Source: an uncultured Planctomycetaceae bacterium
GTDB lineage: Bacteria; Planctomycetota; Planctomycetia; Pirellulales; Thermoguttaceae
Reading direction: 5' to 3'
DNA length: 47,304 bases
Assembly: GCA_964576215.1 (NCBI GenBank)
Contig: CAZNVM010000142.1
Coordinates: 1 to 47,304 of the forward strand
Shown here: positions 1-47,304 of the stretch, piece by piece
How positions within the stretch are numbered: the stretch's first letter is position 1
How the letters are laid out: every line of letters starts with the position of its first letter
Translations under genes and position numbers: made by a program
The notes under the pieces: model-generated
The model's database searches: none
Seen by the model: the letters and a program-made list of their open reading frames with translations, nothing else
What the model was told of the DNA's origin: nothing

Positions 1-154
1 CCGTGCATGTGATATAATAGCGTAGCGGACATGATTTACTCCTTTCAAAGAAAATGTATGGTAACTCCTTCTATGAAAGCAACTTGTCCGCGTTTTTCAA
101 TAACCTATGGGAAGGTACGCACTTTCCCGATGAACCAAAAAAATCGTTAAATTA

Positions 155-183
155 TTGATAATACCGTGAAACTTGGATAGAAT
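155..183 (+). promoter_or_regulatory. candidate sigma70-type promoter (TTGATA-N17-TAGAAT) for the GxxExxY gene
   Basis: TTGATA at 155-160, a 17-nt spacer and TAGAAT at 178-183. GGAGGA at 209-214 lies 8 nt before the TTG start at 223. Confidence 0.35.
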
Positions 184-222
184 GGGAGTGTAATAGCAAT
201 ATTTCTCTGGAGGAATCAAAAT

Positions 223-606
223 TTGACTGAAAATGAAATTGGCACTATCGTCGTTGACACCGTGATCCATTTGCACCAGGATTTGGGGCCAGGTTTGTTG
301 GAGTCGGTTTATGAGGCGATTCTTTCAAGGCGTCTCGCAAAGCGAGGTATTCGTGTTCAACGACAAGTCAGTATCCCAATCGAATTCGATGGAGAGCGAT
401 TCGACGAAGGTTTTCGCGCGGACATCATCGTCGAAGGAAAAGTTATTCTCGAACTGAAATCAGTGGAAAAACTCAACCCTGTTCACAAAAAACAATTGCT
501 CACTTACCTGAAATTAACCGGAATGAAACTTGGCTTTGTGTTGAACTTCGGTGAGGAGTTGATGAAAACTGGCATCGTCAGAACCATTAACGGCCATTTG
601 GATTAA
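223..606 (+). CDS. GxxExxY family protein (PD-(D/E)XK nuclease-like)
   Basis: 127-aa ORF with the signature G-L-L-E-S-V-Y (GxxExxY) near the N-terminus and the D...ELK core typical of this family. TTG start preceded by an SD-like site. Confidence 0.8.
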   Translation: MTENEIGTIVVDTVIHLHQDLGPGLLESVYEAILSRRLAKRGIRVQRQVSIPIEFDGERFDEGFRADIIVEGKVILELKSVEKLNPVHKKQLLTYLKLTGMKLGFVLNFGEELMKTGIVRTINGHLD

Positions 607-614
607 TTTTATTT

Positions 615-686
615 TCTCACAAAGGCACGAAGACGCAAAGAAAAGTTTGAAATCCAACTCCTTTGCGTCTTCGCGCCTTTGTGAGA
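615..686. repeat. long inverted repeat / hairpin (about 25-bp stem, 20-nt loop)
   Basis: tctcacaaaggcAcgaagacgcaaag (615-640) pairs with ctttgcgtcttcgCgcctttgtgaga (661-686) with one mismatch. The hairpin is flanked by a T-rich run on the left and an A-run on the right. Confidence 0.8.
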
Positions 687-715
687 GAAAAAAAACGTTT
701 TAAGTAAAAAGCACA

Positions 716-2158
716 ATGTCGTATGAAGTCGTCATGGGCCTGGAGGTTCACGTGGAACTGGCCACCGAATCGAAGCTGTTTTGCGGGTGCTCTGCCAAGT
801 TCGGGGCGGAGGCGAATGAGAATGTTTGTCCCGCTTGTGCCGGGATGCCGGGGATGCTGGCGGTGCTTAACAAGAAAGCGGTGGAACTGGGGATCGCCGC
901 CGGAATTGTTACCAACAGCGAAATTACGCCGAAAATCACGTTCGATAAAAAGAATTATTTTTACCCCGACCTGCCGGCCGGGTATCAGATCACCCAGTGG
1001 TTTGCCCCGATCTGCCGGAACGGTTGGGTGGAGATCGAAACCGAAGCGGACAAAAAAAGGATCACCCTCAAGCAGATTCATATCGAGGAAGACGCGGGGA
1101 AGTTGGTGCATGACACCAGGTCCGGAACGTCGCTGGTAGACTTTAACCGGACCTCGGTGCCGCTGGTGGAGATTGTGAGCAACCCGGACTTCCGGACGGC
1201 GGCGGAGGTGGTCGCTTACCTGGAAAAGTTGCGGTCGCTGTTGAGTTTTGCGGGCATTTCCGACTGCAAAATGCAGGAAGGGTCCATGCGGTGCGACGTG
1301 AATCTCTCCGTCCGCCCGGTCGGTTCGGACAAGCTGGGAACCCGCACCGAGATGAAGAACATGAACTCGCTTAAAGCGATTGCCGCCGCGATTGCTTACG
1401 AGTCGCAACGGCATATTGACGCCCTGGAAACGAAAAGCGAGGTTTTAGTACAGGAAACCCGTGGTTGGAATGACACCAAGGGGGAAACCTTTTCCATGCG
1501 AGGCAAGGAAGACGCGACCGACTACCGGTACTTCCCCAACCCGGAGATTATGCCGGTTGTGATCGACGCAAAGTGGATTGACACCATTCGAGCGTCATTA
1601 CCCGAAACGGCGGACGCCAAGTTTCAGCGGTTGACGCAGGAGTTGAGCTTGTCGGAATATGACACCAAAATCATCACCGGCAGTCAAAGGCTTTCCCGTA
1701 TTTTTGACGAAGCGACGCGGCACTTCAACAAGCCGAAGGAGGTCGCCAACTGGATCATCGTCGAACTGCTCGCCATTGCCAAAGGGGACAACAAAGGGGA
1801 GGACGATATTGAGATCGATTGCCAAAAGTTTGCCAAGCTGATGGAACTGGTGGACCGCAAGACGATCAACCGCAACGTGGGGAAAAAGTTGCTTGCGTTG
1901 GTGCTCAAGGAAAACATTGATCCTGCCCTCCACGTCGAGGAGAACAAGCTCGGCATGGTCAGCGATACCGAAGCGATCCGTGAAGCCGTTCAGACGGTTT
2001 TGTCGGAAAATCCGAAGTCGGTCAACGATTACAAAAGCGGCAACCAAAAAGCAATCGGGTTCCTTGTCGGTCAAATTATGAAAAAACTGGGCGGAAAAGC
2101 GGACCCACAGATTGTCAATCGTCTGCTTGTCGAAAACCTCGCCGGACCGCCCTTTTAG
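716..2158 (+). CDS. gatB: Asp-tRNA(Asn)/Glu-tRNA(Gln) amidotransferase subunit B
   Basis: 480-aa ORF. The N-terminus MSYEVVMGLEVHVEL...KLFCGC...CPVC-like motif and the C-terminal YqeY-like tail (GFLVGQIMKKLGGKADP) are characteristic of GatB. Confidence 0.95.
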   Translation: MSYEVVMGLEVHVELATESKLFCGCSAKFGAEANENVCPACAGMPGMLAVLNKKAVELGIAAGIVTNSEITPKITFDKKNYFYPDLPAGYQITQWFAPICRNGWVEIETEADKKRITLKQIHIEEDAGKLVHDTRSGTSLVDFNRTSVPLVEIVSNPDFRTAAEVVAYLEKLRSLLSFAGISDCKMQEGSMRCDVNLSVRPVGSDKLGTRTEMKNMNSLKAIAAAIAYESQRHIDALETKSEVLVQETRGWNDTKGETFSMRGKEDATDYRYFPNPEIMPVVIDAKWIDTIRASLPETADAKFQRLTQELSLSEYDTKIITGSQRLSRIFDEATRHFNKPKEVANWIIVELLAIAKGDNKGEDDIEIDCQKFAKLMELVDRKTINRNVGKKLLALVLKENIDPALHVEENKLGMVSDTEAIREAVQTVLSENPKSVNDYKSGNQKAIGFLVGQIMKKLGGKADPQIVNRLLVENLAGPPF

Positions 2159-2180
2159 CCGGTACGCCGCGTTCCCGTCA

Positions 2181-3350
2181 TCAACGGGGAAGCGTAATTT
2201 CGAGCGGTTGATTCACCCCGACACGCCAGTTGCTCACAGTGAGTTTATTCATGCTGTCGCTTCGATAAATCGTGATTTTTCCTTGCGGAGGAAGTTCGCA
2301 AACCACTCCCCCGGCCTGGACTTGGCACGGAATATCACTTTTGTTCACCAGTACCAAAAGTCCCGGTTTTGAGGTCATTGTAACACACGCCTTGAACAGC
2401 TTTTCAAGCCATTCCTGACGTCCGATCACCATTCCCGCCGCAAACGCAATCGTACGCTTGGCAAAAAACGCTTCCCGGACGGAATCGTAACTACGCTCTT
2501 TCGCAAGAATCAGCGTCATGGGCCGAAGCGGATTCTGGTATCCGTATCTGTCCCACTCGCTTGGGTGGATGTCGCTGTCGCCCATCATTGCAAGGTCCCG
2601 CTCAATACACCACTGCATCGCGACAGGATAGAACGAAAATCCGTTGAAAACTTCGACGCCGTGCAGGTGTCCTTTTTGGTAAATCTCTTCATGCTCGTCC
2701 GTGAAACGCATCGGCCCATCGGGAAACCCGAAATTCGGATTCACCGCACCGGGATGATTCCACTGTATGAAAGCTCCCTGTTCGACCGCGACGGCAATCA
2801 TTTGTCGCCAGTCGTCCACAACGGCGGCAACCGGATTGGCGTCTTTGAGAAAGAGGGCGTTGAAATGTCCCGGCGGCATACGTTTGGTGATTTCCACCGC
2901 ACGCACCAGAATCAGGTTCTTTTCGTCCGCCACCGGCTTTGCGAGATCGTAAGCGATGTTGTAATCGTCGTTTTTATCGAGTAGCTTGATCCCTGTACCA
3001 TTACCGCCAAAATGCGGACGGTATTCGACGTGATCGGTGATGGCGATGACGTCAAGCCCGTTATCGACCGCCTCGGCAACGCGGTCTTTCGGCAAGACCA
3101 CACCATCGGAAAAAACGGTGTGAATATGGAAATCCCCTTTCAACACCTTGTATTCCCCCACATCGGGAATGGTAATGACACGAGGCGGTTTTTTTTTCGG
3201 AAGGACCTCTCCAAACTGAACGGTAAACGAACCGTCGGGCGGTGGACTCGCAGCCGGTTCGTTCTGCCCGAAAGCAAACGAAAACGAGGTTACGACAACG
3301 GCTCCAAGCAAAGCCAACTGTTTCAAAAAATGACGGCAATCAAAAAACAT
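2181..3350 (-). CDS. secreted PHP-domain metallophosphoesterase
   Basis: 389-aa ORF with an N-terminal hydrophobic signal and a PHP motif (GDFHIHTVFSDG ... ITDH). Convergent with gatB, with a 22-nt gap. Confidence 0.75.
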   Translation of the reverse strand: MFFDCRHFLKQLALLGAVVVTSFSFAFGQNEPAASPPPDGSFTVQFGEVLPKKKPPRVITIPDVGEYKVLKGDFHIHTVFSDGVVLPKDRVAEAVDNGLDVIAITDHVEYRPHFGGNGTGIKLLDKNDDYNIAYDLAKPVADEKNLILVRAVEITKRMPPGHFNALFLKDANPVAAVVDDWRQMIAVAVEQGAFIQWNHPGAVNPNFGFPDGPMRFTDEHEEIYQKGHLHGVEVFNGFSFYPVAMQWCIERDLAMMGDSDIHPSEWDRYGYQNPLRPMTLILAKERSYDSVREAFFAKRTIAFAAGMVIGRQEWLEKLFKACVTMTSKPGLLVLVNKSDIPCQVQAGGVVCELPPQGKITIYRSDSMNKLTVSNWRVGVNQPLEITLPR

Positions 3351-3552
3351 GGTAATTGAGTGGTTGGAAGATTCATTTCATGGCGTTGGCGGGACCTGAC
3401 CGCCAAACGCAACAGCCAAGAGTATAACAGAAACCATCGGACCGGGCAATAAGATGGGTTTTTATTCGGCGGTGGAAAAAGAATAACAGAGCCGCACTCG
3501 TAAGATTGCGAGAAAACCAACGCAATATTACGACTGCGGCTCTGTTAATTCA

Positions 3553-4779
3553 TTACCGTCCAATTACCAAACAGGCGTTATGTCCGCCGAAGCCGAAGCT
3601 GTTGGTAATGGCGATGGAGCACTTCTTTTCTCTGGCGACCAGCGGCGTGTAGTCCAAATCGCACGCCGGGTCCGGGTTTTCCAGGTTGATCGTCGGCGGT
3701 ATGACACCATCCCGGAGCGTCAGGAGCGTCAAAATCGCCGCGACCCCGGCACTGCCGCCGAGGAGGTGTCCCATCTGGCTTTTGGTACTGGAAATCGGTA
3801 TCTTTTTCGCCAAGTCCCCAAACGCCAGCTTGATCGCCGCCGTCTCCGCCAGATCGCCAAGCGTGGTGCTGGTGCCATGAGCGTTGATGTAATCGATTTT
3901 GGCCGCATCGACCCTGGCGTCATTCAAAGCAAGCGTCATCGCCCTTGCCGCTTCAAGCCCTTGTTCGTCTGGCTGCGTAATGTGCGTTCCGTCGGAAGTG
4001 ACACCGGCACCGAGGATTTCGCCGAGAATTGCGGCACCACGGGCTCTGGCGTGTTCCTCGGATTCCAGTACGAGAATTCCCGCTCCCTCGGAAATGACGA
4101 ACCCGTCCCGGTCCTTGTCAAACGGACGGCTGGCCCGCTGCGGATCGTCGTTTCGTTCGGACAATGCCCGCATGGCACAAAATCCGGACATTCCCAGTTT
4201 GGTCAGAGCCGCTTCGGTACCGCCGGTGATGACGACATCGACGGCACCACGGCGAATCAGACCGATGGCGTCACGGATCGCATTGGCCCCGCTGGCACAA
4301 GCGGTGGACACGGCGTAAGACGGACCGGTCAGTTGATATTGGATCGAGACCTGCCCGGCGGCGGCGTTCGGCATGATCTTGGGGATCGTGAACGGTGACA
4401 CCCTTGACGGTCCCTTGTCGATGAGCTTCTGGTGTTGCACCTCGATTTCGGCCAATCCGCCGACACCGCTTCCGATGATCGAGGCGCAACGGCTCCGGTC
4501 TTCTTTCGTGAAATCGAGGCCGGACAGCTTGACCGCTTCCATCGCGGCAACGACGGCGTACTGGACGAAACGGTCGATTCGCTTTGCCTCATGCGGGTCC
4601 ATGTAACCGTCGGTGGTGAAGTCAAGGCATTCTCCGCCGATTTTCGAACGAAAAACCATCAAAGATTCCTCGGAAATCGGGCGGATGCCGCTTTCGCCTT
4701 CGCAAACCTTCTTCCAAACCTGCTCGACCTGACAGCCAAGCGGCGTAACCAAACCAATCCCTGTTATAACGGTACGCAT
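3553..4779 (-). CDS. fabF: beta-ketoacyl-ACP synthase II
   Basis: 408-aa ORF with RVVITGxG-type N-terminus, active-site ACASG, HGTST and NSFGFGGHN motifs. Lies downstream of acpP. Confidence 0.95.
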   Translation of the reverse strand: MRTVITGIGLVTPLGCQVEQVWKKVCEGESGIRPISEESLMVFRSKIGGECLDFTTDGYMDPHEAKRIDRFVQYAVVAAMEAVKLSGLDFTKEDRSRCASIIGSGVGGLAEIEVQHQKLIDKGPSRVSPFTIPKIMPNAAAGQVSIQYQLTGPSYAVSTACASGANAIRDAIGLIRRGAVDVVITGGTEAALTKLGMSGFCAMRALSERNDDPQRASRPFDKDRDGFVISEGAGILVLESEEHARARGAAILGEILGAGVTSDGTHITQPDEQGLEAARAMTLALNDARVDAAKIDYINAHGTSTTLGDLAETAAIKLAFGDLAKKIPISSTKSQMGHLLGGSAGVAAILTLLTLRDGVIPPTINLENPDPACDLDYTPLVAREKKCSIAITNSFGFGGHNACLVIGR

Positions 4780-4786
4780 AGTTTTT

Positions 4787-5038
4787 AATTACGAATTACG
4801 AATTACTTGTACTCAAACCGTAAACAGATGGTAACTCAAAACAGTAGAGGAAATAGGAAATAGGGTAAAAAAAGTCTCTCCTATTTCCTATTTCCAATTT
4901 CCGATTTCCTTAATTTTCAACACTTTTTCCGATTTCATAACCAATCCGTTTACACTATGAGCTTGTAAATTACGAATTACGAATTGCGAATTACGGGCTT
5001 ATGTCCCGGTTCGTAATTCGTAATTCGTAATTCGTAAT
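4787..5038. repeat. composite intergenic repeat: AATTACG heptamer run, module X, GGAAATA hairpin, module Y, AATTACG/CGTAATT hairpin
   Basis: Read directly: aattacg x3 (4787-4806); module X 4807-4845; hairpin ggaaataggaaatagg...cctatttcctatttcc (4846-4895); module Y 4910-4965; hairpin aattacgaattacgaattgcgaattacgg...ccggttcgtaattcgtaattcgtaattcgtaat (4967-5038). Confidence 0.9.
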
Positions 5039-5280
5039 CATTTCGCTTCGACTGCCTTGGTGATATGTTCGACGACCTGGCCGACGGTGGTGATGTTTTG
5101 TGCGTCTTCTTCGACGATGTCGATGTCGAACTCGTCCTCAAACGCGATCATCAGCTCGGCAATGTCGAGCGAATCCGCTCCGAGATCGTTGGCAATGTCC
5201 GTCTTGTCCGTCACCGATTCCTTGTTGACACCAAGTTGATCGGCAATAATACTGGTAACTCTTTCTTGAATGGAAGCCAT
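5038..5280 (-). CDS. acpP: acyl carrier protein
   Basis: 80-aa ORF with the phosphopantetheine attachment motif LGADSLD. Lies between fabG and fabF. Confidence 0.95.
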   Translation of the reverse strand: MASIQERVTSIIADQLGVNKESVTDKTDIANDLGADSLDIAELMIAFEDEFDIDIVEEDAQNITTVGQVVEHITKAVEAK

Positions 5281-5288
5281 AGTTTTTT

Positions 5289-5378
5289 AAATGAGAAATG
5301 AGAAATGAAAAATGAGAAAGTCGGAAATGAGAAAAGAGAAAAATAATTTCTCATTTCTCATTTCACATTTCTCATTTA
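5289..5378. repeat. heptamer-repeat hairpin (GAGAAAT units)
   Basis: aaatgagaaatgagaaatgaaaaatgagaaag ... atttctcatttctcatttcacatttctcattt. The right arm overlaps the fabG stop codon (5376-5378). Confidence 0.9.
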
Positions 5379-6125
5379 AACTGTGAGTCCTCCGTCGACG
5401 ACCAACGTTTGGCCGGTGATGAAGGATGCCTGTTCGCTTGCGAGAAACAAGACGGCGTTGGCGACGTCAATCGGTTGACCGAGCCGTCCGACGGGCGTTT
5501 TGTCTTTCGCTCCCGCCAAAATCAGCGGGTCAAGTTTTGCGGTCATGTCCGTCTCAATAAAGCCGGGCGCAACCGCATTGACGGTGATGTTCCGGTTCGC
5601 CAGTTCCAGGGCGACCGTTTTCGTAAAAGCGATCAAACCCGCTTTCGAGGCACAATAATTCGCCTGGCCCCGATTGCCGATCAGTCCGCTCACGCTGGAA
5701 ATGTTGATGATTCGACCGTATTTCGCTTTCCGCATCGGCTCGGTCAAAGCCCGGGTCATCAGGAACGTTCCCCGCAAATTGACGGCGATCACGCTGTCCC
5801 ACTGCTCGTCGGTCATACGCCGCAAAAGCATATCCTGGGTGACACCGGCGTTGTTGACGAGGATATCGACCTTTTGAAATTTCTCCAAAATCTCCTTAAC
5901 CGTTTTTTCAACGGCGTCCGTAATCGTGATATTGACGGGAAACGGTTCCGCATCGCCGCCGCTGGAGCGGATGCCATCGACAACTTGCGCAAGCAGTTCG
6001 ACATTGGTGCCAATACAGGCCACCTTCGCCCCGCGTGTGGCCAGACATTGAGCAATGGAAAGTCCAATCCCCCGGGTTGCCCCGGTCACAACGGCCGTCC
6101 GGCCAGTTAGGTCTACTTGTAACAT
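5376..6125 (-). CDS. fabG: 3-oxoacyl-ACP reductase
   Basis: 249-aa SDR with TGATRGIG cofactor motif and YxxxK (YCASKAG). Located in the fab cluster. Confidence 0.95.
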
Positions 6126-6134
6126 CTTTATTTT

Positions 6135-6229
6135 AAATGAAAAATGAAAAATAAAAAATGAAAAATAGGGAAAAGGAACATGAAAAAAATCGTTTACGCA
6201 AGATATTTTTCATTTTTTATTTTTCATTT
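6135..6229. repeat. heptamer-repeat hairpin (TGAAAAA units)
   Basis: aaatgaaaaatgaaaaataaaaaatgaaaaatagg ... atatttttcattttttatttttcattt. The loop contains cgtttacg. Confidence 0.9.
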
Positions 6230-6235
6230 GTTTGA

Positions 6236-6472
6236 TTATCTGCTTTCAAGGTAGAGCGTATCGGGACAAAAATCCTGGCCATCGGGCCATTCGACGGTGC
6301 CGGACACAGGGCGAACTTTCGCAAAGTACACCGGATCGCCCAGCGGCTTGAAAAAATCGTACCGAAAGTGCGGCTTCGCATCAAAAAACCGCACCTCTCC
6401 GTTCTCAAAAGTCAATCTTAACACAAAATTTTCCAGCGGCTCCACTTCGCAAACAGCCGGATTCATTTGCAT
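6236..6472 (-). CDS. DUF2442-like small protein
   Basis: 78-aa ORF. The pattern (...L.L.F.NGE...FD........F..L.D...F..V......V.WP.G.D..PD.LY) matches my recollection of DUF2442. Confidence 0.65.
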   Translation of the reverse strand: MQMNPAVCEVEPLENFVLRLTFENGEVRFFDAKPHFRYDFFKPLGDPVYFAKVRPVSGTVEWPDGQDFCPDTLYLESR

Positions 6473-6498
6473 TTTTGGCTTTGTTCTTTTCAGCTTAC

Positions 6499-6810
6499 CT
6501 ATTCTATTTCACGAAAAAATTTATGGGAAAGTTGTCTGGCCGCATGAACGACGGCAACAACCTGAATTTCGTTTGTTTTTTTAAGGAAACGGTAAATAAT
6601 CCGGTAATTGAAAACATGAATTTCACGATATCGCTTGGCTTTCATTTCCGGGATAAAAGCACCAATTTCGGGAAAATCCAATAATCGGCGTACTGTCCTT
6701 AAAATCTCAGCGACAACTCGTCGCGATTGAAAAGTGGAATTCTGGGCAATGTATTCTCGTATTTCCCTGAGGTGTATTCGAAAAGTTTGAGTGAAATACA
6801 CTTTGATCAC
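6499..6810 (-). CDS. type II toxin, ParE/RelE family
   Basis: 103-aa ORF with ParE-like layout (...IREYIAQNS ... FPEIG ... YREIHVFNYRIIYR ... VVAVVHAAR). GTG start 2 nt after the stop of the upstream small ORF. Confidence 0.75.
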   Translation of the reverse strand: MIKVYFTQTFRIHLREIREYIAQNSTFQSRRVVAEILRTVRRLLDFPEIGAFIPEMKAKRYREIHVFNYRIIYRFLKKTNEIQVVAVVHAARQLSHKFFREIE

Positions 6811-6812
6811 TT

Positions 6813-7064
6813 CTAAAACTCCCCCAAAAACTCTCTTTCTATCTCTTCAAGGGAAACAAATCGTCCGTTTTCAATATCTTCTTCTCCTTTGGCAATTTCA
6901 GTCAAAACGTCAATGTGGTACTGAATCTGTTCCCATGTAGCGTCGTCCGGTAGTCGATTGACGAGGGACTTGACCAAACCTTTCGGGGACTCTACACCTG
7001 TTCGAGGTTTTACGAATGGCTTGGAATCACGCTTGATTTTAGGTTTTGTCAGAGTGGTACTCAT
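6813..7064 (-). CDS. putative type II antitoxin partnered with ParE-like toxin
   Basis: 83-aa ORF immediately upstream of the toxin and nearly abutting it. The family is not recognised with certainty. Confidence 0.55.
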   Translation of the reverse strand: MSTTLTKPKIKRDSKPFVKPRTGVESPKGLVKSLVNRLPDDATWEQIQYHIDVLTEIAKGEEDIENGRFVSLEEIEREFLGEF

Positions 7065-7075
7065 TATTCTTATTC

Positions 7076-7984
7076 TTAAATATCAACGCCTTGACAATCC
7101 ACTTTACGCTCAATCCGTTTGAGCAGTCCCCGGAGGACTCTTCCGGGGCCGATTTCGAAAAATTGGTCGAATTCCCGCTCCAGAAGGTATCGCATGGACT
7201 TTTCCCACTGGACCGGCTGGAGGATTTGCTTCATGAGGATTTGCCGGATTTCGTCAGGGGCCGTATGCGGTTGAGCGTCCACGTTGCTAATCACCGGGAT
7301 TCTTGGCGGCTGTATGGTGATCGCGTCCAGTGCTTCGGCGAGTTTGTCGACCGCCGGCTGCATCAGCGGCGTATGAAACGCCCCGGCGACGGCAAGCGGT
7401 AAGGCCTTCATCGCTCCCGCCGGTCGGGCAAGTTCGGCGACTCGTTCGCAGGCTTCGTTGGTGCCGGAAACGACAATATTGCCCGGACAAAGGATATTGG
7501 CGACCTGCAAAACGCCGGTTCCTCTCGCTTTTTCGCAAAGTTCTTCGACCTGCGGCAGTTCGAGACCAAGGATACTGACCATGCCGCTGGGAACGGCGTC
7601 GGATGCTTCCTGCATCGCTTGGCCCCGCTTTTGGACGAGGCGGAGACCGTCCTCAAACCGGATCGCCCCGGAAAAAACCAGAGCGGTGTATTCGCCGAGA
7701 CTCAAACCGGCGGCGGCTTGGCAATTTTGGAACTTTTGCGGCTCCTGCTCTTTCAAGATTTCCAGGGAAGCGATGCTGACCAGAAAAATCGCCGGTTGGC
7801 TGTGAATTGTGGAATCGAGTTCCTCAGCTGGCCCTTCAAAGCAGAGCCGGGCAATGTCGTAACCAAGCAGATCGTTGGCCTGTTCGAACAGGGCCTTGAC
7901 GGCGGAGCGGGACTGAAAGATTCCGCGTCCCATTCCCACGGTTTGCGCACCCTGACCGGCAAACAAAAAGGCGACCTTACCCAT
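7076..7984 (-). CDS. fabD: malonyl-CoA:ACP transacylase
   Basis: 302-aa ORF with FLFAGQGAQ N-terminus, GLSLGEY active-site serine motif and AFHTPLM. Confidence 0.95.
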   Translation of the reverse strand: MGKVAFLFAGQGAQTVGMGRGIFQSRSAVKALFEQANDLLGYDIARLCFEGPAEELDSTIHSQPAIFLVSIASLEILKEQEPQKFQNCQAAAGLSLGEYTALVFSGAIRFEDGLRLVQKRGQAMQEASDAVPSGMVSILGLELPQVEELCEKARGTGVLQVANILCPGNIVVSGTNEACERVAELARPAGAMKALPLAVAGAFHTPLMQPAVDKLAEALDAITIQPPRIPVISNVDAQPHTAPDEIRQILMKQILQPVQWEKSMRYLLEREFDQFFEIGPGRVLRGLLKRIERKVDCQGVDI

Positions 7985-8049
7985 TGTTTTGAAAAATTGG
8001 AATATACGGTATGACGAGAGTATTCTTCATCCCTGAAGAGTCGGTTAGT

Positions 8050-8226
8050 TTAGTCCATTTCCACGACCTCACGTCCCATGTAGGTGCCGCACTTGGGGCA
8101 GATGACATGGGTGGGGATAGCCGTATTACACTCGGAACAAATCGTGCGTTCGACCGGTTTTTTATGATCGTGCGCCCTCCGGGAACCGGATCTCGCGTTG
8201 CTGTGTTTACGTTTGGGGACCGCCAT
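8050..8226 (-). CDS. rpmF: 50S ribosomal protein L32
   Basis: Hand translation of the minus strand gives MAVPKRKHSNARSGSRRAHDHKKPVERTICSECNTAIPTHVICPKCGTYMGREVVEMD* (58 aa). This is below the track cutoff. It has the canonical MAVPKRK start and a CxxC...CxxC zinc ribbon, and sits upstream of fabD. Confidence 0.9.
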   Translation of the reverse strand: MAVPKRKHSNARSGSRRAHDHKKPVERTICSECNTAIPTHVICPKCGTYMGREVVEMD

Positions 8227-8351
8227 GATAGGAAAGGTTCGTAAGTCTAAAGGGAACTTAATTGAAATATTGGGCGTAAGTGTATCCTTTCTATCGGGAA
8301 AGTCAACGGGGAATTTGAGGAAAATGACAAAATTTTAAGAAATGTCAAATT

Positions 8352-8452
8352 GAGGGTAGAGGATAGAGAACAGAGGATAGAGGTTTAGATGACTATCCTC
8401 TATCCTCTACCCTCTATCCTCTACCCTCTATCCTCTACCCTCTATCCTCTAC
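8352..8452. repeat. heptamer-repeat hairpin (CCTCTAT/CCTCTAC units)
   Basis: gagggtagaggatagagaacagaggatagagg ... tatcctctatcctctaccctctatcctctaccctctatcctctaccctctatcctcta. The right arm is longer than the left. The last unit supplies the TAG stop of the 8449-8946 gene. Confidence 0.9.
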
Positions 8453-8946
8453 ATCGCCGATTCCAGATTCGTGTCAAAACGCACGAGGATCAAATTCCAG
8501 GTGCTGTTGGAACGCGGCGAGCGGTAAAATGTGAATACCCATGACACGGGAGCCTTATCGTGTTTCGTCAGGTACTTCAAGAGTATTACATCTCGCCCGA
8601 CCGGTTTTGCTCCGATTTTTTCGCAACCGTGCAGTTGACCGATTTCCGAACTGGAAAGTTCCATAAATCTTGTGCTCATGTTGTCAACCGCACTGGTCGA
8701 AGTTCTCGGTGTCGAAGAATCTTCCTGAAAAATTTCTTCAAACACCGCCGTCGTTTTCGCCAGGGTGCCGGCTTGTTCCAAATCGCGGAAGAATGTTTCC
8801 ACCCGTCGATCCAGCAACTCTTCCGTACTGGAAACCGTCGATTGCTGAGCGCGAAGTTGCCCAAAAGGAACCAAAAAACGATTCCCCAAAATTGCCAAAA
8901 AAATGGAGAAAACAACGAACAGGAAAATAGAGGATTGTTTTTTCAT
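8449..8946 (-). CDS. hypothetical membrane-anchored or secreted protein
   Basis: The track ORF 8449-9063 begins inside the GATAAGT repeat array (ITYHLSL x4). The plausible start is the ATG at 8946 (MKKQSSIFLFVVFSIFLAILG..., a signal or TM segment). Confidence 0.6.
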   Translation of the reverse strand: MKKQSSIFLFVVFSIFLAILGNRFLVPFGQLRAQQSTVSSTEELLDRRVETFFRDLEQAGTLAKTTAVFEEIFQEDSSTPRTSTSAVDNMSTRFMELSSSEIGQLHGCEKIGAKPVGRDVILLKYLTKHDKAPVSWVFTFYRSPRSNSTWNLILVRFDTNLESAM

Positions 8947-8957
8947 TATGGAAAACA

Positions 8958-9062
8958 GGTGATAAGTGATAAGGGATAAGTGATAAGTGATAAGTGATAA
9001 GTGATAAGTGATAAGTGATAAGTGATAAGTGATAAAAACACTTATCACCTTATCACTTATCA
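8958..9062. repeat. asymmetric heptamer-repeat hairpin (GATAAGT, about 11 units left, about 3 units right)
   Basis: ggtgataagtgataagggataagt(gataagt)n...gataaaaaca cttatcaccttatcacttatca. Confidence 0.9.
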
Positions 9063-9069
9063 TTTTTTT

Positions 9070-10650
9070 TTACGCTTCTTCAAGTACCGTAAAACCGATG
9101 GCGTCGGCCAATTCGAAGATTTCCTTCTTCAGATCGCCGTAAACCGTAACACGGTGCCAACCCCATTGGTCCCATTCGGAGAACAGTTTTTCAAAATCAC
9201 CGGACACTTCCGCACAGATTTTCGTGCGGCAGGCACGGTCTTCGTAAGAGTTGGCGACGGCAACCGCCTGGTGGAACAGAATCCGCTTGCCGATCATGTC
9301 GAACTCAATCGTCGTCGTCATGTAACCGGTCGGTGCCAGGGATCGAAGGCTGGCCCCTTGCCGATCTTCCGAGTGCGTCAAAATTTCGTAACTGTTGGTC
9401 GGACCGTCCGGCCCAAACATCTTGGTCGAAGCGACACAATGGGCGTAGATGATCTGCCGCGTCGCCACGTCCATGACCGGATCGGAAATGAAGCCGGGCC
9501 GCCCCTGGGTCATTTTCGTCAAGACGGCCATCGTCAGGGCGGAACGAATATCGCACTCGCAACCGCCGACCAGGGCCATGTTGCACAGTTCAAAGAAGCC
9601 CAGGCACGGGTAAGCGAAAATGTGACCGCCGTAAAAACCGCCAAGACAGTTCACCGTGATCCCCATCGCCCCATGCTCGTCGAGAAGGGCTTTTTCGGCA
9701 AGGAACATCGCCGCTGATTTGAAAAGTTCCTCGTCGGTGATCCCATTCTCGATTGTTACCGCTTCTTTTTTCCAACGGTCAACGATCTTTTGGGCTTCCG
9801 TTTTTTCCGCCATCGCTTTGTCCCAGGCGGCGTTCAAGTCGGCAAACGGCAGTTCGACAATGTCCATGCCGAATACCTCTTTGGCGGCACCGGCGTACTG
9901 GTGCCACGGCTGCCCGATGGTAAGGATTTTGACCCCTTTAAGTTCTTCCAGCAGTTTTTCCGTCGAAAGGCAATTCACCTTGTCCTCGACGATTTTCAAC
10001 TCTTTGTTGTACGGTTTGGTTCGTTCCTTGCGGACATTTTCGACGGCGGCGACGAATTCCTTCGGCGTTCCCCCTTTGGCAATGACTTCAAAACAGCGGG
10101 CCGCTTCGAGAATATCGCTGAACTGGGACGACGCGATGAAACTGGCGTTTTCCGATTTTGCCCGAAGGAGTTGGGCGGAGTAAACCAAAAAACCACCGCT
10201 TCCGGCGTAGGAAAAATCGCAGTAGAGTGTCGGCTTGCCCGTGGCGGCGACGGGCTGAATCACCGGATTCCAACAGTTCATTTGGAAAACAATGTACCCG
10301 TGAACTTGGTCGCCGTCTTCTGCGAGAATCTGGTTGGCGGCGTCTGCACCGTTGGCAAGCGAAGAGACAAACTCGACCTCGGGCAGGACCTTTTTCAGAC
10401 CGCTCATGTAATCGTCCATGACCGGACGGAAATCAAATCCGATGTTCGGCCAGTCGGGCCTGTTTTGGACATCGGCGTGAAGCGAGAAGAACACGCGGAT
10501 TTTCATTTTTTTTCCGGTTTCTTGGGCGAAAACGGGCTTGGCAGGTGAAACGGCCGTAACTCCGGCGGCAGCGGCAAGGGCACCGGCGGCGACAAATTGA
10601 CGACGGGAAAGACCACAACAGACGCAGCCGGACTGATGTTCATGCGACAT
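9070..10650 (-). CDS. Tat-signal protein of unknown function (possibly sugar-isomerase-like fold)
   Basis: 526-aa ORF. The N-terminus has the SRRQFVAAGALAAAAG twin-arginine motif. The central CECD and GG-rich segments are vaguely reminiscent of the FucI/AraA superfamily, which is an inference only. Confidence 0.5.
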   Translation of the reverse strand: MSHEHQSGCVCCGLSRRQFVAAGALAAAAGVTAVSPAKPVFAQETGKKMKIRVFFSLHADVQNRPDWPNIGFDFRPVMDDYMSGLKKVLPEVEFVSSLANGADAANQILAEDGDQVHGYIVFQMNCWNPVIQPVAATGKPTLYCDFSYAGSGGFLVYSAQLLRAKSENASFIASSQFSDILEAARCFEVIAKGGTPKEFVAAVENVRKERTKPYNKELKIVEDKVNCLSTEKLLEELKGVKILTIGQPWHQYAGAAKEVFGMDIVELPFADLNAAWDKAMAEKTEAQKIVDRWKKEAVTIENGITDEELFKSAAMFLAEKALLDEHGAMGITVNCLGGFYGGHIFAYPCLGFFELCNMALVGGCECDIRSALTMAVLTKMTQGRPGFISDPVMDVATRQIIYAHCVASTKMFGPDGPTNSYEILTHSEDRQGASLRSLAPTGYMTTTIEFDMIGKRILFHQAVAVANSYEDRACRTKICAEVSGDFEKLFSEWDQWGWHRVTVYGDLKKEIFELADAIGFTVLEEA

Positions 10651-10755
10651 GGGAATACTCCTTGAAAAAGTAGGACGGATGATCTGAGCGACTTGCTCAA
10701 CGTAACTCTATTATGGAAAATGGAAAAGAAAAAAGCAAGAGAGGCTCTCAAAGTA

Positions 10756-10862
10756 AACCCAATCAGAACCACGCACAATCAGAGCCGCGCACGGAGTAAG
10801 CGGTGCCCCCGGTGGTAGCGTGAAAACCGCTTACTCCGTGCGCGGCTCTGATTGTACGCGGT
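10756..10862. repeat. palindromic element copy 1 (30-bp perfect stem, 21-nt loop)
   Basis: acaatcagagccgcgcacggagtaagcggt (10775-10804), loop gcccccggtggtagcgtgaaa, accgcttactccgtgcgcggctctgattgt (10826-10855). A degenerate caatcagaacc unit lies upstream. Confidence 0.9.
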
Positions 10863-10873
10863 TGGAATTTCTT

Positions 10874-12361
10874 TTACGATTGCGGTTCGGAAGCGGCACG
10901 GGCCAACTCTTCGTAAAAATCCAAATATTGTCGTGCGCTGCGGGTCCAAGACCAATCCAATTTCATGCAGGTCAACATGATTTGACGCCAAATCCCGGGG
11001 CGGTCACAAAAACAATGCAATGCCCGCCAAAGAGTGAGATTCAATTCGTGCGCCGACTCCAAAACGAAACTGAAGCCGCTCGCCGTTCCGTCGGCAATCG
11101 TCGCTTCATTGGTGTCTACGACCGTGTCGGCCAAACCGCCTGTCTCGTGAACAATCGGGATCGTTCCGTAAAGCTGGCTGTACATCTGGTTTAGTCCGCA
11201 CGGTTCGTATCGGCTCGGCATGAGAAACATGTCGCTGCCTGCCTCGATTTTGTGTGCCAGTTCATTGGAAAACGTCAACCGAACCGCAACGTTCCGGGGA
11301 AATTCCGCTTGCAACTGCGCAAGTTGATTTTCAATGTAGGAATCACCGGAACCCAAAAAACAGTATTGAACATTGTGATTACGGATCCAATCCGGTGCGG
11401 TTTCCAAAATCAAATCGATCCCTTTTTGCGAGGCAAGCCGTCCGACAACCCCCAAAAGCGGCGTCTCGGGGTTTTCGTCCAAGCCCATCTCTTTTTGAAG
11501 CGCAGCCTTGCAAATCGGTTTCTTTTCGAACACGTCTTCGGTCGTAAACGGAGCGGCGATAAACGGATCCGTCCCGGGATTCCACGCTTCCGTACAAATA
11601 CCGTTAAGGATTCCCCGCAATGAGTCTTTGCGATACTGTAACACCGATTCCATCGCACAGCCGTATTCCGACGTCTGAATTTCCTGGGCGTATCGCGGAC
11701 TGACCGTGCTGATCCCATCGGCGAACACCACGCCGGTTTTGAGCATGTTCAGCTTGCCGTGAAACTCCATCTTGTCGAACGTAAAGTATTTCCAATCAAT
11801 CCCGGTCAGCGGCATATCCCAATGCCAAAAGATTCCCTGATATGCAAGATTGTGGATCGTGTGAAGCGTTGCGATTTTCGAGTAGAGCGGCTTGTCTCGG
11901 TAAAAAATCTTCAAATAGGCCGGAACCAGACCGGTCTGCCAGTCGTTCGTGTGAAGTACGTCGATCTCCCACTGCATCGCGTCGATCAATTCCAACACGG
12001 CTCGGGAAAAGAAAACGAACCGTTCGCAATTGTCGCCGTAATCCTGCTCATTTTCGTTGTAAAGTCCTGCCCGGTCAAAATAGTGATCGTTTTGGATCAG
12101 GATAACTTGAACGTCGGAATTGGGAATACGGCTTTCCAAGAGATTGCCTTTGACGACCCTGTCATTGACCGGGACCGCGATTTCGGTGTGCAAATCGGTA
12201 ATCGGCTGCCCGGATTGAAACGCTTGCCGATAAGCCGGAAGAACGACGCGAACGGTGTTCCCCAACTTGGCAAGAGCTTTGGGGAGTGAATTGCTCACAT
12301 CGCCCAAACCGCCGGTTTTGGCAAACGGAACCGTTTCGCTGGCTGCATAAAGGATATTCAT
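10874..12361 (-). CDS. glgA: glycogen synthase (ADP-glucose type)
   Basis: The canonical N-terminus MNILYAASETVPFAKTGGLGDV begins at the ATG at 12361. The track ORF extends to 12487, but that extension has no GlgA counterpart. The C-terminal GGLADTV motif is present. Confidence 0.9.
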   Translation of the reverse strand: MNILYAASETVPFAKTGGLGDVSNSLPKALAKLGNTVRVVLPAYRQAFQSGQPITDLHTEIAVPVNDRVVKGNLLESRIPNSDVQVILIQNDHYFDRAGLYNENEQDYGDNCERFVFFSRAVLELIDAMQWEIDVLHTNDWQTGLVPAYLKIFYRDKPLYSKIATLHTIHNLAYQGIFWHWDMPLTGIDWKYFTFDKMEFHGKLNMLKTGVVFADGISTVSPRYAQEIQTSEYGCAMESVLQYRKDSLRGILNGICTEAWNPGTDPFIAAPFTTEDVFEKKPICKAALQKEMGLDENPETPLLGVVGRLASQKGIDLILETAPDWIRNHNVQYCFLGSGDSYIENQLAQLQAEFPRNVAVRLTFSNELAHKIEAGSDMFLMPSRYEPCGLNQMYSQLYGTIPIVHETGGLADTVVDTNEATIADGTASGFSFVLESAHELNLTLWRALHCFCDRPGIWRQIMLTCMKLDWSWTRSARQYLDFYEELARAASEPQS

Positions 12362-12678
12362 TTGAACCCTCAAAATCAGGGGATCCACCAAATCGTACAC
12401 TCTCCATTCACGTTTCCTGTCGATCCTCCGACGAGAGATTCTAGCATAATTTACGCATTGCGGGATGGGCGGCGACGGAGAAATCAAATTTCTTTCGAGA
12501 AATTCTCGGTTTCTATTGAGAATTTTGAAATCTGTTTATTTTATAAAATCGGCAAACTTTAGCTAAACCATAAACCCTGCGTAGTCGATAAAAAAGACAC
12601 AGGATGTTTTTTGTTTAGCCGCCGCACCCTGTGCGGTATTTCCGGTTGCACCGACACACTTCGTCGTACAAATCTCCC

Positions 12679-13701
12679 ATGAAACGCACCGCTATTGCGA
12701 TCCTCGTTTTTTTCGTTCTCGGTTTAGGTTCTTTCACTCACGCCGCGAGTTTGGGGGTTAATCTGCTCAATCCCAAGCGGGTGGACGCCGATCCGAAAAA
12801 AGTCTACAGGCTCGAAGAGAGAAACGGGCCGTGGATGATTGTCGTGAAACGTTTCAGCGGAGAAAACGCCGAGGAAAACGCAAATAAACTCGTCTATGAG
12901 TTGCGCAGCAAATACAAGCTGAACGCTTATCTTTTCGACAAAGAGTTTAAGTTCAGCGTTTCCGACGGGATGAAAGCGGCGGAGAGAAAGCAGTACACCA
13001 AAGAAAAATACGTCAAACCGGTTGCTCGGGAGTACATTGTACTGGTCGGCGATTTCCAATCGGCGGAGGACAAGGATTACAAGGAAGCTCTCCAGAAGAT
13101 CAAGACGAAATTTCCGCCGGAAATTCTCCAGGTTGCCGGAACCCAGGCCCCGCTCATCGGTGCGTTTGGAACGCTCAATCCGTTGCTTCCCCCCGATTTT
13201 CTGAATCCCAAGGGGTACGTCGATGCGTTTATCGAGCGTCTCAACTCCGACAGCAAGTATAGTTTGCTGAACAATCCGGGCCGATTTACGGTTCGGGTTG
13301 CAACGTTTACCGGCGAAACGATCATCAAACAGGACGAGGTCAAACAAATTTTAAATGGACGCAGTGATAAGAAAGCGACCGGCAAAACACTGGCCCAGGC
13401 GGGAGTCAATGCGTCTGAACTCTGTGCCGCACTCCGCAAGCAAGGGGTGGACGCCTACGAATTTCACGACCGGTATTCCAGCATTGTAACCGTAGGCAGT
13501 TTTAACGAGGTCGGAACGATGGGACCGCAGGGGACTGTCGAACCGATCCCGGAAATCGCACGAATTTTCGAAGCGTACAAAGGGGTTTACCGGCAACCGA
13601 CCGCGGACAACATGCTCCCGTACATGCCGAAATCGCTCGGTGGAATCGAGTTCGACGTGCAGCCGACCGTGATTATGGTTCCCAAAAAGATGCGAAAGTA
13701 A
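12679..13701 (+). CDS. secreted protein with three SPOR-like repeats (inference)
   Basis: The signal peptide MKRTAIAILVFFVLGLGSFTHAAS starts at the ATG at 12679. Three segments have a SPOR-like pattern: WMIVVKRFSGENAEENANKLVYEL, YIVLVGDFQSAEDKDYKEAL and FTVRVATFTG...VTVGSF. Confidence 0.55.
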   Translation: MKRTAIAILVFFVLGLGSFTHAASLGVNLLNPKRVDADPKKVYRLEERNGPWMIVVKRFSGENAEENANKLVYELRSKYKLNAYLFDKEFKFSVSDGMKAAERKQYTKEKYVKPVAREYIVLVGDFQSAEDKDYKEALQKIKTKFPPEILQVAGTQAPLIGAFGTLNPLLPPDFLNPKGYVDAFIERLNSDSKYSLLNNPGRFTVRVATFTGETIIKQDEVKQILNGRSDKKATGKTLAQAGVNASELCAALRKQGVDAYEFHDRYSSIVTVGSFNEVGTMGPQGTVEPIPEIARIFEAYKGVYRQPTADNMLPYMPKSLGGIEFDVQPTVIMVPKKMRK

Positions 13702-14008
13702 GCCCAGGAAAAATACCCTCTTGACAGAACCATGAGTCGATGACATTTGACAACCGGGCAGGCCGGGGCGTTGCGTTGGGCAGAGGCAATGGGCGATTCT
13801 TTGAACGAAAATGACGACACCTCTTTCAAGGCTTGCTCTACGGAATGGAGGTGAACAATTCCTATCTTTCCCGCATTAGTCCAGTCGCGCAATTTCCCCT
13901 ACAAATTACTTATCTTTTACAACCGGTATAACCGATACTGGAGACATCCGGTTTTTTACGTCTGGAAAACCGCCCTGAATTATTGCCCATTCCCCCTATT
14001 TTGACAGG

Positions 14009-17000
14009 ATGTCGTTTCCGATCAATAACTTTAATCTCAAATCGAATTACGGTTCCCTGATGGGACAGCTGAACCTGAGCCGCAACGAATCAGGGATATC
14101 GATGCTGATCCGTAATCTTAGCAGCGGACTACAAATTCACTCTGGCCGCGACGATCCGTCCGGCTTTGTTACCAGTTCGATTCTGCGTAGCGAGATCGTT
14201 TCGCTGAAACAGGCGATTACCAATTCTTCCCGGGCAAGCTCCGTTTGTAGCGTTGCCGACAGTGCGCTCGCCCAGGTGAACGTGATTCTCATTGAGATGC
14301 AGCGTATGACCGTCGAAGCGGCGAACACCGGCGTCAACAACGAAACGATTCTCCGTTCGTTGCAACTGCAAATGGACAGTTCCCTCGATTCGATCAACCG
14401 GATTGCGAACACAACGAAGTTCATGGGCCAAAACCTGCTTGATGGTTCGCTCAACTTTGTTACCTACGGTCTCGAATCGGACAAAATCGTTCATTACCAA
14501 ATCAACCAGGCCGATTTCGGCTTGATGACCGAAAAGGAAGTCTCCGTCAAAGTGCTCCAAAACGCCCAACCGGCGGTCCTGTTTTACCAGTACGGAGCGA
14601 TCAACGAAAAGACGACCCTCGAAATCGGCGGAAAGCTCGGTTATGAAGTTTTCGCGTTTGACAGAGAGGCGACCGTCGATCAAATCGCACAGGCCATCAA
14701 CATGATGACCAGCGCAACCGGGGTCGCCGCAACGGTAATGGCCCAAGCGTCGCCCGGCAATGTTTATGCGAGTTCCTACGGCAAGGACAACGACGTGATT
14801 ATCACCGCAAGCAAAGGGGGTTATCTCGAAGGGAACATCGTCGTCCGGTACACCGCTCCGAAAGAGGGGAACGGGCAGATGTCTCTGAATGTAACTCCCA
14901 GCAACGGGAATGACCCGACGGTGATCGAGGTCGTCCTTCAAACGGAAGAGTGGCAGTCGGCGATTTACCACTACAACGGCGAAAACGACGGGATTCCGCA
15001 CAACGAATTTAACTGGAAAAGCAAAATTGCCGGGACCGCTTACAACGATATTCAATTCACGATCAATAATGTACATGGAACGGACGAACCGGTCGGATTA
15101 ACGTACAACTTTGACACCAAGCCGTACGCAATCGATATCCGCGTCGATTACGACGCAGCCGATCCGCAAAGTCCGCAGAATACGACCGTCAACGACCTGA
15201 AAAGTTGGTTGCAAAACGACCCGGTTCTCTCGACCTACTTTGAAATCGAGGATGCTCTTTCGTCCAACGGGACCGGGCCGATTGTGCCGACGACGATTTT
15301 CACGCAACCGCAAATCGGCGTTAACGGCGGAAAAGTTCTTTCGACCGCCGAACAGGTTGTCAAATTGCTCAACACGTCGCCGCTTTTGCTGGACGAAAAA
15401 GGGAATGGCACCATCACGGCGTCGATTCCCTACGGTCAAACCGGCTTGGGAACCGTTGCCCCGTTCGCGGAGTACGCCTATTACGGGACGGTGGAACAGA
15501 ATAACCAATTGCAATTTCTCGGTCCGGCCGGTTCGCCGAACATTCGGTTTATGTGCGAACCGGGTACACCGCTTTCGGTCGATTACAACCGTTTTCCGCC
15601 GGTGTACGGAAAATCGACCGCAACGGTTCAAGGGACGAGTGCAAACACGACGTTTTCGCTTCGGGCACTCAGTCCCGGCAGCCAATACGACGGACTGGGA
15701 ATCATTTTTCAGGACGGCAAAAACGAATCCGCTCTGCTTGATCCGGCGAAAAACGCGATTGTGATTACGGTCGATTTTTCCGGTCGCAATTCCGACCCTG
15801 CCCGGCAGGAATTCAACATGGCGGACTTGCGGTCGCTTATTGAAAACAGCCCGACGCTCGGTTCGAAATTTGAGTTCGTTCCGCAGGTCGCGTTTGACGC
15901 CAAAAATCCCCCGGCGTTTGCAAGCTCCGACTACATTGGTGTCCATACGAAAATGTCCGAATTTTCCGGCGGACTTCTTGATCCGGGAAAGCTCGTCGTT
16001 CACCTGGAAACCGACGTCAACGGCAACGTGCTAACGACCGCCGCCGATCTGGTCCGGTTCTTCGACAATCCGGCCGGCGAGGAAGCGAAAGCGATTTTGA
16101 ACCAGCTCGGTATCAGCGTTTCTCTCGTCGATCCGACCAACGGAGCGACCGTGAATTGCGGAACGGATATGTCCCGGGTCGGACTCGGCCCGCTTGAACC
16201 GACGTACTGGCCGATTTGTCCGGGAGACGATAATCCGCAGATCGCCGACATTAGGTTTACCAGTTTCTACGGCGACACGAGACCGCAATATCCTCAAGCG
16301 ACCATCGTTGCACGGGACGGAATCAATTCCGTGTTCCAAATCACCGGAAGGAAAGCGGACGGTTCTCTGGAGGGGGTGTCGGTGCTTGTCGTGGACGATT
16401 TCACGCTTGGAAACGATCCCAATGCGAAAGTCGCTTATGATTTGATTTCGAAGCAATTTACGATTTCGGTCAACCCGTACAATCCGCCGACGGCACGGGA
16501 CGTCGTTGATTTGATTAACAAAACGGAAACCGTCAACATGCTGTTTACGGCGTCGATTCCGCAGTGGATTCCCGGTACGACGATCATTCCCAACGGAGCA
16601 GGTTGGGTTCGTTCCGGGGACGGTGGGACGCTGAAAGTCGAACAAACGGGACCGGCTCTCGGGATTCCGATGATCGGCAACAGCGATCACGGAAGCGTCG
16701 GACTTGCAATTTATTCGGTCGATTATGGCTCAAACGCCTTTGTTTCGGTCAAAGCGATTCAGGGAACAAATTTTCCGGTGATCGATTCCTGCGGCAATTA
16801 TTCCGAGCGAACGAAAGGCGTGGACATTAACGCCCTGATTAACAACATGCAGGCGGTTGGCAACGGTCAAATCGCGTCAATGAGCACAAGCGATCTGGAC
16901 GTTTCGCTTTGGATTGATCCGACGTTGTTGCCGGGAAGCGTCTTCGGATTCCGAATCACCGGCGGCGGTGCGCTCATGCAGCTCGGTCCGGAAGCCAATT

Positions 17001-17395
17001 CACTATCGCAGGCGAGAATTTCGTTTCAGGATATTCACACCACGAAGCTCGGTGGTGTCAGCGGGTACTTGAGCGAACTGCGGAGCGGAGCCGGAAAAGA
17101 CCTGTTTACGGACACGAAAGCGGCGTATAAAATCGTTACGGAAGCGATTGAGGAGATTTCATTCCTTCGCGGCATGATCGGGACGTTTCAAAAGAATCAG
17201 GTCGAAATCGGCATGGAACAGATGGAAGACGTTCTGGAAGCGTCGGTTTCCGCCGACAGTTTGATTCGTGACACCGATTTCGCGGTTTCCAGTTCGCAGT
17301 TGGCGAGACAACAGGTTCTTCTCCAGGCCGGGATCAGCGTGCTAAGTTATCCGAACGAAATGAACCGGCAGTTGCTTGGATTGTTGCAACGGTAA
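14009..17395 (+). CDS. giant flagellin-family protein (1128 aa)
   Basis: N-terminal flagellin domain (LSSGLQIHSGRDDPSGFVTSSILRSEI) and C-terminal flagellin domain (LIRDTDFAVSSSQLARQQVLLQAGISVLSYPNEMNRQLLGLLQR) flank a central insert of about 850 aa. Confidence 0.85.
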   Translation: MSFPINNFNLKSNYGSLMGQLNLSRNESGISMLIRNLSSGLQIHSGRDDPSGFVTSSILRSEIVSLKQAITNSSRASSVCSVADSALAQVNVILIEMQRMTVEAANTGVNNETILRSLQLQMDSSLDSINRIANTTKFMGQNLLDGSLNFVTYGLESDKIVHYQINQADFGLMTEKEVSVKVLQNAQPAVLFYQYGAINEKTTLEIGGKLGYEVFAFDREATVDQIAQAINMMTSATGVAATVMAQASPGNVYASSYGKDNDVIITASKGGYLEGNIVVRYTAPKEGNGQMSLNVTPSNGNDPTVIEVVLQTEEWQSAIYHYNGENDGIPHNEFNWKSKIAGTAYNDIQFTINNVHGTDEPVGLTYNFDTKPYAIDIRVDYDAADPQSPQNTTVNDLKSWLQNDPVLSTYFEIEDALSSNGTGPIVPTTIFTQPQIGVNGGKVLSTAEQVVKLLNTSPLLLDEKGNGTITASIPYGQTGLGTVAPFAEYAYYGTVEQNNQLQFLGPAGSPNIRFMCEPGTPLSVDYNRFPPVYGKSTATVQGTSANTTFSLRALSPGSQYDGLGIIFQDGKNESALLDPAKNAIVITVDFSGRNSDPARQEFNMADLRSLIENSPTLGSKFEFVPQVAFDAKNPPAFASSDYIGVHTKMSEFSGGLLDPGKLVVHLETDVNGNVLTTAADLVRFFDNPAGEEAKAILNQLGISVSLVDPTNGATVNCGTDMSRVGLGPLEPTYWPICPGDDNPQIADIRFTSFYGDTRPQYPQATIVARDGINSVFQITGRKADGSLEGVSVLVVDDFTLGNDPNAKVAYDLISKQFTISVNPYNPPTARDVVDLINKTETVNMLFTASIPQWIPGTTIIPNGAGWVRSGDGGTLKVEQTGPALGIPMIGNSDHGSVGLAIYSVDYGSNAFVSVKAIQGTNFPVIDSCGNYSERTKGVDINALINNMQAVGNGQIASMSTSDLDVSLWIDPTLLPGSVFGFRITGGGALMQLGPEANSLSQARISFQDIHTTKLGGVSGYLSELRSGAGKDLFTDTKAAYKIVTEAIEEISFLRGMIGTFQKNQVEIGMEQMEDVLEASVSADSLIRDTDFAVSSSQLARQQVLLQAGISVLSYPNEMNRQLLGLLQR

Positions 17396-17556
17396 AATAC
17401 CGTTTACAAACAGTAATGGGCTTGGTTTGGATTGAGCCTTTTCTCACGAAAACGTTGAGGATCGTGAATAATTTGTTCATAGTGCTCTTCCGTGCCAGGA
17501 AGATTTATGGTACGCTGTCCATAATGAGCACGCGACGTAGCGGGCTTGTTATACAC

Positions 17557-17648
17557 CCGATTTCCTATTTCCTCTACTGTTTTGAGTTACCATTTGTTTA
17601 CGATTTGAGTTCATTTCGTAATTCGTAATTCGTAATTCGTAATTAAAA
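17557..17648. repeat. repeat block: GGAAATA units, module X (reverse orientation), CGTAATT x4
   Basis: ccgatttcctatttcctct + actgttttgagttaccatttgtttacgatttgagttca (17576-17613) + tttcgtaattcgtaattcgtaattcgtaatt. This is the reverse complement of 4787-4866 at roughly 90 percent identity. Confidence 0.9.
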
Positions 17649-18674
17649 ATGAGTCCACACAGCATACTTCGGGTTCGGGGAGGGCAACCGATTTCGGGCG
17701 GTCCTTCGTTGGAAACGGAGGATTCGCCCGGGGTACCGGAATCATCATACACGGCAAACGTTCAGGAACGAATCCTTCACGCCGGACAACCGCCGTTTCC
17801 GGGTGATGCCAAGCTCGTATTTCGTCCGCCGCCGCTGAATTTTACGGTTTCCCAAAACGACCCCGACGAGAACGAACCGGATTTGGTGGTAGCGGAACCG
17901 AAAAACGTTGCCGTTCCTCCATTTTTTGATCCGGACGATTATCAAGTGTGCGCAAACGGTGTCACAAAATCGTACATTATGGGTAAAGTCGTCGTTCCGG
18001 TTCTCAAGGGGGTCAATCTTGGCATCCGGAAAGGGGAATTTCTCGCCATCGTCGGACAAAGCGGGTCGGGAAAAAGTACGCTTTTGCACTTGTTGGGCAC
18101 GCTTGACACCCCTGACCAGGGAACGATCCATTTCGACGGAGAGCGGATCGACAATATCGCAAGCGGACAAAGGGATATTTTGCGCAACCGATTTATCGGG
18201 ATGATATTTCAGTTTTATCACCTTTTGCCGGAGTTGTCGGTTTTGGAAAACGTCCTGTCGCCGTTGATGATCCGCGATTCGACGTGGCGTTATTTCTGCA
18301 ACCGCCCCAAGCATTACAAAAAAGGTCGGGAACTTCTGGACGCCGTCGGACTGTCGCATCGGCTCACGCACAAGCCCAATGAACTTTCCGGCGGTGAAAT
18401 GCAACGGGCCGCAATCGCCAGGGCACTGATTTCCGAGCCGCAAATTCTTCTGGCCGACGAACCGACCGGAAACCTTGACGCCAAGTCGGCACGGGAAATC
18501 CTGCAATTGATCCGCGAGTTGAATCAAAAGCGAAACCTGACAATCGTGATGGTAACACACGATCTTTCCATCGCTCAGAAAGCGGACCGCATGGTTACCA
18601 TCTATGACGGACAAGTAACTCACTCAAAGTGTAAACGAAATGGTGTTGAAACGGAAAAAAGTGTTGAAATTTAA
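17649..18674 (+). CDS. ABC transporter ATP-binding protein (LolD/MacB/FtsE-like) with N-terminal extension
   Basis: Walker A GQSGSGKST, signature LSGGEMQR and Walker B LLADEPTGNLD. About 100 Pro-rich residues precede the ATPase domain. The start is uncertain, as internal GTG codons are possible. Confidence 0.85.
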   Translation: MSPHSILRVRGGQPISGGPSLETEDSPGVPESSYTANVQERILHAGQPPFPGDAKLVFRPPPLNFTVSQNDPDENEPDLVVAEPKNVAVPPFFDPDDYQVCANGVTKSYIMGKVVVPVLKGVNLGIRKGEFLAIVGQSGSGKSTLLHLLGTLDTPDQGTIHFDGERIDNIASGQRDILRNRFIGMIFQFYHLLPELSVLENVLSPLMIRDSTWRYFCNRPKHYKKGRELLDAVGLSHRLTHKPNELSGGEMQRAAIARALISEPQILLADEPTGNLDAKSAREILQLIRELNQKRNLTIVMVTHDLSIAQKADRMVTIYDGQVTHSKCKRNGVETEKSVEI

Positions 18675-18853
18675 GGGCATCGGGAATAGAATTATGACTT
18701 GTTCGACTCTCTTCCATCGACGAGGAAAAGGTGGAAAATACTACTGTTTTTCCTATGCCCTATTCCCTATTCCCGATTCCCGATGCCCTATGCTCGATGC
18801 CCGATGCCCTTTGACTGTTTTGAGTTACCATTTGTTTACGGTTTAAGTTTCAA
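18655..18853. repeat. repeat block: partial module Y (reverse), GGGCAT-type heptamer hairpin, module X (reverse)
   Basis: gtgttgaaatttaagggcatcgggaataga ... cctatgccctattccctattcccgattcccgatgccctatgctcgatgcccgatgccct, then actgttttgagttaccatttgtttacggtttaagt (18814-18848). It overlaps the stop codons of both flanking genes. Confidence 0.85.
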
Positions 18854-20025
18854 AGCTCGTCGTTCGTTTGCGGTGTTTCAGGACCAGGTTCGATTTCTTG
18901 TGGTTGGGCATCCTCCTCCGTCTTGTTCTCTTCCGCCGCCGGAACAGGGTCTTGCTGCTTTTGTTGTTGCTCCTGCTGTTTCGGTGGTGCATCCAATCCT
19001 CTTCCCAAGCCGAGGATACAGACGGCAATCACGAGCACGATAATCCCGGTGTAGACCCAACGGACCGCCATTCTTCCAGCGTTGCGCCATTCGCCGGTCA
19101 GGAATCCGTTAAAATTTCCGACGATAATCGCAAACGCCATGAAGACCGTGTAGCCGACCGACACGCCGAGGGTGCCGAGCTTGCTCGCTCCGAATCCGAA
19201 AAGGGTGACTGCGGCGTCATGCAAAACCGCCATGATAAGAGCGATCACAATCGCAACGACGGCCCTCGGCGAGAGAAAACACTTCCACGTCTTGTTTTGG
19301 TTCAATTTCATCACACAGTACAGGCAGGACGAAAAGAAACCGCCAAAAAGAATCAGGCAGGTTGCCGGGAGCGAGTTGCGCCAATCGACGATTGCGGCGG
19401 CTTCGGCGGTTTTGCCGATTGCGTCGGCGAAGCTAAATGCAATTGCGTAACAGGCACAAAGAACGCCGGAAACCAACGCAAGCAGCAAACCGGGCAGAGC
19501 ACTTTTTTTCGGTTTGTCGTTTTCCGTCACGGGAGCGTTGTTGGCTTCGTTGGCGGCCTTGAGCATCCCGGCCCGACCGCAAATCACGACGCCGACAAGG
19601 CAGACCGCAACGCCGATCAAAATGACGATACCCGACGTCGTTTGGAACTTTTCCGGTGTGTGAATCAACATCGGACCGATGGAACCGACGATAATCTGCC
19701 CGCCGTAATTGATGCCATACGCAAGGGACAAGCCGATGAAGGCGAAGCTCAGGCCGAGCGTCATGGAACCGAGTCCCCATAAAAATCCGAACACAAACGG
19801 AAGGAGTAGCCCCAAAAATCCGACCTTGGTGTAGATTCCCAGGAGGCCCGGCACGAGGAATGGACCGGCGGCCAACGGCAAAAGCAACGTCGCAAATAAA
19901 AAGAACGGTCCCCAGAGGATTTCCCAAGGGAGGTCTTTCGAAACGAATTTGCTTGGCAGACCGAACGATCCGCCGCACATTGCCCCAAATAATAGAATTG
20001 CAAAACCGACGACAAGATCAAGCAT
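18850..20025 (-). CDS. L-rhamnose/H+ symporter (RhaT) family transporter
   Basis: Multi-TM protein. The C-terminal core GEWRNAGRMAVRWVYTGIIVLVIAVCILGLG closely parallels E. coli RhaT KEWNNAGRRPVTVL...IVGIG. The N-terminus MLDLVVGFAILLFGAMCGGSF...PWEILW fits RhaT, so the start is taken at 20025 (the track ORF reaches 20070). There is an acidic, Gln-rich C-terminal tail. Confidence 0.8.
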   Translation of the reverse strand: MLDLVVGFAILLFGAMCGGSFGLPSKFVSKDLPWEILWGPFFLFATLLLPLAAGPFLVPGLLGIYTKVGFLGLLLPFVFGFLWGLGSMTLGLSFAFIGLSLAYGINYGGQIIVGSIGPMLIHTPEKFQTTSGIVILIGVAVCLVGVVICGRAGMLKAANEANNAPVTENDKPKKSALPGLLLALVSGVLCACYAIAFSFADAIGKTAEAAAIVDWRNSLPATCLILFGGFFSSCLYCVMKLNQNKTWKCFLSPRAVVAIVIALIMAVLHDAAVTLFGFGASKLGTLGVSVGYTVFMAFAIIVGNFNGFLTGEWRNAGRMAVRWVYTGIIVLVIAVCILGLGRGLDAPPKQQEQQQKQQDPVPAAEENKTEEDAQPQEIEPGPETPQTNDEL

Positions 20026-20114
20026 TGTGACACCGTTTGAAGAAAGGAAAAACAGGAACGAGTTGAACACACCGCGACAGTCTATCCGTTTTGAAATCGG
20101 ATTTCAAGCCCCAC

Positions 20115-20276
20115 GCACAATCAGAGCCGCGTACAATCAGAGCCGCGCACAATCAGAGCCGCGCACGGAGTAAGCGGTTTTCACGTTGCCACCGGGGTCA
20201 CCGCTTACTCTGTGCGCGGCTCTGATTGGGTTCACGGTTGGCGAAAATGTTGCCTCATTGGCGTTGAATAGTATAC
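20115..20276. repeat. palindromic element copy 2 (inverted loop orientation, left-arm 15-mer triplicated) plus conserved right extension
   Basis: (c/a)acaatcagagccgcg(t/c) x3, then stem acaatcagagccgcgcacggagtaagcgg / ccgcttactctgtgcgcggctctgattg, then gggttcacggttggcgaaaatgttgcctcattggcgttgaatagtatac. Confidence 0.9.
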
Positions 20277-20367
20277 CTCCAGGGGAATTTACATGACCGG
20301 TTGAAGTCGTCATAATACGATATGGTGTTTTGCAGTTCCTTCCTTTCCCAATTTCCCTGTCGATTCC

Positions 20368-21750
20368 ATGCTTCGTACCGATGAAATTCTTTCGACAATC
20401 CGTATGTTACATGCGGAGCACCTTGATGTTCGTGCCGTGACTCTTGCGTTGAATATCAACGATTGCGCCGCGCCGGGGAGTGAACAGGTTTGCCGAAAAC
20501 TGCACCATAAAATCACCTCCAAAGCGAAACGACTTGTTCAGGTTTGCAACGAAGTCGGTGCCAAATACGGTATTCCCGTAACGAACAGACGTTTGGCCGT
20601 CTCGCCGGTTTCCACGCTTTTGGCCGGGCATGGACGAACGGCGGCCGTCGATATTGCGAAAACGCTGGATCGGGCAGCGACCGAGTGCGGCGTCGATTTC
20701 GTCGGTGGATTTACCGCTTTGGTTCACAAGGGAATTTCGCAAGGTTCGCAAATCGTGATCGACTCCCTGCCGGAAGTTTTGGCGTCAACAAGCCGGGTCT
20801 GCTCTTCCATTAACGTCGCTTCCCGAAAGGCGGGGATCAACATGGACGCCGTTCGGCAAATCGGGGAAATCCTGCCGAAAATCGCCGACGCCACCCGGGA
20901 AAGCCGTGGGTTCGGTTGCGCAAAACTGGTCGTGTTCGCCAACATCCCGGAAGACAATCCGTTCATGGCGGGAGCGTACATGGGGGCGGGGGAACCGGAA
21001 TCGACGATTAACATCGGCGTTTCCGGCCCCGGCGTCGTGGGGAGTGCGCTCAAACGCCGAATCGCCGACGCCGGATCGACTAAAAAACTGACGCTCGGCG
21101 ACTTGGCGGAGGAAATCAAGACGACGAGTTTCCGTGTAACCCGGGTCGGTGAGCTGATCGGTCGGGAAGTTGCGGAGATTCTCGGCGTTCAGTTCGGGAT
21201 CGTCGATCTTTCACTCGCTCCGACTCCAACGGTCGGCGACAGCATCGGCGAAATTCTCAAGACGCTCGGAATAGAGAAAATCGGTGCACCCGGCTCGACG
21301 GCGGCGGGGGCGATGCTGAATGACGCCGTGAAAAAAGGGGGACTTTTCGCGTCCAGCAGCGTCGGCGGACTCAGCGGAGCGTTCATTCCGGTTTCGGAGG
21401 ACGCAACCCTGGCGGACGCCGTTGGTCAGGGGCATTTGGTCCTCGAAAAGCTCGAAGCGATGACTTCCGTGTGCAGCGTCGGGCTGGACATGATTTTGAT
21501 ACCGGGCGACACGCCGCCGGAAACGATCGCGGCGATTATCGCGGACGAAATGGCGATTGGCGTCATTAACAACAAGACGACGGCGGCCCGGCTGATTCCG
21601 GTTCCCGACGCCAAAGCGGGAGACGTGATCCATTTCGGCGGTCTGTTTGGGTCGTCGCCGGTCCTGGAAGTCCGCAACATCGGGGCAAGCTCCCAATTCG
21701 TTCGATTCGGCGGCCGCATTCCCGCTCCGCTACAATCGCTGGGAAATTGA
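20368..21750 (+). CDS. UPF0210 (DUF711) family protein
   Basis: 460-aa ORF. The N-terminus ...ILSTIRMLHAEHLDVRAVTLALNINDC matches the conserved UPF0210 start (..I.MI....D.R.IT.G.SL.DC), and the length is typical. Confidence 0.8.
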   Translation: MLRTDEILSTIRMLHAEHLDVRAVTLALNINDCAAPGSEQVCRKLHHKITSKAKRLVQVCNEVGAKYGIPVTNRRLAVSPVSTLLAGHGRTAAVDIAKTLDRAATECGVDFVGGFTALVHKGISQGSQIVIDSLPEVLASTSRVCSSINVASRKAGINMDAVRQIGEILPKIADATRESRGFGCAKLVVFANIPEDNPFMAGAYMGAGEPESTINIGVSGPGVVGSALKRRIADAGSTKKLTLGDLAEEIKTTSFRVTRVGELIGREVAEILGVQFGIVDLSLAPTPTVGDSIGEILKTLGIEKIGAPGSTAAGAMLNDAVKKGGLFASSSVGGLSGAFIPVSEDATLADAVGQGHLVLEKLEAMTSVCSVGLDMILIPGDTPPETIAAIIADEMAIGVINNKTTAARLIPVPDAKAGDVIHFGGLFGSSPVLEVRNIGASSQFVRFGGRIPAPLQSLGN

Positions 21751-21760
21751 GAATCCATTT

Positions 21761-22690
21761 CTACAGGATTTTTCGTTCTTTTTCCGGAAGGTACGCCAAT
21801 TCTTTTCGGCAGCGTTCGCAGAGTTTTAGCATCGTTTTCAAGTCCAGCGTTTCCGCACGGGTTTTGTCGTCGAAATTCATTTCAAACATAACCCGATCAA
21901 TCGTTTCTTTCGAAAGCGTCTGTTTGAACGCACTGCATAACTCGCTACGGAGAAATTTTCGGCGATGGAAAAACATCGCACGGCAAAATTCGTGAAAGAA
22001 TTTCAGGTCGGGAATTTTGTTGCGTCGCTTTTCATCGTAGGTAATTCGCAAGATTGCCGAATGGACTTTCGGACGTGGCCAAAAAACGCTCGGCGGCATC
22101 ACTCGTACCAACTCCGTCTTGCACTGCGACTGCATCCAGAGCGACAACGCCCCCCAGTCTTTGGTGCCGGGTTCGGCAGTGACCCGGTCGGCCAGCTCCT
22201 TCTGGATCGTTACGGTCATCGAGTGCGGCGGTATATCGGTCAACAACAAATTCGACATGAGCGGAGTCGCAATACTGTACGGAAGATTGGCGACCAACTT
22301 GAAGCGTCCGCCGGGAACCAGGGCAAGTCGTTCCCGTACGGCGGTGAGAACCTCGTCGCTGAGTTTATTCTTGTTTTTCAGGATGTCCGTTTGGAGAAAC
22401 CGGATATTGGTCCGCCCATACAGTTCCTGCTTCGCCAACTCGTGCAACACGGAATCAAGTTCAACGGTAATCACGAACGCCGCCCGGTCGGCCAGTTCGG
22501 CGGTGAGCGAACCGGTCCCGGTTCCGACTTCGAGCACGATGTCGTTTTTTTCAAGGTTCGCGGATTCGTACAAAAGCCGCAACAGATTCAAATCGATCAG
22601 AAAATTTTGTCCGAGTTTGGCACGCGGACGAATTCCGACCGTTTCGAATTTTTTCATCAAGTAAGATCGCGTTTGCTGGTTTTTGTCCAT
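21761..22690 (-). CDS. rsmA: 16S rRNA (adenine1518/1519-N6)-dimethyltransferase
   Basis: KLGQNFLID motif and the SAM-binding VLEVGTGTGSLT. The start is taken at the ATG at 22690 (MDKNQQTRSYL...), because the upstream part of the track ORF has no KsgA counterpart. Confidence 0.9.
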   Translation of the reverse strand: MDKNQQTRSYLMKKFETVGIRPRAKLGQNFLIDLNLLRLLYESANLEKNDIVLEVGTGTGSLTAELADRAAFVITVELDSVLHELAKQELYGRTNIRFLQTDILKNKNKLSDEVLTAVRERLALVPGGRFKLVANLPYSIATPLMSNLLLTDIPPHSMTVTIQKELADRVTAEPGTKDWGALSLWMQSQCKTELVRVMPPSVFWPRPKVHSAILRITYDEKRRNKIPDLKFFHEFCRAMFFHRRKFLRSELCSAFKQTLSKETIDRVMFEMNFDDKTRAETLDLKTMLKLCERCRKELAYLPEKERKIL

Positions 22691-22847
22691 GAAATTCCGG
22701 GCGTAAAGTGAATGGAGAGGAACACACCGCTCATTATAAGCGAAAATTCCAAGTCGGGAAGCGACGATCAGGGGGTTGCAAACCATCTCCGGTTTGGTAG
22801 AGTGAAATCGTGGGCGTGTGCACTGCGCCGCACAGGGTGCGGCGGCT

Positions 22848-22870
22848 AAATTTCTCATTTCTCATTTCAA
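22848..22870. repeat. single arm of ATTTCTC heptamer repeat
   Basis: aaatttctcatttctcatttcaa in the rsmA/lysA divergent spacer, preceded by the GC hairpin cgccgcac-agg-gtgcggcg (22826-22845). Confidence 0.7.
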
Positions 22871-22876
22871 AAGACT

Positions 22877-24112
22877 GTGTTCCGAAAAACCATTGCCGAT
22901 ATTTCCGTTTGTTCGCTTGCCGCAGAGTTTCCCACACCGTTTTTCGTTTACGACGCCAAATCGATCCGAAACCGGGCGGCGGAGTTAAAATGTTTTGACA
23001 CCGTACGTTTTGCGCAAAAAGCGAACTCCAGCATCGCGATTCTCAAGTTGCTCCGTGAGCAGGGAATTTTCGTCGATTGCGTGAGCACCAACGAAATCCG
23101 CCGCGCTTTTACCGCCGGATACACAGCACCGCAGATCGTTTACACGGCGGATATCTTCGACCGCGAGTCGCTCGATTTCGTCGTCGAACATTCGGTCGTC
23201 GTCAACTGCGGTTCGCTGGACATGATTTCCCAGTATGGAGAACGTGCAGATGCGAAAATCCGTGAAATCACGGTTCGTATCAACCCCGGCTTCGGACACG
23301 GACATTCCCGAAAAACGAACACCGGCGGCGATCAATCGAAACATGGGATCTGGTTCGGGCAAATGGAGCAATGCAAGGAATTGGCCCGACGTTACGGCTT
23401 GAAAATCACCGGTTTGCACACACACATCGGAAGTGGTTGCGATTTCGACCACTTGGCACAAGTATGCGGCGAAGTCAGGAAGTTTGCTCTGGAATTCGGG
23501 CCGGAACTCGAAATGATCAGCACCGGCGGCGGCTTGCCGATTCCGTACAAGCCGGACGAAACGTACATTGACGTTCCCAAGTATTTTGAACACTGGGATC
23601 GAACGCGCAAAGCGTTGGAAGCGTCGTTTGGACATCCTGTTCGCCTGGAAACGGAACCGGGACGTTACATCGTTGCGGAAAGCGGATTTCTCGTTACGGA
23701 AATCCGGGCGGTCAAACGACAGGGGGAGAACACGTTTTATTTGGTGGACGCCGGATTCAACAATTTGGCGAGAGCGGCCATGTACGGATCGTACCATCCG
23801 ATCTCGATTTGTCCGGCGGACGAAAGCCGTGCGCTGGCGGAAGAACTCGACGTGATCGTCGGCGGTCCGCTTTGCGAATCGGGGGACATTTTCACACAGG
23901 AAGACGGCGGATACGTCGTCAAACGCCGATTACCGAAGGCGAACGTCGGCGACTACCTGATTCTGGAAATCGCCGGAGCTTATGGAGCGGTGATGAGCTC
24001 GAATTACAACTCGAAACCTCTTGCCGCCGAAATCCTGATCGACGCCGGTGCTGCCCGACTCATTCGCAAACGGCAAACGTTCGAGCAGATCATTGCGAAT
24101 GAGGTTGTTTAA
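22877..24112 (+). CDS. lysA: diaminopimelate decarboxylase
   Basis: 411-aa ORF with TPFFVYD N-terminus, the PLP-lysine region (FAQKANS), GGGLPIPY and the CESGD motif. GTG start. Confidence 0.9.
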   Translation: MFRKTIADISVCSLAAEFPTPFFVYDAKSIRNRAAELKCFDTVRFAQKANSSIAILKLLREQGIFVDCVSTNEIRRAFTAGYTAPQIVYTADIFDRESLDFVVEHSVVVNCGSLDMISQYGERADAKIREITVRINPGFGHGHSRKTNTGGDQSKHGIWFGQMEQCKELARRYGLKITGLHTHIGSGCDFDHLAQVCGEVRKFALEFGPELEMISTGGGLPIPYKPDETYIDVPKYFEHWDRTRKALEASFGHPVRLETEPGRYIVAESGFLVTEIRAVKRQGENTFYLVDAGFNNLARAAMYGSYHPISICPADESRALAEELDVIVGGPLCESGDIFTQEDGGYVVKRRLPKANVGDYLILEIAGAYGAVMSSNYNSKPLAAEILIDAGAARLIRKRQTFEQIIANEVV

Positions 24113-24194
24113 CAACGGTATAATCGAGTTTTTGTTTTATACCCTACAACGTCAATAAATTGACATTTTGCTTGAACTCGTCAACGAACCACAA

Positions 24195-24327
24195 ACAATC
24201 AGAGCCGCGCACGAAGTAAGCGGTAACCCCGGTGGTAACGTGAAAACCGCTCAATTGCTCCGTACGCGGCTCTGATTGGGTTTACGGTTATCGAAAAATG
24301 GCAACTGATTGGCGTTGAATAGTATAC
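24195..24327. repeat. palindromic element copy 3 (right arm disrupted) plus conserved right extension
   Basis: acaatcagagccgcgcacgaagtaagcggt aaccccggtggtaacgtgaaa accgctCAATTGctccgtacgcggctctgattg, then gggtttacggttatcgaaaaatggcaactgattggcgttgaatagtatac. Confidence 0.85.
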
Positions 24328-24353
24328 AATTCATTTTCGCAATTCGTTGATCA

Positions 24354-25511
24354 ATGATATTAAATTACGACACCACTGGTTACGGTTCCTTTTTATCAGA
24401 TCACCGACGAACATGGTGGTCGTTTGTTATGTTTGCGGTTTTCTTTACCGTCGGTCTTGCGAAGGCGGATTGGCCGTTTTATCGGGCGGATTCCCTTGCA
24501 ACGGGGACCGTGAGCACAACGCTGCCAGACCAATTGCGACCGCTTTGGGAGTTCCCGCTCGAAAAAGGTTGGTTCGAAGCGACACCGATCATCGCGGAAA
24601 ACAGAGTGTTCCTCGGCTCTTCGGAAGACCGGTTTCTGGCAATTGACCTGCAAACCGGCCGGGAACTCTGGAGATTCGGGAACAAATGCGGGTTTATGGC
24701 CCCGGCGGTTTATGTACCGAAAACCGAAACGCAGTCCGCCAGCGTTTGCGTCGGCAGCCCGGAAGGCTTTTTATACTTTCTTGACGGCGCAACCGGTGAA
24801 AAACGCTGGACGTTTCAAGCGGAAGCGATTATCGACAACAGCCCGAACTTGTGGAACGGCAAACTTTTGTTCGGTTCCCAGGACGGAAATCTCTACTGCG
24901 TCGATTCCGCAACCGGTGAACTCGTCTGGAAATACCACACGAACGACCAAATCCGCTGCTTTCCGACCATCGTGGAAAACCGGGCGTTTGTCGCCGGTTG
25001 CGATGGGAATCTTCATATCGTCGATTTGGAAAAAGGGGAATGTCTCAAGCAAGTTCCCCTAGACGCGCCGACCGGTTCGACGCCAGCGGTGCTGGGAAAC
25101 TCCGTCTACTTCGGGACGGAAGGGAACGAATTTCTCGCCGTCGACTGGAAAGAGGGAAAAGTCCGTTGGCGTTTTCCGCTCCGGCAAGCGGTTCGTAGTC
25201 CGGCTGCCGTTTCGGAAAAGCAGGTCGTTTTCGGCGCGCTGGACCGAACCGTCTATGTACTCAACCCGGAAAACGGCGAACAGATTTGGTCGTTCAAAAC
25301 GAAAGGCCGAATCGAAGGAGGACCAATTCTCGTCGGCTCGAAAGTTTACGTTGGAGCAACGGACGCAAATCTTTACGTCTTGAACCTCGACGACGGAAAA
25401 CTATTGCAAACGCTCGAATTATCCGACCAGGTGATCGGTTCGCCTGCCGCCTCGCAAGGGAAACTTGTCGTTGGGACCAGCGATGGAAAACTCGTTTGCT
25501 TCGGCGAGTAA
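24354..25511 (+). CDS. PQQ-like beta-propeller repeat protein (BamB-like fold)
   Basis: N-terminal signal or anchor, then repeated ...G.L.A.D..TG...W.. blades (LAIDLQTGRELWRF, LYFLDGATGEKRWTF, LYCVDSATGELVWKY, etc.). Confidence 0.8.
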   Translation: MILNYDTTGYGSFLSDHRRTWWSFVMFAVFFTVGLAKADWPFYRADSLATGTVSTTLPDQLRPLWEFPLEKGWFEATPIIAENRVFLGSSEDRFLAIDLQTGRELWRFGNKCGFMAPAVYVPKTETQSASVCVGSPEGFLYFLDGATGEKRWTFQAEAIIDNSPNLWNGKLLFGSQDGNLYCVDSATGELVWKYHTNDQIRCFPTIVENRAFVAGCDGNLHIVDLEKGECLKQVPLDAPTGSTPAVLGNSVYFGTEGNEFLAVDWKEGKVRWRFPLRQAVRSPAAVSEKQVVFGALDRTVYVLNPENGEQIWSFKTKGRIEGGPILVGSKVYVGATDANLYVLNLDDGKLLQTLELSDQVIGSPAASQGKLVVGTSDGKLVCFGE

Positions 25512-25641
25512 GAAACCGTTTACAAATAACAACGGCAGACGGGATTTCCCTGCGATTCGGTCCGGTCGCTTCACTTCGTTGCGCTCCCGGCTGCCATTCT
25601 TTAGCCGCCCGGAAAATTTTTAAAATATTTCTTTGGAATCG

Positions 25642-25671
25642 TTGACAAATTTAGGCAATCTAGGTTAAAAT
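25642..25671 (+). promoter_or_regulatory. candidate sigma70-type promoter (TTGACA-N18-TAAAAT) ahead of the pilM-like operon
   Basis: TTGACA at 25642-25647 and TAAAAT at 25666-25671, inside a 398-nt non-coding gap. This implies a leader of about 230 nt before the ATG at 25910. Confidence 0.35.
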
Positions 25672-25909
25672 AGAAGGGGGTAGAGGAGGATTGCCGAACC
25701 GTTTACAGCGATTGTAGTGAATTTCGTTGCGGTGCCGATAAAAATCCCTGCTCAAAACGACGATTCCCTGCCTGGTACCGCCAGTTAATTAGTAAACAAC
25801 AAGTATACTTAAGCGAGGGGTTCGTCCGCAAAGGGTTTCTTTTCTTTCGTTATTCACAAATCAGCAGCGTCCATCCGTTCGGCGTCAGTATCGCCTGAGA
25901 GATTCAAAT

Positions 25910-28327
25910 ATGGCCAGAAACGAAACCGTTTGGGGAATCGACATAGGCAGTACGTCGCTTAAGGCACTCCACTGCCGCGAGTCGTCCGAGCCGGGCAAAA
26001 TCGAAGTGATCGGCTTCGATTTCATCGAACACTCGAAAATCATGTCGCAACCGGGTGCGGAACCGGCGGAAATCCTCGTTGAAACCCTCAAGGAATTCCT
26101 TGCCCGAAACAACACCAGTGGGAGCAGGGTCGCGATCTCCGTTTCCGGGCAAAACACGATTTCCCGCTTTCTTCCGCTTCCTCCGGTCGATGTAAAAAAA
26201 GTTCCGGACATTATCAAATACGAAGCGAAACAGTGGTTGCCGTTCGACCTTCAAGACGTGATCTGGGACTACCAGCCGCTTGGAAAAGGACTTCCTCCTT
26301 CCGGTCTCGTACTCGATGCCACCGTCGGTATGTTTGCGATGAAACGGGACATCGCCATGAAAGCCATCACCCCTTATATCGATTTGGGGATTGATGTGGA
26401 TTGCATCCAGAGTTCGCAACTCGCCGTCTATAATTACGCCGCTTTCGACCAGCTCAATGTCGAAGAAATCGATCCCGACAATCCGCCGGACCAAGTCGTT
26501 ATTCTCAGCGTCGGGACCGACGCAACCGACGTTATTGTTACCAACGGCGTAACCATCTGGACCCGAAGCATTCCCATTGGCGGAAACTCCTTTACCAAGG
26601 CGATGACCAAGTCCTTGAAATTGACGTTTGCCAAAGCGGAGTACCTCAAGCGGAATCCGACGTCCGGCGACGATCCCAAGGCGGTGATCCAGGCGATGCG
26701 CTCGGTTTTCAACGATATGCTCAGTGAAGTCCAGCGTTCGTTGGAGTATTATTCGAGTTTGAATCGTAAAGCCAAGTTCACGAAAATACTGGCATTGGGG
26801 AACGCCTTGAAACTTCCCGGACTGCAACGGTTCCTGGGGGACAACCTTTCACTGGAAATGGTTCGACCGACTCTTTTCAACCGCTTGATCGGTTCCGAAG
26901 TGCTTGCGTCCCCGGTTTTCAAGGAAAACCTCAGCTCTTTCGGCGTCGCTTACGGTTTGGTAACGCAACTTCTTGGGGAATCGTCGCTCTCGACCAATTT
27001 GATGCCGAAGGAAGTCGTGATTGAACGAATCATTCAGGAAAAGAAACCGTGGGTTCTTGTGGCGGCGGCGTCCTTCCTGCTCGGTTTGACCATTGCGTAT
27101 TCCGGTGCGACCGGGGCTTTGGAATCGGTCAAACGCGGCGAATACGGCACGGCGGAAACAAAGGCGTCTTCTGTGGAATCGGCGTCGAGTCGATTGACCA
27201 GCGATGCGAAGACGAGTGCCGACGAATTCGTGAAAGTCGATAATGTCGGGAAAAACCTGACTGGCAGCGTGGAAGGACGGATTATATGGCTGGAATTTTT
27301 CAAAGCTCTTAATAGTGCTTTGCCAGCGGACCAGAATTTCGGTGCGGCGATGCTTCCCGAACAGCCGGAAGAACGGGCCAAAGCCATCTCCAAACAAAAC
27401 CGGATCTACATCACGGGTATTGATACGCTTAAAATCAGTGACGCCGCTCCCTGGTGGGCGAGAGTCAAAGAAGAACGCTGGTACACGCCCTCGCAGGAGG
27501 AACTTGATGAAGTAAAAAAAGCAAGTGGCGGCGGGGACTCCGATAGCGCAGGCTCTGTTTCCATCGGGGGGGGAGAAGGGGGGGAAAAGGCCATTCTGGA
27601 TTCTTTGCCCGGTCCACCGTCAGGCGTTCCGTGCCGATTGGTACAACTCACGGGATACCATTATCACAACGACGAGAAGGATCAGGTGATGTATGCGGGA
27701 AACTACCTTCGCCTAACGATTTGCGAGACGATCCGAACCGGCAGTGTAATCTTGCCCGTCAGTCTGGAACGTCAAATTGAAACCGGGTTGACAGATCAGG
27801 AGGAAGTAACGTTTAAGGAACTCGGTTTTATGTATCCCGTCGTTATCTTCCCGTCGAAACCGGAACGGATCACAATATTGGATCCCAAAGCCGTTCTGGA
27901 ACAGGAAAACAAATACCGATTGGAACAGCTCCGGAGAAATTCAGGTTCCCGAGGGGTTGACAATACAAGTGCTATGTATTCGGGAGGTTCCGTTCCCGCC
28001 AACATGGTGGGAAGCTCCCCTCGCGGCCCCATCGGTTCCGGTGGCGGCAGACTTGGAAGCGACGCGAACCTCGACAAAATCGCCGGTGACCTTAGTGACG
28101 ATCAAAAACTCAGAGACATTTCCGTTTACAATTTCGTTATTCAATTCATCTGGGTGGAAACGCCTCCGAGCGAACGGGACCGAATCAAAAAAGAAAAAAA
28201 ACAATCTGAGGAACAAGTTGTAAACAGTGCAACAGATACGTTGGGCACCGACGGCACAGGTACCCTGTCACCTGATCCCACGGAAGTCGTGCCGCAGGAG
28301 AATGTCCCGGAAGAAGCCGCATTATAG
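25910..28327 (+). CDS. PilM-PilN-like (GspL-like architecture) fusion protein with long C-terminal extension
   Basis: The N-terminus has an actin-like ATPase fold signature of PilM (WGIDIGSTSLKAL ... ILSVGTDATDVIV ... IPIGGNSFTKA). Then NLMPKEV + TM (PWVLVAAASFLLGLTIAYSG, about 27045-27110) as in PilN. The last 330 aa or so have no family I recognise and include Gly-rich low complexity. Confidence 0.8.
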   Translation: MARNETVWGIDIGSTSLKALHCRESSEPGKIEVIGFDFIEHSKIMSQPGAEPAEILVETLKEFLARNNTSGSRVAISVSGQNTISRFLPLPPVDVKKVPDIIKYEAKQWLPFDLQDVIWDYQPLGKGLPPSGLVLDATVGMFAMKRDIAMKAITPYIDLGIDVDCIQSSQLAVYNYAAFDQLNVEEIDPDNPPDQVVILSVGTDATDVIVTNGVTIWTRSIPIGGNSFTKAMTKSLKLTFAKAEYLKRNPTSGDDPKAVIQAMRSVFNDMLSEVQRSLEYYSSLNRKAKFTKILALGNALKLPGLQRFLGDNLSLEMVRPTLFNRLIGSEVLASPVFKENLSSFGVAYGLVTQLLGESSLSTNLMPKEVVIERIIQEKKPWVLVAAASFLLGLTIAYSGATGALESVKRGEYGTAETKASSVESASSRLTSDAKTSADEFVKVDNVGKNLTGSVEGRIIWLEFFKALNSALPADQNFGAAMLPEQPEERAKAISKQNRIYITGIDTLKISDAAPWWARVKEERWYTPSQEELDEVKKASGGGDSDSAGSVSIGGGEGGEKAILDSLPGPPSGVPCRLVQLTGYHYHNDEKDQVMYAGNYLRLTICETIRTGSVILPVSLERQIETGLTDQEEVTFKELGFMYPVVIFPSKPERITILDPKAVLEQENKYRLEQLRRNSGSRGVDNTSAMYSGGSVPANMVGSSPRGPIGSGGGRLGSDANLDKIAGDLSDDQKLRDISVYNFVIQFIWVETPPSERDRIKKEKKQSEEQVVNSATDTLGTDGTGTLSPDPTEVVPQENVPEEAAL

Positions 28328-28413
28328 TCGGCAACCGGCAAACGGCGGAAATCCGAACTTTCGCTGTCAACCGTCTGCCACTTATCGTTTCATTTTTCAT
28401 TTTTCATTTACTC

Positions 28414-30057
28414 ATGGCCAAGGCGAAACAAAAAATCACCAAAGGGGACATCAAAAAAATACTCTTTTGGGTTTCCTGTCCCATCGCGATCATTTGCGGT
28501 GTCGTCGTTTATTTTTACGCCGTGGACGCGATTTCCGCCGATATCGAGAAGCGTAAACAGGAATTGGAAACCAAGAAAACCTCAATGGGGAGAATTCAGT
28601 CGAACTCCACGCACCCGAACGAAAAGACGATTGCGGAAATCGACGAGATGACATCCGACCTGCGCAATCGTGTCATGCGGGCGTGGCTCACCCTGGAACG
28701 TGATCAAAGGAAAAGAAACCAGTGGCCGGCGGCCTTGGGAGCGGATTTTCATCGGATCATCGAAAAACTCAAACCGGGGGACGAAATACCGTTCCTTATG
28801 TGTGAGCGTTATTTTCAATTCGTGGAAAAGCAGATTCCCATTATGCTGGATACTGTTGGAGCGAGAAAACAACAGTACAAGAAGTACAAATATAAACTCA
28901 AAGACGATGTTCCCATTCCCGAACTTGACGCCAAGGGGGAGCATGTGTTCGAATGGGCCGATGTCGTTCCGAATTGGGGAATTGGTCTGCCCAAAGGCGA
29001 TACGAGTAGCTTTGGCGGCAACACTGCCCCCCGTTCTCCACGTGGCGGGCCAAGCAGGTCCGACAGTTCAGGAGGCACGGGACCTGCTTCAGGGAGTAGT
29101 CCGTTTTTGGACAGCGAAACACGTTGGGTCGGAAGCGTTGATTGGCCCAATCCGGAGATTTTCGGACTCCTGCTGGAAGGTCAGATTCCCCACTATCTTC
29201 AAGTCTGGTACGCTCAGGAAGACATGTGGGTTTACGATGCGATTCTTTGGGTGGTTCGTCAAACCAATCTGCTCGGTGAAGAAGAGTTTCCTCCGGGAAA
29301 GGATACGTTGGCAAAATCTCCGATCAAACAAATTCAGAGCATTAAGATCGGTGCCCCGGCGGCGATGGCGTTTACCGCTGTGGGAATCAGCGGTCTATCG
29401 AGTGGAGGTGGCGGTGGAGAGGGAGAGGGAGGCGGAGAGGGAGGCGGCAGCGCGATGGAAGGTGCCGGCATTGGCGGTCTGCTCTCGGCCTCGTCGGATG
29501 CTCTCAAGCGAACGATTCTTCAGTTCCGTTATGTCGGAGAGGATTTGGCACCATTAGGGGCCGACGCATCGTCATTTGCCGAGTTCAACCGTATGCCGAT
29601 CGTGTTGAGTCTCACTATCGATCAACGCCGGATTTCCGATGTGTTGGCCAACTGTGCCAACTGTGCAATGCCGATTGATGTACTTTATGTGGCCTTCAAT
29701 CTCGGTCGGGGAAACGGAGTCCGTCCGTTGGGATTCTCGGAAGCGGCGGGTGAATCCGGTACGACGGGGAGAACCGGCGGTGAATACCAAGTCAGCGGTT
29801 CCGTCGGGATTTACTCTCCCGAAGCAATTCAGGTCGAAATTTACGGAATCATTAACATTTTCAATGCGTTGGATTATTCCGAACTGGCAGCCGTACAGAA
29901 AGCCGCTGAAGAAAAGAAGAAAGAAGTTGCCGCGATGAATGTTTCGCCGTCGGAAGTCCTATTAGAACCCTTGACACCGGAAGAAACAATCAACGAGGAA
30001 GGGAACCGGCCGGGACCGGCCCTGGATGAAAATCCGCCGACACCGGAAGGAGAATAA
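28414..30057 (+). CDS. bitopic membrane protein, unknown family (PilO/GspM-like topology only)
   Basis: MAKAKQK... Lys-rich N-terminus, a single TM (ILFWVSCPIAIICGVVVYFYAV), a coiled-coil-like segment (DIEKRKQELETKK) and a Gly/Glu low-complexity stretch (GGGGGEGEGGGEGGG). Confidence 0.75.
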   Translation: MAKAKQKITKGDIKKILFWVSCPIAIICGVVVYFYAVDAISADIEKRKQELETKKTSMGRIQSNSTHPNEKTIAEIDEMTSDLRNRVMRAWLTLERDQRKRNQWPAALGADFHRIIEKLKPGDEIPFLMCERYFQFVEKQIPIMLDTVGARKQQYKKYKYKLKDDVPIPELDAKGEHVFEWADVVPNWGIGLPKGDTSSFGGNTAPRSPRGGPSRSDSSGGTGPASGSSPFLDSETRWVGSVDWPNPEIFGLLLEGQIPHYLQVWYAQEDMWVYDAILWVVRQTNLLGEEEFPPGKDTLAKSPIKQIQSIKIGAPAAMAFTAVGISGLSSGGGGGEGEGGGEGGGSAMEGAGIGGLLSASSDALKRTILQFRYVGEDLAPLGADASSFAEFNRMPIVLSLTIDQRRISDVLANCANCAMPIDVLYVAFNLGRGNGVRPLGFSEAAGESGTTGRTGGEYQVSGSVGIYSPEAIQVEIYGIINIFNALDYSELAAVQKAAEEKKKEVAAMNVSPSEVLLEPLTPEETINEEGNRPGPALDENPPTPEGE

Positions 30058-30155
30058 AGGTCAGCCCCGGGCAGGAGTCGTGTAAACTCGATACCGGAAT
30101 AGCCCGGGGGAAGTCCCGACGCTAACTCAAGTCATAGCAACCCATTTGAAATATC

Positions 30156-31970
30156 ATGGCAAAAGCGAAAACGGAAACAAAAGCGGAAGCGAAAGCGGAA
30201 ACGAAAACAAAGCCCAAAAAAAAGAACAAAGCGGGAATCAAGGAGTTTTTCGTTTATCACGTGGAAAAACTCGTGCTGGGGGGCGTTGTTATCGTTTCGC
30301 TTTGGTGGGCTTATTCCGGACTGACTGGCCACAAATCGCTCCCCTGGCAACCGTCCGCATTGGAGCAAGCCGCCGACCAGGCCAAACAGCATATCGAAAA
30401 CTCCGGCGTAACGCCGCGTCAATTCGATGAGAGGTTGTTCATCATCGAGTATGACGAAAAAGCAACCTGGATCAAAAGAGACATTTCCCAAGTGGCGTAT
30501 GCGACGGACAGAAAATGGGAACCAACGCTGTTTCCGGATAGAATCAAACGTGATACCCCGACGATTTTCCCTGTGGAATCCCTTCGCTGGACCCCCGGCC
30601 AAGGCGCGATTCTTACCATTGACCGGAATCCGCCCAAGACGCCGGGAACCACCGGACGCACATCGGGGACGACGGGACGCACGACAGGAACGACGGAAAT
30701 TGCGAGCGGAGTCGGCAGCGGCAACACAATCGTCCCGAGACAATGGCTTGTCCTCACCGGTTTGATTCCGATCAGGAAGCAGTTGACCGAATATTTGAAT
30801 CGCTATTCCAATTCGATGTTCACCGACCCGGTAATCGACACGCCGCAGTTTCTTGCCTATGAAATCGAACGCTGCGAATACGATCCGACGCCTGGTGCCG
30901 TACCGCAATGGGAAAAGATCGATGCGGTCCTCCAGTATTCCATCGAATTGAACGAGTGGGGCGGTATTGGGGCCGAGCAAGTGGACCCTTCCTATCTGGC
31001 CCCGGTTGTCCCGGGAATGATCCCCATGGCTTACCCGCTTCCTCCGATGGTGCAAAAGCTCTATGGAGAAGAAGTGGCTTATCCGCCTTACATTCCGCTT
31101 TTGGCCGATTCGCTCATCGAGACAATGGAGCAACAGGAGGAAAAATTGAAACAACTTCAAGATTTCAAACCGGTTGACACGAACGGTTTGATTGACAGAA
31201 TTAGTCGGGGTACGGTGGGCGGTGGTGCGAGTGCGGAAGGACGAAGTGGTGTCATGCCGTCTGGAATTCAGACACAATCGGTTGTTCAGGAATCTGTTCG
31301 CCCGCCGCTGGTCGATCATTATCTGTTTCGCTTTTTTGATTTCAATATCGAAGGCAAAAAAAGCTACCAATACCGCGTCCGTTTGATTTTGAAAAACCCC
31401 AACCATCGTGTGGCCCCAAAATTTCTCGAAGACGAACGTTTGAATCAACTGCCGGTTCTTTACTCCGATTGGTGTGATCCGTCTCAACCGACGTCCGGTG
31501 TACGAACGTCGCGTGTTCTCGTGAAAGACGTAACAGCTCCGGCGGCCAAACGGGCGTCGCAGGAAACGTCGATCAAGCTGTTGCCGATTTACTTCGACAT
31601 GGAGGACGCCAATGAATGGTTCGGAGACGACAAAGCGAACATTTATCCCGGAATGGTTGCGAACTTCCCCTCGACAACCACGTTCAATTCCAATTTCAAT
31701 TCCAATTCGAACCTCGCTAATCAACAGCCACCCGCAAAACCGTCGCCGACCGGTGGTGGAGGGAATCGCCCGAATCAAAAATTGGAAACGAAAACGGTGA
31801 ACATCGTTTCCGATGTCTGTTTTCTCGGTGCTTACGGAGGTTTTCCCGTCGAGGGGAACAGTCGGTCGCCGGCCAAAGTGCTTCTCATGGATGCCGGAGG
31901 AACGGTCGTGTTGCGCAATCTCGGCACCGACCTGGATGAATCGCAGAATTATTCGAAAACCGCTCCCTAA
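30156..31970 (+). CDS. bitopic membrane protein, unknown family
   Basis: MAKAKTETKAEAKAETKTKPKKK N-terminus, a single TM (LVLGGVVIVSLWWAYSG), the heptapeptide repeat TTGRTSG/TTGRTTG and an Asn/Ser low-complexity stretch. The 634-aa antisense ORF is judged a shadow. Confidence 0.75.
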   Translation: MAKAKTETKAEAKAETKTKPKKKNKAGIKEFFVYHVEKLVLGGVVIVSLWWAYSGLTGHKSLPWQPSALEQAADQAKQHIENSGVTPRQFDERLFIIEYDEKATWIKRDISQVAYATDRKWEPTLFPDRIKRDTPTIFPVESLRWTPGQGAILTIDRNPPKTPGTTGRTSGTTGRTTGTTEIASGVGSGNTIVPRQWLVLTGLIPIRKQLTEYLNRYSNSMFTDPVIDTPQFLAYEIERCEYDPTPGAVPQWEKIDAVLQYSIELNEWGGIGAEQVDPSYLAPVVPGMIPMAYPLPPMVQKLYGEEVAYPPYIPLLADSLIETMEQQEEKLKQLQDFKPVDTNGLIDRISRGTVGGGASAEGRSGVMPSGIQTQSVVQESVRPPLVDHYLFRFFDFNIEGKKSYQYRVRLILKNPNHRVAPKFLEDERLNQLPVLYSDWCDPSQPTSGVRTSRVLVKDVTAPAAKRASQETSIKLLPIYFDMEDANEWFGDDKANIYPGMVANFPSTTTFNSNFNSNSNLANQQPPAKPSPTGGGGNRPNQKLETKTVNIVSDVCFLGAYGGFPVEGNSRSPAKVLLMDAGGTVVLRNLGTDLDESQNYSKTAP

Positions 31971-32034
31971 AGAGGTGCCATGTGGTTGATCGTATTTATT
32001 TAGCCGCCTCGTCCTGCGAGGAGAACCCGTTTTC

Positions 32035-33408
32035 ATGATTCGTACTCTCCTCGTTTTTTCCTGGTTGCTTTTGAGTTTACCTTCGATTTTCGCGGCGGAA
32101 ATCGAAGGAACCCCCTGGGAATGGACGCCGTATTCCCTTGGGATTTATCTTGACGCCGATCAGGAGACCTTGCATCGTTTTCACGTTCGGGAAGTCGGGG
32201 ATTTGATCCCGCTTCTCCGTCCTCAAATCGAAGAAACGTTTCGCAACTGGATCGGCGGACTTTGGACGCCGGCATTCGAAACCGGCTCTTTCCCGGAAGA
32301 ACTTTTTGATGAAGACCGGTTTCTCCGCAAGGAGACCCCCTCTTCTTTGGAATCGGAATTCGACAAGCATACGTATCTCCGCATCGAATCGACGGCGGAC
32401 TCCATTCGTGTGGAAGCCAGGGAATGGGATATTCGTACAGGAACGGCGTTCGGATACGCCGTCAGAACAATCGACAATGATTCCGAGTTGGCCGACGCGA
32501 TTTTTCAGGTGGTCCTCGCCGTTTTTTCCCCGATTGCCGTTGTGGAACAGATTCAATCGAACAACGTCGTCCTGCGGCTTCGCGGCGGGGAGTTGATTCC
32601 CCGGGACGTGACGCCGAACATCGTCGGGAAGGGGCGTGTTTTCGTACCGTTTATTCGCGTCCGGAATTCCTCGGGCCAGGTGGAAACGACGAGACCGATT
32701 CCCTGGACGGTGCTCCTTGTCGATTCGGTCCAACAAAGCCGCGTCGAATGTTCCCTGGAAGCGGGAATACGCAATCCGTTGACAATGCGACGCCGTGGCC
32801 GCACCGAGCAAATCGCGATTTTGCCGCACCTGGAGGAAAAACCGACCCGTTTGCTGATCCAAGCGAGAACGCAAGCCGCCTCAAGCGATTCCCCGCGGAT
32901 TTTTACGGCCAAATACGGGATATTTGAGAGGGAGCCGGACAGCGATAGAGGGGTTTTGCTCGGTGAATCCAACGCCCTGGGGGAGTTTATTGTACCGTAT
33001 TTACCCGGTTCGCCGATTCGCCGTCTGATGATTCGCGAAGGAAACATGCTCATCGCACGTCTTCCTTTGGTTCAGGGCTGGAAATCGTCCATTCCGATTC
33101 TGGTGCCGGACGACGAAGTCCGCATTGCGGCGGAAAGCGTCATGATGGGAATTCAGGAAGAGGTGATCGACCAAATCACGCTTCGCATGATTCTCAAAGC
33201 CCGAATCGAAAAGTATGAAAAGTCTGGCAACACGCAGGGACTGGCGAAAGCCAAAATCGATTTTGAACGATTGAAATCCCGTGAACATTTTTTAGTCCAA
33301 TTGGAATTGGAACGGAGAAAATACCATTCTTCCGACCCCATCGTTCAAAAAAGACTTGAAAACATGTTCGAAGCGACCCGGAAAATTATTGAACAGTATT
33401 ACAAATGA
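32035..33408 (+). CDS. secreted protein, unknown family
   Basis: Signal peptide MIRTLLVFSWLLLSLPSIFAAE and a C-terminal helical, charged region. It starts 64 nt after the previous gene on the same strand. Confidence 0.75.
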   Translation: MIRTLLVFSWLLLSLPSIFAAEIEGTPWEWTPYSLGIYLDADQETLHRFHVREVGDLIPLLRPQIEETFRNWIGGLWTPAFETGSFPEELFDEDRFLRKETPSSLESEFDKHTYLRIESTADSIRVEAREWDIRTGTAFGYAVRTIDNDSELADAIFQVVLAVFSPIAVVEQIQSNNVVLRLRGGELIPRDVTPNIVGKGRVFVPFIRVRNSSGQVETTRPIPWTVLLVDSVQQSRVECSLEAGIRNPLTMRRRGRTEQIAILPHLEEKPTRLLIQARTQAASSDSPRIFTAKYGIFEREPDSDRGVLLGESNALGEFIVPYLPGSPIRRLMIREGNMLIARLPLVQGWKSSIPILVPDDEVRIAAESVMMGIQEEVIDQITLRMILKARIEKYEKSGNTQGLAKAKIDFERLKSREHFLVQLELERRKYHSSDPIVQKRLENMFEATRKIIEQYYK

Positions 33409-33438
33409 CCTCTTGCGACGCACTGCAAACCATTATCG

Positions 33439-33639
33439 ATGAAATTAAGAATTAACGGAAAAGAGCGAACGGTTCACGACGGAGCAACGCTTGCCGAATT
33501 GCTTGAACAACTCGAACTTGCCGGAAAATACGTTGCCGTCGAGCGAAACAAGGAGGTCGTCCCCTTCCGAACTTATGCCGAAACGGTTCTCGCCGAAGGA
33601 GATTGCCTCGAAATCGTCACCCTGGTCGGCGGAGGATAA
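33439..33639 (+). CDS. thiS: ThiS/MoaD-type sulfur-carrier (ubiquitin-fold) protein
   Basis: 66-aa ORF, MKLRINGKERTV...LEIVTLVGGG, with the C-terminal GG. It starts 30 nt after the preceding gene. Confidence 0.85.
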   Translation: MKLRINGKERTVHDGATLAELLEQLELAGKYVAVERNKEVVPFRTYAETVLAEGDCLEIVTLVGGG

Positions 33640-33776
33640 TTAAGGGCATCGGGAATCGGAAATCGGAAATTAGAGGAAGCTTTATCACCTATGCCCTATG
33701 CCCAATGCCCTATGCCCTATGCCCTTAAATTTCAACACCTTTTCCGGCTTCATAACCAATCCGTTTACACTTTGAG
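33640..33776. repeat. GGGCAT-type heptamer hairpin plus module Y
   Basis: ttaagggcatcgggaatcggaaatcggaaatt ... cctatgccctatgcccaatgccctatgccctatgcccttaa, then module Y ttaaatttcaacaccttttccggcttcataaccaatccgtttacactttgag (33725-33776, about 90 percent identical to 4910-4961). Confidence 0.9.
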
Positions 33777-33785
33777 TAATTTAAA

Positions 33786-34865
33786 ATGAAACATGAAAAG
33801 TTCCTGCGAGAAGTGCGACAGAGTTTGAAATGGTGTTACAAATTGACACGGCGTTCCCGATCTTCGTTTTATCCGAGTTTTCGGTTCCTCAAAGTGTCCA
33901 AGCGACAAGCGATGAAGGTGATTTATGCGTTCAATCGTTACACCGACGACCTGATTGACTCCGCCCCCGAATCGATGTCGGTTACGGAAAAACAGGCGTT
34001 GCTTGACGGTTGGCAGGCGGCACTCGATTGGACAATGGATGCGTTTATCGAAACGAAAACGACGCAACCTGCCAGAGGCCGGTTTCCGTTTCCGTCGCTT
34101 CAGGAATTGAAATCGGCGTTTCCCGACATTCCCGGCGTTAAACTTTTACCGGCACTCCGTTTCATTGCCGACCGGTTTGACATTCCCAAGCCGGTCTTTT
34201 CCGAAGTGATTCTTGGCGTCAGAAACGACATTGAGGCGGCGCGGTTCCCGGAATACGAAGACTCCGCCGATTATTGTCATCAAGTCGCAACGTCGGTCGG
34301 CGTCGCATCGTTGGCGATTTGGGGAACGAAAGAATCGCTTTTTTCGGAAAGGGTCGTCAAAGCGGCCAAAGCGTGCGGCATCGCGATCCAGTGGACGAAC
34401 ATCGTTCGGGATATTAAGGAGGACTTGCTGGAGCGAAATCGGTTTTATATTCCGCAATCGGAGCTACGATTGGCCGGAATCACGGAAAAGCAGTTGATCG
34501 ACTTGATCGAATACGAAAGTAGCGACAAAGCGGCGAAACGGAAGAATACCGACCCGGTTGGCGTGTTCGCCGAGAAGGAATTTCAATTTCAAGTCGAGGA
34601 TTTTTTTACAAAGTACGACCGTTTTATCGAAAAGCAATTGAACCGAATCGAAACGAATTTCCTGATCGCCGCCGATCTTTATCCGGTGATTGATAAAGAT
34701 GCCCGGCGGTCGTTCGGAATCATTTGGGACACCTATTATCGGCTTTACAAAAAGATACGTTATAATCCGAGAAAGGTTTTGTCCCGGCGGGTACGGCTTG
34801 GTTTTTTCGAGAAAATTTTCCTCTTTTTTCGCTGGAAGTTTTTCCCGCCGCGACGATTGAATTAA
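33786..34865 (+). CDS. squalene/phytoene synthase family protein (HpnD/HpnC/CrtB-like)
   Basis: First Asp-rich motif YAFNRYTDDLID and second motif NIVRDIKEDLLERNRFYIP, both typical of the SQS_PSY family. Confidence 0.8.
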   Translation: MKHEKFLREVRQSLKWCYKLTRRSRSSFYPSFRFLKVSKRQAMKVIYAFNRYTDDLIDSAPESMSVTEKQALLDGWQAALDWTMDAFIETKTTQPARGRFPFPSLQELKSAFPDIPGVKLLPALRFIADRFDIPKPVFSEVILGVRNDIEAARFPEYEDSADYCHQVATSVGVASLAIWGTKESLFSERVVKAAKACGIAIQWTNIVRDIKEDLLERNRFYIPQSELRLAGITEKQLIDLIEYESSDKAAKRKNTDPVGVFAEKEFQFQVEDFFTKYDRFIEKQLNRIETNFLIAADLYPVIDKDARRSFGIIWDTYYRLYKKIRYNPRKVLSRRVRLGFFEKIFLFFRWKFFPPRRLN

Positions 34866-34946
34866 AATTTTTTTAGGATTTGAATCTCCCCAAGCGGTTC
34901 AAAAACCGCAATCGACGAGGCTTGCCCCGCCGCTAACGTGCGGGTT

Positions 34947-36424
34947 TTACTTCCGCCGTCGAGCAACGAAACCTGCGCCGATTGCGCCGAGGCCGAGCAC
35001 CAGTAGCGTTGCCGGTTCCGGGGTCGTGCTGGGATCGTCGCCGAGGTACGAAAGCGTCAACACGTTACCGTTCCACGTCCATTCAAAACCGGTCTCCTCG
35101 AAACTGGACATGTTAAAATCGAAATTCCCCCAGCCGCTCGTTTTGCCTGTGGCGAGGAACAAATCGGACATATCGTACACTTGACTCCATCCGTCCAGCG
35201 GTGTCACCGAATCGCCCCAGTACAAATCGAGCGCGGCCTTGTTGCCGAACGTGAGATTGCCGAGAACGGAAATGATACCAGAGGTGAAATCTTCGAGACC
35301 GAGGCCAACGTACATCGTGCCGTTGAACGTAACTCCCTGTGCCGCCGCGAGTTCCAGTACGCCGCCGCTGTTGATTCCGACGTTACCGTTCACCGTGATC
35401 GTGTTCGCTTGAATTTTATTCGTGCTGGCATCGGTCAAAAGCGTTGCCCATTGGCCAAGCGTGAAAGTACCAACGTCGTTAGCGGCACCGTAGACAACGT
35501 TGCCTCTCAACTGTAGTTCGCCGTAACCGACGGTGGTGTTTAGAACTTGACTGTAACGATCAACGTCTCGAGTATAGTCGGAACCATCGAACACGACTCT
35601 GCCGGTGTCCGTTGCCCGATTGTTGATTTGTACATAGTTTTGACCCATTACAATCGGATCATAGAAGTAAATGCTCTGTCCTTCTCCAGCATTAAATACT
35701 GTATTGTAGTATCCAGCAAATTCCGCGTGGATGGCATTGGCTTTTTCATTAGCGGTGCCGACTCTATCTCTGTTTCCTCGGAATGTAATATCGCCGTTTG
35801 TTGCCATGAGGACGACTTGTCCTTCATCGGTGTAAATCGCCCCGCCTAGGCCGTTTGTCGAATTATTGGTAAACGTGTTTGTTCCGCCCGAAAGTACAAC
35901 GTGGTAACTTCCAATCGCCCCGCCACCGTACCGCGCTGAATTGCCGGTAAATGTGTTCGTCCCGCCGGAAAGAGTGAGATAGGTGCTGCTTGCAATCGCC
36001 CCGCCCATGCCGTTTGCCGAGTTATTGGTAAACGTGTTTGTTCCGCCCGAAAGTACAACATTGTTACCGCAAAACACCCCGCCATCATCATTCCATTGAA
36101 AATTTCTGAACTCTAGTGAATTGGAGTCCAACGTAATGTTTCCTGAACTGTACATAATGTTGGAATTAGAAGCGGCAGGGCGGATGACTCCCGAACCTTT
36201 GAAGGTAAGTGAGGCAACACCAAACCTACGGGTCAGCGAATTGTCATCGCCGTTCAAGATGATGGTGTCGCCACTTTGGAGAACTCCTGTTGCCGTGCGG
36301 AGAGCTTCAAGATTTGCGTAAGAACCACCGGGGCCGACGGTGTATTCGGCGGCTGTTAAGATCGGGGGGGGGGGGAAAATAGGCAAGCTGCGGCGATTGC
36401 CAGCAGAAGTCGTTTGGTTGTCAT
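34947..36424 (-). CDS. PEP-CTERM-anchored protein with Pmp-type (GGAI / FxxN) repeats; reading frame interrupted at a G12 tract
   Basis: Body ORF 34947-36386 has FTNNSANGMGGAI, FTGNSARYGGGAI and FTNNSTNGLGGAI, with C-terminal PEPATLLVLGLGAIGAGFVARRRK. A signal-peptide ORF (ATG at 36424, MTTKRLLLAIAAACLFSPPP) runs into the homopolymer in another frame. One extra G would fuse the two. Confidence 0.8.
36364..36375. repeat. homopolymeric G12 (C12 on coding strand) tract
   Basis: Counted directly: atc + 12 g + aaaat. Confidence 0.95.
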
Positions 36425-36485
36425 CTTGGTGTTTCTTCCTTCCGGTCGTCGGAGAAAAGGGTTGTGGGTCGGTCCGTCACAGAGC

Positions 36486-36531
36486 CGCAATCGTGAGATT
36501 GCGTTGGTTTTCGCGCAATCTCACGATTGCG
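36486..36531. promoter_or_regulatory. paired 18-bp palindromes CGCAATC-N4-GATTGCG upstream of the Pmp/PEP-CTERM gene (candidate operator or 5' hairpin)
   Basis: cgcaatcgtgagattgcg (36486-36503) and cgcaatctcacgattgcg (36514-36531) are exact reverse complements of each other, and each is itself a 7-4-7 palindrome. They lie 62-107 nt upstream of the ATG at 36424. Confidence 0.5.
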
Positions 36532-36664
36532 TCTCTGTTTTCGGGCTGGCGGTGCTCTTTTCCCTCGAAAACGCTTCGAGGACACACCACCGTTAATTCT
36601 ATTTTAATCGGAACCGAAAAAAAATCAAGGGAAAAATCGGAAAAATTTCGCTAATTGGCGGAAC

Positions 36665-36760
36665 GCACAATCAGAGCCATACAATCAGAGCCGCGCACGC
36701 AGTAAGCGGTGACCCCGGTGGTAACGTGAAAACCGCTTACTGCGTGCGCGGCTCTGATTG
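36665..36760. repeat. palindromic element copy 4
   Basis: cacaatcagagccat + acaatcagagccgcgcacGCagtaagcggt (36681-36710), loop gaccccggtggtaacgtgaaa, accgcttactGCgtgcgcggctctgattg (36732-36760). Confidence 0.9.
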
Positions 36761-36819
36761 GGCGCGGTTCGTTGAGGTTCACGTAATCGATCAGACGCGA
36801 CCGCCGGGGCGTCGGTTGC

Positions 36820-38877
36820 CTACCTGCCGAGGTAAACGCAGAGCGAGTGAGGGCACATCTTGAACGGTGTCCGTAAATTCGGAGTCGGACCATCGTATTC
36901 CGGGTAAATGTCTTCCGGAAACGCCGCTTCCGTATTGATGAATTGACGCCACTGGAAATTTTGGCAGACGGCGGGAAAATAAAACTCTCGTGCTTCCGGT
37001 CCGGCGTGAGCGAAAATCAAAATGTGATAACCGTTCGGCCTAAGATATTTCGGAATCCCGGCCAACAGACAAACCAGACTACGCTCCCAGCCGTTGTTCC
37101 AATTGACGTGTCCACCAAGCGGTCCGAACCAACTGATGTCCGGCAGTTCGCCCGACTGACGCGGTTGGCCGGTCAGATAATGCTTTTGCCGAACAATCGT
37201 CTGTTCGCGTCGAAAATGGATCAAGGTCTGCACAAACCGTCGCAGATCGTCGTTTTTCTGCGCCAAATCCCAATCGAACCAGGAAATTTCGTTGTCCTGA
37301 CAATACGCATTATTGTTGCCCCGCTGCGTTCGCCGGATTTCGTCCCCGGCGGCAAGCATCGGAACCCCTTGACTGAGCAGAAGCGTCGTCAGCATGTTTT
37401 TAATCTGCCGAAGCCGGACCGCCTCAATTTCCACGTTTTTCGTCGGACCTTCGACTCCGTAGTTGTTGCTGAAATTGCTGTTGTCCCCGTCGCGGTTCCC
37501 TTCGCCGTTCTCCTCGTTGTGCTTGTAATTGTACGAAACAAGATCGTTGAGCGTGAAACCGTCGTGAGACGTAACAAAGTTGATACTGCAATACGGATCC
37601 CGACCACTGTGAGCGTACAAGTCGCTTGAACCGGCCAATCGGGTCGCCAACGCCCCGGTCATGTACGGATCGCTGCGCCAAAACCGCCGTACATCGTCGC
37701 GGTACTTGCCGTTCCACTCCGCCCAGCGTTTCGAACCATATCCGAACGATCCGACCTGGTACGCTCCGGCGGCGTCCCACGCTTCGGCAATGATTTTCGT
37801 GTCGGACAAAAGCGGGTCTTCCGAAATGATTTCGATCAACGGCGGATTTGCCAGGAGATTTCCCGTCTGGTCCCGGGAAAGAATCGACGCCAAATCAAAC
37901 CGGAAACCGTCGATATGGTAGTTGTGAACCCAGTGTCGCAAACAGTTAAAGATCAATTCACGAACAATCGGATGGTTTCCGTTGACCGTATTACCGCAAC
38001 CGGTGTAATTTTTGTAATGAAAACCGTTTTCAAGCATGTAGTAAACGCTGTTTTCCAATCCTTTGAAGCTGAGCGTCGGGCCTAACTCGTTTCCTTCGCA
38101 GGTGTGATTGAACACGACGTCGAGGATCACTTCGATTCCGGCTTGGTGGAACGCACGGACCATTTCCTTGAATTCCCGGACCTGCGCCCCGGGATCGGTT
38201 CCATAAGCGTATCCCCGGTGTGGAGAGAAAAACGCCAGCGAATTGTAGCCCCAGTAATTCGGGATGAGCGGCTTCGTGCCGTTGACTTCCGTGTCGAGAA
38301 ACTCATGGACCGGCATAAGTTCGACGGCGGTTATTCCGAGGGACTGCAAATACGGGATTTTTTCGATCAAGCCAAGATACGTTCCCGGATGCCTGACGCC
38401 GCTGGTTGGGGAATTCGTGAACCCGCGAACGTGCAATTCGTAAATGACCGTTTCGGAAAGATCACGGCGGATATGCCGGTCGTCGCGCCAATCGAAATCG
38501 TCGTCGTCGATCACGACGCACTTCGGCGGACGAATGATGCCGTCGGAAGAGGGTTGAAAACTTCCGGTGAGTGCTTTGGCATACGGATCAATCAATCGGG
38601 CGTGTCCGTTGAAACGGTGTCCCTGCTGCGGTTCGAACGGACCGCTCGCTTGCAAATGGTAAAGCTGTTTCGCACTGACACCGGGCACGAAAATGCTCCA
38701 AACGTCTCCCCAACGATTTTCTTCGGGCTTGAAATGAATGATTTCACTCGGTTCGGTATCTTCCGTGCGGTCGTAAAGCAGGAGCCGCATTGCCGTTGCG
38801 TTGCGGCTGACGACGACGAATTGGACGCCGGTTTCCTGCAAAATCGCCCCGTACGGAAGCGGATGCGTAAACTTCAT
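36820..38877 (-). CDS. glgX: glycogen debranching enzyme (GH13, GlgX-type)
   Basis: GH13 conserved regions (DVVFNHT, GFRFDLAS, EAWD, FVTSHDGFTLND) and an N-terminal CBM48-like domain. The start is taken at the ATG at 38877 (MKFTHPLPYGAILQETGVQFVV), while the track ORF reaches 38967. Confidence 0.9.
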   Translation of the reverse strand: MKFTHPLPYGAILQETGVQFVVVSRNATAMRLLLYDRTEDTEPSEIIHFKPEENRWGDVWSIFVPGVSAKQLYHLQASGPFEPQQGHRFNGHARLIDPYAKALTGSFQPSSDGIIRPPKCVVIDDDDFDWRDDRHIRRDLSETVIYELHVRGFTNSPTSGVRHPGTYLGLIEKIPYLQSLGITAVELMPVHEFLDTEVNGTKPLIPNYWGYNSLAFFSPHRGYAYGTDPGAQVREFKEMVRAFHQAGIEVILDVVFNHTCEGNELGPTLSFKGLENSVYYMLENGFHYKNYTGCGNTVNGNHPIVRELIFNCLRHWVHNYHIDGFRFDLASILSRDQTGNLLANPPLIEIISEDPLLSDTKIIAEAWDAAGAYQVGSFGYGSKRWAEWNGKYRDDVRRFWRSDPYMTGALATRLAGSSDLYAHSGRDPYCSINFVTSHDGFTLNDLVSYNYKHNEENGEGNRDGDNSNFSNNYGVEGPTKNVEIEAVRLRQIKNMLTTLLLSQGVPMLAAGDEIRRTQRGNNNAYCQDNEISWFDWDLAQKNDDLRRFVQTLIHFRREQTIVRQKHYLTGQPRQSGELPDISWFGPLGGHVNWNNGWERSLVCLLAGIPKYLRPNGYHILIFAHAGPEAREFYFPAVCQNFQWRQFINTEAAFPEDIYPEYDGPTPNLRTPFKMCPHSLCVYLGR

Positions 38878-39061
38878 CGCCGGAGGGCGATCAAACACGC
38901 CGGACCGTTGAAGCGGTGAGCCGGGAAAACAAGGGACAGTGGGCGGATTTCCTTCCGTAATGCGCATAACGAAATATCGGTTCTTCCTGGAAAAAACAAA
39001 CGTCCCTCCATTCTACCTTATTTTTGGACTTTCGCTAGAGACAGATTCTGTCCGTTCAGAA

Positions 39062-39143
39062 GGTAACGTGAAAACCGCTTACTGCGTGCGCGGCTCTGAT
39101 TGTACGCGGCTCTGATTGTACGCGGCTCTGATTGGGTTCACGG
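39062..39143. repeat. palindromic element copy 5 (half element: loop plus right arm, terminal 15-mer triplicated)
   Basis: ggtaacgtgaaa accgcttactgcgtgcgcggctctgattg tacgcggctctgattg tacgcggctctgattg ggttcacgg. No left arm is present. A further degenerate unit lies at about 39180-39200. Confidence 0.85.
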
Positions 39144-39245
39144 ATAGCAAAACCGACACAATCGTTAAAATCGCCCGCTCCGTGCGTGGTTCCGATTACA
39201 AACGTGGAGCGGTTTACTAGGAAATTTGTTCGTTTTTTTCCATTT

Positions 39246-39274
39246 TTGACTTTTTTCGGGAACCCTTTTAGAGT
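39246..39274 (+). promoter_or_regulatory. candidate sigma70-type promoter (TTGACT-N17-TAGAGT)
   Basis: TTGACT at 39246-39251 and TAGAGT at 39269-39274, about 115 nt upstream of the ATG at 39390. Confidence 0.3.
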
Positions 39275-39389
39275 AAAATAGAACTAACAGACTAAGGGAT
39301 TTTTGCGTTTGCTCGAATTGGGTGATGGATCATGTCGGCTCAACGGCAATTTGTCGGCGACTTTGCGTCGCCCGTTTCCCCCTCTCCCC

Positions 39390-42300
39390 ATGGTCAGAAA
39401 ATATCGAACATTACATCTTGAAACTCTTGAAGCCCGGGAGGTGCTTGCTACCAATCCGTTGGTGAGCGTCCCGGAATCGGTGGCGCAACTTGCCCAGTAT
39501 GCCATTTCCGGTCCTACGCCGGAAGAGCAGGAAATGCTCGAACTCATCAACCGGATGCGAATTGATCCGCAGGGGGAACTCGACCGCCTTATCAAAAGTT
39601 TTTCCCCTCTCCAGGCGTGGGATTCCGAAGTATCGAAAGCACTCTCGATTTATCCCTATCCGACCGCTCAAAACCTCATCAGCGAGTGGGCCTCGCTGAC
39701 TCCGGCCGCTCCTTTGGCGTGGAATCTAAACCTTTACGTCGCCGCAACGAACCATTCGCTACAAATGATCCAGGCGGGGAAACAATCGCATCAGCTTCCC
39801 GGCGAGCCGTCGCTCTACGACCGAATCCTCGACGCCGGTTACGACCCTTCGCTCAAGCCCGGTGGGTCTGAAGGGGAGGCAATCGTTTGTGCGTCTGAAA
39901 ATGTTTACGCCTACGGACGGCCTGCCAGAAACGGATTCTCGGCGGCCTCCTTCACCCACGCCGCTTTTGCGCTCGATTGGGGAGTTCCTTCGCATTCCCA
40001 TCGCGACAACATCATGAGTTCCGCCTTTACGGAAGTCGGAATCTCGATGATCCGCGAAACGAACCCGTTGACGGAAATCGGGGAATGGGTTACGACCATC
40101 GATTTTGCCGCTCCGAGCTCCTCGCTGACCGGGAGCGGAGCGTATCTGCTTGGCGTTGTCTACAACGATCTCAATCGTTCCGGTTATTACGAAGCGGGCG
40201 AAGGAATTTCCAGTGCGACCGTTACCGTGATTCCGAACAATTCGGAATCGGAAACGTTCCAATTCAACCCGTATCAAGCGGGCGGTTATCAGGTCTTTCT
40301 CGACAACGGACTTTACACCGTTACCGTAACCGGTCCCGATTTTTCCGGCACAATTGTCAAACAGGTCGTGATTCAGGGCCAAAACGTCAAGATCGATTTC
40401 ACCGTGCAGGACATCAGCACCCAACCGCCGGTTCTCGATCTCAACGGCCCCGACGAGGCGGGAATCGACCACCACACGCAGTTTTTTGAAAACGGTTCCC
40501 CTTGTTTGCTCGTTTCTTCTGCGGCAACGCTGACGGACGAGGATAGTCGTTTCCTGGCCTGGGCAGAGATTACGCTGGAAAGCCGTCCCAATGGATTGAA
40601 CGAATTTCTTTTCGTCGAGACTTCTCGAACCGGTTTGAAATCGACTTACGATGCCGGGACCGGCAAGATGTTGATTTTCGGCGACGCTTCCGTCGGAGAT
40701 TATTTGGCCGTTTTGAAAACGCTGGAATACGGCAATGCGTCTGAAAAAGCGGACCTGAGCGACCGGGTCATCAGCTTCGTCGTTTCCGACGGCGTCAACA
40801 CTAGCGAAATCGCCCGGTCTTACGTCAGTGTGCGGCAGCAAACGTTGGAAACGTTGACCGTCTCCGACGTTCAAATCGAAGAAGGGGATGAGGGAACGAC
40901 CGAAATGGTCTTCCAGTTTGTTCTTTCAGACATTTCCCGCGACGAGGTTTACGTCGAATACGAGCTTGTCGATGGTACCGCCGTTCTCGGAACGCATTAT
41001 TTCGGCGACAGAACCGGGATACTCCATTTCATCGGCAGTCAAACGGTTCAGACGGTTCGCGTCGAAGTTCCCGGCGATTACGAACCTGGCGAAAACCTCT
41101 ATTTTACGCTCAACATCATCGGGATCACCGGGGCTGTGTGCGGTAACACCACGGCAACGGGCACCATTTTGGACGATGACACCCCGACGGAACTGGGAAC
41201 GGCGAAAAGCTGGTCGGTTGAAGATTTGGATCTGACCGACGGCCGCCGTCGGCTTTACTCGTTCACGCCGACAAAATCGGAAACGGTCGTTTGGGACGCG
41301 GTTCTTGCCCAGGGTGGTCTAGGCGAGTTGACAATGCAGCTTTACAAAACCAACCATGCCGGGCAACCGCTCACGGAAGTGGTCGAGTTTCTGGAACACG
41401 GTTGGCTCAACTGGGAAGTGGAGCAGGGAGAAACCTACGTCCTGCTGATTCGGGGAAATGTCGTACTGGAATCGCTGAGCATGGTTTATTCCCCGTTTGT
41501 TTTCGACAAGGAAACCGGAATTCCCAGCCTCGAATTGGACCCGAATCGAGACGACGTTGTTTCGATTGATTACCGGAACAATATCCTTTTGTATAACGGT
41601 GTCGAATTGCCGATTCGTTTTGCCGATTACGGGGGTTTTCAGTTCCGCAATGTCGCGCCGAACCACCTGTTGGAAATCATCGTGTCCGGTGTGGAAGTGT
41701 TTGAACTGGATTTGGAAAATCCGGCGATTCCCGAGGACGATGGTATCAATATCGACGACTTTGTGCAATACAAGTACGTGGTGAGCAGCCCCTCAACCGC
41801 GATTCGCTTGTACGGAACGGCGGGGGACGACTTGTTCGTTTTCGAAAACGGAGTCGCCGAATTGACGACTTCGACGAACAAAACGTACACCGTCAAAGGA
41901 AATTTCTTCGAGGTTTACGGCAACGGCGGTCGTGATCAGGCATTGATTTTTGATACGATTTACGACGACTCCGTTTATTTCGAGAGCGGCAAGGCTGTTT
42001 TTGTCGGCGGCGGCGACACCGGGTTCAACATCACCGTATTGGATTTCGCCCGGGTCGACGTTTCCTCCCTCTACGGCGGTCGTGATACCGCTTATATTGT
42101 CAACACGTACAATAATGTTCTTGACCTCGACCAATGGTTGATTCGCAGAACGGAATACAATTCGACAAGCGACCGAAACGACGTTTATTGCACTTGGGGA
42201 TTTACCGAAGCGAAGGTTTACGGTGATGGCGACCTCGGTTCCCCCGACGGGATCCATCTCCGGGGAGGGCAGGAACACGAATTGTATGTGCTACCCGGAC

Positions 42301-42731
42301 AAATCGTTTCAACAAATGCTTCCGGAACGTTTCGACACGAGTTTTACGGCTGTTCCGGTATTCGCTGGTTGGAAACATCCCGTAGCAATGAGACTTTGAC
42401 GATTCATTATGAAGGTGCTCAAGAGCCGGGGCGTCATGGAACGGAGACCAATAATATTCTTTACTTCTCCGGTCCACGAATCGTCATGATACCAAATTCG
42501 GTTGCGACGAATCTTTTCGTCAACGGAACTTTAACGGACATCAATTTGCTACCAGGCGGTTTCCACTTTCCGCAACCAGTCGCAGAACCGCAACCGGTAT
42601 TCGACCGTTTTCGTACGGATTCTTTTTTGAAAACGACGGGACTCTTTGAAGAAGAGGACGACTGGTTTGACATCGTGCCCAAGCCGCTGTCCATCGCGGA
42701 AATCGCACTCCTTTATGAGGATTGGGATTAG
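39390..42731 (+). CDS. large secreted multidomain protein: CAP/SCP (PR-1-like) domain, adhesin-type module, Calx-beta domain
   Basis: Start taken at MVRKYRTLHLETLEAREVLATNP, a leader motif common on planctomycete extracellular proteins. CAP motifs: LINRMRIDP, SENVYAYG, HSHRDNIMSSAFTEVGIS. Calx-beta: VSDVQIEEGDEGTTEMVFQFVL...YELVDGTAVLGTHY...FTLNI...GTILDDD. Confidence 0.8.
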   Translation: MVRKYRTLHLETLEAREVLATNPLVSVPESVAQLAQYAISGPTPEEQEMLELINRMRIDPQGELDRLIKSFSPLQAWDSEVSKALSIYPYPTAQNLISEWASLTPAAPLAWNLNLYVAATNHSLQMIQAGKQSHQLPGEPSLYDRILDAGYDPSLKPGGSEGEAIVCASENVYAYGRPARNGFSAASFTHAAFALDWGVPSHSHRDNIMSSAFTEVGISMIRETNPLTEIGEWVTTIDFAAPSSSLTGSGAYLLGVVYNDLNRSGYYEAGEGISSATVTVIPNNSESETFQFNPYQAGGYQVFLDNGLYTVTVTGPDFSGTIVKQVVIQGQNVKIDFTVQDISTQPPVLDLNGPDEAGIDHHTQFFENGSPCLLVSSAATLTDEDSRFLAWAEITLESRPNGLNEFLFVETSRTGLKSTYDAGTGKMLIFGDASVGDYLAVLKTLEYGNASEKADLSDRVISFVVSDGVNTSEIARSYVSVRQQTLETLTVSDVQIEEGDEGTTEMVFQFVLSDISRDEVYVEYELVDGTAVLGTHYFGDRTGILHFIGSQTVQTVRVEVPGDYEPGENLYFTLNIIGITGAVCGNTTATGTILDDDTPTELGTAKSWSVEDLDLTDGRRRLYSFTPTKSETVVWDAVLAQGGLGELTMQLYKTNHAGQPLTEVVEFLEHGWLNWEVEQGETYVLLIRGNVVLESLSMVYSPFVFDKETGIPSLELDPNRDDVVSIDYRNNILLYNGVELPIRFADYGGFQFRNVAPNHLLEIIVSGVEVFELDLENPAIPEDDGINIDDFVQYKYVVSSPSTAIRLYGTAGDDLFVFENGVAELTTSTNKTYTVKGNFFEVYGNGGRDQALIFDTIYDDSVYFESGKAVFVGGGDTGFNITVLDFARVDVSSLYGGRDTAYIVNTYNNVLDLDQWLIRRTEYNSTSDRNDVYCTWGFTEAKVYGDGDLGSPDGIHLRGGQEHELYVLPGQIVSTNASGTFRHEFYGCSGIRWLETSRSNETLTIHYEGAQEPGRHGTETNNILYFSGPRIVMIPNSVATNLFVNGTLTDINLLPGGFHFPQPVAEPQPVFDRFRTDSFLKTTGLFEEEDDWFDIVPKPLSIAEIALLYEDWD

Positions 42732-42760
42732 ACGGCGTGGCCGTTTTTTTTGGAAAAACC

Positions 42761-43594
42761 TCAGTTGCCGTTCCCTTCCGGCACGAACAGTTCGTTAAAA
42801 TCGCCGGAGTCGTAGAATTTTTGCGAGCCGTTTACGAGTTCGACCCAGCCCGGCGGCGAAGGGCGGTAAAAATGGTTCCAGCCGTACACCTGTCCGCCCG
42901 ATTTGATCGACCGTTCCCGAAAAACGTAACGGATTTGCCAGGTAAACGAGGAAGGCGTGTCATTTATGGTGTCATTCTTTCGGTACAACTTGTATGCGAC
43001 GGCCCCGTCAAACAACAGCGTTCCCGGTTCGCAGCCGAGAAACGCGACTTGATTCACCTTGCCCTGCAATTGCAAAATCGCCGTCCAGGGCGGACCGACG
43101 ACCTGGTTCCAGGTGACATGATGCTCCGTGTACGGAATTCTTTTGACGCCACTGAAATCACTTGGCAACGCCTGGCCCGGCAAGTCCGACCACTTCCAAC
43201 CGGTCAGCAAAAGGAGTTCCTCGGTCGCCCCAATTTCCATGCGGTACGTGATCCAACTCCCCGATGGCGTCACCGGAAGATCGTCGCGGTCGTTGTCGCT
43301 GACCGATTCATAGTAAACGGTCGATTTCAAAAACGAACCGCCGTAACCTGGAAGGTCCGTTGCGATATTTTGAACGGAATTCAACTCAATCGCGTCCGGC
43401 TCAAGCGGCTCCATCTTCAACCGGACCGCCGCCGTTTGGGCCTGACCCGGATAGGTCAACACCTCCGGCGAAGCGAGAACCAACTCGGTGAACTCCTGAC
43501 GTTTTTCCCAGGGAACGAGGAACACCCGTTCGGCGGAAAATCCGTTCCGATCATACAACTCTTTCGGCGAACCGCCAATCTCTTGAATCTTCAT
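42761..43594 (-). CDS. phage-associated structural protein candidate (unknown family; position fits a tail-tube or distal neck protein)
   Basis: 277-aa ORF, the last gene of the cluster. It is convergent with the CAP/Calx gene, with a 29-nt gap. No family is recognised by eye. Confidence 0.6.
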   Translation of the reverse strand: MKIQEIGGSPKELYDRNGFSAERVFLVPWEKRQEFTELVLASPEVLTYPGQAQTAAVRLKMEPLEPDAIELNSVQNIATDLPGYGGSFLKSTVYYESVSDNDRDDLPVTPSGSWITYRMEIGATEELLLLTGWKWSDLPGQALPSDFSGVKRIPYTEHHVTWNQVVGPPWTAILQLQGKVNQVAFLGCEPGTLLFDGAVAYKLYRKNDTINDTPSSFTWQIRYVFRERSIKSGGQVYGWNHFYRPSPPGWVELVNGSQKFYDSGDFNELFVPEGNGN

Positions 43595-43596
43595 TT

Positions 43597-43679
43597 GAAT
43601 TACGAGTCAATTACGAATTACGAATTACGGAATAGATGTCAGATTGCAGGATTCTGCCGTCTGCTGTCTGCCGTCTGCC
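43597..43679. repeat. heptamer runs (AATTACG units, then CTGCCGT/CTGCTGT units)
   Basis: gaattacgagtcaattacgaattacgaattacgg ... ctgccgtctgctgtctgccgtctgcc. Confidence 0.85.
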
Positions 43680-43682
43680 TCC

Positions 43683-44066
43683 TTACCCCACCATACAACG
43701 GAACACCGCTGTCAATGTCCAGTGCATTTCGCCTTGGCGTTTGTGGTGTCTCGAGGTGTAACGAAAAATGAGCATTCCGCCTGCTTCCATTGGGATTCGA
43801 ACTCCGTTCAAGCCGCAGATGAGCTGTTCAAGCAGTTCCGTTGCGGCGTCATAGCAACAGTGATGCAGTTCGAGTCTGCACGTAAACACGGCTGGGGGAA
43901 ACGGTCCGGTCGTTGGCCAGGACGCTTTGCTTTCGTCCTGAAAAACCTTGACAAACGGCATGTCCGCGTCGGCCTCAGCCCCGGCAAAAACGCTTGAATA
44001 TGGTACAATATCATAAAGCGAAGCGTGTGACGCCCAATAGTTCAACAGGAGTTCTTCAAATGACAT
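43683..44066 (-). CDS. phage neck or tail-terminator-like protein (DUF3168-like, inference)
   Basis: The start is taken at the ATG at 44066 (MSFEELLLNYWASHASLYDIVPYSSVFAG...MPFVKV...). The 36 N-terminal codons of the track ORF are translated repeat units. Confidence 0.55.
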   Translation of the reverse strand: MSFEELLLNYWASHASLYDIVPYSSVFAGAEADADMPFVKVFQDESKASWPTTGPFPPAVFTCRLELHHCCYDAATELLEQLICGLNGVRIPMEAGGMLIFRYTSRHHKRQGEMHWTLTAVFRCMVG

Positions 44067-44069
44067 GGA

Positions 44070-44162
44070 TTCAGGGGATAAGTGATAAGTAAAGACGGCA
44101 GACAGAAGACGGCAGTTTGCAGGAACTCTGCTACCTGCCGTCTGCTGTCTGCCGACTGCCGA
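44070..44162. repeat. heptamer-repeat hairpin (GATAAGT units plus GACGGCA/GACAGAA units)
   Basis: ggggataagtgataagt aaagacggcagacagaagacggcag tttgcaggaactctgctac ctgccgtctgctgtctgccgactgccgac. Confidence 0.9.
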
Positions 44163-44751
44163 CTTCATTGACAACTTTTAGCTCGGTCCAAAATCGATTG
44201 TCGTATGGTGTCATTACGCCTTCGATTCGCCAATAGGCACCATCAGGAAACCGGAGTTGATCACCGGTACGAAAATCAACCGGCGTCCGAACCGCAATCC
44301 GCCGTGACTCGACGCCGTCCGAAATTATCGTTTCGGAAAATTTTGCCGGAATCCCCGAGCGGACGAGAAACCAACGGTATTCGAGCGTGCCGGATTTTGC
44401 CGGTTCGCCCCGTTTGCGGAACAGGTCGACGTACTCGTCCAGTCCGAACGTGGCGTCAAATCGATAGGAAACGCACCGCACCGTTCCGGTCAATTCGGTG
44501 TATTCGATTTTCGTAACGATCCAGCGGTTCGCTTTCGCGTCGAGGATTTCATCTCCGGTGTTGACCTCGGCTTGCGGAAGGTGCCACGTCGTCCAATGGT
44601 AGGGTATCAATCGGTTTTCGCGACGTTTATCCTGCTCCTTCGTCCTTCGGGCAAGCGCACCGGTGATACCATCGTATCGATCCGAGCCGGGCCGATGAAG
44701 GACGACGTCTTCGACGCCGTCCGCAATTTCGAGCGTATTGTCGTTAAACAT
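44131..44751 (-). CDS. phage head-tail joining (head-closure)-like protein, apparent tandem duplication (inference)
   Basis: 206-aa ORF. Both halves end in a GD.(I/L)....(R/Y)W.I..(I/V) pattern (GDEILDAKANRWIVTKIE and GDQLRFPDGAYWRIEGV). The last 10 codons and the stop lie in the repeat arm. Confidence 0.55.
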   Translation of the reverse strand: MFNDNTLEIADGVEDVVLHRPGSDRYDGITGALARRTKEQDKRRENRLIPYHWTTWHLPQAEVNTGDEILDAKANRWIVTKIEYTELTGTVRCVSYRFDATFGLDEYVDLFRKRGEPAKSGTLEYRWFLVRSGIPAKFSETIISDGVESRRIAVRTPVDFRTGDQLRFPDGAYWRIEGVMTPYDNRFWTELKVVNEVGSRQTADGR

Positions 44752-44772
44752 TGCAATTTATGTGTCAAAATT

Positions 44773-44805
44773 CTGTTGTCTGCCGTCTGTCATCTGTCAT
44801 CTGAC
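44773..44805. repeat. single arm of CTGCCGT/CTGTCAT heptamer repeat
   Basis: ctgttgtctgccgtctgtcatctgtcatctgac. It overlaps the stop region of the 72-aa gene. Confidence 0.75.
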
Positions 44806-45015
44806 GAATCCTTGCGAAATTGCGCAACCGGGATTTTCGGCATTGATCATCCGGTCACACCACGAAACCGTTTCCCGAAGCGTCTTCAAATAATCGTTCC
44901 AGGAAACCGACTGTCCGTCGATATCATACGACGGTTTCGGCTCGGCGGTGATCTCGGCAATTCTCGCAAGTGTTTGCGAACGAATGGTTTGTAGTTGGTC
45001 TAATGAGTCAGTCAT
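44797..45015 (-). CDS. small phage-associated protein
   Basis: 72-aa ORF directly after the capsid gene. It is helical and charged (LDQLQTIRSQTLARIAEI...SYDIDGQSVSWNDYLKTLRE), a pattern often seen in small head-completion proteins. Confidence 0.5.
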   Translation of the reverse strand: MTDSLDQLQTIRSQTLARIAEITAEPKPSYDIDGQSVSWNDYLKTLRETVSWCDRMINAENPGCAISQGFVR

Positions 45016-45018
45016 ATA

Positions 45019-45110
45019 AAAATGAGAAATGAGAAATAGGGAATGAGAAATGTGAAAAGGAAGTGGAAATCGAAAAGTCGTTTCTCATTTCTCATTTCAC
45101 ATTTCTCATT
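45019..45110. repeat. heptamer-repeat hairpin (GAGAAAT units)
   Basis: aaaatgagaaatgagaaatagggaatgagaaatgtgaaaagg ... gtttctcatttctcatttcacatttctcatt. The right arm is nearly identical to the one at 5346-5377. Confidence 0.9.
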
Positions 45111-45113
45111 AAA

Positions 45114-46280
45114 CTAAGCGGTACACTTCACAACGTATCGCGGATTGATGACCGCCGGTGTGCCGCGTTCGCTGGCTTTGAACCGGACCACGATGTCCTG
45201 CGTGAAATCCGCTTCGCTGCCGAGCGGTGATTGCGTAACGGTAATCGGCCAGTTCTCCATGTAGGCAAACGCCTTTTGGAAGTTGCCGAGAAACCAGTAT
45301 CCCGCCGCATTGGTCGCTGTGACGCCACTATCGAGAAGACGCCGGTAAGCCAACCGGCTTGCCACGACCTTGTAACGGGTATACGGATTCGGAATCGCCG
45401 ACATGGTCGTTTCGCCGGAAGCGGAATAGGATACTTCCGACGCATGGAACAAGCGGTGCGCGATACCACGCTTTTGCGGCATCACAAGCACGGCGTCCGG
45501 CTCCACCAAAATCGGGTCTTTCGTCATGGGATCAAGCATGTTGGCGAAGAGATTCTCCGCTTTTTCCAGGCTTTCCCAACCGACGAGTGGGTTTGACGCC
45601 ACCGCATTGATGTAAGGATCGTTCGTCCCGGTGCAATAGGTGTTGTAGGCGTTCCCTTTCCATTTGAAGGTATTGGTGATACCAAGCACGACGTCGAGAA
45701 TCCGCTTTTCCTTGTTGATGGCAAGCACTTCACCGACCTCGGCGGCACGACTCAAAATGAGGTGCGTCCGGTCGAAGAAAATCGCCTCTTTCGTTACCGG
45801 AACGATCAAACCGTGCTTTCTCGTGTTCGGCGTCTCCACGTAATCCTCGGAAAATCCGACGTTCGGGTACGGCATCCCGGGATGGATCGAACGTGCGGTA
45901 TCAGCAATTCCGGTCGTGCCGGGAATCTTTTCGCCGTCAAGCCGCGTTGAGATCGTTTCGACCAGTTTGGACAGAGCAAACGCCTCCCGATTGTACGACT
46001 CGAGAATCTTGTTGTAAATGATCTGACTTGTGACACCAAGGAACGCCGTCGGGTCGATCCCCTCACCTTCCAGCAAAACGGTGCCACTTCCCGACCGGGG
46101 ATCAAGTTCCCGAATCCAATGGTGGCCGCCTGGTATCAACGCCTCGGCAAGCTCGCGGATACTGAAATCCTCGCCTCGCAACTCCTTTTTCGAGAGTGCC
46201 TCGCTCAGATGCCGGATCGTTTTTTCCGCACCGTCCGATTCGAAACGCTTTCGTAATTCCCTGTATTTGATTGTACTCAC
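45114..46280 (-). CDS. phage major capsid protein (HK97-fold, lambda E / decoration-partnered type, inference)
   Basis: ORF of about 388 aa. The likely start is GTG at 46280, with AAGGAGA 6 nt upstream (the track starts at TTG 46298). Size, position after a decoration-like gene and overall pattern fit a major capsid protein. Confidence 0.7.
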   Translation of the reverse strand: MSTIKYRELRKRFESDGAEKTIRHLSEALSKKELRGEDFSIRELAEALIPGGHHWIRELDPRSGSGTVLLEGEGIDPTAFLGVTSQIIYNKILESYNREAFALSKLVETISTRLDGEKIPGTTGIADTARSIHPGMPYPNVGFSEDYVETPNTRKHGLIVPVTKEAIFFDRTHLILSRAAEVGEVLAINKEKRILDVVLGITNTFKWKGNAYNTYCTGTNDPYINAVASNPLVGWESLEKAENLFANMLDPMTKDPILVEPDAVLVMPQKRGIAHRLFHASEVSYSASGETTMSAIPNPYTRYKVVASRLAYRRLLDSGVTATNAAGYWFLGNFQKAFAYMENWPITVTQSPLGSEADFTQDIVVRFKASERGTPAVINPRYVVKCTA

Positions 46281-46334
46281 TGTTGTTCTCCTTGTCAATT
46301 GAAATGGTGAAAGATGATGTGAAAGGTGTCACAA

Positions 46335-46796
46335 TTAGCTGATGCCGCCTTCCGTGATTTTCGACTTGATATTGACGAGAATCGTGTTTGACGCCACCGG
46401 TTCACGTCGGACGACCCGTCCGAACGCTCCGCCTGCCGCCGCCGTATCGACCTGTTGATTGTACAAACCGACCCGTCCCGGCAACTCCTCAACCCCGATA
46501 TAGTCACCGAGATTGAAGGTTTTGGGAGCGGTGTCAAACTCGAACACCCCGGTCGTTGCCACCCGGATCGAAGTCGCCTCGCCCAACGGACTCGCCTGCA
46601 TCGCAACACCGAGAAATTTCCCGGCGAACGCCGATTGATTCAACGCCTTCGTCGTTTGGTTCGGCTGACTGGAAGCCGGTTTGACACTATCCGAGTCGTA
46701 AAAAACAAGGTCGCCGATTTCGACCGCAACCGTGTTCGGAACAAGCCCGACGACCGGATTGGTCTCGCCGTAACGCCAACGCATTTTGTCTGCCAT
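46335..46796 (-). CDS. head decoration / DUF2190-like protein (inference)
   Basis: 153-aa ORF with AGGAGA 6 nt upstream of the ATG. The GDLV...GVA...G....V...GVFEF pattern resembles DUF2190 capsid-decoration proteins. Confidence 0.6.
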   Translation of the reverse strand: MADKMRWRYGETNPVVGLVPNTVAVEIGDLVFYDSDSVKPASSQPNQTTKALNQSAFAGKFLGVAMQASPLGEATSIRVATTGVFEFDTAPKTFNLGDYIGVEELPGRVGLYNQQVDTAAAGGAFGRVVRREPVASNTILVNIKSKITEGGIS

Positions 46797-46851
46797 AATG
46801 TTTCTCCTGTGAAAAATTGTTGATTACAAAGTTAATAAACGGATTTTCCGA

Positions 46852-47178
46852 TTACCGATTTCCTGTGTCCGTGATCGCCTCGAGGAAAGATCGCCGGTCC
46901 GATTTCGATTCAAACGGGAGACCGGCGATACTTGTTGGTGTCACGGATTTGTCGCCGACGTGTTCTTTGATGCGTCGCACAAGGTCGAGACGATCTTCCA
47001 CCAGACGCCGGATTTCCTCCTCTCCCAAACAGCGATAAACCATTTCCAGGAAAGGGGTTCGGAAAAAGGAAACGTAACGACACTCTTCCTCCGTAACACC
47101 GGAAAACACCAGTTCGGCAAGGAGTTGCAATGCGGCAACCTTCCTGCAAAGAGCTTCATTTTCACGCCTCCTCACCAA
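46852..47178 (-). CDS. hypothetical protein (first gene of the phage-derived cluster in view)
   Basis: 108-aa helical ORF with an uncertain start (TTG 47178 or GTG 47175). A competing 74-aa frame (46941-47165) has a better SD site but an implausible composition. Confidence 0.4.
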   Translation of the reverse strand: MVRRRENEALCRKVAALQLLAELVFSGVTEEECRYVSFFRTPFLEMVYRCLGEEEIRRLVEDRLDLVRRIKEHVGDKSVTPTSIAGLPFESKSDRRSFLEAITDTGNR

Positions 47179-47304
47179 AATCTGTGGGTGGTTTTTTAGT
47201 AAAATGAAGCTAACTGCTTTTGTATCAAATACTTACAACTGTTTTTGTGGCCGAGAAAGTGAGGTTCAAATTTGACAGATATTTCCAGATGTACTATTTC
47301 GATA

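Follow-up and report, generated by a model that had tools for sequence, protein, structure and literature searches.

Heptanucleotide tandem arrays and their hairpins in the intergenic gaps of an uncultured planctomycete

Tandem repeats with seven-nucleotide units are known from cyanobacteria, Xanthomonas and sulfur bacteria. The STRR heptanucleotide repeats of heterocystous cyanobacteria, reportedly described by Mazel and colleagues in 1990, are said to comprise several unrelated units per genome in non-coding DNA, with CCCCAGT, TTGGTCA and CAACAGT as the units of STRR1-3. In Nostoc punctiforme, small dispersed repeats and MITEs (small, non-coding transposons), some of them very small, reportedly sit inside heptamer arrays, as described by Elhai and colleagues in 2008. 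REP/BIME sequences are abundant intergenic palindromes which protect upstream mRNA within operons in E. coli; REP elements contain no tandem heptamers, generate no target-site duplications and depend on a RAYT transposase. The GGGNATC heptamer repeats of Xanthomonas and Nostoc are intergenic, vary in number and favour gaps between aligned ORFs, with the G-rich strand located up to 50 bp past a stop codon or antisense upstream of an ORF; some form inverted pairs and four units are preferred (Rehm et al., 2015, PMC4692102). Marine Beggiatoaceae, some cyanobacteria and Bacteroidetes carry direct repeats of TAACTGA, a unit that holds stop codons and is proposed to act in translation (MacGregor, 2015, PMC4679880).

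Here, a stretch of 47,304 nt (GCA_964576215.1 CAZNVM010000142.1:1-47304, hereafter the window) was analyzed, whose host is an uncultured member of the Pirellulales, probably in or near Thermoguttaceae. This planctomycete represents a new phylum for heptamer repeats and, in agreement with a preliminary description of the window, a literature search returned no paper tying heptanucleotide tandem repeats to planctomycetes.

Period-7 arrays in the window

A tolerant scan identified 22 period-7 arrays in the window, covering 781 nt, of which 726 nt (93%) lie within the 5,436 non-coding bases that make up 11.5% of the sequence. Of the 31 intergenic gaps that measure 20 nt or more, 15 contain at least one array. 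The same scan detected no arrays with periods of 8-12 in the window, and dinucleotide-preserving shuffles yielded 0.02-0.03 arrays. An exact-run scan assigned 20 runs (437 nt) to period 7 compared to 0-3 for periods 4-6 and 8-13, while Tandem Repeats Finder reported approximately 30 period-7 rows. Fold energies of paired arrays range from -23 to -65 kcal/mol, compared to -8 to -24 kcal/mol in shuffles. The preliminary description had reported these arrays as intergenic and usually paired into hairpins; scans, shuffles and folds of the window agree, and all coordinates and units that it gave are present in the sequence (Table 1). Its own objection, an assembly artefact, is dismissed, since the three gaps of the fab operon are base-for-base identical across four independent assemblies from ENA, JGI (two contigs) and Logan.

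Copy number differs between loci and between related genomes. Comparison of orthologous gaps, which had been suggested as a check for unit-number variation, uncovered different units among relatives, whereas the four assemblies (99.7% overall identity) show no array variation. In total, 30 canonical heptamer unit types were counted in 330 kb of sequence that derives from this organism or a close relative; this sample was chosen via the MITE core and is hence biased in its densities. Gene starts in sample and window were assigned from ORFs only. With tandem 7-nt units, a bias towards non-coding DNA, several unrelated units and variable copy number, the arrays belong to the heptanucleotide repeats in the broad sense.

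Table 1. Heptamer arrays and MITE copies in the window (window coordinates; fold energies in kcal/mol, with shuffled sequences for comparison).
Feature	Position	Strand	Context
(TAATTCG)3 array	4785..4808	-	ends 6 nt 5' of fabF start codon (4779); outer 3' partner of 5008-5040 array; pairs with array at acpP stop in minimum-free-energy fold of acpP-fabF spacer (-89.7, z -9)
MITE copy, GGAAATA/CCTATTT stem variant	4812..4961	-	nested in AATTACG array; inner arrays 4846-4866 and 4875-4910; inverted repeat motifs CTCAAAnnGTAAAC inward-facing at 4812 and 4961, TACAAG on either flank
AATTACG hairpin	4967..5040	-	begins in acpP stop codon (5038-5040); small GC-containing hairpin at centre; -34.5 vs -11.5
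GAGAAAT/TTTCTCA hairpin	5287..5377	-	spans whole fabG-stop to acpP-start spacer; -36.8 vs -8.5
TGAAAAA/TTTTTCA hairpin	6134..6229	-	between DUF2442 gene stop and fabG start; -23.6 vs -8.8
GTAGAGG/CCTCTAT hairpin	8352..8452	-	arms of 8.4 and 4.6 units; 3' end of ORF 8449-8946; -65.4 vs -23.7
GATAAGT hairpin	8957..9062	-	arms of 3.3 and 11 units; between ORF 9070-10650 stop and ATG at 8946
MITE right half, then (TTCGTAA)4-5	17555..17646	+	short CCTATTT array and right end to 17609; (TTCGTAA)4-5 ends 3 nt 5' of ABC ATPase start codon (17649); region 90% identical to reverse complement of 4787-4866
MITE copy, 225 nt	18623..18847	+	left end encodes last ~52 nt and TAA stop of ABC ATPase gene; minus strand of pyrimidine array 18751-18810 is a G3N4 run, a putative G-quadruplex-type motif
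Lone (TTTCTCA)2.7 array	22848..22871	+	preceded by GC-rich hairpin; 6 nt 5' of putative GTG start 22877
Lone (TTTTCAT)3 array	28386..28411	+	ends 3 nt 5' of ATG at 28414
MITE-related element	33640..33776	+	directly past stop of small thiS-like ORF; family D9; GGGCATC/GGAAATC arm, loop, CTATGCC arm; inverted left-end copy on right side
Two unrelated arrays, one spacer	43597..43680	-	(AGACGGC)4 past ORF 43683-44066 stop; (GTAATTC)3 before ATG 43594
(GATAAGT)2 and CTGCCGT hairpin	44073..44164	-	right arm overlaps last codons and stop of ORF 44131-44751; -47.2 vs -25.0
Lone CTGCCGT/CTGTCAT array	44773..44806	-	overlaps stop codon of ORF 44797-45015
GAGAAAT hairpin	45017..45110	-	between phage-type capsid gene stop and next start codon; family D16

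A dispersed MITE and free arrays

About one third of the arrays represent the variable stem of a single MITE family. The proposal that the arrays do not derive from one mobile sequence fails for some of them, since the ATGCCCT and GGAAATA arrays are inner parts of this dispersed element. Both units form the stem of a non-coding MITE of 144-356 nt, of which 282 kb hold at least 30 copies; in 22 of 30, the length is 1 modulo 7. Its order is a left end CTCAAAGTGTAAACGAAATGG...GTGTTGAAATTTAA, purine heptamers of the GGGNATC type (most commonly GGGAATC and GGGCATC), a conserved loop of 23 nt, GGAGGAAGTTTTTCACTTATCAC, pyrimidine heptamers and a right end ...ACTGTTTTGAGTTACCATYTGTTTACGGTTTGAG. Some Ga0209628 copies also contain internal arrays of the ACTTATC/GATAAGT type and of CTGCCGT. 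The terminal inverted repeats are imperfect, with the ends CTCAAAGTGTAAACGAAATGGTAA and, as reverse complement, CTCAAACCGTAAACAAATGGTAA, and perfect 7-bp target-site duplications flank 13 of 30 copies, with none at control offsets. The arms (3-22 and 3-8 units) gain and lose whole heptamers independently of each other, and arms of the same copy pair no better than arms from different copies. The birth of an array from a seed is visible in the L098 copy, in which the 10-nt loop sequence CACTTATCAC has grown to (ACTTATC)5. This case, the whole-unit changes and the diversity of unit types support the earlier suggestion of a mechanism that acts on the period and not on a single sequence. A search for a co-occurring transposase, which had also been suggested, gave no transposase-encoding full-length element with MITE ends in the window or the loci examined, and no Y1 transposase (RAYT) was found among the scanned window ORFs. 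Identity with REP/REPIN elements was rejected on the basis of the target-site duplications and of the RAYT result in these ORFs.

The remaining arrays (AATTACG, GAGAAAT, TGAAAAA and others) are free and scattered over many gaps, and they also change by whole 7-nt units only. Their pyrimidine-rich strand ends 0-12 nt 5' of the next start codon. In the sample, a start codon follows within 12 nt 3' of CGTAATT-sense arrays at 11 of the 25 AATTACG loci (opposite sense, 2/25) and of CTCATTT-sense arrays at 4 of 13 loci (opposite sense, 0/13), compared to 1.5% for random positions. The purine sense, in turn, lies at most 15 nt past a stop codon in 6/25 cases for AATTACG (2/25 in the opposite sense) and in 4/13 cases for AAATGAG (0/13), with 4% expected at random. 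Arrays adjoin stop codons, as first described, but start codons are touched equally often, and the case for a location mostly at gene 3' ends is weak. Among paired arrays, the purine arm is 5' in 50 of 52 pairs, across all 19 unit families. A Shine-Dalgarno (SD)-like motif at -20 to -5 precedes 16 of the 117 genes that lack an upstream array and none of the 19 genes that have one. Arrays are also present between phage-type genes, and small GC-rich hairpins are located beside some arrays (4996-5011, upstream of 22848, and in L098 and L105). The variant units of the GAGAAAT hairpin at 45017 stand in the same order as those of 5333-5379 (87% identity), which indicates that the two GAGAAAT hairpins share descent.

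The conserved fabD-fabG-acpP-fabF operon contains hairpins between all of its genes. In four relatives with 86-92% FabG identity, hairpins built from other units occupy these gaps; in the fabG-acpP gap, L087 retains a GAGAAAT unit, while AAATGAC is found in L082 and AATTAAG in L083 and L086. The fab-gap hairpin is kept in five lineages despite unit changes. Relatives with 82-84% FabG identity have no arrays in the fab gaps and retain AAGGA/AAGGAG, an SD-like sequence, before acpP.

Proposed origin and possible role of the arrays

It is judged moderately likely, from sequence comparisons, that the arrays are STRR-like products of slippage which have been filtered or co-opted at the mRNA level in a host where SD sites are seldom used. 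Arrays would arise by slipped-strand mispairing biased to 7-nt steps, and the MITE and local duplication would subsequently disperse them. Heptamer-biased slippage is a hypothesis proposed by Mrazek (2007), not a demonstrated mechanism. Selection would leave only the purine-first arrangement, which places the arm able to carry AUG, SD-like motifs and stop codons right past the upstream stop codon, and the U-rich arm, lacking AUG and stops in the units examined, right before the downstream start codon. Since a purine-first palindrome reads alike on both strands, the orientation rule would be valid for either direction of the flanking genes. The pyrimidine array could act as an AU-rich leader that lacks an SD site, and the paired stop-to-start stem would most likely tune downstream translation, being opened by ribosomes that finish the upstream gene, and most likely also protect the mRNA. 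Arms without co-variation and the many lopsided hairpins (e.g. 11 versus 3 units) argue against strong selection on the stem. As a counterpoint to the proposed role, the close relatives at 82-84% FabG identity manage without arrays.

Selfish or neutral DNA offers a possible, though rather doubtful, account, in which the MITE and slippage-prone microsatellites fill tolerated gaps, orientation results from the purging of harmful arrangements and the arrays have no role in expression. The multicopy MITE with its target-site duplications, the independent and unequal arms, the exchange of units between species, with near relatives wholly devoid of arrays, and the arrays among phage-type genes are all consistent with it. 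However, a small set of units reappears at many unrelated loci with a single orientation and 0-12 nt from starts, the five lineages retain the fab-gap hairpin though its unit changes, and arrays are constant between strains. An alternative along the lines of the preliminary description, in which the hairpins mark transcript ends and are intrinsic terminators, attenuators or elements of 3' stability, is unlikely. Stable hairpins that start at or in stop codons, an A-rich 5' arm and U-rich 3' arm with the polarity of bidirectional terminators, and the GC-rich hairpins flanked by some arrays would suit such elements. Yet hairpins sit in each gene junction of the fab operon, lone arrays lie directly 5' of start codons, and a terminator scan of positions 4000-10000 flagged none of the hairpins and returned fewer sites than shuffles. 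Convergent gaps are also the least likely to hold a non-MITE array (4/35), and such arrays are common in gaps between divergent genes (11/40; co-directional, 22/97), a difference that is not statistically significant. The intrinsic terminator class (GC-rich stem, 3-8 nt loop and U tract, located where transcription units end) was rejected for hairpins which are unflagged in the scanned region and lie inside the fab operon, and judging from these sequence features the hairpins probably do not end transcription.

A further mechanism would be the repeated insertion and excision of an element at a preferred target by a transposase with a 7-bp staggered cut, each cycle adding one target copy. The repeat period equals the length of the target-site duplication, and several duplicated MITE targets (TGAGAAA, TTACGAA, TCATTTA) match or resemble array units. 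Nevertheless, such footprints are a very improbable source of the arrays. The copy numbers obtained with Tandem Repeats Finder in the window have fractional parts of mostly 0.3-0.7, which fit slippage on a microhomology seed and not whole targets, and no two of the 13 duplicated targets are identical, while AATTACG alone occupies its 25 loci. Moreover, the MITE ends were not found in some relatives that do carry arrays, and the transposase search in the window and the loci examined was negative.

Comparison with described repeat systems

The planctomycete arrays share with REP/BIME elements and REPINs their nature as abundant intergenic palindromes, but differ in their tandem heptamers, their target-site duplications and the lack of a RAYT gene among the scanned window ORFs. 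As in Nostoc punctiforme, small mobile elements are associated with tandem heptamers; here, in contrast, the arrays form the inner stem of the element, and one copy is also inserted in an AATTACG array. Short heptamer arrays in one orientation that end a few nt before start codons resemble the TAACTGA repeats, although the unit TAACTGA itself is absent, and many units with frequent hairpins contrast with the TAACTGA genomes, which have one unit and hardly any inverted repeats. Features in common with the GGGNATC repeats (Rehm et al., 2015) are the unit, the intergenic location, the variable number, the preference for gaps between aligned ORFs, the positional rule and some inverted pairs. G3N4 runs of at least four, as candidate G-quadruplex motifs, are found in purine arms and on the minus strand of 18751-18810. 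In the planctomycete, however, these units build the stem of a MITE that has terminal inverted repeats and 7-bp duplications, they lie opposite a complementary arm in nearly all cases, and the four-unit preference is not evident (3-22 units). Assignment to STRR in the strict sense was rejected, as the STRR1-3 units are absent from the 330-kb sample and the host is a planctomycete. The analogy to STRR drawn in the preliminary description is nonetheless upheld, since several unrelated 7-nt units occur in tandem within the non-coding DNA of one genome; what distinguishes the planctomycete arrays, besides the phylum, is that most of them form inverted-pair hairpins with a strict purine-first polarity.

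Heptamer arrays in the window and their genomic setting

Tandem Repeats Finder returned approximately 30 period-7 rows for the window, and these rows, together with direct reading of the sequence, recovered all coordinates and heptamer units of the preliminary description. Exact runs with a period of 7 numbered 20 (437 nt), compared to 0-3 for periods 4-6 and 8-13. A more tolerant scan identified 22 period-7 arrays with a total length of 781 nt, of which 726 nt fall inside the 5,436 non-coding bases, and none with periods of 8-12. Since dinucleotide-preserving shuffles yield only 0.02-0.03 arrays per window, the proposed enrichment of this period is borne out. Of the 31 gaps that measure 20 nt or more, 15 contain arrays, and paired arrays fold with energies of -23 to -65 kcal/mol (shuffles: -8 to -24 kcal/mol), in agreement with the suggested hairpins. 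The ENA contig does not differ from the window over positions 1-5572, and the three fab-operon spacers are base-for-base equal in two JGI contigs and one Logan contig, each of which is 99.7% identical to the window overall. The arrays are not an assembly artefact. Rfam searches at gathering thresholds produced no matches across the window, and a scan of viral contigs for (AAATGAG)3 revealed nine matching contigs with one array apiece.

The minus strand of the left part of the window carries fabD, a toxin-antitoxin insert, fabG, acpP and fabF; other genes include glgA, pilM and those for an ABC ATPase and a flagellin-like protein. Further features are compiled in the table. The phage-type block at the right end has the same intergenic heptamer hairpins as the housekeeping operons. 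Both window ends consist of repeats with multiple copies, and assemblies break off there. An insertion sequence beyond the right end was considered and rejected, as metagenome contig L115 contains two small ORFs without Pfam match there instead. A link between the PDDEXK_3 gene and the heptamer arrays was not established. The small ORF with a sulfur-carrier-like end falls below the 100-residue ORF list.

Coordinates of features in the window
Feature	Positions	Strand	Remarks
Window ends	1-144; 47165-47304		98.5-100% identical to ends or interiors of several Ga0209628 contigs
PD-(D/E)XK nuclease family gene	223-606		PDDEXK_3, E 4e-39; adjoins left-end repeat
MITE copy	4812-4961		Nested in AATTACG array
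Toxin-antitoxin insert	6236-7064		ParE toxin gene, small upstream ORF and DUF2442 gene, between fabD and fabG
Second palindrome family	10760-10878; 20102-20237; 24180-24283; 36652-36784; 39023-39142		Intergenic
Flagellin-like protein	14009-17395		1,128 residues; ~900 without Pfam match between flagellin N- and C-terminal domains
MITE right half	17555-17609		
ABC ATPase gene	17649-18674		MITE left end covers 18623-18674, including TAA stop codon
MITE copy	18623-18847		Left end is last ~52 nt plus stop codon of ABC ATPase gene
Small ORF	33440-33639		...GG-stop end, ThiS/MoaD sulfur-carrier-like; directly before MITE-related element
MITE variant	33640-33776		
PEP-CTERM protein gene	34947-36386		Chlamydia PMP-type repeat
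81-nt tandem repeat	35835-36053		2.8 copies, 69% matches; inside PEP-CTERM protein gene, ordinary coding repeat
Phage-signature gene block	42761-47178	minus	Right end of window
Capsid PF25209	45114-46298	minus	Within phage-type block
Cement protein	46335-46796	minus	Weak match; within phage-type block

A MITE with heptamer stems and the growth of arrays

A non-repetitive core of 27 nt occurs three times in the window, each time beside arrays. When metagenome contigs were scanned once for 18 nt of this core, 49 loci emerged; 30 of these (282 kb, nearly all of it from metagenome Ga0209628; GC 0.46-0.53) belong to the same organism or a close relative of it, and almost every one contains period-7 arrays. 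One element is present in these 282 kb in at least 30 complete copies. Its outer ends form the pair CTCAAAGTGTAAAC...GTTTACGGTTTGAG, and it consists of a left end (CTCAAAGTGTAAACGAAATGGTA..GTGTTGAAATTTAA), a purine arm of 3-22 heptamers (GGGCATC, GGGAATC, GGAAATC, GGAAATT), a conserved 23-nt loop (GGAGGAAGTTTTTCACTTATCAC), a pyrimidine arm of 3-8 heptamers (CTATGCC, CGATGCC, CGATTCC) and a right end (CTTGACTGTTTTGAGTTACCATYTGTTTACGGTTTGAG). Left and right ends are imperfect inverted repeats, and a perfect 7-bp direct repeat lies exactly at the element ends in 13 of 30 copies, compared to no copy when control offsets are used. The duplicated targets tend to have T first, A at position 3 and A last. 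Copy lengths range from 144 to 356 nt and equal 1 modulo 7 in 22 of 30 cases. The dispersed element is a MITE, i.e. a small non-coding transposon.

The preliminary description had favored a shared mechanism rather than one mobile sequence, which fails for the ATGCCCT and GGAAATA units: their arrays in the window sit in MITE copies or fragments and are therefore parts of one mobile sequence. Some copies in Ga0209628 also contain arrays of ACTTATC (the complement of GATAAGT) or CTGCCGT. As one left end constitutes the 3' end of the ABC ATPase gene, this insertion replaced the C-terminus of the protein. The suggested search for a co-occurring transposase found none among the scanned window ORFs and the ORFs between stray MITE ends, for which GGDEF, amidohydrolase and kinase domains were encountered. 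MITE ends were also not found in approximately 46 kb of relatives in which heptamer arrays are present; in this small sample, arrays thus exist without the MITE.

Both MITE arms always measure a whole multiple of 7, and the length of one varies independently of that of the other. Arms of the same copy pair no better than arms of different copies: the mean difference is -0.18 kcal/mol, with 7 copies pairing better and 11 worse, so that the test for arm co-evolution was negative. Hairpins outside of the MITE are often lopsided as well, e.g. with 11 versus 3.3 or 8.4 versus 4.6 units. Such independent and unequal arms are at odds with selection for a perfect stem or arm-to-arm copying, and slippage with gain or loss of whole units fits the observed changes. 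In one MITE copy, the loop sequence CACTTATCAC was expanded to (ACTTATC)5, and any short 7-nt near-repeat can therefore seed an array. In addition, the two GAGAAAT hairpins have one odd unit in common, at a matching position (87% identity over 47 nt), and an 83-nt composite is present twice (90% identity), indicating that duplication or mobility also spreads arrays. The length of the target-site duplication strikingly equals the 7-nt period, which would be expected if arrays were footprints of transposition; this origin is largely rejected, as array copy numbers are fractional, the duplicated targets are diverse and arrays are present where the MITE is not. The sequences are heptanucleotide simple-sequence arrays that are partly MITE-borne and change by whole units.

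A second intergenic palindrome family possesses a 29-bp perfect stem (CAATCAGAGCCGCGCACGGAGTAAGCGGT ... ACCGCTTACTCCGTGCGCGGCTCTGATTG, -77 to -81 kcal/mol) whose outer 16-mer is additionally tandem-repeated on one side. In one copy, both arms have changed in a compensatory manner, from GGAG/CTCC to GCAG/CTGC. This family is present in Ga0209628 loci and absent from the sampled FabG relatives.

Polarity, gene boundaries and turnover in relatives

A 330-kb sample of the same or a closely related organism, selected via the MITE core, contains 163 arrays of 30 canonical unit types, 85 of which have an inverted partner within 250 nt. The purine-rich arm is the 5' arm in 50 of 52 pairs, a rule that extends to all 19 unit families and includes the relatives. 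A gene-strand asymmetry was rejected as its explanation, because a palindrome reads alike on both strands; transcripts in both directions encounter the purine arm before the U-rich arm. Strand information is carried by lone arrays and individual arms. A gene start follows within 12 nt for 11 of 25 arrays in CGTAATT sense (opposite sense: 2/25) and 4 of 13 in CTCATTT sense (0/13), compared to 1.5% at random. Conversely, a stop codon precedes within 15 nt for 6 of 25 arrays in AATTACG sense (2/25) and 4 of 13 in AAATGAG sense (0/13; random: 4%). The arrays thus obey a strict rule of polarity with respect to start and stop codons.

Among 136 genes with an unambiguous start, 19 have an array within 40 nt upstream; Shine-Dalgarno (SD)-like motifs at -20 to -5 accompany none of these and 16 of the 117 remaining genes. 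Approximately 44% of the gaps in this MITE-selected sample bear arrays. They occupy 49 of the 97 gaps between co-directional genes, 14 of the 40 divergent ones and 12 of the 35 convergent ones; if only non-MITE arrays are counted, the respective numbers are 22, 11 and 4. Between co-directional genes, the hairpin often begins at the very stop codon and extends to a point 6-16 nt short of the following start codon, and in the long spacer between acpP and fabF the outermost stem pairs the array at the acpP stop with that preceding the fabF start. The first and last paired base was discarded as a measure of such a stop-to-start clamp, as outgroup gaps close at their ends too; the energy excess over shuffles is the only measure that separates array gaps from outgroup gaps.

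Period-7 hairpins are also found in the fabD-fabG, fabG-acpP and acpP-fabF gaps of four relatives sampled via FabG (L082 and L087 with 92% FabG identity, L083 and L086 with 86%). L087 shares AAATGAG paired with TTTCTCA with the window, L082 uses AAATGAC with TTTGTCA as well as AATTACT/AATTACG, and L083 and L086 use AATTAAG with TTAATTC as well as GGCTGTA. The fab gaps of L085 (84%) and L084 (82%) lack heptamer hairpins; their spacers are ordinary, with an AAGGA/AAGGAG motif ahead of acpP. FabG relatives at 82% identity carry the label Thermoguttaceae, a family of Pirellulales. The top FabF match among GTDB species is planctomycetal with just 63% identity, and none of 80 FabF-anchored GTDB-species loci (with this as best match) reached a comparable period-7 density. 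Given these differences in units and the array-free relatives at 82-84%, the heptamer arrays are therefore a bloom within one narrow clade, stable among strains and turned over between species. At the fabD/fabG site, the two genes are adjacent in L082, L083 and L086, and L087 carries DUF4160 and DUF2442 genes there. Contigs of relatives end within arrays (L086 8118-8209; L087 5334-5419), for example in (GAGGACA)n with approximately 12 units directly after the fabF stop codon. Heptamer arrays therefore break short-read assemblies, and they can also mislead gene-start calling.

Possible roles and comparison with known heptamer repeats

Arrays probably originate through slippage biased to 7-nt steps, with purine-first as the only tolerated arrangement. 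As 7 is not a multiple of 3, a purine arm can hold AUG/GUG, GGA/GAG and stop codons in all three frames; the purine-first order would place this arm behind a stop codon and the U-rich arm, free of stop codons or AUG in the units examined, before the next start. With SD sites rarely used in this organism, the pyrimidine array would then provide an AU-rich leader. A paired stop-to-start stem probably adjusts both the translation of the downstream gene and the stability of the mRNA. Termination, one of the roles put forward initially, is unlikely to be the main one, because hairpins are located inside the fab operon, a scan for terminator and promoter consensus sequences gave no match at the hairpins of positions 4000-10000, and non-MITE arrays are fewest in convergent gaps. 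Substantial weight is given to a purely selfish reading of the arrays. We regard it as rather improbable that the start-proximal pyrimidine arrays are cis-elements of a genome-wide post-transcriptional system, in which a single-stranded-heptamer-binding protein of the cold-shock-domain or S1 type would read the arrays, with the complementary purine arm as an intrinsic mask. Under this assumption, unit number would set the translation level of approximately one gene in seven, and the system would be a case of convergence with repeats of the TAACTGA and GGGNATC type in Beggiatoaceae, cyanobacteria and Xanthomonas, lineages that are said to depend little on SD pairing.

The dominance of 7 nt among long bacterial microsatellites has been a question since the short tandem heptamer repeats (STRR) of cyanobacteria (1990) and the survey by Mrazek (2007). 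The planctomycete lineage represents an unusually dense and clean case, its MITE copies, which differ almost only by whole heptamers, form a natural record of the mutation process, and purine-first polarity together with start-codon placement leads to reporter-testable predictions on translation with rare SD use. As cited in PMC4692102 and PMC4679880, the heptamer excess and its explanation by polymerase slippage go back to Mrazek (2007). In Xanthomonas and Nostoc, GGGNATC repeats are intergenic, variable in number, prefer gaps between aligned ORFs and lie within 50 bp after stop codons (sense) or upstream of ORFs (antisense), some of them inverted (Rehm et al., PMC4692102); GGGNATC is the commonest unit here. 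TAACTGA repeats whose end lies shortly before start codons are described for Beggiatoaceae, cyanobacteria and Bacteroidetes (MacGregor, PMC4679880), a preprint describes heptamer repeats near start codons throughout Nostoc, and heptanucleotide elements are present in the Geobacter metallireducens genome. A description for planctomycetes had not been known at the outset, and the literature search likewise found no paper tying heptanucleotide repeats to this group. The arrays are therefore a known kind of repeat in a new phylum, to which this lineage adds three details: a MITE whose heptamer stem varies, the universal precedence of the purine arm, and stems that reach from stop to start codons.

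Follow-up and report, generated by a model that had tools for sequence, protein, structure and literature searches.

In Akkermansia muciniphila (Verrucomicrobiota), the genes Amuc_1098 to Amuc_1102 have been presented as a cluster for type IV pili in which Amuc_1098 represents PilQ, and Amuc_1100 has been described as a protein of approx. 30-33 kDa. Operons of the pilMNOPQ type are commonly located at a distance from the genes for the ATPase and pilins; in E. coli, for example, hofMNOPQ stands by itself between mrcA and aroK. Here we compared with these systems a locus from a planctomycete, a member of the same PVC superphylum, in a 47,304-nt stretch of DNA (referred to as the window). The locus includes four genes (g1 to g4), which an initial annotation had interpreted as an operon for a different, stand-alone envelope machine.

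The four plus-strand reading frames, of the lengths given by the initial annotation, were confirmed as tightly spaced, with intergenic gaps of 86, 98 and 64 nt (g1-g2, g2-g3 and g3-g4, respectively), and as each of them has conserved homologues, the genes are real. The 398-nt leader upstream of g1 (25512-25909) and the sigma-70-like box within it were also found as described (Table 1). The -35 box (TTGACAAA) and an A/T-rich -10 of this putative promoter are kept in an alignment with the relatives L083 and L085. The number of promoter-like sites in the region did not exceed shuffle expectation, and the support for the promoter thus lies in its position and conservation only. An alignment of the window with L083, L085 and L084 revealed conserved blocks in the leader; its consensus fold, based on three sequences, was weak, and no Rfam match to the leader was found. 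Position 33639, where the initial annotation had closed the block, belongs to the stop codon of a small fifth gene it did not mention, thiS.

Table 1. Coordinates of the features of the g1-g4 locus within the window
Feature	Position	Strand	Length	Description
Sigma-70-like promoter box TTGACA-N18-TAAAAT	25642-25671	+		consensus match 11/12
Long 5' leader of g1 past promoter box	25672-25909	+		conserved blocks; hairpin and U-run at ~25813-25848
g1	25910-28327	+	805 aa	predicted PilM-PilN-type fusion, Amuc_1101-like
g1 cytoplasmic actin-like PilM domain	25934-26959	+		aa 9-350; PF11104; PDB PilM matches span entire domain
g1 NLMP motif (aa 363-366), basic stretch, single TM helix (aa 380-401)	26996-27112	+		PilN-like N-terminus fused to PilM
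g1 periplasmic part	27113-28324	+		aa 402-805; conserved blocks between low-complexity linkers
g2	28414-30057	+	547 aa	bitopic, predicted PilO/Amuc_1100-like
g3	30156-31970	+	604 aa	bitopic periplasmic protein, uncharacterised family in PilP/GspC position
g4	32035-33408	+	457 aa	signal-peptide protein, apparent lineage-specific addition
thiS	33439-33639			small fifth gene; start 30 nt past g4

Over its cytoplasmic part, the g1 product matched Pfam PilM_2 nearly end to end (E 7e-25; profile positions 1-335 of 340), and a profile of the g1 family matched M. xanthus PilM (3jc8) with an E-value of 1.2e-40. The match to TIGR01175 pilM reached 114 bits, under the trusted cutoff. The NCBIfam family Amuc_1101_fam was matched over aa 1-476, a span that includes the TM helix (E 3.6e-50; 171 bits, cutoff 650). 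Homologues of g1 number more than 2000 (730-960 aa), and many of those from Planctomycetes are annotated as "pilus assembly protein PilM". Among 20 homologues, the NLMP-motif residues N363, L364 and P366 are invariant, as are K378, K379 and W381, and the protein has one hydrophobic segment (380-401). The proposal of the initial annotation that g1 joins a PilM domain to a PilN-like NLMP motif and TM segment, in a GspL-like architecture, is thus confirmed. Alignment by hhalign further paired aa 376-428 of g1 with aa 14-64 of g2, i.e., the TM/coil regions of both proteins (probability 93.6%). The periplasmic part of g1 showed no hhalign match to E. coli HofN; its residues that are invariant in both clades include V454, E455, G456, R457, W460, H584, H586, N587, F746 and W748, and these are identical in genomes with and without a linked secretin gene. 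Judged by sequence, g1 is a PilM-PilN-type fusion protein related to Akkermansia Amuc_1101.

As initially described, the g2 and g3 proteins both start with MAKAK and contain one TM segment each, along with Gly/Glu, TTGR and Asn/Ser low-complexity stretches. The AF2 model of g2, of moderate confidence (pLDDT 62.9), consists of a TM helix with coiled coil (10-63) and, besides disordered linkers, an alpha-beta core at the C-terminus. When this model was searched against the PDB with Foldseek, the top 14 matches were all Amuc_1100 or PilO (M. xanthus, P. aeruginosa), with scores that are weak in terms of E (probability 0.47-0.99, E 0.02-1.5). Amuc_1100_fam was also the commonest NCBIfam match among g2 family members (2 of 15 and 7 of 51 members, best E 2e-4); the window's own g2 did not match this family. 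The model thus suggests for g2 a bitopic topology, with a coiled coil and a core that resembles Amuc_1100 and PilO.

The AF2 model of g3 (pLDDT 80.8, pTM 0.72) shows a TM helix (36-57), an alpha/beta region (141-267) and beta-rich C-terminal domains (389-600), and the C-terminal domain is conserved across clades. Foldseek comparison of this model with the PDB gave nothing at E<=0.001, and the 74 members of the g3 family had no match in Pfam, NCBIfam or PDB sequences; neither sequence nor fold similarity to PilP or GspC was found. As a confident model is here combined with the lack of a recognisable PilP or GspC relative, sequence and model together indicate that g3 represents a novel family occupying the PilP position rather than an ordinary PilP or GspC. 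The earlier view that genes 2 to 4 are unrecognisable therefore stands in part: none of them has a Pfam or NCBIfam match of its own and g3 is unplaced, but the g2 model resembles Amuc_1100 and PilO.

The fourth gene has an N-terminal signal-like segment, in agreement with the signal peptide initially assigned to it, and shows no similarity to the secretin described below. It adjoins g3 only in the window's close relatives L083, L087 and L090; searches of 82 related loci yielded no homologue, and the g3 of L084 is followed by the gene for Rho. Hence g1 to g4 do not form one conserved unit. The gene thiS starts 30 nt after g4, and tight spacing at this locus is therefore no sign of shared function. 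The g4 family is large (1084 cluster representatives), and in L086, L100/L101 and L102 a member is the final gene of an ExbB-ExbD-ExbD-propeller-SBP_bac_5 operon. These comparisons indicate that g4 lies outside the conserved module and is a lineage-specific addition from a family that normally, and ancestrally, ends an ExbB/ExbD operon.

The triad g1-g3, on the other hand, occurs on one strand across the Planctomycetota, with at least 568 matches in species-representative genomes. Among 81 loci with a g1 homologue, g1 is followed by a g2 homologue in 72 and g2 by a g3 homologue in 54; the triad was found in essentially all loci with enough DNA. Directly downstream of g3 and on the same strand, 22 of 45 informative loci carry a gene for a giant outer-membrane secretin (1100-1500 aa), and in L032 a secretin gene is located upstream in divergent orientation. 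The initial annotation had raised the questions of whether relatives always lie inside a type IV pilus or type II secretion locus and whether g2 to g4 are ordinary homologues of such components. The secretin linkage and the PilO-like g2 answer these in part, against the initial reading; g3 is unplaced. In Aeoliella (L080), the genes for a PilB-type ATPase and, beside it, a second T2SSE ATPase lie approx. 3.5 kb downstream. In the window itself, no gene for a PilB/PilT ATPase, PilC platform, prepilin peptidase, pilin or secretin was found by Pfam scans of large reading frames and by motif and HMM searches, so the reported lack of nearby partners holds across all 47 kb. As type IV pilus genes are normally dispersed, such an absence within 10 kb does not mark a new machine. 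Since the triad is conserved across the phylum and has a secretin beside it in about half of the related genomes, these sequence comparisons indicate that it does not represent an orphan machine of a new kind.

Overall, we consider it likely, from sequence and structural models, that g1 to g3 encode a planctomycete, PVC-type equivalent of the alignment subcomplex PilM-PilN-PilO-PilP, as part of an envelope machine that is of the type IV pilus kind and depends on a secretin. The cytoplasmic PilM domain of g1 is joined to a conserved periplasmic part by the invariant NLxP motif and a single TM helix, and this periplasmic part may pair with g2 in the manner of PilN and PilO. Like PilP or GspC, g3 could form the bridge from g1/g2 to the secretin, and the long disordered linkers may allow the complex to span an enlarged planctomycete periplasm. 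The PilM domain would link this scaffold to a PilB/PilC motor and platform whose genes lie elsewhere. In the lineage of this genome, the secretin gene is not adjacent to the triad, and g4, a putative periplasmic protein, has come to lie with thiS behind g3, neither being taken as a core part.

A type II secretion-type machine, in which g1, g2 and g3 would be analogues of GspL, GspM and GspC that couple a GspE ATPase to a secretin for export into the medium, appears unlikely. The fused actin-like domain, TM helix and periplasmic part of g1 represent the GspL architecture, but g1 matched PilM_2, TIGR01175 and PDB PilM chains, while neither Pfam nor NCBIfam gave a GspL family at E<=1. One of 51 g2 relatives weakly matched T2SS_GspM_XpsM (E 0.042), whereas the g2 model best matched PilO and Amuc_1100, not GspM. 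Like GspC and unlike the lipoprotein PilP, g3 is bitopic, but neither a PDZ nor an HR domain was found in it. The Aeoliella ATPase beside the triad contains MshEN and T2SSE domains, a composition shared by GspE; however, together with the second T2SSE ATPase it makes up a PilB/PilT-like pair that better fits a retractile pilus.

We regard as very unlikely the proposal of the initial annotation that g1 to g4 together form a stand-alone, secretin-independent inner-membrane module that spans the periplasm and has taken on a different role in the envelope, such as its organisation or division without FtsZ. A secretin gene adjoins the triad in 0 of 14 informative loci of the window's clade (delimited by a rough NJ tree), but the triad is orthologous to that of secretin-linked loci and keeps the same invariant residues; dispersal of the kind seen in hofMNOPQ is normal for type IV pilus genes. 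The recruitment of g4, from a Tol/Ton-like ExbB/ExbD operon, to a place directly behind g3 and the unplaced family of g3 would fit such a module; the distribution of g4 and the proximity of thiS described above speak against it. The actin fold is common to PilM and FtsA, and g1 partially matched Pfam FtsA, but the scores were under cutoff (31.2 vs 31.8 bits for Pfam FtsA, 27.7 vs 175.85 bits for TIGR01174). With the secretin linkage and the Aeoliella ATPases, these scores leave a different machine, possibly for cell division, unsupported.

Compared with known systems, the proposed pilus-type alignment subcomplex shares with T2SS GspL-GspM-GspC a single-chain g1, a bitopic partner in g2 (as GspM) and a bitopic g3 (as GspC) that lies beside a secretin gene in relatives, and differs from it in the PilM affinity of g1, the lack of PDZ or HR domains in g3 and the lone GspM match. 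With the type IVa systems of M. xanthus (3jc8), P. aeruginosa and E. coli, it has in common the corresponding gene order (PilM, PilN/PilO-type, third periplasmic component, secretin), the PilM fold and PilN-type motif of g1, the PilO-like core of g2 and, as in E. coli, an operon apart from ATPase and pilin genes. Unlike in these systems, PilM and PilN are fused in one polypeptide, g3 has no detectable PilP homology or lipoprotein signal, each of the periplasmic parts is longer by a factor of 3-4 and no secretin is encoded at this locus. Compared to the Akkermansia cluster, g1 scores far under the equivalog cutoff, g3 has no NCBIfam match, the planctomycete proteins are much larger (e.g., g2) with long disordered linkers, and the secretin, which spans 1100-1750 aa and carries TPR and STN segments, is unlinked in this genome. 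Conversely, g1 matches the Amuc_1101 family over the PilM domain, the TM helix and the periplasmic start, the g2 model best matches Amuc_1100 crystal structures and g2 relatives match Amuc_1100_fam, and the Akkermansia cluster includes its secretin, Amuc_1098, as do nearly half of the informative planctomycete loci.

The first three of the four consecutive genes studied here (g1, g2 and g3, together the triad; g4 is the fourth) probably encode a PilMNOP-type scaffold of a pilus-type, secretin-dependent machine, and the orphan look of the operon in the window reflects gene dispersal and a short contig. The features from which the initial annotation had proposed a stand-alone new machine are present in the sequence, i.e., the four ORFs (with intergenic gaps of 86, 98 and 64 nt), the NLMP motif and transmembrane (TM) segment of g1, the promoter-like box, the MAKAK start, single TM segment and low-complexity tracts of both g2 and g3, and a signal-like N-terminus in g4. 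Similarly, searches of the 47,304-nt window, which is a complete contig, turned up no secretin and no motif of an ATPase or a pilin (Pfam scans of the large ORFs, motif and HMM searches and, for the secretin, also similarity searches). The premise of an orphan machine nevertheless fails, as the triad occurs phylum-wide, is often secretin-linked and is followed here by a g4 that is a passenger from another operon.

Coordinates of features in the window and in related loci from other genomes (handles beginning with L)
Feature	Location	Strand	Description
Flagellin-like protein	14009-17395	+	1128 aa
Promoter-like box TTGACA-N18-TAAAAT	25642-25671		11/12 consensus positions matched
g1 5' leader with conserved blocks	25672-25909		~240 nt
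g1 5' leader in relatives	L083:9760-10000; L085:6052-6295		~240 nt
GC-rich hairpin, then U-rich run	~25813-25848		within g1 leader
g1	25910-28327	+	805-aa ORF
g2	28414-30057	+	547-aa ORF
g3	30156-31970	+	604-aa ORF
g4	32035-33408	+	457-aa ORF
thiS	33439-33639	+	66-aa ThiS-like sulfur-carrier gene, ends GGG
Two 7-nt tandem arrays	33648-33725		ATCGGAA x3.3, CCTATGC x5.4
Phage_capsid_4 gene	45114-46298	-	near contig end
g4-family operon	L086:870-11395; L100:468-11428; L102:1340-11434		
Giant secretins adjoining triad	L001:17719-21675; L025:16602-21053		
Giant secretin adjoining triad	L032:3569-8803	-	1745 aa
DUF1559 (SBP_bac_10) proteins	L083:19279-21084; L085:3182-4318		
DUF1559 (SBP_bac_10) protein	L081:4480-5529	-	
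Two T2SSE ATPases	L080:19550-22306		behind uvrA, ~3.5 kb past g3

The proposed joining of a PilM domain to a PilN-like segment in g1 was borne out by Pfam PilM_2 (PF11104), which covers aa 9-350 over nearly the full profile (E = 7e-25; 88 bits vs. a cutoff of 27), by the g1 family profile, which matched PDB PilM chains of M. xanthus, T. thermophilus and P. aeruginosa (E = 1e-40 to 1e-13; best match M. xanthus PilM 3jc8, E = 1.2e-40), and by the NLMP motif at aa 363-366, in which N363, L364 and P366 are invariant across 20 homologues. This motif is followed by KK-W and then by the sole hydrophobic/TM segment of the protein (380-401). The (I)NLLP-type motif at the N-terminus of PilN binds PilM; PilN of T4aP is a separate protein, whereas g1 carries the PilN-type motif and TM segment fused to PilM. 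TIGR01175 scored 114 bits on g1, under its cutoff of 133, and NF045709 (Amuc_1101_fam, "PilM-like pilus complex protein") matched aa 1-476, through the TM helix (E = 3.6e-50), with 171 bits, far under the equivalog cutoff of 650. The homologues of g1 number more than 2000, with lengths of about 730-960 aa; those with names belong to Planctomycetes (Thermoguttaceae, Planctomycetaceae, Pirellulales), and the label "pilus assembly protein PilM" is already attached to many of them. Membership of g1 in the FtsA family was rejected, as Pfam FtsA (31.2 bits vs. a cutoff of 31.8, aa 198-311 only) and TIGR01174 (27.7 vs. 175.85) stayed under their cutoffs and PilM models scored far higher.

Pfam and NCBIfam searches with g2, g3 and g4 gave nothing significant, PDB sequence searches (family profiles for g2 and g3, and g4 itself) gave nothing credible, and the homologues of g2 and g3 are all "hypothetical proteins" without Pfam domains. 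The description of the three as unrecognisable thus stands as far as matches of their own to Pfam or NCBIfam are concerned, and for g3 altogether, but not for g2, for which a structural model points to PilO. The AlphaFold2 model of g2 (pLDDT 62.9, pTM 0.55; 15 sequences in the alignment) consists of a TM helix that extends as a long helix, of disordered linkers and of an alpha-beta core at the C-terminus, and the top 14 Foldseek matches in the PDB were all Amuc_1100, M. xanthus PilO or P. aeruginosa PilO (probability 0.47-0.99; E-values 0.02-1.5). PilO of T4aP is bitopic, with a coiled coil and a ferredoxin-like core, and the helices and alpha-beta core of the g2 model agree with this, at the stated pLDDT and at E-values of at least 0.02. 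Among g2 relatives the most frequent NCBIfam match was Amuc_1100_fam (NF038287; 2/15 and 7/51, weak, best E = 2e-4), which did not match the window g2, and a Pfam scan of 51 relatives gave no PilO match and no recurrent PilO/GspM family. Only the TM/coil segment of g1 resembles g2 (hhalign probability 93.6% for the TM/juxtamembrane helix), which fits PilN/PilO-type paralogy, TM-segment similarity being weak evidence. Paralogy of g2 and g3 was rejected (hhalign probability 1.6%); their clustering by BLAST is due to low complexity. Comparisons by hhalign of the g1, g2 and g3 families with E. coli HofN, HofO and HofP, respectively, gave no signal, these being single-sequence targets with low sensitivity.

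The g3 model is confident (pLDDT 80.8, pTM 0.72; 74 sequences); in it, a TM helix is followed by an alpha/beta region and, towards the C-terminus, by beta-rich domains. Foldseek returned no PDB match at E ≤ 0.001, only generic Ig/FN3 tandems (E ≥ 0.04, probability ≤ 0.2), and the 74 family members gave no Pfam, NCBIfam or PDB sequence match, PilP and GspC included. As g3 is not a g2 paralogue either, it represents an uncharacterised family. Its N-terminus (MAKAK, a Lys-rich stretch and the TM helix) has no lipobox; unlike g3, PilP of T4aP is a lipoprotein with a small beta-sandwich (HR) domain, and the likeness of g3 to PilP/GspC is limited to bitopic topology and to the place of the gene, which comes after the PilO-like gene and before the secretin.

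The conservation of this arrangement was assessed by scanning species-representative genomes with the g1 family alignment, which returned at least 568 encoding stretches; 80 of these loci were taken with 10-kb flanks, ORFs were called in all loci, and survey HMMs were built from the window proteins and one relative's secretin. A g2 homologue came after g1 in 72 loci, with a g3 homologue next in line in 54, and the triad is present in essentially every locus with enough downstream DNA. Among the 45 informative loci (i.e., those with ≥ 1.5 kb past g3), 22 have a secretin of 1100-1500 aa directly downstream of g3 on the same strand, which speaks against the view of a stand-alone block outside any T4P/T2SS context. 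The six fourth genes scanned in loci without a secretin are unrelated to each other (BacA twice, sulfatase, NadA, aminotransferase, heptosyltransferase of GT9). No recurrent ATPase or pilin gene was found within 10 kb of the triad, the sole exception being Aeoliella sp. SH292; T2SSE ATPases occurred in this one of 85 loci (L080, NZ_CP197417.1), where uvrA is followed by a 565-aa MshEN plus T2SSE protein (PilB-type) and a second T2SSE ATPase.

The secretins that adjoin the triad are giant (1100-1750 aa; three loci listed in the table and 20 others), and those scanned have weak TPR or STN matches ahead of the C-terminal secretin domain (PF00263 in two representatives). The one at L032 is a canonical secretin with four Secretin_N repeats, located divergently upstream of g1. 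DUF1559 proteins lie a few kb from the triad in three related loci, and those of L085 and L081 also carry an N-terminal methylation (pilin-like) motif. DUF1559 genes are very numerous in planctomycete genomes, and their occurrence near the triad may thus be due to chance.

By analogy with T4aP and T2SS architecture, the periplasmic part of g1 would pair with g2 as a PilN-PilO-like heterodimer, g3 would link this pair to the secretin, and the PilM domain of g1 would touch the PilB/PilC motor-platform. Reach across the enlarged planctomycete periplasm might come from the disordered linkers (Gly/Glu, TTGR and Asn/Ser), which coincide with low-pLDDT segments of the models. A T2SS-like, secretion-type use of the same scaffold appears unlikely, as neither Pfam nor NCBIfam showed a GspL family on g1 at E ≤ 1, GspM gave a single weak match among 51 g2 relatives (E = 0.042), and g3 gave no sign of GspC or of an HR or PDZ domain. 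That the triad is a repurposed, secretin-independent module, as the initial annotation had suggested, stays alive mainly through the phylogenetic pattern of the secretin link: in a rough NJ tree of g1, the window groups with Thermoguttaceae-like and "Planctomycetaceae" MAGs (L083, L078 of JBMNGC01 and L068 of JAFRAC01 among them), a clade where none of 14 informative loci has an adjacent secretin, as compared to 21 loci with and 10 without one in the other clade. Both clades, however, share the invariant residues in the periplasmic part of g1 as well as the conserved domain at the C-terminus of g3, which argues for the same job in both, and we regard the secretin-independent reading as quite improbable.

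The gene g4 does not belong to the conserved block. In 82 related loci, neither a search as permissive as E ≤ 10 nor a family HMM detected a g4 homologue, and the g3-g4 order is confined to the closest relatives (L083, L087 and L090; identity of L083, from GCA_031549565.1, to the window is 71% for g1 and 55% for g4). In L084, whose g1 is 59% identical, Rho takes the place of g4. The g4 family is large, with 1084 cluster representatives at E ≤ 1e-3 and still 845 when the threshold is set to 1e-10, and a metagenome scan with a narrower g4 alignment gave 13 short contigs. On three independent longer contigs (L086, L100 and L102), a g4-family gene is the last of a conserved operon, overlapping the preceding gene by 4 nt, in the order ~250-aa unknown protein, ExbB, ExbD, ExbD, ~1100-1240-aa protein (with PQQ-type propeller matches in two of the three contigs), 770-1020-aa SBP_bac_5 protein and g4, a layout reminiscent of Tol-Pal or Ton. 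This operon is the ancestral home of g4, which was therefore relocated behind the triad in one lineage. Two other roles for g4 were rejected, i.e., as a split or N-terminal piece of a secretin (no similarity to secretins) and as a conserved fourth operon member (absent from the 82 loci, with unrelated fourth genes elsewhere). The position 33639, given as the end of the four-gene operon, is where another small gene, the fifth in the row (thiS), has its stop codon; its start lies 30 nt past the g4 stop, and its protein matches PDB ThiS chains (E = 4e-9 to 2e-4). Tight same-strand spacing here therefore defines no functional unit.

Upstream of g1, a BamB/PQQ-type propeller gene stops at 25511, which leaves g1 its 398-nt leader. 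Promoter-like sites in the region showed no excess over shuffle expectation; the -35 box and several leader blocks are kept in the two closest relatives. The conserved GC-rich hairpin and U-rich run of the leader could be an attenuator, judging from three to four sequences with weak covariation support. Rfam gave no match over the whole window, including the g1 leader, and a search 3' of g4 found no terminator or inverted repeat. The two tandem arrays are intergenic, between thiS and a squalene/phytoene synthase gene. The other large ORFs of the window that were scanned with Pfam encode housekeeping or unrelated proteins (including GatB, FabF/FabG, starch synthase, LysA, squalene/phytoene synthase, a PEP-CTERM protein, an amylase-family protein, a flagellin-like protein and a phage capsid-like protein). 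The flagellin-like protein has Flagellin_N and Flagellin_C ends around a central region of ~900 aa; the Phage_capsid_4 gene lies beside small ORFs without Pfam matches and may be a prophage remnant or encapsulin-like.

For the window itself, the outcome is a corrective of the orphan reading; for the phylum, it defines a three-gene module made up of the PilM-PilN fusion g1, the Amuc_1100/PilO-like g2 and g3 of an unknown 600-aa family; the module's frequent link to a giant secretin makes it a concrete target for deletion and cryo-ET. The planctomycete periplasm is enlarged, and the envelope bears crateriform complexes and fibres that have been implicated in the uptake of whole polysaccharides. 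According to published descriptions, the crateriform structures join the outer to the cytoplasmic membrane in a 'press stud-like' manner and are the sites where pili-like fibres that bind polysaccharide emerge, and a 2025 review still called their mechanisms and players unknown. It is tempting to speculate, with little confidence, that the triad, whose periplasmic proteins are linker-rich and 3-4x the usual size, is the molecular basis of this apparatus. If true, g3 would be a new adaptor class in place of PilP, and the recruitment of g4 in one clade would hint at a link between a fibre machine and PMF-driven uptake.

Descriptions of planctomycete genomes list type IV pilus genes including PilM, PilN, PilO and PilQ, and our literature search found only such genome-annotation mentions of a planctomycete PilM-secretin or crateriform gene set and no paper describing the triad, its fusion architecture or the g3 family. 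The scaffold type and the PilM annotation of g1 are thus already known; the fusion, the oversized PilO-like protein, the third component and the giant secretins appear to be undescribed. The triad, with the secretin of its relatives, parallels the gene order of pilMNOPQ, where the secretin gene is part of the operon, whereas the window locus has none and 22 of 45 related loci have one. In E. coli, hofMNOPQ is flanked by mrcA and aroK and has neither an ATPase gene nor a pilin gene within 10 kb, which shows that pilMNOPQ-type operons commonly stand alone. Among systems described so far, Amuc_1098-1102 of Akkermansia comes closest; these genes have been termed a type IV pili cluster, Amuc_1098 being its PilQ. 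g1 and g2 are related to Amuc_1101 and Amuc_1100, respectively, but are not equivalogs. The triad thereby ties structurally to the medically studied Amuc_1100 cluster, and this connection makes a shared PVC-type pilus scaffold plausible.

Follow-up and report, generated by a model that had tools for sequence, protein, structure and literature searches.

We find that a gene in an uncultured termite-gut planctomycete (Planctomycetaceae/Pirellulaceae-type MAGs) carries a run of 12 C residues within the region that encodes its signal peptide, and that this run leaves the signal peptide out of frame with an otherwise intact body. We propose, with a probability of about three in four, that the locus is a contingency (phase-variable) gene for a PEP-CTERM-anchored PMP-repeat surface protein. 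The most likely role of the C12 tract is that of a reversible on/off switch driven by strand slippage, as in the Chlamydia Pmp genes. Such a switch had been suggested in an earlier note on this DNA, and it is supported by the presence of both ON and OFF versions in two pairs of sequences (L001/P0002 and L004/L005), by the recurrence of tracts in related genes, and by the dN/dS of the gene body.

A homopolymer in the coding region of a signal peptide

The window, by which we mean the whole 47.3-kb stretch of DNA that was analyzed, has seven G/C runs of 6 nt or more, and the C12 tract (Table 1) is the only one longer than 8 nt. A G10 pattern matches only within this tract, compared with a mean of 0.08 in 100 dinucleotide-preserving shuffles, none of which (0/100) reached the observed count. 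The run is far beyond chance, and a homopolymer of this length in a coding region stands far above background. With 12 C, translation from ATG 36424 passes the last tract-derived proline codon, reads the sense codons CGA and TCT, and then ends. The resulting peptide corresponds to the n- and h-regions of a signal peptide and is the same in L001, a contig from another assembly. In simulations of tract length, 10, 13, or 16 C join the body frame to the signal peptide and give continuous proteins of 491, 492, and 493 aa, versus 21-23 aa for 9, 12, or 15 C and 38-39 aa for 11 or 14 C; a change in tract length toggles the locus between a full-length and a short product. The earlier note had described a G12 run on the plus strand, an ATG that reads into it and soon stops, and a 479-aa body in the frame reached with 13 or 10 C, and each of these observations is borne out. 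Despite this OFF state the rest of the gene is intact, with no other lesion in the 479-aa body.

Table 1. Features of the locus, with positions in the window
Feature	Position	Strand	Description
Homopolymer, candidate slipped-strand switch	36364..36375	minus (coding)	C12, equal to G12 on the plus strand; basis: sequence, rarity, and frame table
OFF-state frame	36356..36424	minus	ATG 36424 to TAA 36356-36358; 22-aa peptide MTTKRLLLAIAAACLFSPPPRS
Body ORF, 479 aa	34947..36386	minus	as listed from TTG 36386; stop 34947-34949
Shine-Dalgarno-like GGAAGGAAG motif	36425..36445	minus	ahead of ATG 36424
Hypervariable gene part	34947..36231	minus	identity to L001 drops from 99.86%

In the 45 nt upstream that were compared between the window, L004, L006, L008, and L010, AAGGA(A) motifs precede the signal-peptide ATG of the family genes on these four contigs at a spacing similar to that of the Shine-Dalgarno-like motif in the window. 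Given that the motif precedes ATG 36424 as it does the starts of these sister genes, we take this ATG, and not TTG 36386, to be the true start. We rejected TTG 36386 because it would produce a leaderless PEP-CTERM protein and has no Shine-Dalgarno-like motif. An 18-nt perfect inverted repeat upstream of the gene belongs to a dispersed repeat that recurs at 3485..3545; for this reason we rejected it as an operator or attenuator specific to this gene.

Once the tract is restored to an in-frame length, the protein consists of a Sec signal peptide, Chlam_PMP/POMP repeats, and a C-terminal PEP-CTERM sorting signal (PEPATLLVLGLGAIGAGFVARRRK), as the gene had originally been read. The repeats are of the GGA(I/L/V) and FxxN type (PF02415, 26.5 bits versus a cut-off of 20.6, in two stretches; TIGR01376, 22.4 versus 15) and the sorting signal matches PF07589 (28.2 bits versus 20.7) and TIGR02595 (24.1 versus 16), so both the PMP-repeat and the PEP-CTERM matches exceed curated thresholds. 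The N-terminal signal peptide exists only in the tract-restored frame, where it aligns with those of 15 homologues and ends at an invariant Ala25. The site there is of the signal-peptidase-I type (..TA-AEYTVG, or ..A-A.YTVG, with the hyphen at the cleavage point), is conserved in 16 of 16 aligned sequences, and places the start of the mature protein at about AEYTVG. A lipoprotein reading, suggested earlier from the residues AAAC, finds no support and was rejected, because this signal-peptidase-I type site is the conserved feature and the Cys is variable across the family.

The tract codes for a proline run at signal-peptide residues 17-20, five residues ahead of the conserved cleavage-site Ala. 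This run is absent from all 15 aligned homologues, whose signal peptides are normal and end at the invariant Ala, and the tract is therefore an insertion specific to this lineage, in a segment that is cleaved off and dispensable. Since the tract-encoded residues would be removed with the leader, any in-frame length would yield an identical mature protein, making this a switch without a scar.

Based on these features, we propose the following mechanism. A C12-13 homopolymer would have been inserted where the gene encodes the end of the hydrophobic core of the signal peptide, and slipped-strand mispairing at replication would shift the run by plus or minus 1 nt at high frequency. At 10, 13, or 16 C the signal peptide would be read in one frame with the body, and Sec would export the protein; the leader, with its tract-encoded prolines, would be removed at ..TA-AEY and an exosortase would then sort the mature protein to the cell surface. 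At 12 C, as in the window, translation would stop after 22 codons and the protein would be absent. The length differences presumably arise in vivo, at a high rate and reversibly, and the protein is probably surface-exposed and adhesive. The predicted surface location is based on the domains of the protein. None of the ten large ORFs scanned in the window is an exosortase gene.

The body is predicted to have a fold resembling a beta-solenoid or beta-helix. An AF2 model (pLDDT 81, pTM 0.79) is all-beta with N- and C-terminal helices, the latter at 471-491. A Foldseek search returned nothing significant from the PDB (best E = 0.28); beta-helix proteins predominate among its top matches, all of them non-significant and used here qualitatively only. 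In the repaired protein, neither the autotransporter barrel PF03797 nor the Pmp middle domain PF07548 was found at E <= 0.1, and PF03797 is present in the more distant homologues P0033, P0034, and P0041. With PMP repeats, a PEP-CTERM end, and neither of these domains, the protein has its repeat module in common with Pmp proteins without being a Pmp autotransporter.

Alleles, sister genes, and alternative explanations

The same gene in an independent assembly (L001; ENA ERZ27257342) likewise carries C12 and is put out of frame by an identical shift. Protein P0002, from an NCBI contig, matches the L001 product in 491 of 491 residues, yet it is continuous through ...CLFSPPPPILTAAEY... (SPPPPI), and its tract must therefore be in frame, at a length inferred from the protein. 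ON and OFF versions of a single allele are thus present among assembly consensus sequences. Judged from its 479-aa ORF, P0044 is another out-of-frame type, and it reads LPILPPPP, with at least one substitution adjoining the tract. Three of the four versions at this locus are out of frame (the window, L001, and, by its ORF, P0044). Exact look-ups of the 479-aa ORF product, P0002, and P0044 in an assembly index gave no match, nor did exact-pattern scans of metagenome contigs with the upstream flank plus C9 or with the downstream flank; the first of these patterns would miss P0044 because of the substitution next to its tract. Pattern scans of species-representative genome contigs (alignment A1; P0002) gave spurious matches only.

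The window and L001 are 99.86% identical over the flanks and the first ~190 nt of the gene. The repeat region that follows is unalignable, the C-terminal ~570 nt are 88% identical, and the two alleles differ in repeat number (492 versus 552 aa). Both body ORFs are intact, and a dN/dS of ~0.29-0.36 between them, at a dS of 0.36-1.36, shows purifying selection on the body of the gene (dN/dS ~0.3). These data bear on the alternative of a fixed pseudogene, inactivated by frameshift and now decaying. A fixed frameshift would also put the window, L001, and P0044 all out of frame, and one distant family member (P0036, on L011) has, besides a C12 tract, a second frameshift in its body where no tract is involved. 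However, the 479-aa body here has no second lesion, the L001 allele is intact as well at a dS of up to 1.36 and a dN/dS of ~0.29, P0002 provides an in-frame version of that allele, and the sole defect falls exactly in a reversible tract. Relatives that lack the tract and accumulate stops, which the earlier note had named as evidence against a switch, were not seen at the orthologous locus. With two deeply diverged alleles that keep an intact body, the pseudogene alternative is contradicted and we regard it as highly improbable.

Tracts of the same kind recur in sister genes. For instance, the gene of family member P0020, 45% identical, has G11 in contig L004, where ATG 1393 is in frame (MTSKFSQSVNIGNGGGGDVGSLALAVLFLFLSSATVMAAEYTVGG), and G12 in contig L005, where it is out of frame; over 4,626 nt, a single gap and no mismatch separate the two contigs. 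Near-identical sequences with ON and OFF lengths are thus found at L004/L005 as at L001/P0002, both as assembly consensus and not as reads. Beyond P0020, four more members (five with an ambiguous one) have G/C runs of at least 9 nt in the same short region. P0025 (G9) and P0018 (G11) have their tracts in the signal-peptide region and are both in frame, P0036 has its C12 there, and the contigs of P0009 and P0027 end in runs of G21 and G13 (at least 21 and at least 13 nt) directly 5' of the h-region. P0012, a negative control, has no tract. In the 95.6 kb of the window and L001-L010, all 8 G/C runs of at least 9 nt are at signal-peptide positions, and two more in L011 and L012 are likewise, for a total of 10 of 10 in ~100 kb examined. 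The fraction of members with tracts is biased upward, since suspicious-looking N-termini partly guided the choice of members for inspection.

All of these sequences are Illumina metagenome assemblies; the termite MAG set was sequenced on HiSeq 2000/2500 (PMC7024585), and some assembly pairs (JGI versus ENA) may re-assemble identical reads. Indel errors are raised in long G/C runs, and a single difference of 12 versus 13 or 11 versus 12 could therefore be a consensus artefact. The true tract might then be 13 C (or 10), with the gene in frame in the organism and the frameshift produced by sequencing or assembly. The in-frame version of the L001 allele (P0002) would fit such a miscall, as would L004 and L005, which differ at the tract alone as if assemblers had resolved noisy reads differently, and the two contigs that terminate inside such tracts. 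Set against this, a length of 12 was read in the DNA of two assemblies from different strains and alleles (the window and L001), P0044 is a third out-of-frame type by its ORF, and the shorter G9 tract is reproducible between both assemblies of the same pair. Moreover, a 12-13 nt G/C run shared by several paralogues at their 5' ends would remain a hypermutable switch even if a call were off by one, so that a miscall would affect the ON/OFF state assigned to the locus and not the nature of the element. Miscalling could explain individual length calls, but not the tracts themselves or their recurrence, and overall we consider this explanation unlikely. The proposed variation of tract length among related strains is accordingly upheld in part: 12 C versus an in-frame length (L001/P0002) and G11 versus G12 (L004/L005) favor a switch, as differences between consensus sequences in which miscalling is possible.

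Expression from a fixed C12 template could also be achieved by recoding, either through RNA-polymerase slippage or through -1 ribosomal frameshifting on C CCC CCC, so that a constant share of the product would be full-length. The needed frame is exactly the one reached by a -1 shift or by one extra base in the transcript, C12 is present in two alleles (the window and L001), and homopolymers of this length provoke transcriptional slippage in other bacteria. A slippery run is therefore present, but the RNA downstream of it has no unusual structure that could serve as a -1 frameshift stimulator (MFE z = +0.89; 157 of 200 shuffles fold at least as well), and an Rfam scan found no element, only sub-threshold generic hairpin matches on two palindromic repeats. 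The out-of-frame arrangement is also not conserved, since the DNA or the ORF is in frame in P0002, L004, P0025, and P0018, and the position and base (G versus C) of the tract vary between family members. In-frame relatives and variable tracts fit a mutational switch rather than a conserved recoding signal, and we therefore judge recoding to be very unlikely.

Implications and comparison with known systems

Homopolymer contingency loci are textbook material for a few host-adapted pathogens and, as far as the PVC superphylum is concerned, for the Chlamydia Pmp genes. Our literature search found no paper tying them to Planctomycetes or to PEP-CTERM proteins. If the slipped-strand switch proves real, uncultured symbionts of the termite hindgut likewise turn surface proteins on and off stochastically and replace their alleles rapidly, which would imply strong fluctuating selection there, for example by phage, grazing protists, substrates for attachment, or host factors; the selective agent is presumably akin to phage, grazers, or host factors. 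Tract-length distributions would then be a marker that can be read straight from metagenomic reads. A broader idea, which we put forward tentatively, is that the planctomycetes of termite guts may possess an entire “phasome” of beta-helix surface proteins with PMP repeats and a PEP-CTERM anchor, each gated by its own poly-G/poly-C tract in a cleaved signal peptide. If so, scarless switches together with allele replacement in the repeat region would let an uncultured gut symbiont that is not a pathogen vary its surface combinatorially. The pairing of a PMP-repeat adhesin with a G/C-tract switch would then be either ancestral to the PVC superphylum or repeatedly evolved, well beyond the host-pathogen setting of Chlamydia in which it was first found. 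Gene callers truncate or mis-start family genes (P0001, P0020, P0009, P0027, and P0036) and contigs break at them, and MAG annotations therefore under-report PMP-repeat/PEP-CTERM surface proteins.

Homopolymer-switched surface genes are known from Neisseria, Haemophilus, Campylobacter, and Helicobacter, and the opa genes of Neisseria have CTCTT repeats in the region coding for the signal peptide. In opa-type genes the frame set by the leader repeat determines if the surface protein is produced in mature form, in-frame changes of repeat number leave that mature form as it is, and multi-gene families lead to combinatorial surface variation. The Opa adhesins are outer-membrane beta-barrels found in pathogens that are restricted to their hosts. 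The planctomycete locus resembles opa in having a repeat in the leader-peptide coding region and in belonging to a multi-gene family. It differs in that its repeat is a homopolymer and not a pentanucleotide, and in that switching has been measured experimentally in those four genera and is predicted here.

A second system comes from Akkermansia muciniphila (Verrucomicrobia), which is, like our organism, a gut-associated PVC bacterium and has PEP-CTERM proteins and an exosortase (PMC3048395). Long G/C mononucleotide runs in 17 of its genes have been proposed as phase-variation switches; unlike the tracts described here, those runs are in capsule and acyltransferase genes and not in PEP-CTERM genes, and the available text of that report describes no length polymorphism between assemblies (PMC3048395).

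The closest precedent is the poly-G/C switching of Chlamydia PmpG genes. Members of the PmpG group in C. pneumoniae, C. abortus, and C. psittaci have poly-G/poly-C tracts of variable length with associated frameshifts, interpreted as slipped-strand phase variation, and in C. trachomatis the pmpG tract is near the start of the gene (PMC6740158; PMC3504296). In both Chlamydia and our planctomycete, G/C tracts (~10-24 nt in the former) of variable length are located within genes that encode beta-helical surface proteins of the PVC superphylum with PMP repeats (GGAI/FxxN, PF02415). Frameshifted and in-frame copies in Chlamydia are not clustered by phylogeny. In both systems, too, the genes form paralogous families of several members whose repeat regions are highly polymorphic. 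The differences are that the planctomycete protein has a PEP-CTERM/exosortase end instead of a PF03797 barrel and lacks the Pmp middle domain, that its tract falls within the sequence encoding the signal peptide whereas most of those in Chlamydia are located in the middle of the gene, and that the organism is an uncultured termite-gut planctomycete rather than an intracellular pathogen.

A poly-C tract within the leader

From ATG 36424 on the minus strand the leader reads ATG ACA through TTT TCC CCC CCC CCC CGA TCT TAA and is translated as MTTKRLLLAIAAACLFSPPPRS*, which confirms with coordinates the G12 run, the leader ATG and the out-of-frame state described in an earlier note. A GGAAGGAAG motif upstream of this ATG, together with AAGGA(A) motifs upstream of the signal-peptide ATG in four sister genes, supports it as the true start. 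When tract length was simulated, 10, 13 or 16 C joined the leader to the body (491, 492 and 493 aa), as expected from the claim that +1 or -2 nt restores the frame; 9, 12 or 15 C gave a product of 21-23 aa, and 11 or 14 C one of 38-39 aa. The tract is an outlier among the homopolymers of the window (51.9% G+C), which holds only seven G/C runs of at least 6 nt, and a G10 pattern matches only inside it (0.08 expected from dinucleotide-preserving shuffles). The runner-up, a G8 run in frame in the middle of a PilM-like ORF, is probably too short and too deep in its gene to be a switch.

With the tract set in frame, the repaired protein exceeds the curated cut-offs of both PEP-CTERM (PF07589, TIGR02595) and the chlamydial PMP repeat (PF02415, TIGR01376), and the Pmp-repeat/PEP-CTERM identity first assigned to the body stands. 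Its approximately 40 homologues are nearly all metagenomic or from Planctomycetaceae or Thermoguttaceae MAGs, and most carry the PEP-CTERM tail. In the more distant homologues P0033, P0034 and P0041 the passenger region is homologous and an autotransporter beta-barrel (PF03797) replaces PEP-CTERM, showing that the beta-helix module is coupled to two different surface-anchoring systems. The AlphaFold2 model, built from 16 aligned sequences, is confident (mean pLDDT 81, pTM 0.79). In it many short strands lie between two helices, one N-terminal (residues 3-15) that forms the core of the signal peptide and one C-terminal (residues 471-491) that forms the PEP-CTERM anchor. Foldseek found no significant match to this model in the PDB (best E = 0.28); its top rows, used qualitatively only, are almost all right-handed beta-helix proteins (VacA p55, tailspikes, pectate/alginate lyases, pertactin, Hbp). 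Additionally, P0040 (282 aa, on a 1.5-kb JGI contig) has an unrelated body and a 28-residue PEP-CTERM tail identical to that of the window protein (PSSTPEPATLLVLGLGAIGAGFVARRRK), and is probably a paralogue from the same organism with a common C-terminal module.

When the repaired protein is aligned with 15 homologues, all 16 sequences show an ordinary Sec signal peptide that terminates at an invariant Ala directly before a conserved x-Y-T-V-G (Ala25 in the window protein, where ..ILTA is followed by AEYTVG). The tract-encoded prolines (residues 17-20) lie where the hydrophobic core meets the cleavage region. Because a proline run at this position occurs in none of the 15 homologues, the tract is a lineage-specific insertion. 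It sits in a segment that is cleaved off during maturation and in which gaining or losing one proline should be tolerated. The Cys of the "AAAC" motif, which had been considered possibly lipoprotein-like, is not conserved among the aligned homologues, leaving the lipoprotein reading unsupported.

Alleles and surroundings of the locus

Two further contigs encode a protein identical to the GlgX upstream of the gene. One of them, the MEGAHIT contig L001 (ENA ERZ27257342), matches the window at 99.86% identity across 8.7 kb (flanks differ by ~0.14%) and has the same leader and C12, also out of frame. Beyond the first ~190 nt of the gene identity collapses: the repeat region cannot be aligned as DNA, identity over the ~570 nt that encode the C-terminal part is 88%, and the L001 allele has more repeats (552 vs 492 aa). 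Such hypervariability of the body between genomes with near-identical flanks is suggestive of allele replacement or gene conversion at a locus for a surface protein. The L001 body product agrees in 491/491 comparable residues with P0002, a predicted 552-aa protein from a 20.4-kb NCBI contig that is continuous (MTTKRLLLAIAAACLFSPPPPILTAAEY...) and has Ser and four Pro, equivalent to 13 C. Tract comparison between related strains thus finds one allele both out of frame (C12, L001) and in frame (P0002), the latter state being read from a predicted protein, not from DNA. P0044, from a JGI contig, is the window's allele with one amino-acid difference right before the prolines; since it is again a 479-aa ORF, we class it as OFF-type. 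In four assemblies (L001, L002, L003 and the contig of P0042) a contig ends in or beside the locus, as expected from co-existing alleles.

A fixed pseudogene, one of the alternatives raised at the outset, would fit the interrupted frame and is contradicted by an intact body under selection in two alleles. Between the window and L001 alleles, codon-wise dN/dS is 0.36 overall and 0.29 in both the central (dS 1.36) and C-terminal (dS 0.36) regions, and neither allele has a lesion outside the tract. This comparison describes a surface-protein gene that is under selection, highly polymorphic and subject to allele replacement, rather than a pseudogene in decay.

The gene, which is monocistronic, converges with the one downstream of it, and the surrounding genes are housekeeping or unrelated (a GlgX-type debranching enzyme, squalene/phytoene synthase, ThiS, a PilM-like protein and a CAP/Calx-beta giant protein); no exosortase gene was found among the ten large window ORFs scanned. 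The downstream neighbour has an identical copy on WQUB01000202.1 (GCA_009785975.1), an accession within the range deposited for the 589 MAGs from guts of higher termites, a set obtained by Illumina HiSeq 2000/2500 sequencing (PMC7024585). A palindromic repeat flanks glgX and occupies at least four further intergenic sites in the window; Rfam returned only a sub-threshold generic hairpin match for it (mir-1271, 40.8 bits vs 80.5). A 61-nt element lies ~55 nt upstream of the window gene's ATG. We rejected it as a gene-specific operator because a second copy elsewhere in the window (88.5% identical) marks it as a dispersed repeat. Near the window's right end, an ORF with a phage capsid family match suggests a prophage or phage-derived element.

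Positions of features in the window and, where named, in loci from other assemblies
Feature	Position	Strand	Remark
C12 tract	36375..36364	-	G12 at 36364..36375 on plus strand
Body ORF, 479 aa	34947..36386	-	nominal TTG start, within leader in a different frame
Allele comparison, window vs L001	34947..36231; L001 8737..10079	-	
G8 run	27566..27573	+	second-longest G/C run; in 805-aa PilM-like ORF 25910..28327
Mis-starts of family genes	L004/L005 1501; L009 48; L012 60; L011 1001; window 36386		internal ATG/GTG/TTG codons
P0036	L011 898..1010 and ~1940..1960		C12 tract; second, tract-free frameshift in body
Dispersed palindromic intergenic repeat, ~88 nt	36681..36769; 10775..10863; 20143..20228; 24195..24280; partial 39062..39104		REP/MITE-like; copies 89-94% identical
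61-nt element	36479..36539; second copy 3485..3545		two perfect 18-nt inverted repeats, arms themselves palindromic (CGCAATC-N4-GATTGCG)
Phage capsid family match	45114..46298	-	PF25209, E = 1.8e-12

Leader tracts across the gene family

The strongest new evidence for a switch is the pattern of tracts across the family. For instance, P0020 (45% identical, from another organism) is called from 'MAAEYTVGG' without a signal peptide, and its DNA encodes, from an ATG further upstream, a signal peptide whose n-region holds a poly-G run. This run is G11 in L004 (JGI 3300010167), with the full pre-protein in frame, and G12 in L005 (ENA ERZ27257304), out of frame; these contigs align over 4,626 nt with a single gap and 0 mismatches. 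P0025 (G9) and P0018 (G11) each carry a run at the homologous place in the n-region and are in frame. For P0009 and P0027 the contig itself starts with the run, G21 and G13 respectively, immediately 5' of the hydrophobic core; these lengths are unreliable because the assemblies broke within the tract. In the distant member P0036 a C12 is followed, in the body frame, by PPPPILT as in the window gene, and C11 or C14 would be needed to join the upstream ATG. Similar flanks (..C12 TATTTTAACAT in P0036 vs ..C12 GATCTTAACAG in the window gene) hint at a common tract-bearing 5' module, and the second frameshift, which has no tract, means that P0036 may be a true pseudogene. The leader region of P0012 has no tract.

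In ~100 kb comprising the window and the fetched loci, 10/10 G/C runs of at least 9 nt lie at these leader positions; the members inspected were chosen partly for odd N-termini, and about three quarters of the family, judged from protein N-termini, have no tract. The same short leader hosts two kinds of tract, poly-G in the n-region, where it codes for Gly, and poly-C close to the cleavage region, where it codes for Pro. This speaks for mutability having been selected repeatedly rather than for one accident of history. Gene callers systematically mis-start or truncate family genes at internal codons 3' of the tract, so database entries of this PMP-repeat/PEP-CTERM family often have no signal peptide.

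Based on the OFF and ON versions of one allele and the recurrence of tracts in sister genes, we propose that the locus is a slipped-strand contingency (phase-variation) switch, as the earlier note had suggested; we put this best explanation at a probability of about 0.75, and it is widened from a single gene to a gene family. Replication slippage would alter the run by one base, with 13, 10 or 16 C leading to export and surface display and 12 C to a 22-residue dead end; since the leader would be cleaved off, the mature protein would be the same at any in-frame length. Most of the remaining probability falls to a miscalled homopolymer, that is, a real tract whose length call here is an artefact. 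A miscall could account for any one length but leaves the recurrence of tracts unexplained; moreover, 12 is seen at the DNA level in two assemblies of two different alleles (P0044 is a third, OFF-type by its ORF), and G9 is reproducible in the assembly pair that differs at G11/12. Recoding by RNA-polymerase slippage or -1 frameshifting on the tract would give the correct frame but lacks support: downstream of the tract we found no structure (z = +0.89) and no Rfam element, and relatives are in frame, so the out-of-frame state is not conserved.

Comparison with known phase-variable systems

We regard this locus as ecologically suggestive and scientifically tidy; the mechanism of the proposed switch is unsurprising and the kind of system is already known. 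In the opa genes of Neisseria the repeat is likewise placed in the leader peptide. Our full-text literature search found no report tying Planctomycetes or PEP-CTERM proteins to SSR phase variation. Akkermansia, likewise a gut PVC bacterium, has predicted homopolymer switches that differ in sitting in capsule genes (PMC3048395). Among known systems the nearest precedent comes from the PmpG group of Chlamydia. Its poly-G/poly-C tracts vary in length and go together with frameshifts whose distribution is independent of phylogeny, a pattern read as slipped-strand phase variation; in C. trachomatis pmpG the tract is close to the gene start (PMC6740158). A poly-G frameshift initially led to C. abortus pmp16G being classed as a pseudogene, and the gene was later found to be variable in sequencing reads (PMC3504296). 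The window-gene family has in common with the Chlamydia Pmp proteins the PMP-repeat module and a PVC-superphylum background, but it carries a PEP-CTERM tail in place of the barrel and has no middle domain, and its members are therefore not Pmp autotransporters.
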